Position numbers and translations under genes: made by a program
In this document: one piece after another, positions 1 to 64,000 of the stretch
How positions within the stretch are numbered: the stretch's first letter is position 1
How the letters are laid out: the number at the start of each line of letters is the position of its first letter
Origin: Octopus sinensis
Taxonomy: Eukaryota
Direction of reading: 5' to 3'
Assembly (NCBI RefSeq): GCF_006345805.1
Contig: NW_021833742.1
Coordinates: 1-64,000, forward strand
DNA: 64,000 bases
Notes under the pieces: model-generated
Told to the model about the DNA's origin: nothing
Databases searched by the model: none
What the model saw: only the letters and a program-made list of their open reading frames with translations

Positions 1-737
1 GAACCGAACATTCGAAAAAATCACATCTCAACTATTATTTTATCATTATTATTTATACAGTTGTTTTAAAATACATTGCTATGATACAACTCTTGGTGAA
101 CTGGGTTTGATTTCCTTTGATAATTTGAATTCTAAATTAGTTACTATGTGCTTACCTTTTACCACTCATTTTATACGAAGCGAATATCAATCCAGCAATA
201 AATAGAATAGAAAAAACTCCCAACTATATAAATAAAATACATTTTTATTATTTACGATGACTTTATGATGTACTCTGTTGGTTCCGAGTATATGAAGTCC
301 GTGGATAGCCACTGCGGCAGATGAAAGTGCGGTAGACACGAAAAATGCAAATAAAACTCTGAATTTATCTCCTTTGCAGAAATTGTGTTCAATAAGTCCA
401 ACCTGATAGACAAAGTATAGAGCAATGCCTGAAATTGCCTAGCGAGTTTATTACCGGATAAAAACCAAAAAAATTAATGAATTTAATTGTACAAATACAC
501 TAAACAGCCTCTCTCTAGCAATCATCGTTTTTTTTGTTATGTTACCGCATACATAAAATTAAAAAACCGCCGCTAAATACAATAGAATTTAACATTAAAA
601 TCCCTATTTTAAAATCACTGCGGTTATCGAATAAATTACTTTTTAATAATTTACCGTATTTTCTCTATTTTAAGTCCGTGCGTCAAAGTGAGTTTGACAG
701 TGATTTTTTTTGATTGAAAATTTATAAATTTTTTTCT

Positions 738-1390
738 TTTAACGCAGCCAAAATGATCTCGTTGATGGCGGAGTGTCTGGGTGCATGGCCAGCGCTCCTT
801 CTGCATGAAAGGGGGTGTAATCCTTTGGTATCGACTTTACTACCACATCAGCATTGGCCCTCCTAACATGCATTAAGTCTCAAGCGCATTGCTACGCCAA
901 TCCTCACAATCAGTATCGAGAAAAGTTCCAGACTGGGAGCAAAAAGGGCATTAAGCCACCATCACTTTCAGGTCTACAGCGGCAGCGAAACAAGCGAGGC
1001 GGTGGTGATCCAATGTAGGTCTGATTGCGCCAATTTTATCTTTGCTGGAGATATCATCCCATTGGCGTTTGATGGAATGGCCAATCCGTATTCCTTCCAG
1101 AGTTTGCAAGCTCCAAAGAAAACTCGGTCCTCTTCCAATCCGCGAGAGTAACGTAGGATTTAGGTGATGAGGGAGTGGCGCGTGAGGAGAGAAACGCAAG
1201 AAGGGCCATGCCCAGTGGCGAACGTAGTCTGACTCCGCCAAGGCGTAGAGGTAATTTGCAATAAGTCCATCCAGCTTATCAAAGCATATGTTTTCAGCGG
1301 CCAACTTCAGAGAAGTATCAAGAAATTGAAGCATGTCAGATTGCATTGAGCAGTTTGATGTTCGCAGCAAGTATAGAAATCTTAGCATGA
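738..1390 (-). pseudogene. Degenerate CRE-like non-LTR retrotransposon fragment (post-RT region and CCHC knuckle)
   Basis: Minus-strand translation gives KRQWDD..HHRLACFAAA, then CGSKVDTKGLHPLSCRRSAGHAPRHSAINEII, homologous to CRCGASIDQFGLHPLSCRKSAGRFPRHSALNDVI in the 2739-4448 ORF. Contains stops and frameshifts. Confidence 0.8.
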
Positions 1391-1599
1391 ATAATCCATA
1401 GTGAGTATTATCAATTTCTCAGTAATTGATAATTAGTATGTTAGTTATTGTATTTGACCATTTTGGCTAGATATATTATTAAGCTAGACTATTTAATTTA
1501 GATTCTCAGTCCCGATTATTGAAAATTTCTCTCCTCCTTTTAGGAGATAGGTTTGAAACCAGTTCCTCCTAACTCTCCATCTCCCCGTCAGATAAACTT

Positions 1600-2190
1600 T
1601 ATATTTGTCTCGTAGCTTTCAGCGGCGTATCACGGCAGCATGCCACTTTTACAAGCTGGTAAGCAGCGGAGGTGTATTCTTCGGGAGATACTCTCACTCC
1701 ATGTCTGTGTTCAACTACCATGCTTTCTAGAGTCCTTTTTAGAACAACAGACTAAATGTAAGTTCTTGTGGTTTTTTCAATGGATAATTTGTCCATATAG
1801 TTTTTGAAGTACAGTGAATACTCTCAAATTCGCCGCAAAAATTGACGGAACCAAAAATGGCGAATTTCCATTGAAACTAGAATTTTTTTAAAAAAAGGCG
1901 AATCTAAGAATTGGCGAATTTAAGAATGGCAAATTTGAGACTATTCACTGTATCTCGAAATAACGCCATCCCACGTCAAGGCAACCGGGATAATCTTTAC
2001 CTTTGCATCATAAAGTAACGAAAGTTCGTTTGCGAGTAAATCATATTTATGAAATTTCTCGATCTCGACTTGTTTGAGGCGATCTTGTGAAGTGATGCCA
2101 ACTTGGATTAAAATTATTTCTCGTTTAATTTTGTCGTAAACGAAAATATCTGGTTTATTGCATTAAACTTTTGTTTCTGTCATAATTGTC
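1600..2190 (-). pseudogene. 3' fragment of an R4/Dong-like retrotransposon (RLE domain), interrupted by a MITE
   Basis: Minus strand reads KPDIFVYDK..KYDLLANEL..LTWDGVISRYFKNYMD once 1812-1950 and one TA are removed; paralogous to the C-terminus of the 7917-10667 ORF. Confidence 0.85.
1812..1950. mobile_element. 139-bp pogo/Tigger-type MITE
   Basis: TIRs CAGTGAATACTCTCAAATTCGCC / GGCAAATTTGAGACTATTCACTG (21/23 match); TA TSD at 1810-1811 and 1951-1952; excision restores the host reading frame; shares GGAACCAAAAATGGC and AATTTCCATTGAAA motifs with the element at 28355. Confidence 0.9.
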
Positions 2191-2728
2191 GTAACTTACA
2201 TTATAAATAATCGATTATTTCCTTGGTTAATACACTCCAAATTAAAAGCAGAAACCTAGATTTAAAACTTATGTGCATAAGTAGCATTTCTTTGTTAAAA
2301 ATTGATAAATGATTAAAATAATAATTACGCAGAAAATAAACTATTCAGCATTTCGGATCGTGCACAAAAATTCGTGTTCTTTATAATAAAATAAAACTCG
2401 CATGATTATTCCTTAACTATCATATCTCCAGAATGTGGGATTTATCATTTCCTTAGAGAATTTTCACATTTTATTAAATTAGTGGCCATCATTCTCGTAA
2501 TTTAATTGCAATCATGTTGTATCAATATGAAATATAATCATTGGCCAATAAGCACACACAAAAATAAAAAACCAGCACGTTATTTAATTTTATTTGTATA
2601 AAATAATGAACTTTATTTATTACAATAAAATAATTAACAAAAAAATTTATAAATTTATACATTTTGAACCACCTCTTATGTCTATACAATAAACTGAAAA
2701 AAATTTTATATTAAAAAATACAAACAAT

Positions 2729-4280
2729 TATTGTTAAATTGGACATCTCTAATGCATTTAACACCATTCGCCGCGACTCTATATTGGAGAACTGTCTTGA
2801 ATTTTGTCCCGAAATATACAACTATGTACTCAGCTCATACGCGAAACCATCCACCCTCGTCCATGGCCCTTACCATATTTCCTCGTCCTCTGGGGTTCAA
2901 CAAGGAGACCCATTGGGTCCTGTTCTCTTTTGCCTTGGAATTAATCACATTGTTAAGAGCTGCTCAACCCCGCTAAATGTTTGGTACCTTGATGACTGCA
3001 CCCTCAGAGGTCATCCCGAAACTATCTTCAAGACGCTCGTTGACCTAATTCCGAGACTTGAATGCGTTGGTCTTATACTGAACACTTCAAAAAGTGAAAT
3101 CATTAATTTTGGGTTCCGTGGTGATGAATTCGAGGTTATTGTTTCCTTTTTCAGTGAGATAATTCCCGGAGCGTCCATCACGCCTAGTATCAGTGTGGAG
3201 ATATTAGGCTGCCCATTGACAGATGGTAGAATCAAGGACGCTCTTGAAACTAAGGAAATGCTACTGGAAAAGACTTTTGTTCGTCTTAATTTGTTGGACC
3301 CACATACAGCCTTCTTCCTGCTCAAAAATGCCCTTGGCATCCAAAAACTAAATCAAGTGCTACGAGGGTCACCCTGCTTCTCAGAAAATGATCAACTTCA
3401 TTCTATTAATGTCCTTTTCCGGAAAACAACCGAACGCATCATAAACATCAAATTCGACGATCAAGGCTGGAAACAAGCTTCCCTTCCTGTCTCCTTTGGA
3501 GGTCTTGACATCCGAAATCATATCGATGTGTCCCGCCCCGCATTCCTGTCTTCACTGTACAGCAGTCAAACTCTGGTTCGGAAGATTCTCTATCTCCTCC
3601 CCGAATCTTCAATACCTAAGATGACTACCTACTTTGACAGTTGGAGCGCAAACGAATCGAAGCTGCCGTCGGACTTCTCCTCACAGAAGAGTTATGACAA
3701 GATTGTGTGCGAAGGTCGGTTCGAGAGTCTCCTAAAGACATCGAATCAACACCATAGAGCATGCTTGCTTGCCTGGAGGTCCACGGGGAGTGGAGAATGG
3801 TTGGAAGCCTTCCCGATCGGAAGCTTGGGGACTCTCTTGGATTCTGACAGACTGCGAGTTGGTATCTGTCTACGTATCGGTCTCAAAGTTTGTGAACCAC
3901 ACAAATGCCGCTGTGGTGCATCGATTGATCAATTTGGACTTCACCCTCTTTCTTGTCGAAAAAGCGCTGGTAGATTCCCGAGGCATTCAGCTCTCAACGA
4001 CGTTATAAGAAGAGCTCTCGATTCAATCAGATTCCCATCAGTGCTGGAACCACCTGGATTAGACCGAGGAGATGGAAAACGCCCAGACGGGATGACTATC
4101 TTTCTGTTTTTGGAGGGAAAGCCTCTCGTATGGGATTCAACATGTTCCGACTCCTTGTCCAAGACAAACATGTTGGAAAGTGCCTGCAATGCAGGCACAG
4201 CTGCGAATAAAGCAGAAGACATCAAAAAGAAATATGATGGGCTCACCGATCGTTGCGTTTTCCGGCCGGTTGCTGTCGAA
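2729..4280 (+). mobile_element. 5'- and 3'-truncated CRE-like non-LTR retrotransposon (RT, CCHC, PD-D endonuclease)
   Basis: ORF 2739-4448: LDISNAFN, GVQQGDPLGP, WYLDD, CRCG..HPLSC..RH, RPDG..WDST. Starts within the RT core and breaks off at PVAVE, where an integrase fragment is fused in frame. Confidence 0.88.
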
Positions 4281-4490
4281 AAATATTCGATCAAGCATGT
4301 GCGTGGTAGGGCACGAGCGCCCTGGATACAAGGGCAAGTAGAGAGGTTGCCTGATGGTTTTAATTTTTTAAGGTTCAACCAAAGCATAAAACGTTGGATA
4401 TCTTCAGCAAGTGCCTCTCGTGGATATAATCAAAGACATTGTTTGTGATTACAATAACACAATACATTCCACAATAGGAAAAGTCCCACT
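4278..4490 (+). pseudogene. Ginger-like DDE integrase fragment (copy 1) with a 27-nt intron
   Basis: EKYSIKHVRGRARAPWIQGQVER/FNQSIKRW; GT-AG intron 4346-4372 splits the Arg codon of VER; paralogous to 6720-6860. Confidence 0.8.
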
Positions 4491-4828
4491 GCATTTCTAA
4501 AAATGGCTCAAAGTTGCGTTTTTTTTGTATCGAAGACACTGAACTTAAGTTAAAATTCATTGAAGTAGTGTATTTGTTTATTTAAATTAGGCTCAACACA
4601 ATCTTAATTACTTTGGACGTGATAAATTTTACAGTTTATTGACACTCACCATTTATAGTGCCAGACGTACTGATGTGGCATCTGTGGTATCTAAATGTGT
4701 TTATTGTCAGGTAAATTACCAATTTTATTAATTCTAGTCGAAACGATTGCTTGCGACTAAACCAGCAATAACGCCTATTATTGCTTCTTCCCCAAGAGAA
4801 CGATACATTGTACACCTTTTTGGTATCA

Positions 4829-5021
4829 AATATCCGAACTGAGATGTCAAACGTCATTATTGTGGTTTCTAATATCCGAACTGAGATGTCAAACGTCATT
4901 ATTGTGTTTTCTAATATTCGAACTGAGATGTCAAACGTCATTACTGTGGTTTCTAATATCCGAACTGAGATGTCAAATGTCATTATTGTGTTTTCTAATA
5001 TTCGAACTGAGATGTCAAATA
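4829..5021 (+). repeat. 42-bp tandem array (about 4.5 units) in the left arm of the Tc1-like element
   Basis: Unit AATAT(C/T)CGAACTGAGATGTCAAACGTCATTATTGTG(G/T)TTTCT starts at 4829, 4871, 4913, 4955 and 4997; two variants alternate, giving an 84-bp higher-order period. Confidence 0.95.
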
Positions 5022-5057
5022 TGTTAATGTCAAAATTACGTATCTAAAAAAATATAA

Positions 5058-6221
5058 ATGGATTTTTGTTCGTTCGAAATGAATACTTTTGTTAAAACTA
5101 TGAATACTTCTTCTCGTGTTAGTGAAACATATAATAAAACAAATTTGGAAGCCAAAATGAGAATTATATCTGCTTATGAAAATGATGATGCAGATTGGCA
5201 TATTGTGGCGGAATCGAATGGAGTTAAGCGAAATACAGCTTATAAATGGATACGAAATGCTTCACAACCTAATAAAAAACGCGGAGGATTCAGATGGTCA
5301 AAAATCACAGACAATGAAATATCGAGAATGATAAACTATGTTGAGGAAAATCCTGTCATCACTTTAAGCGAAATTTGTGCGAGACTACTTAATGAAACTG
5401 GAATTTCTATCCATTATTCGACAGCTGCTAAATATTTACATGGAAAATTATTTACAGTTAAAAAAGTATTTTTATATTGGTAAAGGCAAGGTTATAACTG
5501 AAACCAATTTAATGAATTCAGAAGCAAACAAGATGAAAAGGAAAGAATATGTCGAAAAAATAATAAATAGAAAAAGTCGAGACAAAAATATAATTTATAT
5601 GGACGAAACTAATGTAAACTTATTTTTAAGAAAAACTCAAGTATAATTTATTAATGTTGATTTTAGAAGGGGCGCTCGTTAAAAGGGAAAAGATGCATTT
5701 TAAAGACTGCAGCAAACAAGGGACAAAATATTCACATAATTGGAGCCATTAATGAGAACAAATTAATATATTGGGAACGAAGACGCGGACATTTTAAAAA
5801 AGAGGATTGCCAGCAATGGTTCAGAAATATGATCAGAACTACAAATGAAAAATATTCAGAAATTTGTATTGTGATAGACAACGCACCGGTACATTCACAG
5901 TTAGAGAAAATGATTGGAGAAGAATTTCGAGATATTGAAATTATAAGATTGGGACCTTACAGTGCACCATTAAATCTAATAGAGGAATGCTGGAGCGTGC
6001 TTAAGAGTAAACTAAAAAGAAAAATGGCGACAACTGATTTTGTAAGTGCAGAAAATGGACTCACCCTAAAAGAAACCAGGCTACGAATTTTAGAAAATTG
6101 CATAGACACTTGTATTTCTGCAATAACACCAAGAATTTGCTCACGAACATGCAATCATGTTCAGAAACATTTTCCAAGTATTATCGAGATGAACGATTTA
6201 ACTCCCGATGACAATATTTAG
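5058..6221 (+). CDS. DD34E transposase, 3 exons (5058-5465, 5491-5640, 5667/5670-6221), about 370 aa
   Basis: Two phase-0 GT-AG introns (25 nt; 26 or 29 nt) join the three ORF pieces with no stop. HTH N-terminus, YMDETN, VIDNAPVH, LGPYSAPLNLIEE with 34 residues between D and E; AATAAA about 20 nt after the stop. Confidence 0.88.
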
Positions 6222-6289
6222 CAACTTAACATTGATTTCATCAATAAATATCATTTTTTCACTATTGTGCAGAAAATATAGGAACGGAC

Positions 6290-6462
6290 ATTTGACATCA
6301 CAGTTCGTATATTAGAAAACACAATCATGACGTTTGACATCTCAGTTCGGATATTAGAAACCACAATAATGACATTTGACATCTCGGTTCGGATATTAGA
6401 AAACACAATAATGACGTTTAACATCTCAGTTCGGATATTTGACATCCTAGTTCGGATATTCG
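6290..6462 (-). repeat. Inverted 42-bp tandem array (about 3.5 units) in the right arm of the Tc1-like element
   Basis: Reverse complement of the 4829-5021 unit, plus a shortened unit next to the terminus. Confidence 0.93.
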
Positions 6463-7433
6463 ATACCAAAAAGGTGTAAATCTTATCGATTTAAGACGCT
6501 ATTCGACCCGAAATGAAAATTATTCCTGGGTAATTTAGTAATCTAAATAATAGATTCTTGTTTTATTGGATTCCTTTTCAAAATTTGCTATGGTAGAATG
6601 TGCTTTTACCAAATCAGCTAAGGAGATCCGCGGAATCCTAGATGATATGTTTTGTATTATCAAGGGTCCACTTATTCTCCATACTGATAATGGCAACAAG
6701 TTTAGAAATTCTGAAATAAAACAACTTTGTGAAGAATACGAAATTGACCATGTTACCGGACGACCACGAGCCCCGTGGATACAAGGGCAAGTTGAAAGGT
6801 ATTTCTGTGTTTAATTTCAAAAGAATTAACCAATCTTTAAAACGATGGATCTTATCCACGAGTGCATCAAATGGAAATTTTGGATGCTATAAAACATGCG
6901 TGAAGAAAATAGCAAGAGACTACAATAAATCCGTCCGCGAAACTACAAAACAAAGGCCTTTTGACCTCTTGTTCGGAACTGATTTGGAGAAACCAAATAA
7001 AAAACTAACAAATTCTGAGGTCGTGAAAAAAAGGAAAAAAGCCCTTGAAAATATTGTAAAATCGAGAGAAAAAATGAAAAGGCGGAGAAAATGGAAATAT
7101 GATGAAGTTGAAAGTGGCGATAAAATTTTAATACGCCATGATGGGGATGCAAACCCGGGTTATAGAAAATACCCATTATACGACGAGATATCTGCACAAA
7201 AATATATTGTGAAAAATAGGGATCGAGAACTCGTAACGATAATTAATGAAGAGGATGAAAAAGATCAAAGGATATATATTAGCAGAGTAAAAAAACTTGG
7301 TTCTTTTCTATTTCATGAATCACGAAAATAAGCACTAATTTAACTGCAAATATTCATGGGGTTTGTTCTGTGTTTTTGCTCGTATCATATTTACTTAATT
7401 GTGAAATAATTGTGCCATTGTTACAAATTCGAC

Positions 7434-7493
7434 GCGGCCGAAGGCCGCATAGGGAAAAATATTTACATTGAATCATCCGGCCGTAGGCCGGAT
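7434..7493. other. Pair of perfect GC-rich hairpins with GNA triloops near the Ginger-like right end
   Basis: GCGGCC-GAA-GGCCGC (7434-7448) and ATCCGGCC-GTA-GGCCGGAT (7475-7493) in otherwise very AT-rich DNA. Confidence 0.85.
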
Positions 7494-7879
7494 TGTATTT
7501 TAGAGTTTTAATGATAAAAATAGAAATTTACAACATTTTTAAAAATTAAAAATGGATTTTCTAATAAACTTTATTGTTGAGAATTGTTTGGCTAACCTTG
7601 GTTAAAGCGTTTTTAAATAAAATGCAAAATCAATACGGTAATTATGTGGAAATGACTGGATGTTGGTTTTTTATGAACTCAGTAACTTCAATATTTTGGC
7701 AAAAATAATATTAAAATCAACAAAAGAATGAACAGAAAAAGAAAATAACTTCCGAAAGGTAGTTTTTATTAAAAATTTTATACATAACCGATCTGGCGCC
7801 CCGACATATCTGGACGGTGACATTATATAATAAGAATCGTTATACTTTTTAATTTTTTTTTCCAAGAAAACCAATGTTT

Positions 7880-10800
7880 AATAAAAATTAATTATGTAAA
7901 TTCTATCTTAAATTATTTAAGAATCCAGATCGTCAGTGATTTCTCTTCTTCGCTTAGAAGAAGAGTTTGCAACAAAATTCTCATCATTTTCCATTTCTGC
8001 GTCAAAGTAATTGTTCAACTGAGTGTCCTCACGACATGCCAGCTCCGCAAGTTGATTGGCGGCAGAGGCGTACTCCTCGTTGTCTACCTTCATCCCATGT
8101 CTGTGTTCAATAAGCATACTCTCTAGAGTCCTCTTCAGCACAACCGACTGGATGTATGTCCTCGTTCCTTCTTCAATGGATAACTTGTCCATATGACTTT
8201 TAAAGAACTTTGAGACAACTCCATCCCATGTCAAGACAATTGGAATAATCTTCACTTTTGCTTCATAGAGAACTGACAGTTCGTTTGCAAGCAGGTCATA
8301 TTTGTGAAATTTCTCCACTTCAACTTGCTTTAAACGGTCTTGCGAGGTAACTCCCACTTCGATTAAATGAATTTCTCTTTTCCTCTTGTCATAAACGAAG
8401 ATATCAGGTTTATTGAATTGAACCTTTGTTTCAGTCATAATTGAAGTGTCAACTCTGATTTCGACATTTTGGGTCGACATTGTTGACACGACTGAATGTC
8501 CTTTCAATTTCCTGCTTCGTTTTATTCCATACATTCGACACAAGTGGAGATGAATACACTTTACCACTTCGTTGTGTCTTCGGAGATAATCACTGTTTAG
8601 CATCCTACCACACCGCGTGGCTAGATGGTCAACAGTCTGCCTGCTTTTTTTGCAGTGGACGCATAGTGATCCCGTGTATGCAAAGAACAAATTCCTATCT
8701 TGCAAAAGACAGTACAATGCTTCGCTTCGTGGACCATTGTTCCCTTTCGATAGCCATTGCGAAGAAGTAGATATGTCGACATCTGATTCCTCCATACATT
8801 TGAACATCACCGAGTGTAGTGATTTACTGTTAATTCGGTTAAGCAAGAGTTTCCTTTGTGCGTCCTTCAGTAACTCAATGGTCAGATTTTCCCTGCCGAC
8901 AGCTGCATATTTGGAGACAAGAAATTCTGCGATTGTGGCTAAGTGCCATTTTTTTCCTTTTATTACTCGCAGAATACCCGACCTCCGCAGACAGGTAGTC
9001 GACTGTTTTTCCAAACTTTTAAGAAACTGGAAGAGCATTAATTCGCTTTTGAAAGAAATTGAGGCAAGTCCTCTTCCAAGGGTCTTGCGGTCCAAATACA
9101 ACCTCTCCTTATTTGCAGGCTGGAGGTGTAACTTGAGAGTCGTAAGTAATCGGCGTATTTGTTGGTCAATCTCATCAAATTCGTAAGGTTCGATATTGAT
9201 TAGCCCAATATAATAATTATATAGGGATAATGCATATTCATTGATTCCACGAAACAAATTTACAGCATTCAGGTTTGTTTTTGACAACATAGTTATCCTC
9301 TTCTTGACATTCTCCAATATGGAGTCCATAACTTTATTCTTGAGAACATTACTTCCGCCATCTTCAAGTACACCCAAGTAGCGATATCCGTTGATTCCAT
9401 CGACAGTCTCACAGCATGATAAAGATTCCACATTAGATGCTGATTTTTCGGAATTCATCTCTAGGCCGACACTTTCAAAAAATCCATTAACAGCCTCCAT
9501 CATTTTGACTAACACATCTTCTTTGAGGGCAACTATTTTCAGATCGTCAATAAAGAAGAAATGATTGGTGGAGTATGTCAACATATTGGGATCTTCCCGA
9601 CTAATTTCGAGTTTGGGAAACATGGAGTTAAGCATCCTGCTTAGGGGATCCATCGCCATAACGAATAGCAGCGGGGACAATGAATCTCCTTGGAGTATTC
9701 CCCGGCTTAACTTTACTTTCCCAATTCTTTTCCCATCGATATGTAAGTTTACTGTCCACTTCTTGACTATGTTCTTTACAAAGCTGACAATCCAATGTGG
9801 TATTCCAGAGCAATCCAATACGTGGAACAAGAACTCGTGATCAACTGAGTCAAATGCCTTCTTCACATCGACCCAAGCAGAATAGAGGCCATTTCCATAC
9901 TCCTTATTTAAGCATTGGTTAATGAGGGCTTGCTCTTTGGCGCCTTGACATTGCTTCCTCGTTCCAAGCTGATTATCTGAGATTAAGCCAAATGCCTCGA
10001 TGAAATCGGCCAGTTTGGCATTAACACATTTGGTGACAAGTTTATACAAAGTTGGCATACACGTTATAGGGCGTAAGTCCTTCGGGGTCTCACACTCACT
10101 TTTTTTAGGGATCAAGTAAGTTACGCCAGTGTAAAACCAGCTATCAGGCGTGTACTCTCCATTAATTATTCGGACTATCTCTTTACACAGAAACCCATGC
10201 AAAGAATCCATCTTCTTTAAGAAAAAGTTATACGTTCCGTCGCATCCGCATGCCTTCCAGTCAGGTGCATATTTGAGCATATCCATAATAAAATCACTTG
10301 TGAATTGAGGTCGCATGGTTTCACCGCCAGTACACCTCACACCCACAAAATCATAAACTACGGGCCCCATATTTTTCTTGCTCCAGACATCTTCCCAAAA
10401 TGATAAGCACTCACCATCACCAAACCCATACAGGGTGGCTTCGTTGCTCGAAGATAAGTTTCGATAAAATCTTCTGCGGTTTAATTCAAAACACGCATTG
10501 TCTTTCCGGAAATTTTTCCTCGAGGAATGGATAGATATCTGTTTCTTTTTGATTCTAATTAGATCATTCAATAGAGTCTCAATTCTGGTTAGCTCCCCCT
10601 TCTTAGACTTCTTATATCCGTAGCGGCAGAGAACATCCATTGCCTTTTGCTTTTCTGCCTGAGGCAAGGTTTGTTTGGAGAAGGAACGAACTGTGTCAAT
10701 TTCATCTGCTAATTTAGAGATTTTTTTCCGTGTTTTCCAACCATGTGCTCTGTGGTCTGGCTCTCGTAGTTAAGGCCAAATAAGCACACTGTGCAGCATA

Positions 10801-11450
10801 TAGAATATCGGTAATTTGATTAATATCTTGGGGCGGATCATCTTTTGTAATATGATAAATTGCAGAATTTAATCCAGCCAGGATATCAGTTTTTACCATC
10901 CTTCGTTGCACCTTTGGAGTTGGCTTTCGAGAGTCTCTCTGAATAGACTGAACTTTCCCAATTTGGAATTTGAGTTCCTCTAGGCAATTTCTAAAACTGG
11001 AAATTTCTACGTCCACATCATCTTGCACTCTGGAAGAGTCGCATCTCCCTTGCACATTGTTATTCCGTCTAGCCATGCTCTTTAGTTGGCATAAACTGGA
11101 GCACTTTGCCGAGTACTTCTCATTGAACTTCTCCAGGACAAGGTTCCAACCACCTCTTGGCATCCTTCCAAGTCTTTGCTTCGCGGCAAGGGCAATCTGA
11201 GACACCCATTCGCCTTCAGAGACACCATTGACATTTCCGATGATCGCAGAAAGAGAATGCAAGTTAGTTTTGGCAGCATCACCAACAAGATCTTCTTTAA
11301 CACCATTAGCTCTTGTGGCATTGTGAGGTCCCATAGGCGACGGTCCTGTCTTTTTTAAGTTCTTTTTATTTGCAGGAAGGCCCGTAGGTTTCGTTTTCCT
11401 TAACTGCTTGAAACGTACATGCACACACCACAACAACTATGCTCATATAC
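7880..11450 (-). mobile_element. Near full-length R4/Dong-like non-LTR retrotransposon A (RT, CCHC, RLE)
   Basis: ORFs 11436-10714 and 10667-7917 are separated by one frameshift near an A-run. LRPITC, WVDVKKAFDS, GILQGDSLSP, FFIDD, CVHC..HLATRC..RRHN, KPDI..IEVG..KYDLLA. Ends approximate. Confidence 0.9.
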
Positions 11451-11506
11451 TTTTTAATAGAATACATTTCAAAGAAATGTTTTGATACATTTTCCAATCA
11501 AAAAGC

Positions 11507-11760
11507 ATGCTTTTCTGTTACTTGTCTGAAAACCTCGATTATAAATGGATTTCGATTATAGACCGGATAACCAGTTCATATAACTCAACGGTGCATTCCA
11601 CTACGTCGTTTGCACCGTTCAGAATTATGTTTGGAGAAAATGCCGATCAGTCTGCAAACATACACTATAGCCAAGAACTTAATCTCCTATTCGCAAATTT
11701 GGATTCATTCAACATGGATGAAAAAGATGAAGTAGAGAATTATATGGCTTGGAAATGGTT
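11507..11760 (+). pseudogene. Integrase C-terminal fragment (Ginger/gypsy-type)
   Basis: KWISIIDRITSSYNSTVHSTTSFAPFRIMFG matches the W..YN..H..T..PF..FG integrase tail motif. Confidence 0.7.
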
Positions 11761-11818
11761 TCAGCCTGCAATCATTCTCAATTCGCGTGTCCATTTATCC
11801 GACTGTGACATAACATAA

Positions 11819-11900
11819 AATGGACTGGTCACCAAATACCATCAACGGTACTTAAGACAGCTGGATGTAGATAAGTCTCTACAGGCTTATATACAGTCAA
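11819..11900 (+). pseudogene. Short fragment of R4-like element B
   Basis: Near-identical to the reverse complement of about 15678-15758 (GGACTGGTCACCAAATACCA...GGCTTATATACAGTCAA). Confidence 0.85.
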
Positions 11901-12769
11901 TTTTTCATAAGAAGACTCTGACCAGTATCTTAGGCCCAAAACCGAGGTTATTATGTTCATACAGATTGAAAAACATGTCAATAAGCATACATTGTGGTTG
12001 TATAAGTACTACATCGGGCTGATTGAAATCAAACATGCAAATTTGAAAATATTTCTGTGGTCCATAAAAGTAAGCAATTGTCCTCCAATTTCTCAAGGAC
12101 ATTGAGATGAAAGATGCAGTTATTTGATAAGAAATGGAATTATGGAGGCCATGTAATCAAAGAAAACAAATATGACTCCTATCAAGGAATTCCTATGTGG
12201 AAGGTACCAAACGGGGAATCCTGAAAAGCCTCAAATTGAAGGTTTGAAAGATGTGCAAGGAAAGTATTAAATTGGACAGAACCAATTAAATAAATACAAG
12301 TAACAAAGAAATAATAGTGTTTTAGAAATTTCAAAATATGTAAAAGAAACAGATTAAAGGAATAAACTCGAAAATATTCAAAAATGATGGAATTTCAGAT
12401 AAAATAATCATTAAAAGAAACAACATCACGAAATATCCCTTCTGAATTCAATTACAATAAAAATCAAGTACAGTTAAATAATGAATACAGCACAACAAAG
12501 TAAATCAATCTCATGCAAACACGTGTCTTTATTTATTAGGTTTGCCATCAAAAATTATAATATTTTAAATAATAGATAATGAGAAATAAGATAGGAAAAT
12601 ATAAAATAAACAGTTGACCACTTTGCCACTAGATTTAGGAAAATGCTCAACAAGTTTTACCTTAAAAGACAGATTTCGTTGTGAAATGTTTATATTCCAA
12701 TTTATAAAGAAAATTTGGAATCAGAAAAACCAAAAGGCTTAAAATCTATTCAGTTCAGTTCGTTGCCGC

Positions 12770-13100
12770 TAATGAGTTCTCCGAAATAAAAGTAGATAGA
12801 GCAAACCGACACTGTTATGAAAAACAACAAACCCGATATGTTCGTACATGATAAAACCACAAACACGATGACTCTTGTCGAGTTTGGAATGACGTCCCAG
12901 AATAGCTTGAAACAGATCAAAGTGAAGAAGATTTTAAATAAATTTTTTAGCAAGCGAAGTAGGGATTATTCACAAAATAAAAGTTAAGATAATTGAGGTT
13001 TCTACGTATTACAGAACCACCTTTAATTTCTTAGAATACAAATAGAAACAAAGGCATATATCCAGTTGCTCGTGATTCGGAAAACTATTATACAAGTGTA
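12770..13100 (+). pseudogene. Decayed R4-like RLE fragment
   Basis: TDTVMKNNKPDMFVHDK..LVEFGMTSQNSLKQ, homologous to the RLE domain of elements A and B. Confidence 0.75.
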
Positions 13101-13158
13101 TAAAACCATTCTACAAACAAGTCTGATAAAATACAAATCGCTTTTGCAGATTGATAAC

Positions 13159-14934
13159 TAGGGCAATTTTTTTTTAACCTAAAAACTTCGATTTTTTAAC
13201 CTAAAAATTTTAACTTTTTAACCTAAAAATAACCAAATTTTAACCTATAAAACAAATTTTAACCTAACAAATTTTAACTTAAGAATCATTTATTATACAA
13301 ACATATAACATAATTCTCTATATTTTCAATATTAAAATTTCTGTTATCCCTCATAAAGTTTTTAATTTGAGAGAAGCATCGTTCTATGGAAGAGGATGAA
13401 GGCTGACACTTTAAAAGCATACAATATTCTTCAGGAGAAATTGATGAATTTGTCATTCTTATAATTTGACATAAATCATTTTTTTGTAATCGTTCATTCA
13501 ATATTTTTTCAATTATATCTGATTCGTCGTCAAATTTTTAAATTCTTTAGCTCATTGTAAGCTAACTCTATTGAGGAGTGAGACTTTCAAATTTGCACAA
13601 TAATTCTGCTATTATTAAACTAGTTTTACCTGGAATTGTCGAATAATTTCTAACAATAGAACTTAAGCTTTTTACTAGAGATTCATCTCTTAGGCTATTT
13701 TTTGCAGCCTGAACAATGATTCCATCATCAGGAATTGTTTTGAAAATGTTTATCACATGTATTAAATTTTTTGCATAATAAAATGCAGCAGTTAGCCAAG
13801 TACCCCATCTAGTTAAAACTACATGAGGTGGAATTCCAATTTCATTAAATAGTCGTTTTCTCTTGTTATTTTTTGTTATTGCCGCTTGAATTGATGCAAT
13901 AAGAGAATCAATTTCAGGATAAATAGTCCTGATTTTCATTGAACAATTATGCATCAGATGAGCACACAAGTTACGTGAAATAACCTTGGATATAAAAGCT
14001 TAAGAACTTTTCCAGCTATAATTATATGTTAAATTAAAACCTGCTAGCATATATTTAGCGGAATCTGTTATTAGGAGAAGGAAATTTTGTCTTTCAATTA
14101 AAACGCATTTAATCGTATCGTCAACAATTTGAATAATTGTTTCTTTGGTAGAAGTTTTATCAATTTTTACGAAAGAAATCAAATAAGTTTTATCGGGATT
14201 TTTAAGTATCCCCATTAAAACTGCAACAAATTTTTGACTACGAATAGTGACCTCGTCACTTATGGCGAATACAAGTTGATTTCTAAAAAATTATATATTC
14301 ATAAACCTAAACTTTTCTTGAAATAATACAATATATTCAGTTTTCAATTGTTTAACGCACATTCTTGCTTTGTATTGGGAAGGAAGAGGCAAAGAAGTAT
14401 TCTTGAATAAATTCTTTAGAGGAGGCATAGTCAATTTATGCAAGGGTATATCGCATTGAATAAATGCTTTAGTGACTTGCATTGACCAGTCATCATTGGG
14501 TAACTCGTCCAAACAAGGCTGATAGAAATTATTCTCTAAAAATTATATTAATTTGTAAAAACTTAATAAATTTGAGTGCTTCTTCGATTCTCGGTGAGAA
14601 TTCACAAAATGCTTTTTCTCACACCTGACTGTGCATAAGCAAAGTTGACATTGCAACTCGCCATTCTCTCGTAATAAAAACTCCAGCGGATATTCAATAA
14701 CAATTTTTTTTGCCTTAAAATACATTGTTTTTGCAGTTCTTGGCATACTAAACACCCACGCGCTATTTTAAATAAAGTTAAAATTTTTAACTTTATAAAA
14801 AATTTTTTTAACTTTTTAACTTTATTTTTTTCTTTAATAAGTAACTATTTCATTTAAAAAAATACTTTATTTTTACTTTTAAGCCAAAATACACATTTTC
14901 ATATATTTTAACTTTTTTAACTTAAATTGCCCTA
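13159..14934 (-). mobile_element. hAT transposon (TAGGGCAATT termini; CGGBP/BED-like zinc finger; transposase with 4 mini-introns and frameshifts)
   Basis: TIR TAGGGCAATTT / AAATTGCCCTA; 8-bp TSD TTGATAAC on both sides; CQLC..H..H, SDE, ITDSAKYM, C.AHLMHN, TRWGTW, SIERCFS; introns 14536-14562, 14283-14306, 14016-14040, 13609-13629. Confidence 0.9.
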
Positions 14935-15032
14935 TTGATAACAGAAGACAAGAATCCATTTTGGTCTCTCTAAAAGAAAAAAGATATTATAAAAATTAAA
15001 TATTATATTATTAGAATTCCAAATTTTATTTG

Positions 15033-15280
15033 TTAATAATAATATTTTAGAGCAGGATATACAACCTTATCAGATAAGGCAAACTTTTGATAGCAGAAAA
15101 ACGTTTTTCCGAAAGCTGAAGGGACTGAGTAAACGATCGAAGGACTAATTTAAATTTGTCTTTTCATAGGTGTTGGGAAAATCTCCCAGAATGCCCAGAA
15201 ATAGATAGTCTTCTCTTCTTCAGTACCTCAAACGTTGGTTAACACGGATCTCTTTGAACGTACAGAAGAATTGTCTAAAG
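15033..15280 (+). pseudogene. Decayed 5' end of an R4-like B-family element (continues at 21374-21430 after the hAT insertion)
   Basis: TAATAATAAT..TAGAGCAGGAT..ACAACC and ATGCCCAGAAAT align with the 5' end of element B; CTGGCTTGTGGTGAG..GTCAAAATGCCC after 21373 continues the alignment. Confidence 0.7.
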
Positions 15281-15446
15281 CAGTGGTTCTCAACGGTGGG
15301 CGATTCGCCCCCTAGGGGCGATTTTTTTGGTAGGGGGGCGATTTTTTCTGACAGGGGGGCGATGGCTGATTGCTAATATTTGAAAAATTAAAATCTTATG
15401 TTAGAAGTCGATAATCTGTGAAAAAATAAAGATATATAATCGAGTC

Positions 15447-18400
15447 TTTATTAAGAAAGAAACTAATTAACTAAGTAATTTTACTAACTAAGTCCAGAGC
15501 CTTCGAAGTGAGCAGAAGGCGGCACTCCACGCACCTCCTCCCCTTCTTCCTCCTCTTCTCTGGCACTGTAGACCTTGAGAAGGTGCAGTCCAGCGCCTCT
15601 TGCTGACTAAACGTCAGGAAAGGGCTGGATCGGCGAGCATCAAACGAGACACTCTCCAGAGTCCTCTTAAGAACAGTTGACTGTATATAAGCCTGTAGAG
15701 ACTTATCTACATCCAACTGTCTTAAGTACCGCTTGTGGTATTTGGTGACCAGTCCATCCCATGTCATCACCACGGGATGACATGGACTTTGCACTGGTGC
15801 ATCAGTCCTAGCTCGTTTGCAAGGAGGTCATACTTCCTCCTTTTCTCCACTTCCACTATCTGCAAACGGTCTAGGCACGTGATGCCCACCTCCACGATAA
15901 CAATCTCCCCGGTGACCTTATCGTGGACCACAATGTCGGGTCTGTTGTGCTGGACAACAATCGAGGTGCGTATGGGGGTATCCACCTTAATGCACACCCG
16001 CGAGTTCTCACACACCGATTGAACTCGATGGGTTCGCAACTTTCTGGACCGCCTCAAGCCGTACTTATTGCAGAGCAAAAGATGGAGGGACCTCACCACC
16101 TCGTTATGCCTCCATGTGTAATCATGGTAAAGCATACTCCCGCACTTCGTGGCTAAATGGTCAACGGTCATTGCCTTACTCTTACAGTGGTTACACTGTT
16201 TCCGTTGACCATTAAAAAAGTTTCTATCCTGCAAATATGAGAACAACCCTTCTGATCGGGGAGAGTTATTCCCATATTTCAGCCACGTAGATGACGACGA
16301 TACGTCAATGTGCGGGTTGTCCAGGCTGCTAAAGAGAGTCTTGTGAAGGACTTTTAAGTTGATCTTTTTAATTAAAGACTCCTTTTGAAGTTTGATCAAC
16401 TCCTTCACATTAACTTGGGTAGCACCTAGACCATACTTAGCCGACACATAGCCTTTTATGGTCCCTAGGTGTGTACCACGCGCTTTTTCAGCAGCAAGGA
16501 TGGCAGCCTTCCTTTGGGATACACTCGACCCACTCCACAAGGTGTCGTGCATCTTAGTAAGAATTCGCTCACTTAAGTGTACGATGTTACTCAGTCCACG
16601 TCCTAGCTGCCCGCGAGACAAGTACAATCTCTCCTTATTGCTTGCCAACACGTGGACATGATTCTCTCGGAGTACTCTTCGGACAATAAGGTCCATTTCA
16701 TCGTACTCACTCGGCTCGAATTCGATCAGGCCAACGTAGTAGTTTAGCAATGAGATGGCATACTCGTTCAAGGCATGAAATAAGTTCCGTGCATTAAGCC
16801 GAGTCTTACATAACATTGCCGCCTACTACGCACACCCTCCACTACACACTTTCTCGTTTCGGGTGTGATTAATGAGGCTGGACTCTCAACCACACCAAGA
16901 TACTTATATCCTTGGTGTTCCTCCAAGACTTTGACTAGGTCACCACACACAGGGGTGTTAGTCGCCGACTTGTTGTAGTTGAGCTCCAACCCCACGGCCT
17001 TCATGAAACCTTTCAGGACTTTACCCATTGAGTGAAGGATCTCTGAAGACCGAGCGAACAGCTTAATGTCGTCTATGAACATGAGATGGTTGGTGCTAAA
17101 ACACCCTCCTTCATGTTCGATCGACATTTGTTCGAATTGGGCAGTGAGGACTCTACTCAGCGGTTCTAGGCAGAGGACGAACAGCAGCGGAGACATGCTG
17201 TCGCCCTGTAATATGCCCCTCTCTAGTTTCACCTCGCCTATATCGCATTTGTTGTAATTTAGATGGACGTTCCACCTGTCCATCACAGTTGCAACAAATT
17301 TGATAAACCACATTGGCAACTTAAGCCTTCGCAGACACTCAACGAGGTAGGCATGATCAACCGAGTCATATGCCTTCTTCACATCCACCCACATTGACAC
17401 TAGTGAGTTTCCGTGGGCTCTCGCGAGGCATTTGTTGATCAGTGCCTGCTCCTTAGCTCCCTGGCAATCCCGCCGAGTACCTAACTGGTTCTCGGACAGA
17501 ATCCCATTCACCTCCACGAAATTTCTGACCTCAGTAGCCACCACCTTAGTCATCAACTTGTACAGGTTGGGCATACAGGTTATCGGACGATAATCTGTCG
17601 GAGCGGAAGGGTTATCTACTTTAGGGATCAAATAAGTGACCCCAGTACATAACCACTCTGGAATCGAGCCAGGGTCTAGTGTAAACTGTTCGATTGCTCG
17701 ACACATGCAATCATGGATAGGTTTGCAATTTTTAATAAAGAAATTATACACTTTATCGACCCCAGGTGTCTTCCAGTCAGAGAGACGGGTTACTGCTTCA
17801 TCGAACTTCTTGCGGATGTCAGGGACACCACAAGACTCGGTCATCAAGGGAGCATCGGGTCCACAAAACGGAAACGACACACCCTTGCGAGGACGTGCTT
17901 TCCACATACTCCCCCATGTGTCAAGCATTTCGGCCTTTTGCTGGGTACCCTCCTTCGTCTCTCCGTGCAACCGACGATAGAACGACCTGCGATTAAATTC
18001 AAACAGGTTGTTCTCCCGCCTGCGCTGACACCGAGACTCATGAGTTGAGAGCTTCTTCTGATAAACGAGAATCAGCTCCTCCCTCTCTGCCCGGACACGC
18101 CTCAACTCGTTGAGGTCCCATTTGGCAGCTCGTTCCCGACGAAGTAAAGTACGCACCAAGGGGGGAGTCTTGCCCTTGACCCCATTGCTCACATTCAAAA
18201 TGTGCCCAGTCAGCGCTTCCAGCTCGGCTTTCCTTGCGGCTACTTTTGCGGCAATGTTTTCTCTCCATCTACTCTTTGGGGCAGGCCTCTGAGTGATTTC
18301 ATCATAGGTTGTCTGTGCCGAGTACAAATAAAGAGAAATCTCGTCCATTGTCTCCGGAGGCTCACGCACGATCGCGTAAGCTATGGCACGATTGATGCAA

Positions 18401-18875
18401 CCCATCACGTCACTTCTGAGTTGCCACCGAGGTATCTTTCGGGTCACTCTGCGGTCCGCAAGGGGGACAACACGATTCGCAGAGATATGCCTACTAAATA
18501 TCTCCTTAACCTGCAAGAGTAGCGATAACTCACTACTCTGGTGCTCGTGTTGTTCAGAACACGGGGGGCATCCTGACGGCGTAACCGCAGCGGCAGTCCT
18601 CCCCCGCGAGCCAGGAGGAGGGGTCTTGGCCAGCTTCTTCAGTGCATCTAACGATAGGTTCGAGCTAAAGCGTCGATTGAAACACTGAAGCAGGGTAGGC
18701 CACCCATTTCTGGGCATCCTGGAAGCTCTTGCCAACACGGGAAAGGGCGGATTTGCGGATTTAACCCAGTCCTCCCGGGTCGTGCACTCGATCCTTCAGC
18801 AATGGCAAAGACGATGTTCTTGGCCATCGGAGCGTCTGTCTCTCCGATGCGGTTGTCCATCCTGCTCTAGGTATA
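15447..18875 (-). mobile_element. Full-length R4/Dong-like non-LTR retrotransposon B
   Basis: ORFs 18860-18648, 18738-16768, 16816-15767 and 15794-15471 join into one RT-CCHC-RLE protein with three single-base corrections; 3' end TTAATAAA defined by the copy at 45204-45312; (TAA)n run at the 5' junction. Confidence 0.92.
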
Positions 18876-19242
18876 TTATTATTAATAATATGTTAGTTTC
18901 TTGTTGTCCAGGTAGAGCACACATCGAGATAGTAGCACGTTGCATACAGACTTTTGAATTTATATCGAGTCTAATAATATATTATAATATGATATTTTTA
19001 TTATATTTTATTTAAATTTCTAAGCGTGATTTCTAGTTTCTTTATGGGTCGTGCTCAAAAAAAAGTCAGAATGTATAAAGATGAAATATTTTTCTTGGAT
19101 TTATTAAGATCCTCAAGATCCTAATAAACCACTTTGTCTTCAATGTGGTACAATTTTTTCGAATGAGGCAATGACACCGTCTCGTTTGATTGAACATTTA
19201 AAGCGAAAACATCATAATTCAATTGGAAAAAAGCCAGACTTT

Positions 19243-20277
19243 GGCGATATCGTGTTTTAGCGTCTTAAAATCATAAGGGACCAATTTGATTAGAATCGCA
19301 AATAAATTATATTATATTATTTTTTAAAAATTATTATAATTATCAAAATAATTATTATCTGCAACGCTTTACAGTATTTTTGAATGATGTATTGTGGAAG
19401 GCCGTCTGCATCGACTATTATTGTTAATAAACTCAACCAACATATGATTTGTTACTATTTGAATTGAATCACCGAGATTTTGTGGAAATAACAATGACCA
19501 CGCAAGATACGGTCAATTGGTTGGCTCAATATCAGCTAATCAAAAATTCGATGAAATGCGAAAACTGCAGCACGGATTGCCGTCTTCTTTCAGACAAATC
19601 CCGACTCGACAAATTAAAGTGGAAATGTAAAACATGCAATTTCTCAAAATCGATTCGAGATGGCAGCTTTTTCTCACATAGTCATCTTGAATTGAAGCAA
19701 ATTTTGGACTATATCTATTTTTGGGCACTCAACTCAGAAACGATTATCTGCAGCAAAGAATCTCGATCAGACTTTAAAAAAACATCAATTGATTGGGGAA
19801 ACTTTTTACGTGATGTATGCGTAAAGTGGGTCGAGGACCATCCTTGTTCTCTCAGTGGAATTAATTCAGAAACTATGTTGCCAATTGTCGTAGAAGTGGA
19901 TGAAACAAAATATTTTCATCGAAAATACGCAAGAGGTACCTGGCACGAAGGGCATTGGGTTGTTGGTGGAAAAGAGAGGGGCAACCCTAGGAATATTTTT
20001 CTGGTCGAAGTTCCTGATCGGAGTCGAGACACGTTAATAACTATTAATTCTCAGTATCTTTTGTCTTAATAATTCGAATTTTTCACTGTTTTTGTTTTAC
20101 TAAGTTGCTGTAAAAATGTAGTTTTAAAAAAATTTTAATTTAGGGTTGCCACAGTATTGTACATATAAATTTAATTATAATAATTTTTAAAAAATAATAT
20201 AATAATATTAATTTATTTGCGATTTCTAATCAAAATTGGTCCCTTATGATTTTAAGACGCTAAAACACGATATCGCC
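19243..20277 (+). mobile_element. Merlin (IS1016/ISXO2-like) DNA transposon, internally deleted
   Basis: Long TIRs starting GGCGATATCGTGTTTTAGCGTCTTAAAATCATAAGGGACCAA; 8-bp TSD CAGACTTT (19235-19242, 20278-20285); ORF 19449-20069 with C4 zinc ribbon, SIRDGSFF, VEVDET..RKY.RG, WVVGG, VPDRSRDTL; C-terminal catalytic part missing. Confidence 0.92.
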
Positions 20278-21599
20278 CAGACTTTTTTCTAGAATTAAAA
20301 AAGAATTTTGAAAATAAAAACACCTTACCGTCAATCTTAATAAAAATATATCTCAAAATGTCTCTGGATTATCTTATTCATATAAAGTTGCAGAGATAAT
20401 CGCAAAAACTGGTTGCATTATTATTTTAATTTATAGGTAATCCCATTCGATTGCAGAAAATGTCATCCGTCCTTGTTTAAATTTATTTATAAACGATATC
20501 TTACAAAAAGATTCTTCAAATATTATGAAGACTATTCCATTAAGCAAGACACTATACGAAGAAGAATTGATGAAATTTCTAATGAAATTGAACAATCTTT
20601 AATTTTATTTCTCAGAGAACGCAAGTTTTCAGTCCAACTTGACGAATCAGTTGTCGTTGAATCAGTCAATTCACTTTTGATGGCATATGTAAGGTATTAC
20701 TTTTTATAAATACTTTTATAAAGATATTTCGATGATGATTCTATTTTGCAAGAAGAGTCATTATTTGCAAAATCTTTAGTCACGGATACTACAGGATTGT
20801 AATATTCAAAATGTTTGAATCTTATTTATTCTTAGATGATATTCCATTTGAACATATTTTATCGTGCGCAACTGATGGCGCAATGCCTATGGTTGGAAAA
20901 TATCGTAGTTTTTTTTAGCTTTTCTAAAACAAAAATCTCCAATGTCCACTTCAATTCATTGTATTTTACATCGGCATCATTTAATTGCAAAAAAATTATT
21001 TGAAGAATTGAATGCATCAATGCAAATTGTTATCAAAGCTATCAATAAGATTAAAAGAAACAGCAAGTACGATCGTATTTTTCGTGAATACTGCACTAAT
21101 CAAAATGAAGATTATGTTAGGTTACTTTTACATACCGAAGTAAGATGGTTATCCAAGGGAAATTGTCTTGAAAGATTTGTGATATTATTTGATGCAATTG
21201 TTGATTTTGTAAGATTACAAGAAGAATTTAAATGTTTAATTCCTGCAAAATTCATAGAAAAAATATTTTTTATTTTTACTAATAAAATAAGGGGGCGATA
21301 TAAAAATTGGAGGGGCGAAAAAAATTTCAAGGGGGCGATACAAAAATAAAGGTTGAGAACCACTGGTCTAAAGTCATTTATTCTGGCTTGTGGTGAGAAA
21401 TAGCGTTGTATTAGCTTGTCAAAATGCCCTATATTAAAATTAGTTCTCTACATTGGTTTTAAATCGTATTGTTTTATCAAAGAAAAAATTGAAACATGTA
21501 AAAATAATGTATAAATCATCCATGCCCAAATATTTCAAGCAACGTATGTGCACGCGTTTCATTGAACAGTTTTCGCATTACTCCATTGGCCCGACTCTG

Positions 21600-22350
21600 A
21601 TCCAACTCTGTAAACCACCAGAAGAGGTCTTTTTTGGCTACAACCGCCACTCTTTAGTTTCCGAATCGGGCTACCGCTCCAGAAACATCAAACTCCTCAG
21701 GGGGAGCCGCAAGGGTCCTGCCTCAGTCCACTTCTCTTCAATTTGGTAATGAGCAGTTTCCCTTTGCCCCCTCTCGACCACCGGACAACTCTGCTTTTAT
21801 ATTCAGATGACGTCCTCTTCCTTGAGACCTCAAAGGACGCAAAGACCTCAGAAAGAAGGCTTTCCATCTACATTGAGGTAATAAAGGAGTGGTGCGCCAG
21901 CAAGCGGCTCTCGCTAGCAATGGACAAATCCGCTTATTTGCAAATCAACACGAAAAAGTCACCTGGGCCCCTAGCTGAAATTCACTACCCCAGCTGCATA
22001 CGCTACCTGGTGCTTAAGATTGACGCTAACTCGGGTTATTGTCTGCATGTCGAGAAAAAGAGAGCGAAAGTCATCGCAGCTCTCCGCCTCTTAAGAAGCA
22101 TGCATCTGGACCCAAGGACTTTCCTCTTCGTGTTCCACCCAACCATCCTACACAGCTTGCTGTATGGGATGGAAGCATGGTACTACTCGAAAGATCTCAA
22201 GAAAATTAACAGGAAATGCTAAAAAATCGGGCGCTACGCTCTGAAGCTAGCTTACAGGCTTGACCCGCGAGGCCCGGTCCCAAGCTGGGCGGAGACCAGG
22301 TTTGCGGAGATACGACAGGTCATCGAGAAATCTATCCGGTCTTTCTGTAG
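21600..22350 (+). pseudogene. Decayed LINE RT fragment (Jockey/I-like)
   Basis: LLLYSDD, IRYL, LLYGMEAW; related to the 23577-24425 ORF. Confidence 0.75.
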
Positions 22351-22683
22351 ACGATTTTAAGTAATCAACCTATTTATTGATCTGGAGAAGTGACCGTCCA
22401 GCTTGCTCCAGAAAACAAATAGACGTTTCTTCAGAAGAGTTGGACTACCTCGAGAAATCGTCTTGTTGTATCGCCGTCGAAAAAATTTCTCTCCAAGTCT
22501 CTTGTTTATTACAATAAAAATTTATGCTCTGTTCTGATTCCTTTTTTCCTTAAAATGCTTTTGTATTCCGTTTGCCATGCTTTCAATTAATTTTATTATA
22601 AAAGTATTTGCTTGGTTTTAAAATCAGCGCATAGTTGTATTAATTCTTGAATTTTTGACGAAATTTGCATGATTCATTTAGGC

Positions 22684-23117
22684 CAGGGGTCACCAAACAT
22701 TTTTCACTGATTTAAACAAAAATAAAGTAAACAAAAATTTTAATGGGAGCTATGGAACTGTGATCTTTTTTTGATAACTTCATCAATATTTGGTTTTAAA
22801 TTGCTGCATCCTATCATGAGAGTAGATTTTAAGTGTCCGTCAGTCAATCTTGCACGATGGGCAGACTTAACTCGAAAACGTTTGCTCACATTGGTAAGTT
22901 GTGCCAAATATAGAAATCATCTTCATCGCAAAAATTTTTTAGTCTCGGAAACTCATCATCCTTGGGATATTCGTAGAACTCAGCGAATTTGGTCCGTCTG
23001 TGACAATCTTTGAGCTGTCCTTTGATTGTAAGTCAATAACTAGTCAATAACTTCTATCTCGAAATATTGCATGGACCAAATAAAATGTTTTCGCGTGACG
23101 TAGTTTGGTGACCCCTG
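22684..23117 (-). mobile_element. Non-autonomous hAT (Buster/SPIN-type) deletion derivative
   Basis: TIR CAGGGGTCACCAAAC / GTTTGGTGACCCCTG; TSD ATTTAGGC/ATTTAGGG; minus-strand remnant CEQTFS..RARLTDGHL..QFHSSH*. Confidence 0.88.
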
Positions 23118-23479
23118 ATTTAGGGAAAACAAAAATCTTTAGTTTTTACACACCTTTTTTACCAGACCTATAGAGTGGTCGTGCAAATGCAAATATAAAA
23201 TTTTTTTTAAGAAACGAACCTACTATAAATTTTAGTGACCGTTAAAATACATTTGAAATTTTCGTTTTTTGTTGAAAATCTTTTCAGGTCTATTATGTTT
23301 ATTTGAAGATGTTCATTTGGACAAGAACCGAACGCATGGTGATTTATATTTCCAATCTACATTTAAGAGAAATGGTGAATTTTTAAAAACGCGAAAATTT
23401 GCAAACTTGGGAGTTTCGAAAGACTTTTTATAATCTTGTTCTTGACATTGAAATATAGAAGAATAGAATAGTGTTTATT

Positions 23480-24770
23480 GAGCGAAAAGAAAAAGAAAAA
23501 CAAGGAAGAAATCATCGGCGGGGAGATAAAAACAAGGCACCGAAGTGTCTCTTTCCATGCGTATCCCCAATACTAGTCATGTTTGACGACAATTCTCCAA
23601 GACCATCCGGATCGTGGGCACAGAGGATTCTTGTAAGTCTTTTAACCTTCCGTCGAGTTGTACTCCGTAAGCCAATTTCATAGCGAAACGTCTTGTCTTT
23701 TCCAACTGTTCGATCAGGTAGTCACTCTCCTCCGTACCGTACCAGCCCTCGTAGCCATATGTGAGGACTGGCTGCACACACGTTTTGTATACGTAGATGT
23801 ACGTTTCCGGATCCAGATGGAACCTGGTTAAGCTTTTGAGGATCCTCACACTCCTCTTTCTCTGATTTGCTATATGCTCTACGTACGAGCCACGACAGTT
23901 AATGGTTGCTCCCAGGTAAGAAAGATTTTTTCTTTTCGAGAGATCCATCACATAGCTACTCATCGCATATGCACACGACTCCGCATAGCGACTCCCTCTC
24001 CGCAACCATGAAATGGTGCTCTTCTCCGGTGCTAGGGTCAAACCCTTCTCTATAGTCCACATCTTTAGCGTTGCAATGTATGATTTCAGTCGTCTCCAAG
24101 ACTGCGATATCCTTTTCGAGGTATCCATGACCAGGATATCGTCAGCATAGATAACGAGCTTGCCAGTACGTGTCGACGGCAGAGGAATGTCCGCCAAGAA
24201 GAGGTTGAACAGAAGTGGACTCAAGATAGATCCCTGCGGGACTCTCCTTCTAAGTTCCACACACCCCGATAAGCGGTTTCCACAGCGGACAAATGATTGT
24301 CTTCCTGACAAGAAGCTCTCCAGCCATCGATAGGTCTTTATCCCGGCTCCGATGTCATGGATTCTGGAGAGTAGGCCCAGGTGCCACACGCTATCGAAGG
24401 CTTTGGCCAGATCCAGACACACCACAGTTAGCCATGCTTCATTTCTGTCAGCACGGGATAATTGGTGCTCTAACTCCCTGAGGCAGTCCCCTGTGGATCT
24501 TCCTCCACGAAATCCCCATTGTTCGGTAGAAGCAAATTTTGTGAATCTATATGACCAGAGAGTCTGTTAAAGACAATCTTTTCCATTGTCTTAGAGAAAG
24601 CACAAATGAGGCTAATTGGCCGGTAGTTCTGTGCCAGCAGTGTCGATTTACCAGATTTTGGAATCATTCGAACAATCGTATGCTTCCACGCCGATGGAAG
24701 GTGTCCGAACGTCCAGCTGGCGTGAAACAACATAGTCAATGCTCGTATCAAGATTTCAGGGGCCTTCACT
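23480..24770 (-). mobile_element. 5'-truncated LINE (Jockey/I-like RT)
   Basis: PSAWK..MIPKSGK..NYRPISL, LDLAKAFDSV, VPQGSILSP, IYADD; one frameshift; pyrimidine-rich 3' UTR ending in AATAAA. Confidence 0.85.
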
Positions 24771-25249
24771 GAAATATTTTTCCGACAATATTCAATCTAT
24801 TTACTATTCCAAGTGAAAACCCGTTTAATGATTTTACTACAAGCTTTATTTTTGTTTCATTATCGAGCAATATGACTAACTTTGGATCACTTGATTTATG
24901 ATTATGTCTGTAAATTTGCAATAACTGTCATTGATAACGATGAAAAAAATTATTATACCACTTCCTTATTAAAATGAACAGAACAAGTCATATTCCCACA
25001 AGTGGCACAGACCATACGACCTTCTTAACCATCGTTTTCCACCTTCCGCGGCTTGGGGCCTGCCTGCAGAGTTCGTCCTGGTCATCGCAGTTTTTAGGGT
25101 TTTCTCCCCGTAAATTAGATCATGTTGAAAAGTGGTAAGAAAAGTCATGCTACTATGTCAATATTAACATTAATAATATATTTAAAAAATAATTAATATA
25201 AAAAAATATTTAAATATTTTAATTGGTCAGCCTACATAGCAATAGTATT

Positions 25250-26560
25250 TTAAAAAAGAAAGTCTGAACTTACCTATATCTACAAAGGAGACTGACTTGG
25301 CAATTAAAAAATTAAACAACAACAGAGCATCTGGACCCGACAAAATACATGGAGAAATGATCAAGTATGCACCAAGCAAATTGACAGTCATCATTACGAA
25401 CATTTTCAATATGGTATTTGAGACACATTCACCTTTGAAACTTGGGGATGGAATTTCAATTCCTTTACATAAACTAGGAAAGAGCAAGGGTCCGCTAAAA
25501 AATCTAAGACCAGTGATACTACTGAAGACACTGAGAAAAATTCTATTTCCGATAACTCTTAATCGGATATTTTCTAATGTTTCGATTTTCTGTCGCCAGG
25601 ACAGAGTGGATTCAGAAGGGGTCGCTCGACTGCAGACGCTGTCTGGTCTCATAGATGGATATGTGCTATGTGTCAACGATACAAAAATGACTTCAAAATT
25701 TTGGTAGTGGACATGTCCAGTGCCTTTGACACTATCAATAGGAAATCGTTGTTGGACGTTATTGGGAGTTTTCTTGATGAAGATAGTATTAGGCTCGTCC
25801 GTTTCCTAATACCGAATTAACTGTAGGGGTTGGAAACGAGTTATCAAATCCTTTCGGGACAACAATTGGAACACCTCAGGGGGACTATCTCTGGTTATAT
25901 TCATAGTATACCTGGAAGCAGCACTGAGAGATCTCAGAACTAAGTGCGAAGGCCGATAGAAATTATATATGCAAACGACATAGACTTTGTGTCAGAAAAT
26001 GATCAGGAACTTGCATCTGTTTTAGAGAAAATTCCGGACGAATTTGAGAGATGGTGTTTGCACGTTAATCAAGAAAAGACTGAACACGTAAGAATTGTTA
26101 CTTGGTGATAGTGAGGACATGATGTACCGGAGAGTTTTAACCTCTGCAATGTACAAGAAAATGCAAAAGATCATAAAAAACTTTAAAAAACAAACCTCAA
26201 GCTAAAGCTGTACAACGCATATATAAAACCAGTTCTCATGTACAACTCGGTTACCTGGGGTGTCTTAGAGGCAGAGTTACATAAAATAGACACGTTTCAC
26301 AGAAAATAACTACGCAATCTACTGGGCCTAGAATGGCCAAAAAAGATTCTTAACAGCAAATTATACGCAATAAACATCGATATTATAGAATCAAAATGGA
26401 GGCTGTTTGGACAAGTACTTAGGATGGACATAAACACACCAGCAAACACGATAATGAATGATTACTTTGACAATAACAACAAAACACCGTTCAGAGGAAG
26501 GTCCAGGGTCACTCTCCCTGTTGCAATAAACAAGGATCTCAACGGAATTGGAAGAAAACA
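25250..26560 (+). pseudogene. Decayed RTE-like LINE
   Basis: RASGPD, NLRPVILL, DMSSAFDTI, GTPQGD, KPVLMYNS.TW, WRLFGQVLRM; many stops. Confidence 0.8.
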
Positions 26561-27750
26561 GTCAATTTATATTAAAAAATACAAACAATAAATGTGTATT
26601 GTCTTTAGCCATCAGAAAGAAGTAGTTTTGCTTTCTATGGAAAAGTGTTCATATTGAGGTTATGTAGTTTTGTGCAAGTCATCCCGAGGTATGAAACAAC
26701 AATCCTATCGCGGAATATTGCCAATGACATCAGATATTTTGCTAGTGTTAATAATTTGTAGAAGACTGACTTTTCTTAAGCGATGGTGAGCCGAACTTTG
26801 CAAGTGGAATACCGGTCAACAAGGTTAATATAATTACTATATCTAATTATTAATTAGATGAAGATACTTGTTAATTAGCGTTGAATTCGAGAAAATTATC
26901 TTTTACATGAAGATACCCGTTAAGGTAACGTAAAAATCGTCATAATCACATTGAAAAAAGAAGGTTAAGGGTAGATCCTCTTGTGGAAACATTTCTGTTC
27001 AAAAAGATAGGCCGTAACTTATAATCTCGGTATGAAAAATCGAAAATTGATTGGTTGATTTTTATAGTCTTTTGAATGATTTAACTAACTTTTCAAATAG
27101 AATTTTAGAAAACATCAAAAGCTTATAATCGGATAAATTCTAAAACGAAGCTTTACACTTAGCTAAAACTGAAAAGTTGTCAAAGACTAAGAAAAATTTC
27201 TTAAAAACATTTCAACGTTACCAAACAGAGAATGCAAAACTATGTTATCAATATGATAATATGATTAGTCAGAGTAATTCTGACTTTGTAACTAAAGATA
27301 AATAATTTAATATACTGGATTATCAATTCAAAATATCAATGCACCGGTATTTAACAGAACAAATAGCCATAGTCAGAGGCAATACTCTAGCTATCTGCCA
27401 ATGACCAGTTTTCTTTAGTCTTTTCAATAAATGTTGTTACACGAAAAAAAAAATTTTAATAAGAAATATTATTCGAATCAAAATTACCACACAAAAGTCA
27501 ATACAACACAGAAAGTTGCTAAATCGTATACAAATAATCGAAACTAAGATAAAACAGGCCATAATTGACCAATTTAAATTTAAACGATTTTTTGCAGACT
27601 GAGATATCGAGAATGCACAAAAAATAAAAATATTTTAATTAGAGTAAAAGAAATGAAAAGTGACTCGATAAGGATTTTAATGATAAATTGAGCAGTTCTC
27701 TAGAGGCTGAAAATAAATTAATTATGAATAAGAAAATTTTTTTATTAGAA

Positions 27751-29426
27751 AGGATGGGCATAAAGTCGCGCACCAAGGTAAATATCAAAATTTCAAATAT
27801 GCTAAAATTTTAGAATCACCCATCTTAATTTGCTGTCTTTAATAATTCATTCTGATAGACTTTAACAATTCTCTCACTTATTCCAATCATTCATTCTATT
27901 CTAATCAGAAACAGAATGAGTCATCCATTGATGTCCGTAGGCGTGACAGTCGGCTCTAGCAGATGAATCATTTACGACGGTAACATTGTTGAGCCCATAA
28001 TGTCTTTAAAATTGAAAACAAATAGAAATTATTTTACTTTGTGGAAAAATTTGTGCCACTAATGGATCTGTTGCGAAATCCTTTAACTCAAGCCAGAAAA
28101 GTGTGGACATAGGCTATACGACAGTCGACCGATGACTCACAAAAATTTGTGATGCCTGTCTGAAATCAATGGTGAACAACAACTACTAAATCGTGTGTAC
28201 GATAACATTCTTTATCGAATTGACTTAGGTATGACTTCCTCAGATGAACATGTAGAAGATCTGTAGGCCATCTGTCTTTTCTTATGTTTTTTTTAAATAA
28301 AAACAAATTGCTAGTGTATGTCGTTTAAAATAAAAATAAATTGCTAACTTAGTACAGTGACTCCTCTGAAATTGGCCACCACTGAAATTGGCCACCTCTG
28401 AAATTGACCACACTTATAAAATTATCTTAAGAAAAATTCGAATTTCCATTGAAAGTGGCCAATTCTCAAATTGACTATAAATTTTAAAATATATTTTATG
28501 TAATTTGCAAATTAATAAAATTTCAGTTATTTTATGTCTTCGAACAATTCTCGTGGTAATTATACTCGTCTCACTTTTTATCAAAAAATACAGATTTTAA
28601 CTTATAAAAATCAAAATGAAGATGTTTCATGTCAGTATTTGGCTGATAGATTTTCCCATTCGTTTAAAAAGAAGATTTCCAGCAAAACAATTAATAATAT
28701 TATTTTGAAAAAAGATTTTTTTCTCAGTTCCTACAAAAAGTTAACTCTAAAGGATACTGTAATTTTCGTAAAAATGGCTTGGGAAGATGTGTCTGAAAAA
28801 ACGATGGCAAATTGTTTCGGAATTTTAAGCAACCCATTCAAAAAGAATCATGTAGTTGAAGTTCAAAATATTGCAGTAGAAAAAACTGAGATTTTTGATC
28901 CCTTAGAAGTCGAAGAATTTCTTAATTTTGAATATTCTGAAAATGATACATTTCAAGACGTTGAGGATATTGAAAATATAAAATATGAAGTAGAAGCTGA
29001 AGTAGAATCCAATGAAGTAGAATCCAATGATTCAATTGACAAAGAAGACATTGTGGTTAAGTTAACTAAAATTGAAAACGACCTCCCAAAAAACATTGAG
29101 AACGAACATGAAGTTCAATTGATTACATCCATAAGGCGCTATAAGGAAAATGTCATTAAAACTCAAAAAAAGCAGATGGGCATCCAATTCTACTTTAAGA
29201 ACATTAATAATGCTTAATTACTTAAAATTTTCTGGATAAAGGTTGTTCTTATTCAAAATTTAATTTACACAGATTGATTTTATTTCTCAAATTGGCCATT
29301 TCTCGAATTGACCACAAAAACACGTGGAACCAAAAATGGCCAATTTCAGAGGAGTCACTGTATATGGTTTTTGTAAATGTGAAAAATTGTGGGTTTTAAT
29401 TTAGTGCGAGACTTTATGCGCATTCT
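27751..29426. mobile_element. Possible older Tc1/mariner-like TIR element hosting the pogo insertion
   Basis: Imperfect inverted repeat ATGGGCATAAAGTCGCGCACCAA (about 27754) vs TTAGTGCGAGACTTTATGCGCAT (29401-29423), 20/23 match; no readable transposase. Confidence 0.45.
28355..29360 (+). mobile_element. pogo/Tigger-family transposon with an in-frame internal deletion (ORF 28534-29217)
   Basis: Perfect 24-bp TIR CAGTGACTCCTCTGAAATTGGCCA; TA TSD; repeated GAAATTGGCCAC motifs; ORF joins an N-terminal HTH (RLTFYQKIQIL) to the Tigger C-terminus (TLKDTVIFVKMAWEDVSEKTMANCF); no DDE domain. Confidence 0.9.
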
Positions 29427-30067
29427 ATATTTAAAATCAGTAAAGAACATTAACATCTTATATTTACGATGAGATAACTAGACACAATTGCACTTTACCA
29501 AACAAAGCCTCAGTAACATCATATTCCAATGTCGTCAAATAATAATTACTAAAATCCGAAAAATAAAGTAAAGCTAATTTTAATGAACAACAACTATAAT
29601 AAATATTGTATAGTTTTTAAAACAAATAATATTTTGGAAAGGAAAGATCTTAATGTTTGATGCTATGAAATTGTTCATAATGGTTGTGAAATAATAGTAA
29701 GTGTTAGATATAAATAATAAACAAAATTTCGAATTTGGGGCAGTAATAAAATTAATCAGATTATCTAAAATAAATTTACTATTCATTATTAATGAGGATA
29801 GAACTAATTTAAAGAAAGTCGTCGATTTAAAAAAGAAGATATCCACGGCTAATCTCTTGGAAGTTCTTACACCTTATAAAGAACCCTGTACCAAATTTAA
29901 AATCTTATTGCAACCTAGATGCTTTATATTCCAATAATTCGCCTTCTTATTGATTCAGTCTTATCCATAGGTGCCCTCTCTTCACCGTTACAAATTAGAC
30001 ACAATATGAAAAATTCACTCAAAAAAATTGAAATAATAATCATCAATTTATTAAAAACAAAATTGAA

Positions 30068-34565
<4,498 letters not shown>

Positions 34566-36106
34566 CCTAAAAACAGAACATTTAGGTAAGAAATAGATGG
34601 TGCATAAAACCGAAAATTGATAGTATGATTGATATAATACTATTTAATAGTGTTTATGTTCTATATTTAAGGTAAATAATTCACACTAAAAACTTTTTTA
34701 ATAAAAATAGTATATATTTAATTATAAGAAAAGCACAACATGAAAATAATGCCAATGCTTAATATAATAATTAACTTGTGTATGATATTTACACATATAA
34801 ATATTTTTTATCAACATTTAATGTAATAATATAACTAAATGTATTTAGCTGTCCAATATTGTATTTTTTGTCATCCGATTAATTAAATTCAATTAAAGAA
34901 AGTTTAGCCAAGTATCAAAATTGGAGCATTTTTAAAGAGGAAAAGGTCATTTGTTATATTTTTGGCCTATTTAGCCATCAGGAATGATCCATATTGTAAG
35001 TTTTGTAACAATCGTTAAATTTTAGTTATTTATGGCCAGTTTAAATGGACTTTGATAATAAAAATATTCTGAACGTCACTAGAAATGCCACTCGAACATA
35101 ATTATTTACTTTGACAATACTTAATGTTTATTCTTAATGAGAATTTTAAAAAGGAAATGCATCTATTTATAAACTCGGTCAAGTTTTTGTCTCATTTTCT
35201 CTAATTATTAGGACCATTATCTCTATTTATTGTCTAAGTGGCGATAGCACGGCAGCAGAGATTGTTTTTAATAGGAACTTGTCGACAAATAAATGAATTT
35301 AACCATTGACTAAGTTAAGACTACATTAAAACACTGAATATTACCATTATAATCAAGCTTAATCAACTAATAAAAACGTCGTTAATAATTAAAATTAATC
35401 AACAAATTTTTGTTGCCTTCAAATGTGATATGTGATCGAAATAACTCCATCATTTCTCTCCACTCTCTACGTTTATACCTTTCCGTGCGATAAACAGTCC
35501 AAAAACAAATAAATAGACATAAAGAGATTTTATGGAGATTAACCTTTTTCTACTTCTTTCAATAATATTTCGAAATGGTTACTTAAGACAGTTGGGTATG
35601 AGTCTTTACGTGATGACTGGAGAGAATCTTTTTTGATGCTTCTTGAACAAGTTAGTTAGCGAGAGGCTCCGGATTGCACTTTTTTGGAGGTTTATAGAGC
35701 CAGAAAAAAAGAAAGGATGGAAGTGTCTGAAGTTCTAAGCTTTGGTCACTTTAGACCAGGGGTGTCAAACTCATTTCGCTTTGAGGGCCACATTATGTAA
35801 CAATTTCGCTTCGAGGGCCGCATTTATAATAATTTCTCATTAAGGGAAGATTAATTCTGATATTTATTATGATGAATAACCAAAATAAGAGAAACTAAAT
35901 TATTCAATTATCGCCCTTTAATTTTGGTGAGAGCTGCTTCCAGAGCAGGGGTGTCAAACTCATTTCGCTTTGAGGGCCACATTTTGTAACAATTTCGCTT
36001 CGAGGGCCACATTTATAATAATTTCTCATTAAGGGAAGATTAATTCTGATATTTATTATGATGAATAACCAAAATAAGAGAAACTAAATTATTCAATTAT
36101 CGCCCT

Positions 36107-37579
36107 TTAATTTTGGTGAGAGCTGCTTCCAGAGGATTGACATCTTTTTTTAGATACAATTTTTGATATGTCAGGCTGAGCTATTCGTGTAGTTCCGACT
36201 AAATGTTCATCAGTTAGTCTTGTTCTTTGAGCAGTTTTTGTCATTTTCATAAATGAAAAAAGCTGTTCACACACATATGTCAAACCAAACATAGCAATGA
36301 TTTTTGTTGCAAACTTTTTAAAGTTTTTAAACTTTCCAGGAAGATATGAAAAGAAAGCAGATATTCCAACCTCCAAATATTTAGCATTAAGTATAGAATC
36401 TGATTGGATTTCCAATAGTTCCATTTGTAAACTTTCATCTGCATTGGAAACATTAAAAGAGAATGGTGATGCGAATAATGAAAATTGGTGTTCAAAAAAC
36501 GAAAAATCATTAAATCTTTCTTGAAATTCCTTTAACAACGATTGTCTTTCATACTGAGAAAAATTCATTACATTATGTGCATCAACAGTACTCCTGAGCT
36601 CTTTGCACGTAGGAAAATGAGATAAATCTTCATTTAATAGCTGAAACTTCCATAATTTTATTTTCGAAATAAAACACTTGATATGATCTGACAACTGAGT
36701 TATGAGTTTGTCTTTGCCCTGCAATTCTAAATTAAGGTCGTTCATATGTGTGGTAATATCCACTGCAAATGCCAAATCTTTGATCCAAGATTGACTTTTC
36801 ATTTCGTCTGTGTTTTGCCCTTTCATCTCCATAAATAAAATTATTTCCGATCTCAACAAATAAAATCTTTTAACAACTTTGTGAAGTGATAACAAGCGGA
36901 CTGGAGTATAAAAAGGAATGTCGTGGAACTGATTATTAATATCTGTCAGCAGTTTACTAAACTGCCGGTGGTTGAGGGGATGACCTCTGATATAGTTTAC
37001 TGTTTTCGTGACCAAACTAATGGTATTTTCCATTTTTAATATTTTTGAACACAAATATTGCTGATGAATAATGCAATGAAAATGAGCAAATGATGACCCG
37101 GGATTTACCTTTTCTATTTCAGCTCGCAATTTAGCGGCAACGCCAGCATGTCGTTCAGCCATATTCGGAGCACCATCAGTGCATAAACATACAAGCTTCA
37201 TCAAATCAAACCCATATTCAAAGAGAATTTGTAGAAGTTTTATAAAGATATCCTTACTTGTAGTAATATCGAGCATTGGTACCAGTTCGAGAAATTCTTC
37301 ATAAATATTAAAATCTGATTCACACGCTCTAAAAAAGATTGCTAATTGTGCAATTCCAACGACGTCGACTGTTTCATCGATTGCAATTGAAAAATATTCA
37401 AATTTTAACAAATCAGACTTTAATTGGTATTTCAAATTCAATGCCATTTCATTAATGTGTTCGGCAACAGTATTTCTTGTTAATATCTTTAAACAAGTGG
37501 GCGTCGTCTGGACAAATAATATTCGCTGTTTTAACAAGGCATTGCATGATGAAATCACCATCACAATATGATTTTCCAT
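36107..37579 (-). CDS. hAT transposase, intronless over the catalytic region; N-terminus frameshifted or deleted
   Basis: FSIAIDETVD, CTDGAPNM, HCIIHQQ, TYVCEQLFS, RTRLTDEHL; the upstream piece 37452-37742 is in another frame. Confidence 0.85.
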   Translation of the reverse strand: MENHIVMVISSCNALLKQRILFVQTTPTCLKILTRNTVAEHINEMALNLKYQLKSDLLKFEYFSIAIDETVDVVGIAQLAIFFRACESDFNIYEEFLELVPMLDITTSKDIFIKLLQILFEYGFDLMKLVCLCTDGAPNMAERHAGVAAKLRAEIEKVNPGSSFAHFHCIIHQQYLCSKILKMENTISLVTKTVNYIRGHPLNHRQFSKLLTDINNQFHDIPFYTPVRLLSLHKVVKRFYLLRSEIILFMEMKGQNTDEMKSQSWIKDLAFAVDITTHMNDLNLELQGKDKLITQLSDHIKCFISKIKLWKFQLLNEDLSHFPTCKELRSTVDAHNVMNFSQYERQSLLKEFQERFNDFSFFEHQFSLFASPFSFNVSNADESLQMELLEIQSDSILNAKYLEVGISAFFSYLPGKFKNFKKFATKIIAMFGLTYVCEQLFSFMKMTKTAQRTRLTDEHLVGTTRIAQPDISKIVSKKRCQSSGSSSHQN

Positions 37580-37771
37580 TTACTGCAAGCATTCTGCTGA
37601 TTTCATAGCTTGCAGTGACTAATGCAGTACTTCGACTATGATTTTTTGTAAAATGAGTTTGTAACGCAGATAAATTTTTTCGCAATTCATCTTTCAAGGA
37701 GCGTTTCTTTTTTATTCCAGAAGAAGCACGTGACATTAACAAACACGATTTAAAAATACAATTAAAAATTT

Positions 37772-37776
<5 letters not shown>

Positions 37777-37803
<27 letters not shown>

Positions 37804-38137
37804 TTTTTTTAAGGAAGTTAATAAAAAGATAAAAAACGCCGAAAAGATAAAAATACATAAATATTCTTCGCTCGCGGACCGCTACCGCGTTACGGCAATC
37901 GCTCTGGAGACCGCTGGAGTTGCAGGAAAGGAGACTGACTCGTTCCTCAAAGAGGTCGGGCAGTCCATCGGGAGAAGGCTCAAGGACTCGAGAGAGAGCC
38001 TCTGGTTCCGCCAGCGCATCGGCCTGGCCATTGTTCGGGGCAACGCACACTGCGTCCTCGCCGCTGGAACTTAACTATTTTCGGTCTTAATAAATTAACT
38101 TCCTTAAAAAAAATAAATAAAAAAAAAATAAAAAAAT
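37777..38137 (+). mobile_element. 5'-truncated CRE-like retro-insertion with poly(T) at the left end and poly(A) at the right end
   Basis: Plus strand reads AEKIKIHKYSSLADRY..ALETAG..QRIGLAIVRGNA..* (CRE-type RLE C-terminus), then 3' UTR ATTAACTTCCTT and an A-tail. The left end is a T-tail plus AAGGAAGTTAAT. Direct repeat AAAATTTTAATT flanks both sides. Confidence 0.85.
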
Positions 38138-38449
38138 AAAATTTTAATTAAATGTAAAAAAATAAAAAAATAATTTTTTGCATTTTATAGCCATTAAATC
38201 AGACCTCACTTATGTTTGGTAAAGTACGCTGAGGGCCGCACCTATGTCTTTCGAGGGCCACATGCGGCCCGCGGGCCGCATGTTTGACACCCCTGCTTTA
38301 GACGCTCATTAGTTAGTTTTTTAATTAAATAGTTAATTTTTTTTATTAATAGAGTTTCTTTGTTTAATATTTTATTTTCCTTAGGTGTTATCACATATAT
38401 TTTTTTTAAAATTCAGGGCAAGATAGATTGTTAAACATTTTAAAATGTT

Positions 38450-40168
38450 ATATTAAAGATAAATTTTCCATACATTTACTGATTGAAAAAGTCGTTCGAT
38501 GTTGGCTATTATATGTATTAATTGTCATTTGTGAAGTCTATTTTAAAATATTTCACTTTTTAATACAGTATGGAAATGCCGCCGAAAATAAAAAGTATCT
38601 TCATTTTCTCGATAAAAATTAATTCTTTTTGTGTACTTTAAAGTTATCATTCAAAAATATTTCATTACCTTATTATTTTTGATTCTAAAACTTTCCATTG
38701 GTCGATATCGCCAGGCATCATGATAGGTACATTTATTATCTATAATAAATATAAAATATTGTTGGTCAACGTATTGATGTCATGTAATAATTATTCTTTT
38801 CGACTAAATCGAAATCGCTCTAGTGATATTAAAATAATAGGACATATACAAATTTGTACAATTTTGAAATTGGATACGAATTAACGCACTTTCTGGCCTG
38901 TAAAATATTTTCGATTATAGTCTTTGAAAATGAAAAATTATTTTCATAATTTCTTCCACAATTCGGAGTTTTTGTCATGTTTTTATATTTATTATGGTTA
39001 TTTAGATTTTCAAACAAAAATCGGGATTTACCATTTTGCTTATAATTGTCAAAAATAATTTTTGAATAAATGCTTTTCATTTTATTTTTGATAAATGAAC
39101 TTCCATTTTTTATGGATGATAAATTTTATTTTCCTTGTAAAACTTAATCTTTAAATCTGTGAATTCATCTTGGTCATAAAATAATCTGTAGTTTTTGTTA
39201 AACAAATCATTTTTCTTATTCATTTGTTCCGAAATATTACATATATTGTGCTTTTGATCCAAGAATTTGTTATTTTTATTTACTATTTTTTTCATGTTCA
39301 TTTCTCTGTGATCAATCAAATCAGAGATAGTTTCATAACGGTTCAAATATAGTTTTTCTTGTAGATCTTTTTCTGATAATATATCGTCTTCTGACAGGCC
39401 ATTTTCATCGTTATCCAATTGAATATCAATACTTGATAGATTAATAATATCTGAATCATTCTCAAATTGACAATGAAAATTTTCATAATCATATCTATTT
39501 TCCAATATTTGCTTGTCGTTGATATATTTACCTCTAAAATCTGAAGAATTGTAATATTCATTTTGAACATTTTTGTCATTATTTATACTATATTGGTCAT
39601 CGTGATTTTGAAATATAGTTTCGATTTGATCGATGTCATATTTATTGGTATTCTCATTATCACCAGAGATTGATAGTTTGTCGCCTGAAATGGTGGATTC
39701 ATTTTCTACTGTACATGTATGAGTTTTTTGAGTGGATTTAATATTTTCGGATTCATTTTGACGTATGTCAGTGTTGATCGACATTTTTTGCTCGTCATTT
39801 TCTAATTGATTTTTACTTTCTAGAAAACTTTTCAATTTTTGATTATCGCATGTTTCTTTTTTATTTTGAAAATGGCAATTTGTTTCAGGGAAATTTAATT
39901 TGTCAGAATTTATCTCTTCAAACAAATTACAGTTTTTAATTTCAATAGTTATGCATTCATCTTCTTCTAACAATTCATTGTGAAGTAAGCTAGAATCAGA
40001 ATTCTTACTAACTACAATCTCAGAGTTTTGATCAACAAAAATAGCTTTCTGCGAATTGTTAGAATGGAATTCAGATATAAATGAGGTTTCAACTAAAGTA
40101 TGTATTTTCGGATTTTTAGATTGTGTTTCAATACAAGAATCCGTAGGAAGAGTCTCTTGAAAATCCAT
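38450..40168 (-). CDS. Unidentified Asn/Lys/Asp-rich, probably disordered protein (large exon 39110-40168 plus downstream exons)
   Basis: A 352-aa stop-free ORF in very AT-rich DNA, followed by ORF 38829-39080 in a shifted frame and GT-AG mini-intron-like segments; no recognisable domain; boundaries uncertain. Confidence 0.5.
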
Positions 40169-41279
40169 TCACAGATAAATGTAATAAAAGATACTTATAT
40201 ATACAAAGGATCTTCGATTATTATATACGTGATGTTAAATCAATTATTAATAATTACGGTTACATCAAAAAATTCTGATATCTACCAGAAAACGAACTTG
40301 TTGATAAACTGGAAATTGTTACTAAAAATACTATCAAATTTTACAAATAATCAAAGATTTTTTAATCAATCCGAAAATTTAATGGTGCTATTGGCTTAAA
40401 TTAAATAAGATCCTCAAAAAGATGAAAAACTAAATAATTTATGGATTTTGTTTTTTGCCATTTTCTTATGACCGCCACACTTTTGGAAGTCTTATTTTTG
40501 TCGGATATGAGAGAGCTTCAGTCGTTTTTCCATAGTTACAGTTTTTTTTCGGTTGTTCTGTCGAGGAAAATAAGTTTATGATTAGTTCCGAATATAAACT
40601 AGTCTTTAAATGAACACTTTTCAGTTAAAAGGTAAAGAAATGTGTTTTTTCCTTTCAGAGTGATTTTGAACTAGTTTTGTTCGTATAAACATAAACTCTA
40701 TCACGTGAAAGTGCTTCTTTAGGAACGACTGTTTTATACACTTTTTGAAATGACTTTTCTGAAAAAAATGAACTGTCCAAACAGTGAATATAAATCCTAC
40801 GTCGACAAGTACTCGTTCCAACAATTTAATTGGCCACATGCAGCAGTTACTTTAAGAAAGGTCTAAGACTAAAATGGTCTGTGAAGTGACTTAGAATAGA
40901 TTAGTTTGTCTTTTTAAATTTTTTGCTTATAATTTTTTTTATTTTTTAACTTCATATGTAATTAATCATATTACAATTTATCACATTACTTATATCTGTT
41001 CTCGTGTAAAATAGCATGAAATAATGTTTTGTGTTATGCTGACTGAGATACAATAGTCCTGTAGTAAATTGCGTGAGTTTAGAGACCACGTTTCATGCCT
41101 ACAGTACATTATCTTAAATTCGTCTTTTGATAGCGATTGCCTATCTATTTTCATATTCGCAAAATTCTTAGGTTCAGTGATAAAAATTGCAGCTATGTGG
41201 TGTTGTCTACTCTTTTAACACAAATTTTATATCATTTTATGCGCAGTTTTTAACTAGTAGGAGCTGATGGCGATGTTGT

Positions 41280-42190
41280 CAAAAATATTGCAATAGATCT
41301 ATCAAAAGCCTTTGACTCGGTTAATAGGAACACCTAATGACAGTGTTGGAAGGGATTATTGACGAATCGAGTCTAAAAATGACTCAAATTCTTTTATCTA
41401 ACACAGAGCTCCTTGTGAGGGTTGAAAAAACCTACTCAAGGAAATTTGAAACAAACATAGGCACTCCTCAGGGAGATTCCCTGTCTCCACTACTATTCAC
41501 AACATACTTGGAGGCTGCTATGAGGGAACTGAGATCATTATACTAAGGAAATATAAAAGAAGTGATTTATGCTGATGATATTGACCTAATCTCTGAAGAC
41601 AAAAAACTCCTGGAAGATGTACTAGAAAAAGCACCAGATATACTTGGCAAATGGTTCCTTATCGTGAACAGAGAATGGACAGAAATAAAAGAATGAATAA
41701 CTGATCGAAAAGAAATTGAGGAACATTAAGAAACTTGACTGTCTATTAGGAGACAGTTAAGATATCATACGAAAAAAATCCTGGCAAACGCGGCATTACA
41801 CAGGCTAAAAAACCAATGGCTAAAACGGAAAGGGAATAACATAATACAAAGGATAATGCCATACGACACATTTATCAAACCAATCCTCCTGTGCAACTCT
41901 GGAACCTGGGACAAAACAAAAAAGTTTGAAAGGCTCGATTTAAGAAACATAACTGGAATGTCCTGGCTATCCAGGATCTTGCAAGTGTGATTATACGCCA
42001 ATAGCTCTTTTTGGAGACTTTTTGGACACGTCCCGAGGTTAGATCCGACATTATTCCCGAACATCGCTTTCTTGGAAGATATCCTCCCAATTGTTTACAA
42101 AAAGATTTAAAAACCGTGAAGAAAACATTGGCATCCGGTGACGATTTGAACTCTTTGAAGAACTCAGCTAAAAACAGGAGAGCTTAGAGC
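41280..42190 (+). pseudogene. Decayed RTE-like LINE
   Basis: IDLSKAFDSV, GTPQGDSLSPLLF, IYADD, KPILLCNSGTW, FGHV; same family as 25250-26560. Confidence 0.82.
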
Positions 42191-42535
42191 AATCTAATTA
42201 GTTTTCTAATATCTTTTGCTGAACATGCGGGGTTATAAACATTATGGCTCTCGTGAAAGTGCTAATAATAATCGGACTTGAAATTGCAAAAAAAATTCCT
42301 GTATGTTTCAGTTTAAATAATCTGATAAGTAGGGCAATTAGTGCTAAAATGCTATTTTTACTTTGTATATTTTTTTTAATATAAAATTGAATTTGGAATA
42401 ATTATTTTTTAATTTTGTTAAAAAAAACATACATTATAAATGCTATAAATGCTATTTGTAATTTTAAATGCTAATTTTTTTTAAATGCTAATTTAAATTG
42501 CATTTAAATTTTTTTAATGCCACCCATATTAAATA

Positions 42536-43200
42536 AAAAGAGTAAAATATCGTGGAAAAGAACCCATAGTCATATCGAAAAAATTGGCAAATGGTGCCAG
42601 GATAAAGGCTTGTCTTTATCTTTTGAAAAAAGCACTGTTTGCTGGATTGGTGAAAGGAGAAGGAAACCGGATGTTTGTATTAACACCGGAGCGATAAAAC
42701 CCGTGGAGGATCTTAAATACCTCGGAATAGTTGTGGATGCAACTGGTTCATTCAAGATGTATATAAGAAAGAGAAAGAACAAGGCTACCCAAATGTTGAA
42801 AGCTCTGATGCAATTCCAGCTGAAACCGGAAACGTTCTTATACGTATACTCTGCGTGTATAGAACCCTCCTGATCTATGGATCTCAAGGATGGTTCGGAA
42901 GCTGCGAAGGAAAGAAACATATTGATCTTTTGGAGAAAACGCGGAGATATGCCATTAAACTGGCACATGGCTTGGACTTAAAATCCAAACTAACCCCAGA
43001 GCTGGAGGGATCGGTACGATCCATTGAAAAACTGTGCATCACTTAAATAAATAGTGGTGCAAGGGGTCGTTATTTTATCGAAGGGACATCTGGTGTCCCA
43101 TTAGAGTGACCCCAATCAGCAAACAAACTTGTTTCTTCCGTCTCCTTGGTTTCGTTTGGCTCTTCTCTCCCCCTTTTAATCTAGTGACGAGTTTGTTACA
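42536..43200 (+). pseudogene. 3' fragment of a Jockey/I-like LINE nested in the hAT
   Basis: KGLSLSFEKST, LKYLGI, LKPETFLYVY, LEKTRRYAIKLAHG; paralogous to 23577-24425. Confidence 0.8.
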
Positions 43201-43989
43201 TAGAAAATAAACAATTCAATAGTTCAAATAAAATAATTTAGCACGCTATATAGTATTTTGAGTGATGCCAAAACCCAAGTGTTCGTTGCTTAAGAAAGCC
43301 AAGCGTATAGTCTCAGAATTCAAAGATAAGTTTTGTATTGCTGACCATGGCCTTCTATTTTGTTCTCTTTGTTTATCCAAATTCAACTGTGCAAAAAAAT
43401 TTTCTGTCGATTCTCATCGTTCTTCTTTAAAACATCAGAACAATATGCGTATAAATGTAATACAATTATAGGTCATTCATGTGATTCAGTTCAAACAAGA
43501 TTAACTGAATCAATCAAAGTAGATTCGGTTAAAGAAACGATCACGGAAGCTTTTGTACATGCAAACATCCCGCTATACAAATTAAAAAATGATTCGATCA
43601 AAAAAATGTTTAAAACATTTAACATTAACACTCCGTCCGAATTTTCATGCAGAACTACGGTTAAATTTCTTGCACAAAAAAAGATAAATGAGTTGACAAA
43701 ATTATTAACGTATTAAAGTTTATTTTTTAACTTTTAGAAACGAAAAGATTTTTATAATAATTGATGAAACAGATATCCGAAGGATGCAAACCACTAGAAA
43801 ATCATGCCAATGCTGCTATCATCTGCCAAATAATAGATGACGTCATTAGAGAAATGAAGATTATTCGTGACAATTTTTATCTGTTAATCTCAGATGCCGC
43901 TCCTTATAATTTCTGGTGATATAAAAGTATCTAAATAAATAGGCGGTAAAACTTTAATGGTCATGTATAATAACATGCATCATGTGACC

Positions 43990-44508
43990 CAGGTGTTCTC
44001 AACCGGGGGCGAATCGCCCCCCTAGGGCGAAAATTTTGTACAGGGGGGATAATTTTGTACAGGGGCGATAATATATTTAATAAAAAATAAAATTTATATT
44101 TATTAAAAATTGTTTTAATAATATTTTTAATGGCAAGCCTAATAATTTAGACTCTAAGTGGATTTAGTTTTGTCAATCATAATACACAATGTGAAAAAAT
44201 AGACTGGAAGTGTGTTATAGAGGCGATATACGTTTAAAGTTGAGCAGAATTAAACCCGACATAGAATATTTAGCGAGTAAACATCAATATCAAGGGTCTC
44301 ACTAATAATTTTTAATAAAAATTCAATTTTTTACATTTGATTTATAATTTTATATTTTGATTTTTGAGTTATGTACAAAAAACAACCAATTAAGGGACAA
44401 TGCCCAAAAATTTTTAAATTGTATGTGGACAAGGGGGCGATAAAATTTCAAAGGGGGGCGACAAAATATCTAAGGGGGCGATGAACAAAAAAAGGTTGAG
44501 AATGCCTG
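43990..44508 (+). mobile_element. Non-autonomous Buster-type hAT nested in the hAT
   Basis: TIR CAGGTGTTCTCAACC / GGTTGAGAATGCCTG; GGGGCGA repeats as in the 15281 element; remnant RGDIRLKLSRIKPDI..HQYQGSH*; TSD only partly conserved. Confidence 0.82.
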
Positions 44509-45203
44509 ATGTAAATAATCCCGATATTAAGTTGAAATTAACGGAGATAAAATTTTAATGTTATTTTTATTATTTTGGCGCCTGGGGATCATATCGAACA
44601 CAGAGAGAGGATGCGTAGTCTGATTGGGAATGTCGGGATCACCTAATTAATCTTGTTTTCTGGCCTGACGGTGCTCTTGTTTTTTAAATAAATAAATTTT
44701 TATTATTTTAAGTTATAGATTTTACAATTTAATGCTAGATTTGATCATTTAAGTGCTAATTTTTTAAATTATAAATGCTAGATTTAGCGCTAAAAATTTT
44801 TTTTAAGTGCTAGAAAAAAATTGCCCTACTGATAAGAATTCATTAATCCTCTTATCTACATCGATATTATTCAGTCATGATTATTTGTGTTTTAATTTTA
44901 TACATTACACAAAGTTGAAGTCACCAGACCGTATCACGTGGATACAATTGGTACCTTTCTCATTTTTTCAATTTTGATCTGTTGTAAATCTTCAAAGATA
45001 CTACTGGAATTTTACTAAACAAAATTGATTTTTCTTTTTATTACAAAAAATTCGGATTCTGTAAATCGACTGAATCATTCAACGCTATAGATTTCGCTTA
45101 ATGATATTTGGATTTTCTTCATTTTTAAGGCCAAATTCTCGACAGAAGTGAATTTCTATTTATATTAGTACTTAATTGTGTTTCCTCAAACGATTTCCTT
45201 TAG

Positions 45204-45312
45204 AGAAGATGAGGAAGAAGGGGAGGAGGTGCGTGGAGTGCCACCTTCTGCTCACTTCGAAGGCTCTGGACTTAGTAAAATTACTTAGTTAATTAGTTTC
45301 TTTTTTAATAAA
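45204..45312 (+). mobile_element. About 110-bp 3'-end copy of R4-like element B
   Basis: Nearly identical to the reverse complement of about 15447-15560, ending TTAATAAA. Confidence 0.88.
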
Positions 45313-45769
45313 CGGTAAGTTTTAAAAATCACTTTTAAGTTTATGTCAAAAAAAATCCCAAGAGTATACTTGCAATCCCAAAAGTAGCTGGAAACAGAAA
45401 AAAACTTTTTTAGTAACTAAATATACATTGATGTTTGTCAAAGTGTTATTATCATTTAATTGATTGATCCGGTATGACATAAATAAAATAATTATTGAAA
45501 CATTTCTAAAATCTTATTTAAATAACGTGACCTATAAAACCCCTAGAATTCCTGTTTTAGAATGAAAATAATAATTTTTTTCAATAAATTAAAAACAACC
45601 AACACGACTCTAATGACTTCGAATGATTTTAAATTGTGGTTTATTGACCACAGAAGTTGCAGAAAAGAGTGTTTATCATACCGCAAATATTGATTCTTGT
45701 TTTTAATTGAATTGATTGCGTTTTTTAATTTATATATAATGCTATATAAGTGCAATTATCCACTAATTG

Positions 45770-48521
45770 ATGATATTCTTGTCTCGATTCCTGACATTTA
45801 TACTTTTTAATACAATTTGTTCAGGTTTTTTATTTGGTTCAAATAAAATAATTAATTGACACTTATTTTATAGAAGAATTAAATTGCAGTCAAATTTTCG
45901 ATTGTTCATCGTGCATATCTTTTGGGTGTTCATGGTGTGGTCAGGTTGATTATATTTAAATAAGATTTAAAGGATAATTACACGGACATACGATGTTTCC
46001 CCATTTCTCGTGACTCTAATAATTGCAATAACACAATAAATAATACAAGCTATGCTATAATAACTGTATTTATAAAATATTTTATTTCATTAGAATAATA
46101 TTGATGCAAATTCGGGTCAGTTATATACTGAAACAATTAAACTAAATCTCAGACCAAGTTTATATAATTGTTAATATTAGTGAAGATTCCGTACTTACAA
46201 CGAAAATCAAAGTTCTCAGTAGTAATTCCTCTAAACTTGACGTGTATTTTCTGGTCGATGGGAGTAAGTCATTAAGTGAAGGTCGCCTTACTATTGCTTC
46301 AAAATTGTCACTAGCCCGTATTCACTTAAAATTAACTTTTTAAAGTAAATAAATTAAATTCTGATGTGTTTACTCATATTCGAGTTGGAATGGGGATTTT
46401 CGATGATAAACCGACTCTACCCTTTACTGATGATTCTCGTTTGAAGTAAATTTAGTGCTTAATTCCATTTTAGAGCTGGGGGTGGCTGTGGAGGTGATAT
46501 CTGCTATTTTGGATATTCTTATTACAATGCTATGTCTCTGAACAACCAGACTTATGATTTTTCAGTATATAACTTAATATCTTAACTGTGATTTAGCAAA
46601 AATTAAACACTTTGCCTTCTGGAAGTCGAATGTCTGACTCCAATGGAGGATTCGATGCTTTACTTCAAGCAATGACGTGTGAAGTAATCAAATTATATAG
46701 CCAATATTAGTCTCAAATTGGTTGGTCGGATCCAACAAGAATAATAGTATATCTCTCAAACTCACTTCCACGGACAGCCGGGGAAGGACAGGTATGAATG
46801 ATGAGTAAGTATAATAGTTGGGATATATTTTAACAACCAATGACCGAAAGTGTCATTTAGTGGATTCAAAATATGATAATTATTCACTTTTACAAGTTAG
46901 GGTTGCGTGATTGATTTTTAAACAGGACTATCCCTCTGTTGAGGATATTGCACTACTCTCAAGGGAAGGGCGATTTCGAATATTGTTTGTAGTCAATTCT
47001 ACTTTTGCTGATTTTTATAAACAAATCAGTGAAAATATTCCTGGCAGTCATTTGGTTACATTTGACAATAATATTAGTAAACTAGATATACTTACTAGTC
47101 TGAAAGTATGTACTTTGTTTTAATATAGATTTTAATAAATTCAATTTCGCTTGATTTGGGTCCATATAATAACAAATATAATGTCAAACTACGTTGTCCG
47201 AATACTGAACTACATTCTTTTCCTGTAACGTGCTTAGCATCAAAATGGAAACAATTTGAAGTCGAAATGACTGGTGAATATTCCTTAAAAGAAGAAACCT
47301 CTAACTTTTTGGAAACATTTGGAATTCCTTCAACTATCAAATTTGTAGTTGAACAAAAATTTTCCCGTTCTTGTCAAGTGACCAGTCATTACTCACAATT
47401 AGATAAGGAACGAAACTTATTTGACAAATGAAGTTTGTAACGAAGGAACTACATGTCAATACAATGACACTCTTTCTTTAATAAATGAATGCATAAAGTT
47501 AACATTTGACTTTTTTAATTGCCTAGACCTGGTAGCCAGTTAGTATGTTCAGGGAGAGGAATATGTATAAATGGGAAGTGTGAATGCGTTAACAACTTCA
47601 CTGATTTATCTGATAATTTGGCTAATAATATTGCAAATGACAAATATTGCGAGATAGCTACTGGATGTTCAAGGTATAAAGGAGAACTATGTGGAGGTAA
47701 GTCTATTAAGCAACATTTTAGGCAATGGAAGATGCATTAATGGCAAATGTTTTTGTAACCCTGGATACACTGGACCCGATTGTGGCTGTAGTAACAGCAT
47801 TGATAATTGTATGACGCCACGAACAGACTTACTTGGAGAATATGTAATTATTTATTACTTTACTTTAAATTAGCAAATTTGCAGCGGAGTTGGTCAATGT
47901 GTTTGTGGAAAATGTCAGTGTACTGACGACTCTTTGATGGAAGGTTCAAAATGTGAGATCACTAACAAGGTTTTAAGTCGATATTCAATCTAAGAACTAT
48001 TTTTCTTTGTGTGCTTTTCACCAAAAATGTGTGATGTGTATTGTCAGCGGGAATACGACTTGTGATTCAATTTGTAATGCAAATATGGAGACGATTGTGT
48101 CTTACAGAAACGAATTAGACCAATACAATTGCTTTGTAAATATGCCCAATAAGTGTCGTGTACAATACAGTGTTTTTGTATTGACGAATGGGAAGCATTC
48201 TGTTTTTTTACAGGAGGAGAATGGTTATTTTTCATTTGATTAGTGCAGGCTGCCACTTTCGAAAAACCTCGAGAGTTATTTGGGAGGCTACTTTAGTCGT
48301 GATTGCATGGTTTTTACTAGGAATTGTCGTTTCAATTATTTTACGTTGTCGCGCTATACAAGTTAATAAAGAAGAGTGCGAGAAATTTGTAAATGACAGT
48401 AAAGATATTGTGTGGAAGGTATAATAGTATTATTTATGTTAAGGATGTTCTAACACATACAGATAGTCAATATTCTGATTTTAGAGGTCACAATTATTAT
48501 ATTGGTGAAAATAATCTTTAA
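45770..48521 (+). CDS. Divergent integrin beta subunit (multi-exon)
   Basis: Signal peptide, PSI (CSSCISFGCSWC), betaI domain (LDVYFLVDGSKS, FDDKPTLPF, GGFDALLQAMTC, IGW, QDYPSV), I-EGF repeats (CSGRGICINGKCEC, CSGVGQCVCGKCQC), TM helix and short tail; stop at 48521. Confidence 0.92.
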
Positions 48522-49304
48522 TAAATTTCTCAAAGTTGCAGATAATAAAATTACATGTAAATGACGGAAGAAGATATGTATCCTGTATATATAGGAATTG
48601 TAGGTGTTTTTGAACAATCATATATCTACCTTTAAAGTTTATAGAAAGATTTGTATTCTAGTAGGTCTGAATGATGAAGCAAAGCATCACTTCTAATTCT
48701 TTCTAACAAATTGAACTGATTTAGTAATCGAAATCTATAATGGCTTCGAAATCAGTAATTTTGACGATTTGTGCTCTCAAGTTTTAATCAATGTCAAACA
48801 TCACAAATTTTACATGCTAGCCTCCTTTGTAATTTGGTATAGCTCGGAACTTGTAAACTCGCACTTTTTTTTTGTAAATCACCTGAAGTTACAATTAAAA
48901 TAACAATGCATGCACCGCATTAATAATTAACTTAGGTGTCCAAATTAAAATTATTTTTACCTTCTGGTTTGCTCTCACTATTATTTTCGAGAATTATTTA
49001 TCTTACAAGACTTTACTCTCAATGAAAATTAAATTCTAAAAGTTGTTTTTAATAAAAATTTAACTTTAAAACTTGCATTTCAATATGTAAAAAATGTATC
49101 TTTTAGATAAAATAAAAAATTTCAATAATTTTGATCATCGGCTTAAAAATTCATCTATTTACGCTTGGGCTTGGACATGTGTCAGTCCCAATTTTGTTAG
49201 TGGGGGTGGGGGTCCACAATTTTGTCGACCAGTCGTGCAAGAAGAGTACTAGTAGAATACCTTGCCAAACTCAACTCAATGACGTTGCCAGGAAGGCCTT
49301 AGAA

Positions 49305-49639
49305 CAGTGTTTCTTAACTTGGTCCCCAGAAATATGTTTAGGACAGTTAATTTTTATGAATAGAAAAATTATATATTCATTTGTCTTGGCAATGTCTTGT
49401 CTTGTTATTCTGAAAAGTAAAGTTCGTAACTGACGTAAGGTTGAAGACGATACCAACACTGTACCAAAAATTAAACAGCTAGTTTCTGAGAAGCAGGATA
49501 AAAAATCACACTAGCTCTAAATACTATGATTTTTTAATTTTGTTAGCTTTTTTAATTAAATTGTTTTGTTACTGGTGGTCCCCAGAAAAATTCAACAGAC
49601 TAAAGTGGTCCCCAGTCAAAAAAAGCTTATAAAACACTG
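49305..49639 (+). mobile_element. Non-autonomous Buster-type hAT
   Basis: Ends CAGTGTTTCTTAAC / CTTATAAAACACTG; imperfect TSD CCTTAGAA/CTTTAGAG; TGGTCCCCAG repeats; remnant LKSKVRN..PKIKQLVSEKQDKKSH*. Confidence 0.8.
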
Positions 49640-50625
49640 CTTTAGAGTCAGCTGATTTCTCTTCTACTCTAGAGTCAATCGGCCTTTTTCGGAGCGACGG
49701 AAAGCGTTCTGACGTGATAAAGATTTTTCCTTTCAGGAAAGGCAATTCCCTGATTTGAAATGCCACCTGCATAGACTCTTTTTTGGCGACGATTCTTCCC
49801 AAGACTTGCAGCATCCCGGGCTCAGTCACTGCTTAGGTTGAAGAGTCAAAGATGTGTATTCCGGACGCTTTGGAATTTGTCCCCTTGCCTTTGAAACCTC
49901 AGGAATTTTCGGCAGGGCTGCGAATTAATTCATCACCGACATTAATAGGAGAATCTCTTCGAAAACAAATGACCAGAGGGAGATGAACTGGTTCTTTCAG
50001 CAATTTTCGGTCGCTGAACTCTTCGGAAATTGGCTTAAGCTCTCGACTATCTATTCAACCAATTACCCTGGCTAGCATCTAAATTTGTTTTTGTTATAAT
50101 TTGAATGCTAAATAATTCATTATAATTAAGTTTTTAGCGTCATTTTAATTAAAAAATGGTTTCGTCCAAATGATATTATAGTCTCAATGCTTAGGTTACG
50201 TAAAAATAATAGTGAATACCAAAATCTTGTAAATGTACTACTCCAACATTTAGTAAGAAACTACATCTAAATTTGAAAAATATTAACTTATGAAAAAAGC
50301 GAATCAATTTATGATAATTGATGATCGGTATATTCAATTCCTGCCTTTTCAGGGGATTTAAACCTTGTTCATTTACTTGATTTATTTATCAATTCACGTT
50401 CCTGTCTTCCTAATTAAGCTACGTAAGATGTCTCTTTTTAAAAATATTTAGAATGTTATTCATTTAGAAAATTAATAAAACGATATTAATGATCAAAAAG
50501 TGGTTGGTTAAAATATATTTTTATTGAATGTAAATTTTTTAACATCAAAATCTGTGAAAAACTTACAAAAACATATTTTATTGACCAAGAATAAATATAG
50601 ATGTTTAAAATTGAATTAATTAGAT

Positions 50626-52648
50626 TCAATAAGTCCACAAGGTAAGATCACCATTGAGGTCTGTAGAAATAAGTTGATCACTATTAGGAGACCATGCGAC
50701 AGATGATATCCCATCGCTATGAATATAATGCGTCTAATCACAACCTCTTGAGAGGCCCTGTATGTTCAAACTGAGTGACTAATTTTGCTGTATCTGCTTC
50801 CCAAATAAAAACAGAACCATTATCTGCTCCAGCGGCAACGTAACGGTTGCAAGGACTAAAAAATTTTAAATAAAATTAATATTTCCTGACCTGATACTTG
50901 GTTTTGAAAAAGGGAAGTCTACAAAATACTTATCAGAACTAAAAAACGGTTAAATCAAAAAAAACGCAAATGTTTGGACAATCTCCCATTTGCGCATATC
51001 AATTTTAACCAAATTCCTCCCTTGTAAGGAGCAAATTACATGATTATCTAAAATTAGCAATATAATGCAACCAGAGCACAAAGCAGCCCCAGTGATTCTA
51101 GTATCCAATTTAGTGTGTGTCATTTGTTTGTCATAACCCTCTCTTGTATCCCATTCTCTCAAGGTTTTATCAAAATGAGAGGTCATGACAACTTCAGTTG
51201 GAAAAGGGAGAATATCAACTACAGAAGAACCAGAATGAATGCTACAAATGTCTAATCAAGTTAACAAGTTATCAAATACTTGTTCTTTTTTCGACATCAA
51301 ATAGTTTGAGTATACGGCAACCAGAAATCATTTTTTTGGTCATTGAATTCGATTTTATAAACGCAACAGCCATAACTTTTGAATAATGATGATTCGTGAA
51401 CTGAATCGTAAATAATTAAATTCAAAACCAAAGATTTGTTGGTTAAAAGGCTCCACGCAGGTACACTCAGGTCATTAGAAGATGCGGCAAGATAATTATT
51501 CTCAGCATCAACAGCCACACAATTAGCACTGAGACTGCAGATACTATAGTGCCTATTTTCAACTAAAATATCTAAAGGATAACAAATTTTTCCTATATTA
51601 CTGTTGGAAACTTTGAAACTATTTACAGATCCATTAGCATAGCTGGCAAATACCATTTTGTTAGAGAAAACTGCATGATTTGCAGCACATTTATGCAATT
51701 TCTACAATGTTGTTATTGAAAAATAAAAAATTACAATTTTAGAGCTATTTTTCATTTTATCTGGAATTTTTGGTTTATTTCTAATAATCAGACATAATAA
51801 TCTCACTCAAAATCACACATTTCTTGTTTTGTGTTATCGGAAATTCTAATATTTATTATAAAACGATAAACGAAAATGATGTGGCTGATTTTTTTCTGAT
51901 TGCTTCGTCGGCTTTAATATCTTGTATCATAATCTGATAATTAGCAATATCCTGAGCTTTTCTGTCGAGACATTCTTGCAATTTGAATTTATCCGACTCT
52001 AATTCCTACAAAAATTCAATTAAAATTTTGACGGAATAAATTTGTTGATTTCTTATCAGCTGGTTTGAAAGTGTTTCTGTTTCAGTTTTTAGTTCTTCGT
52101 TGAGGCACGTAATTTCTCCCAATCTAAAGATAAAACATTATTCGCAATACTCTTCACAAATGCGAGTCAACTGTTCCTCTTGTTTCTCAAAAACAATTTT
52201 ATTCTCCGCAACGGTTATTTCTTTTTCTTTGTTTAAAGCTTCTATTTTATTATGTAGTTCAATTATTTGTTTAGAAAACTATATCTATAATTAGTTTATC
52301 TAACCACAATGTTTTCTTGTTTCAATTCTGATTCACTTTTCTGAAGTGCTTGATAATCATCTTTATTTACACTTTATCAATATTTACTACAAATTTACTT
52401 TTTTGATATAAAATTTTCTAAATCTTCCACTTTTAATGTAAGTTGTGAGTTGATAATTTGTAGGTTTTCTATATTAATTCTATTTTCGGCAATAATACTG
52501 ATCGCATGATTATCTGCAAAAGTAATAAATACATTTTCATACAATTTTCTACAACAGTCGAATATGTTTCATTTACAGATTTTCTTTGAGCAATTAAACG
52601 AGAGAATAATAATCTTGCATTTTCTGCATCACATTCAAAGTTTATCAT
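50626..52648 (-). CDS. ATG16L: Autophagy protein ATG16-like (N-terminal helix, coiled coil, WD40 propeller; multi-exon)
   Basis: N-terminus ARLLFSRLIAQRKSVNETYSTVVENYN, long coiled coil, WD repeats YLAASSND..W, TSHFDKTLREWD, SPCNRYVAAGADNGSVFIW, ISSVAWSP; architecture and motifs match ATG16L1. Confidence 0.8.
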
Positions 52649-52769
52649 ATTTCAAATAAGCAATGATTTTAAATTAAATTCAAATTTTTAATGTAGTTTT
52701 ATTAATTTAATAGATCAAATTTTTAGTTCATTTTTAATATTATTAAAAACTACCACTGCGGATATCGTC

Positions 52770-53160
52770 AGGAGTGACAGATGGCGATGCACTATTTATA
52801 AAAAAAATTAAAAGACACACGACCATCCTCGTTATCGAAATGTCTAAAGCCTTCGATTGGGTCCATTGTCATGACATACTTATCGAGGTCCTACAAAGTT
52901 TTCTGGATAATGAAGAAATGAGAATGATACTGTTTGGTAAGACAGAATAATCAGTTCATATTGAATCGTCTTTCTAAGGGCGGTTCAAAACGAATGTCGG
53001 CACACTCTAAAAGACTCTCTATCGTCTCGGCTGCATGTAATCTACCTTGAACCCGCGCCGACAGATGTGAGAACTTTCTACGATAGCTCTGTCACCGAAA
53101 TTGTCTATGTGGACGACGTTGACTTCGCTTCAGGTAACGCTCTAATCGAAAAATTCTCAG
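52770..53160 (+). pseudogene. Decayed RTE-like RT fragment
   Basis: IEMSKAFD, TNVGT, VYVDDVDF; same family as 25250 and 41280. Confidence 0.7.
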
Positions 53161-53380
53161 AATACACTTAATAGATAATTTCTCATAATCAACATATCTA
53201 AAACCGAATTCACTGCGAAAAAACGCATAGACACCAGAGTTTGCAAAACTTGTAGAAATGTACGAGAGAACGAAGACATTATTCGCGAAGGTTGCTGGCT
53301 GAATAGAATAGTCATAAAAGAATTTAAATCGATTATATAAGCTGTTAAAAAAATTAATAAATATTTTGTAAGAAAAAAAT

Positions 53381-53452
53381 TAGCGGAACGAGGTTTCGAT
53401 CCTCGGACCTCTGGGTTATGGGCCCAGCGCGCTCCCACTGCGCCATTCCGCT
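53381..53452 (-). tRNA. Initiator tRNA-Met (CAT)
   Basis: AGCGGAATGGCGCAGTGGGAGCGCGCTGGGCCCATAACCCAGAGGTCCGAGGATCGAAACCTCGTTCCGCTA: A1:U72 pair, GGG/CCC anticodon stem, ATCG in place of TTCG in the T-loop; T-run Pol III terminator follows. Confidence 0.97.
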
Positions 53453-53779
53453 GTTAGAAACATGACATTAGAGGACGCATGAAGCTGCCTTTATTGCCAG
53501 ACAATGGGCTGATGCGGTCAAAAAAGAATAATAGCGCACTATCGTTAGGGATATCCGCCTTAAAAACCAATACGATTTGGGACGTCGCCTGTGATTGTAG
53601 ATCTCCTGATTGACATTGATTGCCTTTCATCCCAAGGAACCGGAAGTCTTAACTGGAAATGTAATTGTTAATGAACGCTTTGGTCATCTACTATCTTCAT
53701 ATCCGCACTGGTATTGGCCAAGTACACACGACTGATGCCAACGATCTCCGGATCCTCCATGCTATCAAATGCTATTAAG

Positions 53780-54230
53780 ACTGATTTTCATATTAAACAT
53801 TCCACACGCATTCGTTTATTAACTGCCTTAGATCTTTAGACAGCCACGTCGGCTTGTTTCTCCCGTAAAACTTTATTGACATGCCCAAATTACTGTACTC
53901 CCACGCACCATGTTATGAATGGGGACATTCTTACTGTTCTTGGGAACTCACTTCGTTCGAAGATTGAATCTATATGCAATGTCGAATTTGAAGATAGAGC
54001 CAAACATCACTCTCTATACACCACGGATATCTCGGACTCCAGTGCCCGAATGATGTCATACTGTTTGCATATTTTTCGTCACTTTCTTCATACCAGAAAC
54101 TTATGACCACGGTTCTCTCAACTGATTTTGAACATTACGTGTCATCTGAGTCATCATTTTGGCGGTCCTCAAGTTGTTCCTTACATCCATCGATCAACAT
54201 CGTTTGACCTGCTTTGAGACGACCTGTCGT
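53780..54230 (-). pseudogene. Decayed LINE C-terminal fragment
   Basis: FGHV..GRNKPTW-like motifs typical of RTE-type C-termini; heavily mutated. Confidence 0.45.
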
Positions 54231-55936
54231 CTATAAATAATTTTTGCTATTTATTTGTAGGTTTCTTAAATGTTTTAATTATTATAAATCGTGGAATAGC
54301 TATGTAGTTTTACTTTGTTGTGAAATAAATAATCAAACGATATATTAAATATTTTTGATTGACATTGTATAAGTACATGAAAATAATTATATATTATACA
54401 AGTATGCCAATTTGCTCAGCATGGTTCCAATTTTGATAGTAATCTCAAGTATTTTCATTAAAACAAATTTGATCTGAAAATTATTAATTATATTTAATAA
54501 GCATGTTAGATGTATTAATAATGTGTTTTAAAATATTTTATGAATAACCTCTTGAAATCTATTTAATTAATATATAATTTCTTTTTCGAAGATGAATAAT
54601 CAAATTCAATATAATTTTGTAATCAAAAAACAATAGATTTTTTAAAAATATAGCATGATATGTTTTGAAAAAATTAAAATGTGTTCAAGTAATCATACAA
54701 TTTAATTGAATTTAAAGAATAAAATAATGATCGTTTATGAAAAGTATTAAAAAGTGTGGTTAATAAAAACTCGTTTCTATTTATCCAAATACATGTTTTT
54801 TTCAGGTTGATTTGAAATTAACTCACTTTATGAAAATAATTCAACAAATTTTGATAAAAAATATTTAAAAAATCTTAACTGATTTTTAAATCACGTGCTG
54901 CGCTCAATAAAATTACATCCGTTAATGTCTTTTTTAATTTATGGATTTCCTCTATAATAATTGAGCGGAAACCTTTCATCATCTTTTTAATGTAATGTCT
55001 AAGTAAAGGGTCATTTGATACTATGCTAAAAAAGTTCTCCATTCTTGACATTAAAGCATCAAAAATAGAATTTATTTCATGTTATGAAGATGAAATTATT
55101 TCAATTTTTATTACTGAGCTAATTTTATAATTATGTCAGCTTGTTTAAATTACAGATGAGTTTATTGTTTTATTAGATAATATTCTATTCGACACTGGCT
55201 TTGTATAAATAACAGAATAAATATATTTTAGGTTAAACTCAATTTTTGTTAGAATTAAACATTTAAATTCTTCTCTTATGTGTCCCATGAGAACCAATAT
55301 TAAATTCATTTTATATTGATTTAATATACAAGTTTATCTAAAACCATCAGATTCAACGATAAAAAGTATTTTTAAGAAATTTCTAATTCAAACTAAAATA
55401 TTACTTTCAGACGCCGCGTAAACTGCCGCAATAATATAATACAGAATTTTCTACGTTAATCTGCACTATTTCTAAAACTAATCACTGCACAGTAAGATTC
55501 AATTGTTTCTATGCACCTTGCTGATTTCCCGTCTAATTTTTTATTCGAAGCAAGTTAGTATAATATGAGTGGTCAAGGCAGCACGGGCTTGCACAATTTT
55601 TATATAACGATTTATTATTTGATGCATAGCTAGATTTAAATTTATTGAAAATTAAGCGATCGCTGTGTTTTAGCTGTGAAAAATTTTGAAGATTTTAAGT
55701 GTTATCAGAGTTAAGTAGAGTGGGCGTTTGAAATGTCTTTTCGTTTGATATAAACTTTTTATGATTTTAAAGTACTAATAATTTGAAGAACCCCTAGAAA
55801 GATAAAGACTAGCCGCTTTAAAATTACCTAAAGTAGTGCACTAATTATTGAGTGTGTTCCCTATAACCGGAAAAGGGCAATCTTTATTTATTTTTCAGAC
55901 TTTTTAATTTACTAATAACTCTAGAACGCAAGAACT

Positions 55937-56938
55937 ATGAAAAAAACCGACTTTCCAAAATCGAAAATAAAAGATTATTATGAAATGAATTGTAACGAAA
56001 ATATAATTCCCTATATGCGAAAACAACCCTATGATCTCTCAAGGGAGCATTATTTTATTCCTGATCTTCATGTTAAATATGATTATGACCATATGCACTC
56101 CTATCAACCTTACATATCTTCATGTTCATTTGTCGATAATACTTTCCAACAAAATCCATACCAGTATATTGAACCACCAGGTTGTCCAAGTTTAACCCAA
56201 ACATATTTAAACACAAATTATGATGAAAATATAAATTATCAAAATTGTACAAATCCTTTGTTTTCAAATCAAATTATGGTGAATTCAACTCATTATGTTT
56301 GTAAATGGCTAATTGAAAATGATATAAATATTTATTCCAAAATTATTTGTGAAAAAATGTTTATATCACTTAATGATTTTGTTCATCATATTACCGCTGA
56401 TCATGTAGGTAATTCAGATAGAAAAGAACATTGTTGTATGTGGCTTGATTGTACACGAACATGCAAACCATTTAAAGCAAAATACAAGCTTGTTAACCAC
56501 ATACGAGTTCATACTGGCGAAAAACCATTTTGTTGTAACTGCTGTGGAAAGTTTTTTGCTCGGTCTGAAAATTTAAAAATCCATCAGCGAACTCATACTG
56601 GTGAGCTGTTTTTCAATATCAATTTAGGAGAAAAGCCTTTTATTTGTACATTTGATGGGTGTGGTCGACGTTTTGCCAACAGTTCGGACAGAAAAAAACA
56701 TTCCCATGTTCATATAACAAACAGACCATATTTCTGCAAGTATAAAAGATGCAAGAAAAGTTATACTCACCCATGTTCTCTTCGAAAGCATTTGCGTATG
56801 CACGAAGAAACTGAAATAACCGAATATCCCACAAACAAGATAAACATGAATATAAAAGATACAAATTTAAATTTTTATGATTTAAATTCTAACGGATCAC
56901 AAAATGAATCGGAAAATTCTTGTTTAACAATTAATTAA
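55937..56938 (+). CDS. Zic: Zic/odd-paired family C2H2 zinc-finger transcription factor; one 27-nt intron (56601-56627)
   Basis: [78 protein letters not shown]; GT-AG intron in the HTG/EKPF linker between ZF3 and ZF4. Confidence 0.97.
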
Positions 56939-57339
56939 GCAAGTCTAACATAATGATTGAAATTTTTGAATATAAATGTCAGACATTTTTTTATTTTAAT
57001 TATTGAATTAATAACTATAAAATGAACAGAAGTAACAAAATCCGTATATAAGCTTCACTATTTTAAGATATATTAAAAAACATTTAGATTCTGTATTGTT
57101 TACATGTAAAATAACATTTTTATGAGAAAGCCTGTATACTTTCCTTTAAAAATAAATTCCATAATTCTCCTATTTTTAAACATTAATTTAAATAATATGA
57201 TTTTGGAAAGCGCCCTGGTAGAGCGTTGCGAGCGATCCATCAATGTCAATGACTGTCAAAAATAAAAATAATCTATTATATCAAAGTTAACTAAGGTCAA
57301 TTATTGACAATTAACAAATGATAATTAACTATTATTTAG

Positions 57340-58050
57340 AGTCGTCTTAAATTTTTTTAGTCGCCTTGAATGAACCTTCTTAATAACCCCAGCACTATTT
57401 TCGGCTTTGACAAAATTGTTAGACAATTTCTCGACAATAGTTACTAGATCCCCATACGGATGCTGAAATTTTTTTAAACGAAGAGAAGAATTCTTCCCAT
57501 AATCTTTTTATACGAACCTTCAAGTAATTAAAAATAAAATACAATATCTCCAACATCTAACTCATATTTTGATCGATGGACTCGCATCTTCCTATTCATT
57601 CTTCTATAATATGAAAACTGCAAATTCACTCTTTCAAAATTAAACAGGTACTCACCATCTTTACTAATAAATAACAATAAAAAACCTTTATTATAAATGT
57701 CGGGGTTTTCTAAAACTTCAATTTCTTGTATATCAGAACTTTTTGGATTTTTCTCAACATCTGATTCAACAACAGTGTAAAATGGAATAATCCCTAGAAA
57801 ATAAAAAAATGCAATTTACAGATGGATAAATAAGCTCCCTGATTCTACAAAAATACAGCCTTTCAAATGTGTTCAATCCATTCTTTTTATCATTCGAGGC
57901 CATATAAATTAAAATGTGAAGATTTTTGAATTCTATCCCGTTATCAGACTGTAAATATCTACAAGGGCAATGAAAATGTTATTTGATTTTTCAGCCTCTT
58001 TTTTGCAATTTTCCGCATCTCCTGTGTGTTGGTTGAGGCAATAACAAGCC
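57340..58050 (-). pseudogene. Decayed Ginger-like integrase element with mini-introns
   Basis: LQSDNGIEFKN near 57930-57960; C-terminal RRMNRKMRVHRSKYELDVGDI/VRIKR resembles the tail of the 6729-7331 protein; GT-AG mini-introns present. Confidence 0.55.
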
Positions 58051-58729
58051 TGTGATTAGATAATAAATGTTAATGATGAAGCTATCCGTCTATTAAAACG
58101 AATTTTTTAGTCTTCTTTTTTAGTTTATACTTCCAAGAAGCTGATATATTCAGTTTTTGTCCTTTGAAGATAGATTTTATTATGTTGTACTCTTAAGTAT
58201 TTTTATGATGATTGCTAGGCATAGGATAAATATTGCTTCGAAAGCATGAAAGAATTCGTTGATATTTTTCTGAAGACATAAATCTCCACATGTTGACATT
58301 TGAATATGATTTGAAAATGAGGTCATTTTTAGATTCATAATTTTTATCTCAATTTTTCTTGAATCACCAGCTTTCAAAAACAAAATTTTTAAATTTCTCC
58401 ATCAGGTTTTTTGTGCTTTACTAGGGCACGTGTCAGTCTCAATGATACAATTGTTGCGGATCTGGACGAATTAATAAAGTCTTTTAAAATTTTATGTTGT
58501 GAAAAAAATCTTTTTAATTATTCAACTTTCTCTTTTCGTAATTTGGAATTTAAGGGAAAGTCTTAGTTGAACTCGGGATTTAGTGAATTAAAATGCCGAA
58601 AAAGATTTCCTCTTTAAGGAAATGAAATGATTTTATTGCATATCATACATGTGTATCGTATAGTCTTCTTCCCATTTGGCATTAAATTTATATCGTTTTG
58701 TTGCGCCTCAAAAATATAATTAGCAATTT

Positions 58730-58825
58730 ATACATCAAAGGCGATCGACCAAGAAATGCGCCTCGATCGAAACGCAAAATAAATAAAAAATTATTCAAAG
58801 GCAATCGACTGGTTGGCCACCCCTG
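58730..58825. mobile_element. Solo hAT terminus
   Basis: GGCGATCGAC repeats ending GGTTGGCCACCCCTG, followed by GCCTAAGC; no partner TIR found. Confidence 0.6.
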
Positions 58826-59109
58826 GCCTAAGCTTTCGCTTGTGTCAACAACACAATTTTTTGAGAGCAAGAAAGAACAAATAGGTTAGTTATTCTAACT
58901 CATTTCGAATTGTGGCATGAATGAGTCTCTCTTATCTTTTAAGTTTTCTTTTTACTGGCGTTCAAAACTAGGAAGCGCATTACGGGCCGTAGATCCGGGC
59001 GATACATTGTCAACGATTTCAATCATTTAAACAAATAATTATATATTCGTGTTTTTCATTCGATAAAGATTACAAATATATTTTTTTAATTTACAAATTC
59101 AAAATTAGG

Positions 59110-59290
59110 AAAACCACGAAGATCAAATTTATGGCAGAACCAGAAATACGATTAACCTCACTGAGACTGGATTACTACCAGAGTAACGTGAAACAGGGCG
59201 GAGTGGGGGAAATGCATAAATAGGATCTGTTAGCAAGTGAACTTGGAATTATTTATAAATAAAATTTTGAGATAATCCATGCGGTACTTT
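59110..59290 (+). pseudogene. Decayed R4-like RLE fragment
   Basis: INLTETG..HK*DLLASELG, homologous to IEVG..KYDLLANEL. Confidence 0.6.
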
Positions 59291-59596
59291 TCTCCTTTCT
59301 TGATAGGTCTAAAAAAAGGTTGTGCAGAAAGTCGACAGACAAATCGTTAAAATTTAATAATATATATTCGTATTAAAAAACTAGTTAACTAGCATTCGGA
59401 TTCTTCAAAAGTTTATTTATTTTAAAACTTTTTAATTTTTTATTAAATTTTGTTTGATTATGAATAAACAGTAATTAATAAGTATTACTCAATAAATTAT
59501 TAGCTAAGATCCAGTTTAAATTTTGTTAATTTTTAATAAATTAAATATTCAATTAATTCAAATTTTTTAGAAGTGTAATCCTGCTAATTTTATCAC

Positions 59597-61406
59597 ATGA
59601 CCAGTCCAACAAATAATAATCAGCATAGAGTACAATAATCTTCTAAACCTATAGATGCCTTCTAATTCTCGTTTTCATCCATATAACAATTTTCCATTGG
59701 GTGAATCGTATTGCGATGAAGATGACGTAAATCAGACATTTCCTACTCTTGTAAACTATTATTTTATTATTCACAAAGACTTTGGCCAATATGAAATACT
59801 CTAATTTCAAAATTTCTGACCATTCGACAGATCATAAGCGTAGTATTGAAGAAGCGGTAAATTATAGATTTATTTATTTCCTAGACTAAATGGCTTATCG
59901 ATAATTTTGAATATTCTGAGGGATTTTCCATAGCTCGTAGAACAATTTACCTTATGTATCAGAACGAATGCAAGATGCAGAAGAGGGAAAGTGCATTGGA
60001 TCAAGCAACTTTGGGAAAGATTTTGCGAAAAATTTTCTTTCCTAGTTCGATAAGGAAAATAGGCACGCAGTTACTTTTTTATGATTACTCACTAGGAAAA
60101 ATTCTAGATACCATTACTACGGAATTCGCCAAAAAATTGCTTCTGAAACAGTCGATATTAAAGAAATCGAGTTTTTATTTTTACCTAATTTCTAGATCAC
60201 CAGATCACAAAACTACTTTTGATTTTTCCAATTCTACGCAATTTCGTCAATTTCCTAATATACCAATCACGGTTCCATCATATTGCTCCCAGGATGCATT
60301 TCTTTTTGTAGAATTATATAAAAATAACTTAGCCGTTGTTTTGTTGTTTATTTGTATTTTAGAAATCCTATGAGTATTTTATTAATCGGCAGTTTCAAGC
60401 AGTCTTTGACACTTGGCGAGTTTTTTGGTTTGGAGAATTCTCGTTTGAAAATAAAAAGTTCGTTTCATTTATAATAAATAGATTGGGAAAAGTTGAGTTG
60501 AATTGTCTAATTAAACAGAACTCTATTCTTTCTTTTTTATTCCAAACTGATTGTATATTCTTTCAACATTTGCTTGATATGTGTGTTCCCGACGACTTTA
60601 CATCGGGCAACAATTTATTAATATTTTTAGTAGTGCCTGTTGATGAATTTGACAGTTTTATCATAAATGTCGAGGAAAAAAGCAAATCTATTGTAGAATG
60701 TCGGTCTAATTCCATTCTTACAGCCATTAAAGTAAAATGAAACTGTTTATTTACTAAATTAGTCTGGCGTTGCCTCCACTTTTGTACATTTTTATAAAAT
60801 TCGTTTATCGTTGCAAATTTTATCCAAAAACTTGAGTCAAATTAGAGAGAACGACAAAGGAAACGAAAGTATGATGAGAGAGATTACTAAGATAGACTTT
60901 TCCAATATTCGAGTAAATATTAACTTCGATTTTTAGAGTCAAATGAAATGGACGTGTAACTGCGAGGAAGATATGATTATCGCAATTGAATCCTCTTTTA
61001 TTACAGGAGTCAAGCATTTTCTAAATTTGAATGAGTGGAAAAATTGGGTTCTGGAAGTCATTGATAATTCTACTCACTGGTCTGAACCCATTGAAACCAA
61101 TTATCGTTCTTTGGTTTCGTATTGGTCAACATTCTTGTAAATTTATAGTTTAATCTGTATAGGAATCTGGTGATTCGAGAACTTTTTTTTATTCGCTCAT
61201 CTATTTTATGGAACTTTCATCTTTTTCAATATATGTGTCAAAATTATATGCACTACGTTTGCAGAACAAGGATTGGATATAATCTAAAAACAGCAGCTGC
61301 TGAAATGATTTCTAAGACTGTTAATCTTTCCAAACTAAGAGATATTGTGGAAAGTTATTCTGTCGAAAATAATCAGGGTTTATTGTATGATATTCCTTTT
61401 TCATAA
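59597..61406 (+). CDS. RFX: RFX-family winged-helix transcription factor (multi-exon, divergent)
   Basis: Spliced DBD TKWLIDNFEYSEGFSIARRTIYLMY..C..DQATLGKILRKIF..RKIGTQKNSRYHYYGIR; dimerisation-like IRELFFIRSSILWNFHLF..YMHY near the C-terminus; 25-28-nt introns in the 5' half. Confidence 0.88.
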
Positions 61407-62489
61407 ATAAAGTAGCTTCAATAAAAACTTTTCTTTATATGAGAATAATTTAAATGTAATCCGGTATGAAAAACTGTTCAATAAAATAGCTCATTTTGTG
61501 TAAATAAGTGTTTAAATTATACTCCTATTATCAACATTCAAAAATTTTCCCACACCGCAGGCTTTTCCGAAAACACATTGTTAGAATTTTTTAGGTTATA
61601 TAGTCAAACTTCTATTGCTCACCACATTTTTTAAAATAATTAAAAACTTCTAAAGAAACATCTATTGCTCGCCAAATTCTAAATTCGCCACTATTTTTTC
61701 TAAATTCGATGGTTTTTTGTCGGCAGTAGTGGAGTGCTGGTGTGTTTTTGATGTTCCTGTCGGGTTGTTGCTGTCGTGAGATTGTGACTTAAGTTGTTTT
61801 TGATCATATTTGCGGATGCGAAGAATTGGGTTAACAAACATATGACAATGGAATATATAGCCTCTGTTTTTACTTCAATCTTAAAAAAACATTTCACAAA
61901 GATCAATCAATTATCTCAGGCTATAGAAAGAAAAAATACTTGATAAGAGTCGGAAAACCTGTTTTAAGTTATCCAGAAGATGTCCAAGAAAACGATTTAT
62001 ATATTTTCACAGTCCGAATAAAATTTTGATTTACTTGGTAAACAAATGCTGATTTTTCAATCAGTTTATTGGCAAATACTCTTTTATATAATAAACTTAT
62101 TTTGGTATCAGAAAAAATTATTATTTATCTCCACATTTGTCCAGTAGAAGCCAGCAGTAGAAGAATGTATCATTTCCAGTTTATAAGAAAAACTCAAAGG
62201 TGTTTGTGTGAAATTAAATGCGTAATACTCTTTGAAAAACAATTTTCACAAAAAGCAACTTTGTTTGCTCTTATGATTTAAGTGAATTGTGCACATTTTA
62301 GAAATAAAGCAGAACATTATCACCATAAAAGAATTTTTCAAAACACTCAGTAAAAATTTCTAGGTCGGTCACGTACTACGGTGCCTGAAGTCCTAAACGA
62401 TAACCTAAAGCAAGTGGAAAGAATATTAAAAGACGGAGAAGACCTCTGGATCCTGGTATCGTTATTCCTATATAATTATTATATCAGCT

Positions 62490-62710
62490 TAATAAATATT
62501 AAACCATAATAATTTGACGACATTAACTCAGTTTGGTAAAACAGTCGACTGTCTGTTTGCGGTGGTCGGGTATTCTACGATTAATAAAAACAAAACTCAG
62601 CTACAATCCAGGATTTCTTGTCTCCAAATATGAAACTGTAAACGGGGAAAACATGAAATTAATTCACTCAATAACAATTAGAGAAAACATTTTCTTAACC
62701 GAATCAATTT
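62490..62710 (+). pseudogene. Decayed fragment of the R4-like A family
   Basis: KQSTVCLRWSGILRLIK..FLVSKY matches KQSTTCLRRSGILRVIK..FLVSKY in element A. Confidence 0.75.
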
Positions 62711-62769
62711 TTTAATAAATTTCTTTTGATCAAATAAGAAAATAACAAAAATCAAAAAAAGAAAAACTA

Positions 62770-64000
62770 GTCAGAACCATATGCGCTGATCAACTATCAT
62801 CAGATCATACACCAATCCTAATACAAACTCATGCCCTAATCAACATTCCGAACAATAAAACTTTCATACACTACAACAGAGTCAAATGGAGTCTCTATAA
62901 AAATGAAACCGAAAAACTTTTCTCGGAAATTACCTGGGAGAAATGCCTGTCAAATATATATAAATCCAACAAGCTTTTCACCGATATTATCTCGAAAGCA
63001 GCGAAAAGACACATCCCCATGGGGAACATAAGGAAATACAGCCCGAACTACACCAAAGAAATAGCAGATTTAATGAAAACCTGTGACAACTTTAAACACA
63101 ATACGTCTCGGTCAGGAATCACGGATATTGCCAACCGACCAAGGGAACTAAGCAAGAAGATATCTAACAAACTTAAGGAAAGGAAAAAAGAAAACTGGCG
63201 TCAGTTCGCCAATACCTTCAACTACAAAACAAAAACACTCTTCAAAACAATAAACAGCATCGTTAACTCCAACAACGGAGAAACTCATGAATCTATAAAA
63301 TGGTCTACCACTGAAAAAGAACTTTCCAATCTGTTGATGAAACATTTCAAGAACATCAGCCACCGCACACGAGACTCACTCACACAAACCACGATTACAG
63401 AAATACCATCCTGACTACAATTCCAATCCATTCACCCAAGATAAAGTAAAAAACGTAATTGCCAACCTCAAACAATCCCATGCAACTGGACCCGACAACA
63501 TTAGCAGTTTCCACCTCAAAGGTCTCGGTGATCATGGATTAAAATACTAAATGAATCTTTTAACAATAACACCATCCCACAAATATGGAAAATTGGGAAA
63601 ATTGTCACGAAATTAAAACCACATAAACCAGCTCCTGACCTATTATCATACAGACCAATCAAACTTCTGTGCACCTCTTCAAAAATAATGAAACGTCCAA
63701 TTTTAAACAGAATATCTCATAAACTTTCAATTAGCAAAACACAACATGGTTTCAGACAATATCATTCAACGACAACTCTACTCACAAATATGACAAAAAC
63801 AATATCAAACGGATTCCACAAAAAAACTTTCTTCTATGGACAATATTAATCACTCTGGATCTGAGCAAAGTTTTTGACTCCATTCCGCGACTTCCACTAA
63901 TAAACAAAATCATCAACACAAATATCGATAATAACTCAAAACGATAGATCCAATTACCTCAGTGGGAGACAAGGTTATGTCCAACTCAACAAAAAACGCT
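62770..64000 (+). pseudogene. LINE (APE endonuclease end plus RT; Jockey/I-like), decayed, runs off the window
   Basis: LSSDHTPILI, ATGPDNI, IPQIWK..KPHK..SYRPIKLL, QHGFR, LDLSKVFDSI; stops and frameshifts. Confidence 0.85.

Follow-up and report, generated by a model that had tools for sequence, protein, structure and literature searches.

What lies in the window, the whole 64,000-nt stretch that we analyzed, and whose DNA is it? As the preliminary description had proposed, introns interrupt transposase genes of four unrelated families (IS630-like, Ginger-like, Buster, and TAGGGC hAT). These share the window with a nested LINE and Merlin, an intronless hAT, and the genes CHD1 and Zic:

4278..4497, plus strand: fragment of a Ginger2/Tdd-like integrase-type transposase with one intron, 4346-4372 (27 nt; shared site 243, phase 2; the identical intron sequence occurs in locus L184)
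4502..4812, plus strand: 5' part of a second Ginger2/Tdd-like transposase, with introns 4565-4590 (26 nt) and 4711-4737 (27 nt)
4811..6478, plus strand: IS630/Tc1-superfamily element, inserted at a TA inside that Ginger-like gene
5058-6221, plus strand: IS630 coding sequence, a 369-aa DD34E transposase, intact once GT-AG introns 1 (5466-5490, 25 nt) and 2 (5641-5669, 29 nt) are removed
6479..7298, plus strand: 3' part of the second Ginger2/Tdd-like transposase (rve core), with introns 6530-6553 (24 nt) and 6799-6823 (25 nt)
13159..14934, minus strand: hAT1 (TAGGGC ends, 8-bp TSD, DUF659-like transposase), with four GT-AG introns, 14536-14562, 14283-14306, 14016-14040, and 13606-13629
15281..21365, plus strand: Buster-type hAT (CAGTGG ends, 8-bp TSD with central TA), 3'-truncated, with nested LINE and Merlin and GT-AG introns 20412-20436 (25 nt) and 20694-20723 (30 nt)
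19243..20277, plus strand: Merlin (IS1595-like), nested in Buster, its sense ORF intronless
29927..34565 (start approximate), minus strand: dicyemid CHD1, an ab initio model, our gene control
35946..38295, minus strand: intronless hAT, a counterexample whose frame runs uninterrupted for 490 codons, without any intron call
42330..44828, plus strand: hAT2 (TAGGGC ends, 8-bp TSD), with a truncated transposase (43265-43989) and introns 43449-43471, 43710-43737, and 43916-43942, which occupy the same sites as hAT1 introns 1-3
55925..56935, plus strand: Zic gene, which marks the contig as dicyemid

Source organism and identity of the elements

Judged by its sequence, the contig is DNA of a dicyemid, a parasite of the octopus kidney, co-assembled with that of the host octopus. 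We call it dicyemid because its Zic gene matches ZicB of Dicyema acuticephalum at 91% (ZicA at 85%); other matches of near-full coverage reach at most 69%, save one of 98% that is labeled octopus and lies on a 37.7-kb contig. The co-assembly is indicated by a second CHD1 in the assembly, one with a long intron. The host assembly holds much parasite DNA, with some parasite genes databased as octopus proteins, and more than one dicyemid species may be present in it. The parasite CHD1 has 24 predicted introns in its ab initio model (median 25 nt, 6.0 per kb of CDS), one of which, 32850-32873, corresponds to a 24-nt gap in a contig of public run X1. Runs X1 and X2 leave 29675-32342 uncovered and cover hAT1 thinly, and these stretches were left out of the evidence; runs X3 and X6 cover almost nothing. 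Published dicyemid introns have a median of 27 bp (accessible text of PMC6543705), with splice signals reduced to GTa/AG (accessible text of PMC13644364).

The IS630 element has long TIRs with 42-bp tandem repeats and a TA target, and its transposase combines an HTH with a DDE_3 domain spaced D-81-D-34-E, which assigns it at superfamily level to IS630/Tc1/mariner. The Buster element was assigned by its 8-bp TSD with central TA, as expected of Busters, its CAG-type TIRs, and its nearness to intronless 600-aa host hATs, the sequences with which it was compared. The TAGGGC elements have the 8-bp TSD, short TIRs, and transposase type of hATs, and may belong to the hAT-19/CGGBP-like subclass. A relative has DUF659/hAT dimerisation as its top Atlas match (L173, 0.97), and a homologue carries PF04937 (P0121). 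One match came from a protein search queried with a hAT1 exon; hAT relatives were absent from viral contigs, and prokaryote genome contigs gave three weak matches.

The Ginger-like proteins, 400-460 aa long, join an rve core to an H2C2 finger; because they end inside TIR-bounded units of 1.8-2.2 kb, there is no room for a reverse transcriptase. Of the 12 loci searched, four have TGT..ACA TIRs, and three of these four carry introns at shared sites; the 5-bp TSDs at L073, L079, L181, and L187 are the Tdd state, not that of metazoan Ginger2. The nearest named matches are microsporidian KRBA2/SCAND3-like proteins, a type tied to GINGER2 (PMC3575427). The Ginger2/Tdd placement is putative and draws on these features and matches; the tree contains no reference Ginger2 sequences. 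The second Ginger-like gene was split by the IS630 insertion, and its introns 4565-4590 and 4711-4737 occur also in an uninterrupted sister (L070). No Ginger gene was found at 26550-27750, and 57922-57957 held only a 12-residue motif; viral contigs gave eight weak integrase matches. The elements do not look domesticated: IS630, Buster, and Ginger are multi-copy, and hAT1 has 8-bp TSDs at ~20 distinct insertion sites.

Tests of the short introns

Are these segments real introns? All 16 that had been claimed were found in the window, every one GT..AG. Their short size stood up, with a measured range of 23-30 nt in place of the proposed 21-30 (the boundary of 43449-43471 was read by eye, the aligner having placed that intron differently). 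The reported resemblance to gene introns also held, with a median of 26 nt in transposons against 25 nt in the ab initio CHD1 model; because dicyemid introns are generally short (median 27), the size of the transposon introns needs no special explanation. Intron removal restores the frame, the introns are exact insertions relative to intronless homologues, and the positions are conserved as described, recurring among diverged paralogous lineages. Both IS630 introns are gap-free insertions against 4/4 true intronless references, a fifth having been set aside as the wrong ORF. A 26-nt version of IS630 intron 2, ending at 5666, was rejected: sister copies have TCG where the window has its TAG.

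The inserts are AT-rich, 22-37 nt long, and of the form GT(A/T)...(T/A)AG. Among seven terminal pairs, GT-AG scored best (22204, against 20362 with no intron), followed by a TT..TT decoy (21583, 82 calls). Given the AT richness of the inserts, this test is weak alone, and we replaced it with one imposing no splice rule. In 25 loci, 60/88 unconstrained inserts of 20-38 nt fit GT..AG when a slide of 4 nt and a tolerance of ±3 nt are allowed, whereas 3/88 fit the reverse-complement CT..AC. Across 82 introns from lineage representatives (median 26 nt, 79% AT), interior identity was 0.41 whether the introns compared occupy one site or different sites; the sites are fixed while intron interiors turn over completely. 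Single unshared calls in decayed copies were left out (L054, L058, L234, L199, L205, L210/211, and L172). Buster intron 1 was seen in six sisters, and an apparent count of 0/7 with GT..AG kept arises because the window copy has lost 1 nt next to the acceptor, which offsets the comparison.

Is there RNA in which an intron is missing? An X1 contig of 276 nt spans 308 window nt of Buster, with 34 gap letters. Its length is what a sister copy would measure once the intron corresponding to 20694-20723 is taken out (307-31 or 306-30), and none of 11 genomic sisters lacks the intron. Removal of this intron from RNA is thus indirectly indicated, from a run whose type is not on record; the support covers one transposon intron of 16 and is contig-length arithmetic, not raw junction reads. 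Run contigs also skip two minus-strand GT-AG segments of Merlin, 19415-19441 and 19772-19802.

The transposases are under purifying selection, with dN well below dS in 6/6 pairs (dS saturated in three). ORF-based annotation would, as expected, score the elements as dead, and for intact ones such as sister copies (9/24 hAT1 copies are intact after splicing) it would be mistaken, because standard gene and repeat finders miss introns <30 nt. For the decayed window copies the verdict would be correct: IS630 is the only transposase there that is intact after splicing, hAT1 has three frameshifts, Buster and hAT2 are truncated, and Ginger is interrupted and 5'-truncated.

Distribution and origin of the introns

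How widespread are the introns among related elements? Two broader claims of the preliminary description gave way here. "Systematic intronisation" is not supported: introns are confined to particular lineages, coexisting with intronless hAT, Buster, and Ginger lineages and with 6/7 IS630-like ones. Nor is a gene-like density, with 1.1-3.3 per kb in transposons vs. 6.0 per kb in CHD1 (~20-55% of the CHD1 value). Introns were absent from the sampled Merlin (0/6) and MULE (0/4) loci, and the window LINE frames run uninterrupted over 950 and 675 codons. A piggyBac search returned mostly host copies. Loci were chosen by similarity to intron-bearing queries, and so the lineage counts that follow are not a census. 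Shared sites were found in 27/34 Ginger-like loci (~16 lineages), where intronless lineages lie on the same contigs as intron-bearing copies and some lineages gained a later intron at site 385. They were also found in 16/26 hAT loci plus both window copies (six lineages), some lineages having added later introns at sites 349 and 324. Among IS630-like lineages of parasite type, 1/7 carries introns, and Buster lineages differ in their sites. Three Buster loci (L142, L204, and L217) match host copies at 99%; we rejected host-to-parasite transfer, as their repeat-rich flanks point to unplaced host contigs.

Taken together, these are probably ordinary spliceosomal introns of dicyemid size in mobile transposon lineages, likely gained per lineage and likely kept as cut-and-paste elements copy DNA. 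Under this reading, each transposon lineage would have gained its introns separately within the dicyemid line, and gain may have been cheap, with a spliceosome that needs little signal. Elements copied as DNA would bypass spliced RNA and so retain their introns. Once fixed, an intron would have to retain its GT, its AG, and a length that can still be spliced; a copy failing this would yield no transposase. From comparisons that are unrooted as to the direction of change, we infer that gain within the dicyemid line fits IS630 and Buster best, is likely for Ginger, and is open for the TAGGGC hATs.

Could the introns instead predate dicyemids, having only shrunk in a genome-wide miniaturization, with intronless relatives having lost them or arrived separately? 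Precedents exist: accessible text reports conserved introns with prevailing loss in CACTA transposases (PMC4158355) and 1-4 introns, some common with host genes, in Ginger1 (PMC2836005). This alternative is most plausible for the TAGGGC hATs. Their sites 61, 139, and 220 are common to deep lineages (terminal branches 0.6-0.9) that form no clade in free trees and lie as far from each other as from outside sequences; however, monophyly of the intron-bearing hATs is neither rejected nor shown (AU p = 0.45). Also against great age, 0/158 outside hAT ORFs end at site 61 or 220 and 152/158 run through 220, while two end near 139 and seven near 349, compared with ends scattered elsewhere; these ORFs are possibly transcript-derived, and searches favor continuous ORFs. 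For the other families, both introns are missing from L234, the IS630 lineage closest to that of the window (53% identity). We compared intron positions in outside homologues, as had been proposed, and the few genomic relatives found lack the window's sites: Buster on host chromosomes (0/14), host IS630-like copies, and the Ginger-like L269, which has four tiny introns of its own elsewhere. On balance, we regard ancient introns as unlikely.

Alternatively, selection on the elements could maintain the introns, either through mimicry of mRNA (export, escape from silencing) or through stage-specific splicing that keeps transposition in check, as the P element does. Introns were gained in four families unrelated to each other, with the later additions noted above, and the intron-bearing Ginger clade radiated widely, in a quick tree whose outside rows sit in an open fork beside the intron-bearing ones. 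Introns shield transgenes from HUSH in human cells (accessible text of PMC8770142). Parasite-type contigs carry Piwi-domain genes; a TASOR-domain search found no match in parasite, host, or controls alike. However, intronless families are multi-copy with long open frames, which implies that introns are not required. The intronless LINE and Merlin are well covered by the run holding the spliced contigs, although depth does not rank expression, and comparison of the 82 intron interiors revealed no conserved regulatory motif. We therefore think such selection rather improbable, and the data suggest that no special intron function is needed. That the segments are chance AT-rich insertions or mobile Introners, not spliced introns, is very improbable: the window copies are mostly decayed and the AT-rich decoy removes similar segments, but deep lineages share sites with GT..AG kept, multi-copy families are intact only once spliced, unconstrained inserts favor GT-AG, an X1 contig has the spliced length, and different-site identity (mean 0.41, maximum 0.70 over 2973 pairs of transposon introns only) argues against a recent Introner.

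Returning to ordinary introns gained per lineage, a bolder extension is conceivable, if doubtful: new introns of 22-35 nt may arise almost freely, and resident transposons may gain them stepwise and become locked to the host spliceosome. If so, intron count would serve as a clock of residence time and would hinder horizontal escape, intron-bearing lineages might outlast intronless ones through better expression or less silencing, and the spliced antisense Merlin RNA would be a permissive spliceosome in action. The parasite's transposons would then be a natural, replicated intron-gain experiment in an animal. Animals seldom allow intron gain to be observed. The present case brings together ~20 intron sites in no fewer than four unrelated transposase groups, all still mobile and resident in a single animal, with intronless relatives as controls. 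How introns originate, and what they are worth to a selfish element, thereby become testable with ordinary RNA and small-RNA data.

Comparison with known systems

Tiny dicyemid introns are already known, as are introns in transposases (Ginger1, CACTA, TLEWI, and those of Paramecium, whose introns are tiny). We found no prior report of dicyemid transposon introns in the literature searched, whose scope left aside most subscription journals, Repbase, and supplements. The introns here resemble published dicyemid introns in length (26 vs. 27), AT richness, GT(A/T) donor, and bare AG acceptor, but those of the accessible texts lie in host genes rather than in mobile transposase genes (PMC6543705, PMC6736024, and PMC13644364); the word "transpos" is absent from PMC6736024 and PMC6543705 as accessed.

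In the accessible text of PMC2836005, Ginger1 and Ginger2/Tdd share with our elements an integrase-like DDE domain, an H2C2 finger, and TGT..ACA ends, and GT-AG introns are conserved between Ginger1 families as they are here. The elements here differ in resembling Ginger2/KRBA2-type proteins while having the 5-bp TSD of TDD-4/5 (4 bp in metazoan Ginger2), in being ~440 aa with no sign of OTU/Ulp1 tails, and in introns of 22-37 nt, introns being given there for Ginger1 only.

The Paramecium IS630-Tc1 elements Sardine, Thon, and Anchois likewise have predicted introns in transposon ORFs, but in a ciliate and one superfamily, as "predicted introns" and "a potential intron" in a supplement legend (accessible text of PMC3464196). 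TLEWI, a bivalve Tc1-like group (bioRxiv 10.1101/656579), is also IS630/Tc1/mariner, with 2-5 GT-AG introns gained in the host lineage at group-conserved positions; it has a DD36E motif, is present in few copies, for the most part has no TIRs or TSDs, and is interpreted as domesticated, whereas our element is DD34E, has complete TIRs and a TA target, and includes recent copies. CACTA elements (accessible text of PMC4158355) are mobile, and their families share intron sites while varying in intron number, as here; however, they are plant elements with ancestral introns and prevailing loss, whereas the four superfamily-level groups here are usually single-ORF, and gain is the more probable direction.

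Source of the contig and introns in its transposons

Whose genome do these transposons inhabit? The Octopus sinensis assembly (2.72 Gb, 13,516 contigs), in which the window is C10213:1-64000, holds a second CHD1 gene on the chromosome-scale contig C16, where 95 residues of one exon of the window's CHD1 are split by ~1.1 kb, and therefore contains two animals. For the window's Zic, identity is 91% to Dicyema acuticephalum ZicB and 85% to ZicA; the remaining near-full-coverage matches reach at most 69%, except for one of 98% that lies on a 37.7-kb contig and is labelled as octopus. Thus, as judged by sequence comparison, the two CHD1 genes and the Zic identities indicate that the contig is dicyemid DNA co-assembled with its cephalopod host. 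A large share of the dicyemid genome lies inside this assembly, on contigs of up to 1.3 Mb (e.g., C1794, C8702, C9497, C7755, and C12467), and dicyemid Zic and KRBA2-like integrases (proteins P0013, P0133, P0135, and P0148) are entered in databases under octopus. Dicyemid introns are reported to have a median of 27 bp, with two thirds below 30 (PMC6543705), and signals reduced to GTa/AG (PMC13644364).

The preliminary description had claimed tiny GT-AG introns in several unrelated transposon families. A custom spliced protein-to-DNA aligner, run against outside proteins or intronless relatives, recovered 16 of 16 in the window (23–30 nt, GT..AG), distributed over four unrelated groups (IS630-like, Ginger-like, Buster hAT, and TAGGGC hAT). 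The non-Ginger elements are as follows:

4811-6478, IS630-like element: two introns, gap-free insertions relative to 4/4 valid intronless references
13159-14934, minus strand, hAT1 (TAGGGC hAT): four introns
42330-44828, hAT2 (TAGGGC hAT): three introns, at the same sites as those of hAT1
Buster hAT: two introns

One of the four intronless IS630 references is a host-chromosome copy. Once spliced, the IS630 ORF encodes an intact 369-aa DD34E transposase, the only intact copy in the window; its target is a TA within the Ginger-like gene, four introns of which lie on its two sides. That these transposon introns are real is well supported.

The elements are nested, with IS630 within Ginger (4502-7298) and a LINE and a Merlin within Buster (15281-21365); a Merlin-free Buster form (joint 19233 to 20277) occurs in a contig of X1, one of the public sequencing runs aligned to the window. 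The long inverted ends of the IS630-like element (4818-5020 and 6287-6475) are made of 42-bp tandem repeats, and hAT2 contains an RT-like fragment and a Buster-type MITE (43990-44508). Elsewhere are an internally deleted pogo-like element with terminal repeats and a weak DDE_1 match (28355-29360), translated text suggestive of a tRNA gene (53400-53470, minus strand), and a gene-like remnant with possible short introns (26600-27750), for which a profile rejected Ginger identity.

Age, maintenance, and lineage distribution

How old are the introns, and how widely are they shared? Their positions had been called conserved, and many Ginger-like and TAGGGC hAT lineages do have sites in common. Ginger-like introns occupy shared sites 79, 120, 162, and 243 (some also 385) in 27/34 loci from ~16 lineages. 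Among TAGGGC hATs, sites 61, 139, 220, and/or 349 are common to 16 of 26 loci and both window copies, representing six lineages; nine further loci are intronless and one has a single unverified call. The 82 introns of lineage representatives have a median length of 26 nt and are 79% AT. Interior identity is the same between introns at the same site (0.41; 348 pairs) and at different sites (0.41; 2973 pairs): ends and length are preserved while interiors have turned over. Precise intron absence was found in none of the close sisters (0/25-27 for hAT1, 0/7-11 for Buster, and 0/5-8 for IS630), no Introner signal was seen among the transposon introns, and dN is well below dS in 6/6 pairs. The introns are old and maintained, in elements that, by their sequences, are mobile rather than domesticated. 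There are ~20 hAT1 insertions, each with a distinct 8-bp TSD, and 9/24 hAT1 copies are intact once spliced; TGT..ACA TIRs with 5-bp TSDs were found in 4/12 Ginger loci searched.

Sharing across lineages did not extend to the "systematic intronisation" and gene-like intron density first proposed. Introns occur in particular lineages only, coexisting with intronless IS630, Ginger, Buster, hAT, Merlin, and MULE loci, and their density is 1.1–3.3 per kb vs. 6.0 per kb CDS for the window's CHD1 (24 introns, median 25 nt; ab initio model). Among 44 IS630-like loci (loci in these comparisons were picked by similarity, not randomly), both introns occur only in the window's own family; the two are absent from the 36 others, 11 of them with open frames of 290–413 aa, and from the nearest sister (53% identity). 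One of seven IS630-like lineages on small contigs bears introns. Contigs C1794, C7757, and C12459 each hold intronless and intron-bearing Ginger lineages, and introns occur in four Buster-like lineages, for the most part at differing sites, but in none of three others and in 0/14 host-chromosome Buster copies. Merlin (six loci) and MULE (four loci) gave no intron calls. Intronless examples in the window are the Merlin sense ORF and the hAT at 35946-38295; near the 5' end of that hAT is a short GC-rich, LINE-end-like insert (37767-38149) between 56-nt inverted A/T-rich arms.

Were the introns gained or inherited? The IS630 contrast (a sister without introns) and the Buster contrast (host copies without introns) favor gain. 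Outside homologues also count in favor of gain, with the caution that the searches favor unbroken ORFs. Outside Ginger-like proteins are continuous at 162 and 243 (10/10), and L269 (748-1900), a locus of the same Ginger clade on an outside metagenome contig, is continuous at 79, 120, 162, and 243; its own GT-AG introns, four in number and 28–44 nt long, occupy other positions, one just 8 nt away from a site used in dicyemids. Site 220 lies within 152 of the 158 outside hAT proteins, and no end falls at 61 or 220; the ten best are Logan, ENA, or JGI ORFs on 1.7–3.3-kb contigs, and such ORFs could be transcript-derived. In a quick Ginger tree, 23 intron-bearing rows form a clade (SH-aLRT 96), and two further rows of this kind sit beside outside sequences in an open fork. 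The hAT tree has a star-like shape, and when unconstrained it does not unite its intron-bearing lineages in a single clade; their monophyly was not rejected (p-AU 0.45).

Splicing and its possible role

With boundaries left free in 88 inserts from 25 lineage representatives, GT..AG fit 60/88 (4-nt slide, ±3 nt) and CT..AC 3/88. GT-AG scored best of seven end pairs; an AT-rich decoy scored close. Contigs of four runs, none recorded as RNA, were aligned to 13000-32999, a stretch that lies apart from the IS630 and Ginger introns. An X1 contig over 32763-32999 has 24 gap letters, as many as CHD1 intron 32850-32873 has nucleotides, and X1 therefore likely contains spliced RNA. Another, of 276 nt, spans 308 nt of Buster (20585-20892) with 34 gap letters, which the 30-nt intron and two differences private to the window copy (3 nt and 1 nt) account for; sisters measure 307 or 306 nt over this stretch with introns of 31 or 30 nt, giving exactly 276 when spliced. 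This contig-length arithmetic indirectly indicates removal of the Buster intron from RNA. Among the rows listed, hAT1 gave no junction.

Two minus-strand GT-AG segments of Merlin are also absent from run contigs: 19415-19441 (27 nt; X1) and 19772-19802 (31 nt; X1 and X2, a second run), the latter within sense coding sequence that is conserved. Among genomic sisters, exact loss was seen for neither segment (0/18 and 0/19 spanning rows, respectively, a few rows repeating loci), one having a different, partial deletion of the first. The skipped segments likely reflect spliced antisense or read-through RNA, a hint of a permissive dicyemid spliceosome.

Most likely, the dicyemid splices transposase pre-mRNA with its ordinary spliceosome, on indirect evidence for one intron and by extension for the rest. 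Short AT-rich inserts reading GT...AG (~22–35 nt) would be open to splicing from the start and close to neutral, cut-and-paste copying would hand them to all descendants, and selection for a working transposase would fix their ends and length. The window's LINE frames, copied through RNA, are unbroken (950 and 675 codons). The introns might serve escape from silencing, with a precedent in HUSH silencing in human cells (PMC8770142), or control by splicing. Several Piwi-domain genes are present on small parasite-type contigs of the assembly (G000:C9497:513456, C8702:422118, C12468:143639-160016, and C7758:66767; one 506-codon open frame), and a TASOR-domain search was uninformative, with no match in parasite, host, or controls. 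The functional account in the preliminary description exceeds this evidence; splicing by the ordinary spliceosome remains the preferred reading.

Comparison with known systems

Introns are also borne by the P element, Ac, and Tc1 transposases. Reported cases further include Ginger1 transposases with one to four introns (PMC2836005), CACTA transposases (PMC4158355), bivalve TLEWI transposases (bioRxiv 10.1101/656579, which calls introns in DNA transposases rare), and Paramecium IS630-Tc1 elements, where they are predictions (PMC3464196), with family context in PMC3575427 and PMC8097297. Our literature searches, apart from supplements and Repbase, turned up no report of dicyemid transposon introns. 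The dicyemid Ginger2/KRBA2-like loci with 5-bp TSDs (L073, L079, L181, and L187) have microsporidian sequences as nearest named relatives; they resemble Dictyostelium TDD-4/5 in TSD length, unlike animal Ginger2, for which 4 bp is reported. Transposase introns as such are thus already known, and what is new is their breadth, spanning four unrelated active groups and ~20 sites in one minimal-intron animal, where intronless controls stand beside the intron-bearing transposase groups.

Follow-up and report, generated by a model that had tools for sequence, protein, structure and literature searches.

A probable full-length IS630/Tc1/mariner transposon with two predicted host-sized mini-introns and five repeated cores at each end, in likely dicyemid DNA

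The 1,664-bp element at 4813-6476 of a 64,000-nucleotide stretch assigned to Octopus sinensis (assembly GCF_006345805.1, contig NW_021833742.1; the whole stretch is called the window) is probably a full-length, TA-flanked IS630/Tc1/mariner (ITm) transposon. This reading includes two predicted introns of host size, a 369-aa transposase that likely binds five cores per end, and a host that is likely a dicyemid. As read from the sequence, the TA target-site duplication, the inverted ends and the predicted helix-turn-helix (HTH) and DDE domains are those of an ITm element. The features are as follows.

4591..4810, plus strand: target gene, 5' part, coding for the N-terminal region of an rve-type integrase/transposase; candidate intron of 27 nt at 4711-4737
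4811..4812, no strand: TA target-site duplication, left, seen in the sequence
4813..5020, plus strand: left inverted arm, 208 bp; a terminus of 16 bp followed by five 23-bp cores, which begin at 4829, 4871, 4913, 4955 and 4997
5058..5465, plus strand: exon 1; in-frame ATGs at 5058, 5079, 5100 and 5157 (candidate starts); bipartite HTH, paired-like DNA-binding domain
5466..5490, plus strand: predicted intron 1, 25 nt, GT-AG, phase 0; rival out-of-frame AG at 5485
5491..5640, plus strand: exon 2; first catalytic Asp, codon 5602-5604
5641..5669, plus strand: predicted intron 2, phase 0; length 29 nt with the AAG acceptor and 26 nt with the TAG acceptor at 5666 (one additional Lys); in-frame stop inside
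5670..6221, plus strand: exon 3; Asp 5877-5879, Glu 5982-5984, Leu 5976-5978 (Pro in relatives), stop 6219-6221
6290..6476, minus strand: right inverted arm, 187 bp, with its five cores at 6438-6460, 6417-6439, 6375-6397, 6333-6355 and 6291-6313
6477..6478, no strand: TA target-site duplication, right, seen in the sequence
6479..7331, plus strand: target gene, 3' part, the rve core (Pfam rve); candidate introns of 24 nt (6530-6553) and 25 nt (6799-6823)

The element was inserted into the rve-type integrase gene of another element. The integrase reading frame that runs into the left TA resumes after the right TA, and the two parts are collinear across the insertion site. The element boundaries are therefore fixed independently, and the TA duplication proposed from the first inspection of this DNA is confirmed. 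The 3' part of the target gene matches Pfam rve with an E-value of 1.8e-13 on 6554-6811, and the N-terminal region in the 5' part may resemble an H2C2 zinc-finger region. The left end of this flanking integrase element was searched for and not found. The interrupted gene resembles those of Ginger transposons (PMC2836005). The 64-kb window is full of decayed mobile elements.

The transposase gene is broken into three open reading frame fragments, and the earlier note had joined these through two phase-0 introns into a stop-free protein of about 370 aa. Thirty GT-AG intron pairs yield a stop-free frame. Splice and frameshift models, 32 in all, were scored against a profile of 70 full-length relatives, namely those of 326–410 aa among 188 proteins matched by exon 3. 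The model with introns at 5466-5490 and 5641-5669 scored highest (459.9 bits), followed by the model with introns at 5466-5490 and 5641-5666 (453.3 bits). The predicted proteins have 369 aa (acceptor 5669) or 370 aa (acceptor 5666), are stop-free, and have both introns in phase 0, as had been proposed. The NAGNAG acceptor of intron 2 (TAG 5666 / AAG 5669) is likewise as described there. In such pairs the proximal acceptor is usually favoured; here use of the proximal TAG would leave a junction that exceeds those of all aligned relatives by one residue.

The lengths of the two junctions also bear on the choice of model. At site 1, the 25-nt-intron model gives the spacer length of 68 of the 70 relatives. 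At site 2, the 7-residue spacer of the 5669 model is found in 68 of 70, the other two being gapped. Of the predicted readings, only the one with two introns gives junctions of family length. Retention of intron 1 or intron 2 would end translation at 141 or 187 aa, respectively, and use of the competing AG at 5485 would end it at 139 aa. Both introns start with GTA.

Two other explanations of the breaks were weighed. Programmed ribosomal frameshifting, which occurs in many bacterial IS630 elements, could cross them instead of splicing. The first break, which separates the DNA-binding domain from the catalytic one, does follow an A-run, and the frame is open if the ribosome shifts by +1 there. 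However, that reading scores 447.5 bits, 12 bits below the best model, and adds 8 residues that are absent from 68 of 70 relatives. The second break is impassable by the −1 shift tested, which runs into 3 stops. Both segments are also rich in AT, have GT-AG ends and match host introns in size. Frameshifting is very improbable. More improbable still is that a dead copy took up two chance insertions that are intron-like by accident. Decayed mobile elements do abound in the window, but this explanation requires two independent insertions with GT...AG ends exactly at the family junctions; within the element, such ends occur in 0.0006 of 25-nt windows and 0.0024 of 29-nt windows. Under the two-intron reading, the host spliceosome would remove both mini-introns to give the 369-aa DDE transposase.

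The identity of the host is important to note because the mini-introns had been presented as a feature of the element. A Zic gene at 55937-56938 has 86% identity to Dicyema acuticephalum ZicB over its full length and 78% to ZicA. Identity to other animals is at most 60% over part of the protein, save for one record named as an octopus protein (97%). Compared with ZicB, the gene has an exact 9-residue insert that corresponds to a 27-nt GT-AG intron at a conserved intron site. It seems to correspond to the A-intron site of bilaterians, which has been described in Dicyema (PMC2222250). A CHD1-like gene in the window has eight introns of 22–28 nt, picked by eye. A homology-free splice search of the same gene gave a median intron of 22 nt, as compared to 28–38 nt in shuffles, with several boundaries wrong. 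Because this search counts as weak evidence, the Zic alignment and the eight introns picked by eye were relied on.

Published dicyemid introns average 26.2 nt (n = 16; PMC2222250). In PMC13644364, introns of this kind are attributed among animals only to myxobolid myxozoans and D. japonicum, with signals cut to GTa and AG. The Zic likeness, the intron sizes of both genes and these published introns make it very likely that the window is DNA of a dicyemid, a tiny parasite of the cephalopod kidney, in which introns of 25–29 nt are normal. The size of the mini-introns is thus a property of the host and not of the element. Both were probably gained after the element entered dicyemids, since its relatives appear uninterrupted at these positions, each being one predicted protein on a short contig (e.g. 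364 aa on 1,193 nt).

The predicted protein has the domains of an ITm transposase. Exon 1 matched Pfam HTH_32 with an E-value of 1.3e-5, which is below the curated cut-off, and exon 3 matched DDE_3 with an E-value of 1.7e-19, in agreement with the HTH and DDE domains noticed earlier. The NCBIfam IS630 model was the top match of both exons tested. The predicted structure of 5100-5465 consists of two three-helix bundles (pLDDT 90). Its best fold matches were the Pax6/Pax5 paired domains and Mos1 (best E 0.01, none at E <= 0.001), with the DNA-binding domains of Mos1, SETMAR and Tc3 further down the list. The family profile aligned with Mos1 (E 6.9e-4) and with Sleeping Beauty SB100X, a Tc1-type transposase; the latter match is distant (E 1.1e-7), and the tree described below was built without a Tc1 reference.

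The closest relatives are unnamed. The closest identities were 54% in exon 3, 55% over 68% of exon 3, and 51.7% over the full length. With exon 3 as query, no near-identical protein was found among the best 150 of 792 hits, the 38 hits in 237 longer candidates, or the 20 in 51 candidates of similar length. The best hits (45–54% identity in exon 3) belong to unnamed IS630-like, eukaryote-type DD35E transposases (P0151-P0188 and others), which share motifs and junction lengths with the element. The element differs from them in a D-to-E spacing that is one residue shorter, in Leu for Pro, and in its predicted introns. Among the Atlas look-alikes of P0151 are clusters from Cnidaria, Oomycota, fungi and giant viruses, and these are leads only.

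The spacing of the catalytic residues requires some caution. It is 34 in this copy, as had been observed, but DD34E is not the family signature: both residues could be aligned in 68 relatives, of which 53 have DD35E, 6 DD33E, 3 DD34E and 6 another spacing, and the closest set is DD35E in 33 of 34 scored. The DD34E of this copy is therefore best read as a one-residue deletion rather than a sign of Tc1 or Gambol, and DD34E as a family trait (DD34E/Tc1) was rejected on the same counts. A single deletion can shift an element between the DD34E and DD35E labels.

A quick tree was made from 139 catalytic domains, comprising the element, the 108 of 203 transposase-like proteins whose DDE was complete, and 30 bacterial domains out of 49. 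The element fell in a group of 40 rows (SH-aLRT 94) on a long branch (0.62 vs a median of 0.37). The 30 bacterial IS630 rows lay beyond a long branch (1.05, SH-aLRT 98). A single-query search found no bacterial or archaeal relative among 43 pattern matches. An alignment query against bacteria and archaea returned distant IS630 alone, with 21–42% identity over partial segments (3 of 64 database parts scanned, 80 loci kept). Bacterial IS630 proper was rejected on its separate side of the quick tree and on this low, partial identity.

Among named eukaryotic elements, Gambol and Hiker have catalytic motifs that presumably differ from those of the element's clade. Gambol (DD34E) and Hiker (DD35E) are IS630-like eukaryotic ITm elements with 371–372-aa transposases (PMC13469147), and the element is likened to them by description only. 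The DD35E triad of Hiker is present in most relatives of the element and absent in this copy.

The two inverted arms each carry a tandem array. Tandem Repeats Finder reported 42 bp x 4.7 on the left (4821-5019, 92% matches, score 342) and 42 bp x 3.6 on the right (6287-6439, 90% matches, score 250), and the two arrays are inverted relative to each other, which bears out the homogeneous 42-bp array described for each arm. The 23-bp cores are spaced 42, 42, 42 and 42 bp apart on the left and 21, 42, 42 and 42 bp on the right. The arm homology begins at the tip and stops at the last base of the fifth, innermost core; each arm has exactly five. With 4 or fewer mismatches, the core had no match on either strand of the 64-kb window outside the element. 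The element thus has repeated motifs inside long inverted ends, the architecture of IR-DR and Foldback-type elements.

The inverted ends had been called intact, and for the tips this stands: 15 bp are identical at both ends, with the first mismatch at position 16. The arms as a whole have 93.6% identity; 12 of 187 aligned bases differ (9 transitions and 3 transversions), and the right arm lacks 21 bp within its outermost unit. Given these mismatches and the missing 21 bp, the terminal inverted repeats are imperfect. The 84-bp alternation reported on the left exists and is carried by two diagnostic positions, but it is not confined to the left, as an alternation is also seen in the spacers of the right arm. 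Within the 42-mer there is a weak period of 21 bp: when it is shifted by 21, 22 of its 42 positions match (p ~0.009, counting all the shifts that were tested).

By analogy with known elements, the arrays may reasonably be read as multiple binding sites for the transposase. All three end repeats of Bari1 are bound by its transposase (PMC4120734), and the tandem repeats in the long inverted ends of Galileo hold bound secondary sites (PMC3688188). The alternative is that the arrays are a neutral slippage minisatellite, copied between the arms by fold-back conversion, in which only the outermost core matters. The 21-bp periodicity of the 42-mer and the 84-bp higher-order pattern are both typical of slippage. 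Conservation is also about equal across the array: deviations amount to 8 of 230 core bases (3.5%) vs 7 of 133 spacer bases (5.3%), and the cores are not clearly better conserved than the spacers. Against this, both arms begin and end on a core and have exactly five each despite the 21-bp spacing of the right arm, and in both Galileo and Bari1 the transposase binds to repeats located in the long inverted ends (PMC3688188, PMC4120734). The minisatellite explanation is accordingly considered unlikely, roughly a one-in-four prospect in our judgement.

If the arrays are binding sites, the paired-like N-terminus would bind the five phased 23-bp cores at each end. The outermost core, which lies 16 bp from the tip on both arms, may alone position the catalytic domain for cleavage at the end. 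The inner four would bring in additional transposase and assist the pairing of the ends, for which Bari/Sleeping Beauty and Galileo are the models. At about four and about two helical turns, the 42-bp and 21-bp spacings could hold the sites on one face of the DNA. The arrays may have grown through slippage or unequal exchange, including of the 84-bp block. Cut-and-paste into TA is the ITm pathway, and it is by this route that the transposase would move the element.

Other roles for the arrays were considered and set aside. In the case of a structured RNA or hairpin, the left arm folds worse than 200 of 200 shuffles (z +3.4), and an Rfam scan of the window found a single tRNA, far from the element. 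Long stop-free frames across the arrays were dismissed as a by-product of the 42-bp period.

Whether this copy is active is a separate matter. On balance it probably encodes an impaired enzyme, although a sister copy could still mobilise its ends. In this copy Leu stands two residues ahead of the catalytic Glu, where Pro is found in 68 of 70 relatives and in 124 of 135 motif matches in a larger relative set; Sleeping Beauty and Mos1 also align Pro there. The effect of this change is judged from conservation only. Of 60 family-conserved columns, 56 are kept; the Leu and three further changes make 4 of 60, as compared to 3 or fewer in 35 of 36 close relatives, a comparison biased by a consensus built from those same relatives. 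The element had been described as apparently intact, which holds for its reading frame and not for every conserved residue.

A fully active, autonomous copy from a recent burst is the competing explanation, and we regard it as rather unlikely. The spliced gene is stop-free, with its frame intact and all three catalytic residues present; the TSD is intact, the 15-bp tips are perfect, and most of the conserved columns are kept. The long branch fits a general acceleration of rates in dicyemids, which could explain the odd residues. However, the Leu, the changed columns, the one-residue deletion between D and E, and the 12 of 187 arm differences with the 21-bp indel all argue against full activity. 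So does the lack of a second copy in 64 kb: blastn and tblastn found no further copies in the window. The description of the element as young and possibly active is thus left without positive evidence, given that there is no second copy in the window and no near-identical protein, and that Leu replaces a near-invariant Pro.

Several known systems share part of this organization. The IR-DR Tc1-like elements (Bari1/Bari3, Sleeping Beauty, Minos, S and Paris) have, like the element, an ITm transposase with HTH and DDE domains, and their ends of ~250 bp contain repeated sites (PMC4120734). They have two or three direct repeats, whereas the element has five contiguous, evenly spaced, near-identical cores per arm; its transposase is only distantly related to theirs, and its gene has two mini-introns. 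Galileo/Foldback elements also have long inverted ends with internal tandem repeats, a resemblance of architecture alone. Galileo is a P-superfamily THAP transposon with inverted repeats over 1 kb, in contrast to the ITm enzyme and ~200-bp arms of the element. HvSm has short inverted repeats of 15–56 bp (PMC7325037). In the case of TLEWI, a bivalve Tc1-like group, the ITm transposase gene is split by spliceosomal introns, as predicted here (bioRxiv 10.1101/656579). TLEWI are described there as DD36E, without inverted repeats, and look domesticated, whereas the element has full ends, a TSD and introns of 25–29 nt.

The separate ingredients were known before, namely repeated end sites (in ITm elements and Galileo), introns in a few DNA transposons, and dicyemid introns of less than 30 nt. 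Their combination seems to be undescribed in the literature searched. ITm elements are said to contain introns only rarely (bioRxiv 10.1101/656579). The titles and abstract openings searched, which lie outside subscription journals and Repbase, gave no account of a DNA transposon from a dicyemid, and the consulted part of the D. japonicum genome paper has no word starting with 'transpos' (PMC6736024).

A broader reading joins these observations, and we put it forward tentatively, at somewhat less than even confidence. DNA transposons that invade dicyemids would gain ultra-short introns within their transposase genes, weak acceptors would throttle the transposase, and five helically phased sites would serve each end, in an ITm clade that matches no testable named family. 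The acceptors meant are the NAGNAG of intron 2 and the intron 1 acceptor with its competing out-of-frame AG; the target integrase gene holds several more candidate introns. If this joint reading is true, it would provide a datable gain of 25–29-nt introns in a mobile element. The recognition and splicing of ultra-short introns is a question left open in PMC13644364. If the introns were gained in dicyemids, before and after versions of one gene would be at hand for studying the origin and splicing of ultra-short animal introns. The regular five-site arms would likewise be a simple substrate for asking if the pairing of the ends is controlled by how many inner sites there are and by their helical phase.

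Coding genes of the window have small introns, and transposon-related sequences contain candidate ones. The coding sequence of the CHD1-like chromatin remodeller gene is interrupted by many introns, each about 22–28 nt. Protein comparison placed an in-frame 27-nt intron at 56601–56627 within the Zic gene.

Features of the window (strand in parentheses; ns, strand not given)
2715–4448 (+): non-LTR reverse-transcriptase long ORF, 577 aa
4295–4500 (+): second integrase fragment, resembling 6765–6800
4591–4810 + 6479–7425 (+): rve integrase target gene, with candidate introns and a possible right end
7917–10769 (−): non-LTR reverse-transcriptase long ORF, 950 aa
15767–18795 (−): non-LTR reverse-transcriptase long ORFs, 675 + 351 aa
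19243–20277 (ns): element of ~1 kb, perfect 45-nt inverted repeat around a 212-aa ORF
28353–29362 (ns): pogo-like element, weak DDE_1 match
30068–34565 (−): CHD1-like gene; Chromo, SNF2 and SANT-linker domains
35753–36134 + 36107–37579 (−): presumed hAT-like transposase gene
50950–51701 (ns): WD40-like gene in pieces
53381–53452 (ns): one tRNA
55937–56938 (+): Zic gene, 86% identity to Dicyema acuticephalum ZicB
59885–60740 (ns): RFX DNA-binding-domain gene

The top match of the window's Zic gene was the record 'ZIC 4-like [Octopus sinensis]' (97% identity), which lies on a 37.7-kb contig and in which the intron position is read through. This record is probably dicyemid DNA inside an octopus assembly.

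No introns were evident in the non-LTR reverse-transcriptase ORFs, as should be the case for retroelements. By eye, these ORFs carry C-terminal restriction-like endonuclease motifs.

The rve integrase target gene, which is interrupted by the main element, contains at least three candidate introns of 24–27 nt. Its possible right end, at 7425, reads TGT inwards; a left end was looked for and not found. The gene is Ginger-like and a candidate member of that group; Ginger1 has introns (1–4) and TGTNR ends (PMC2836005). The second integrase fragment is 89% identical to 6765–6800 across 36 nt, and its candidate 27-nt intron occupies the same position as the 25-nt candidate at 6799 but differs from it in sequence.

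Repeats were also observed at other putative DNA transposons. The pogo-like element has a perfect 26-nt inverted match, TA included, and its left subterminal region holds a 16-bp tandem repeat in three copies; it is a second TA-flanked element in the window bearing repeated end motifs. In the ~1-kb element, an AT-rich 43-nt extension adds to the inverted repeat. Its ORF resembles a truncated Merlin/ISXO2-type transposase and had no Pfam match. The gene that we presume to be hAT-like has a 189-bp tandem duplication (98%) of its end region, with 30-bp internal repeats.

In a bacterial IS630-like locus of Cardiobacterium sp. (L008:1304–1525), a tandem array (35 bp × 6.4) lies a short distance upstream of the matched catalytic region. 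Among 80 loci kept from a scan for bacterial or archaeal relatives that covered 3 of 64 parts, 3 had any array of this kind.
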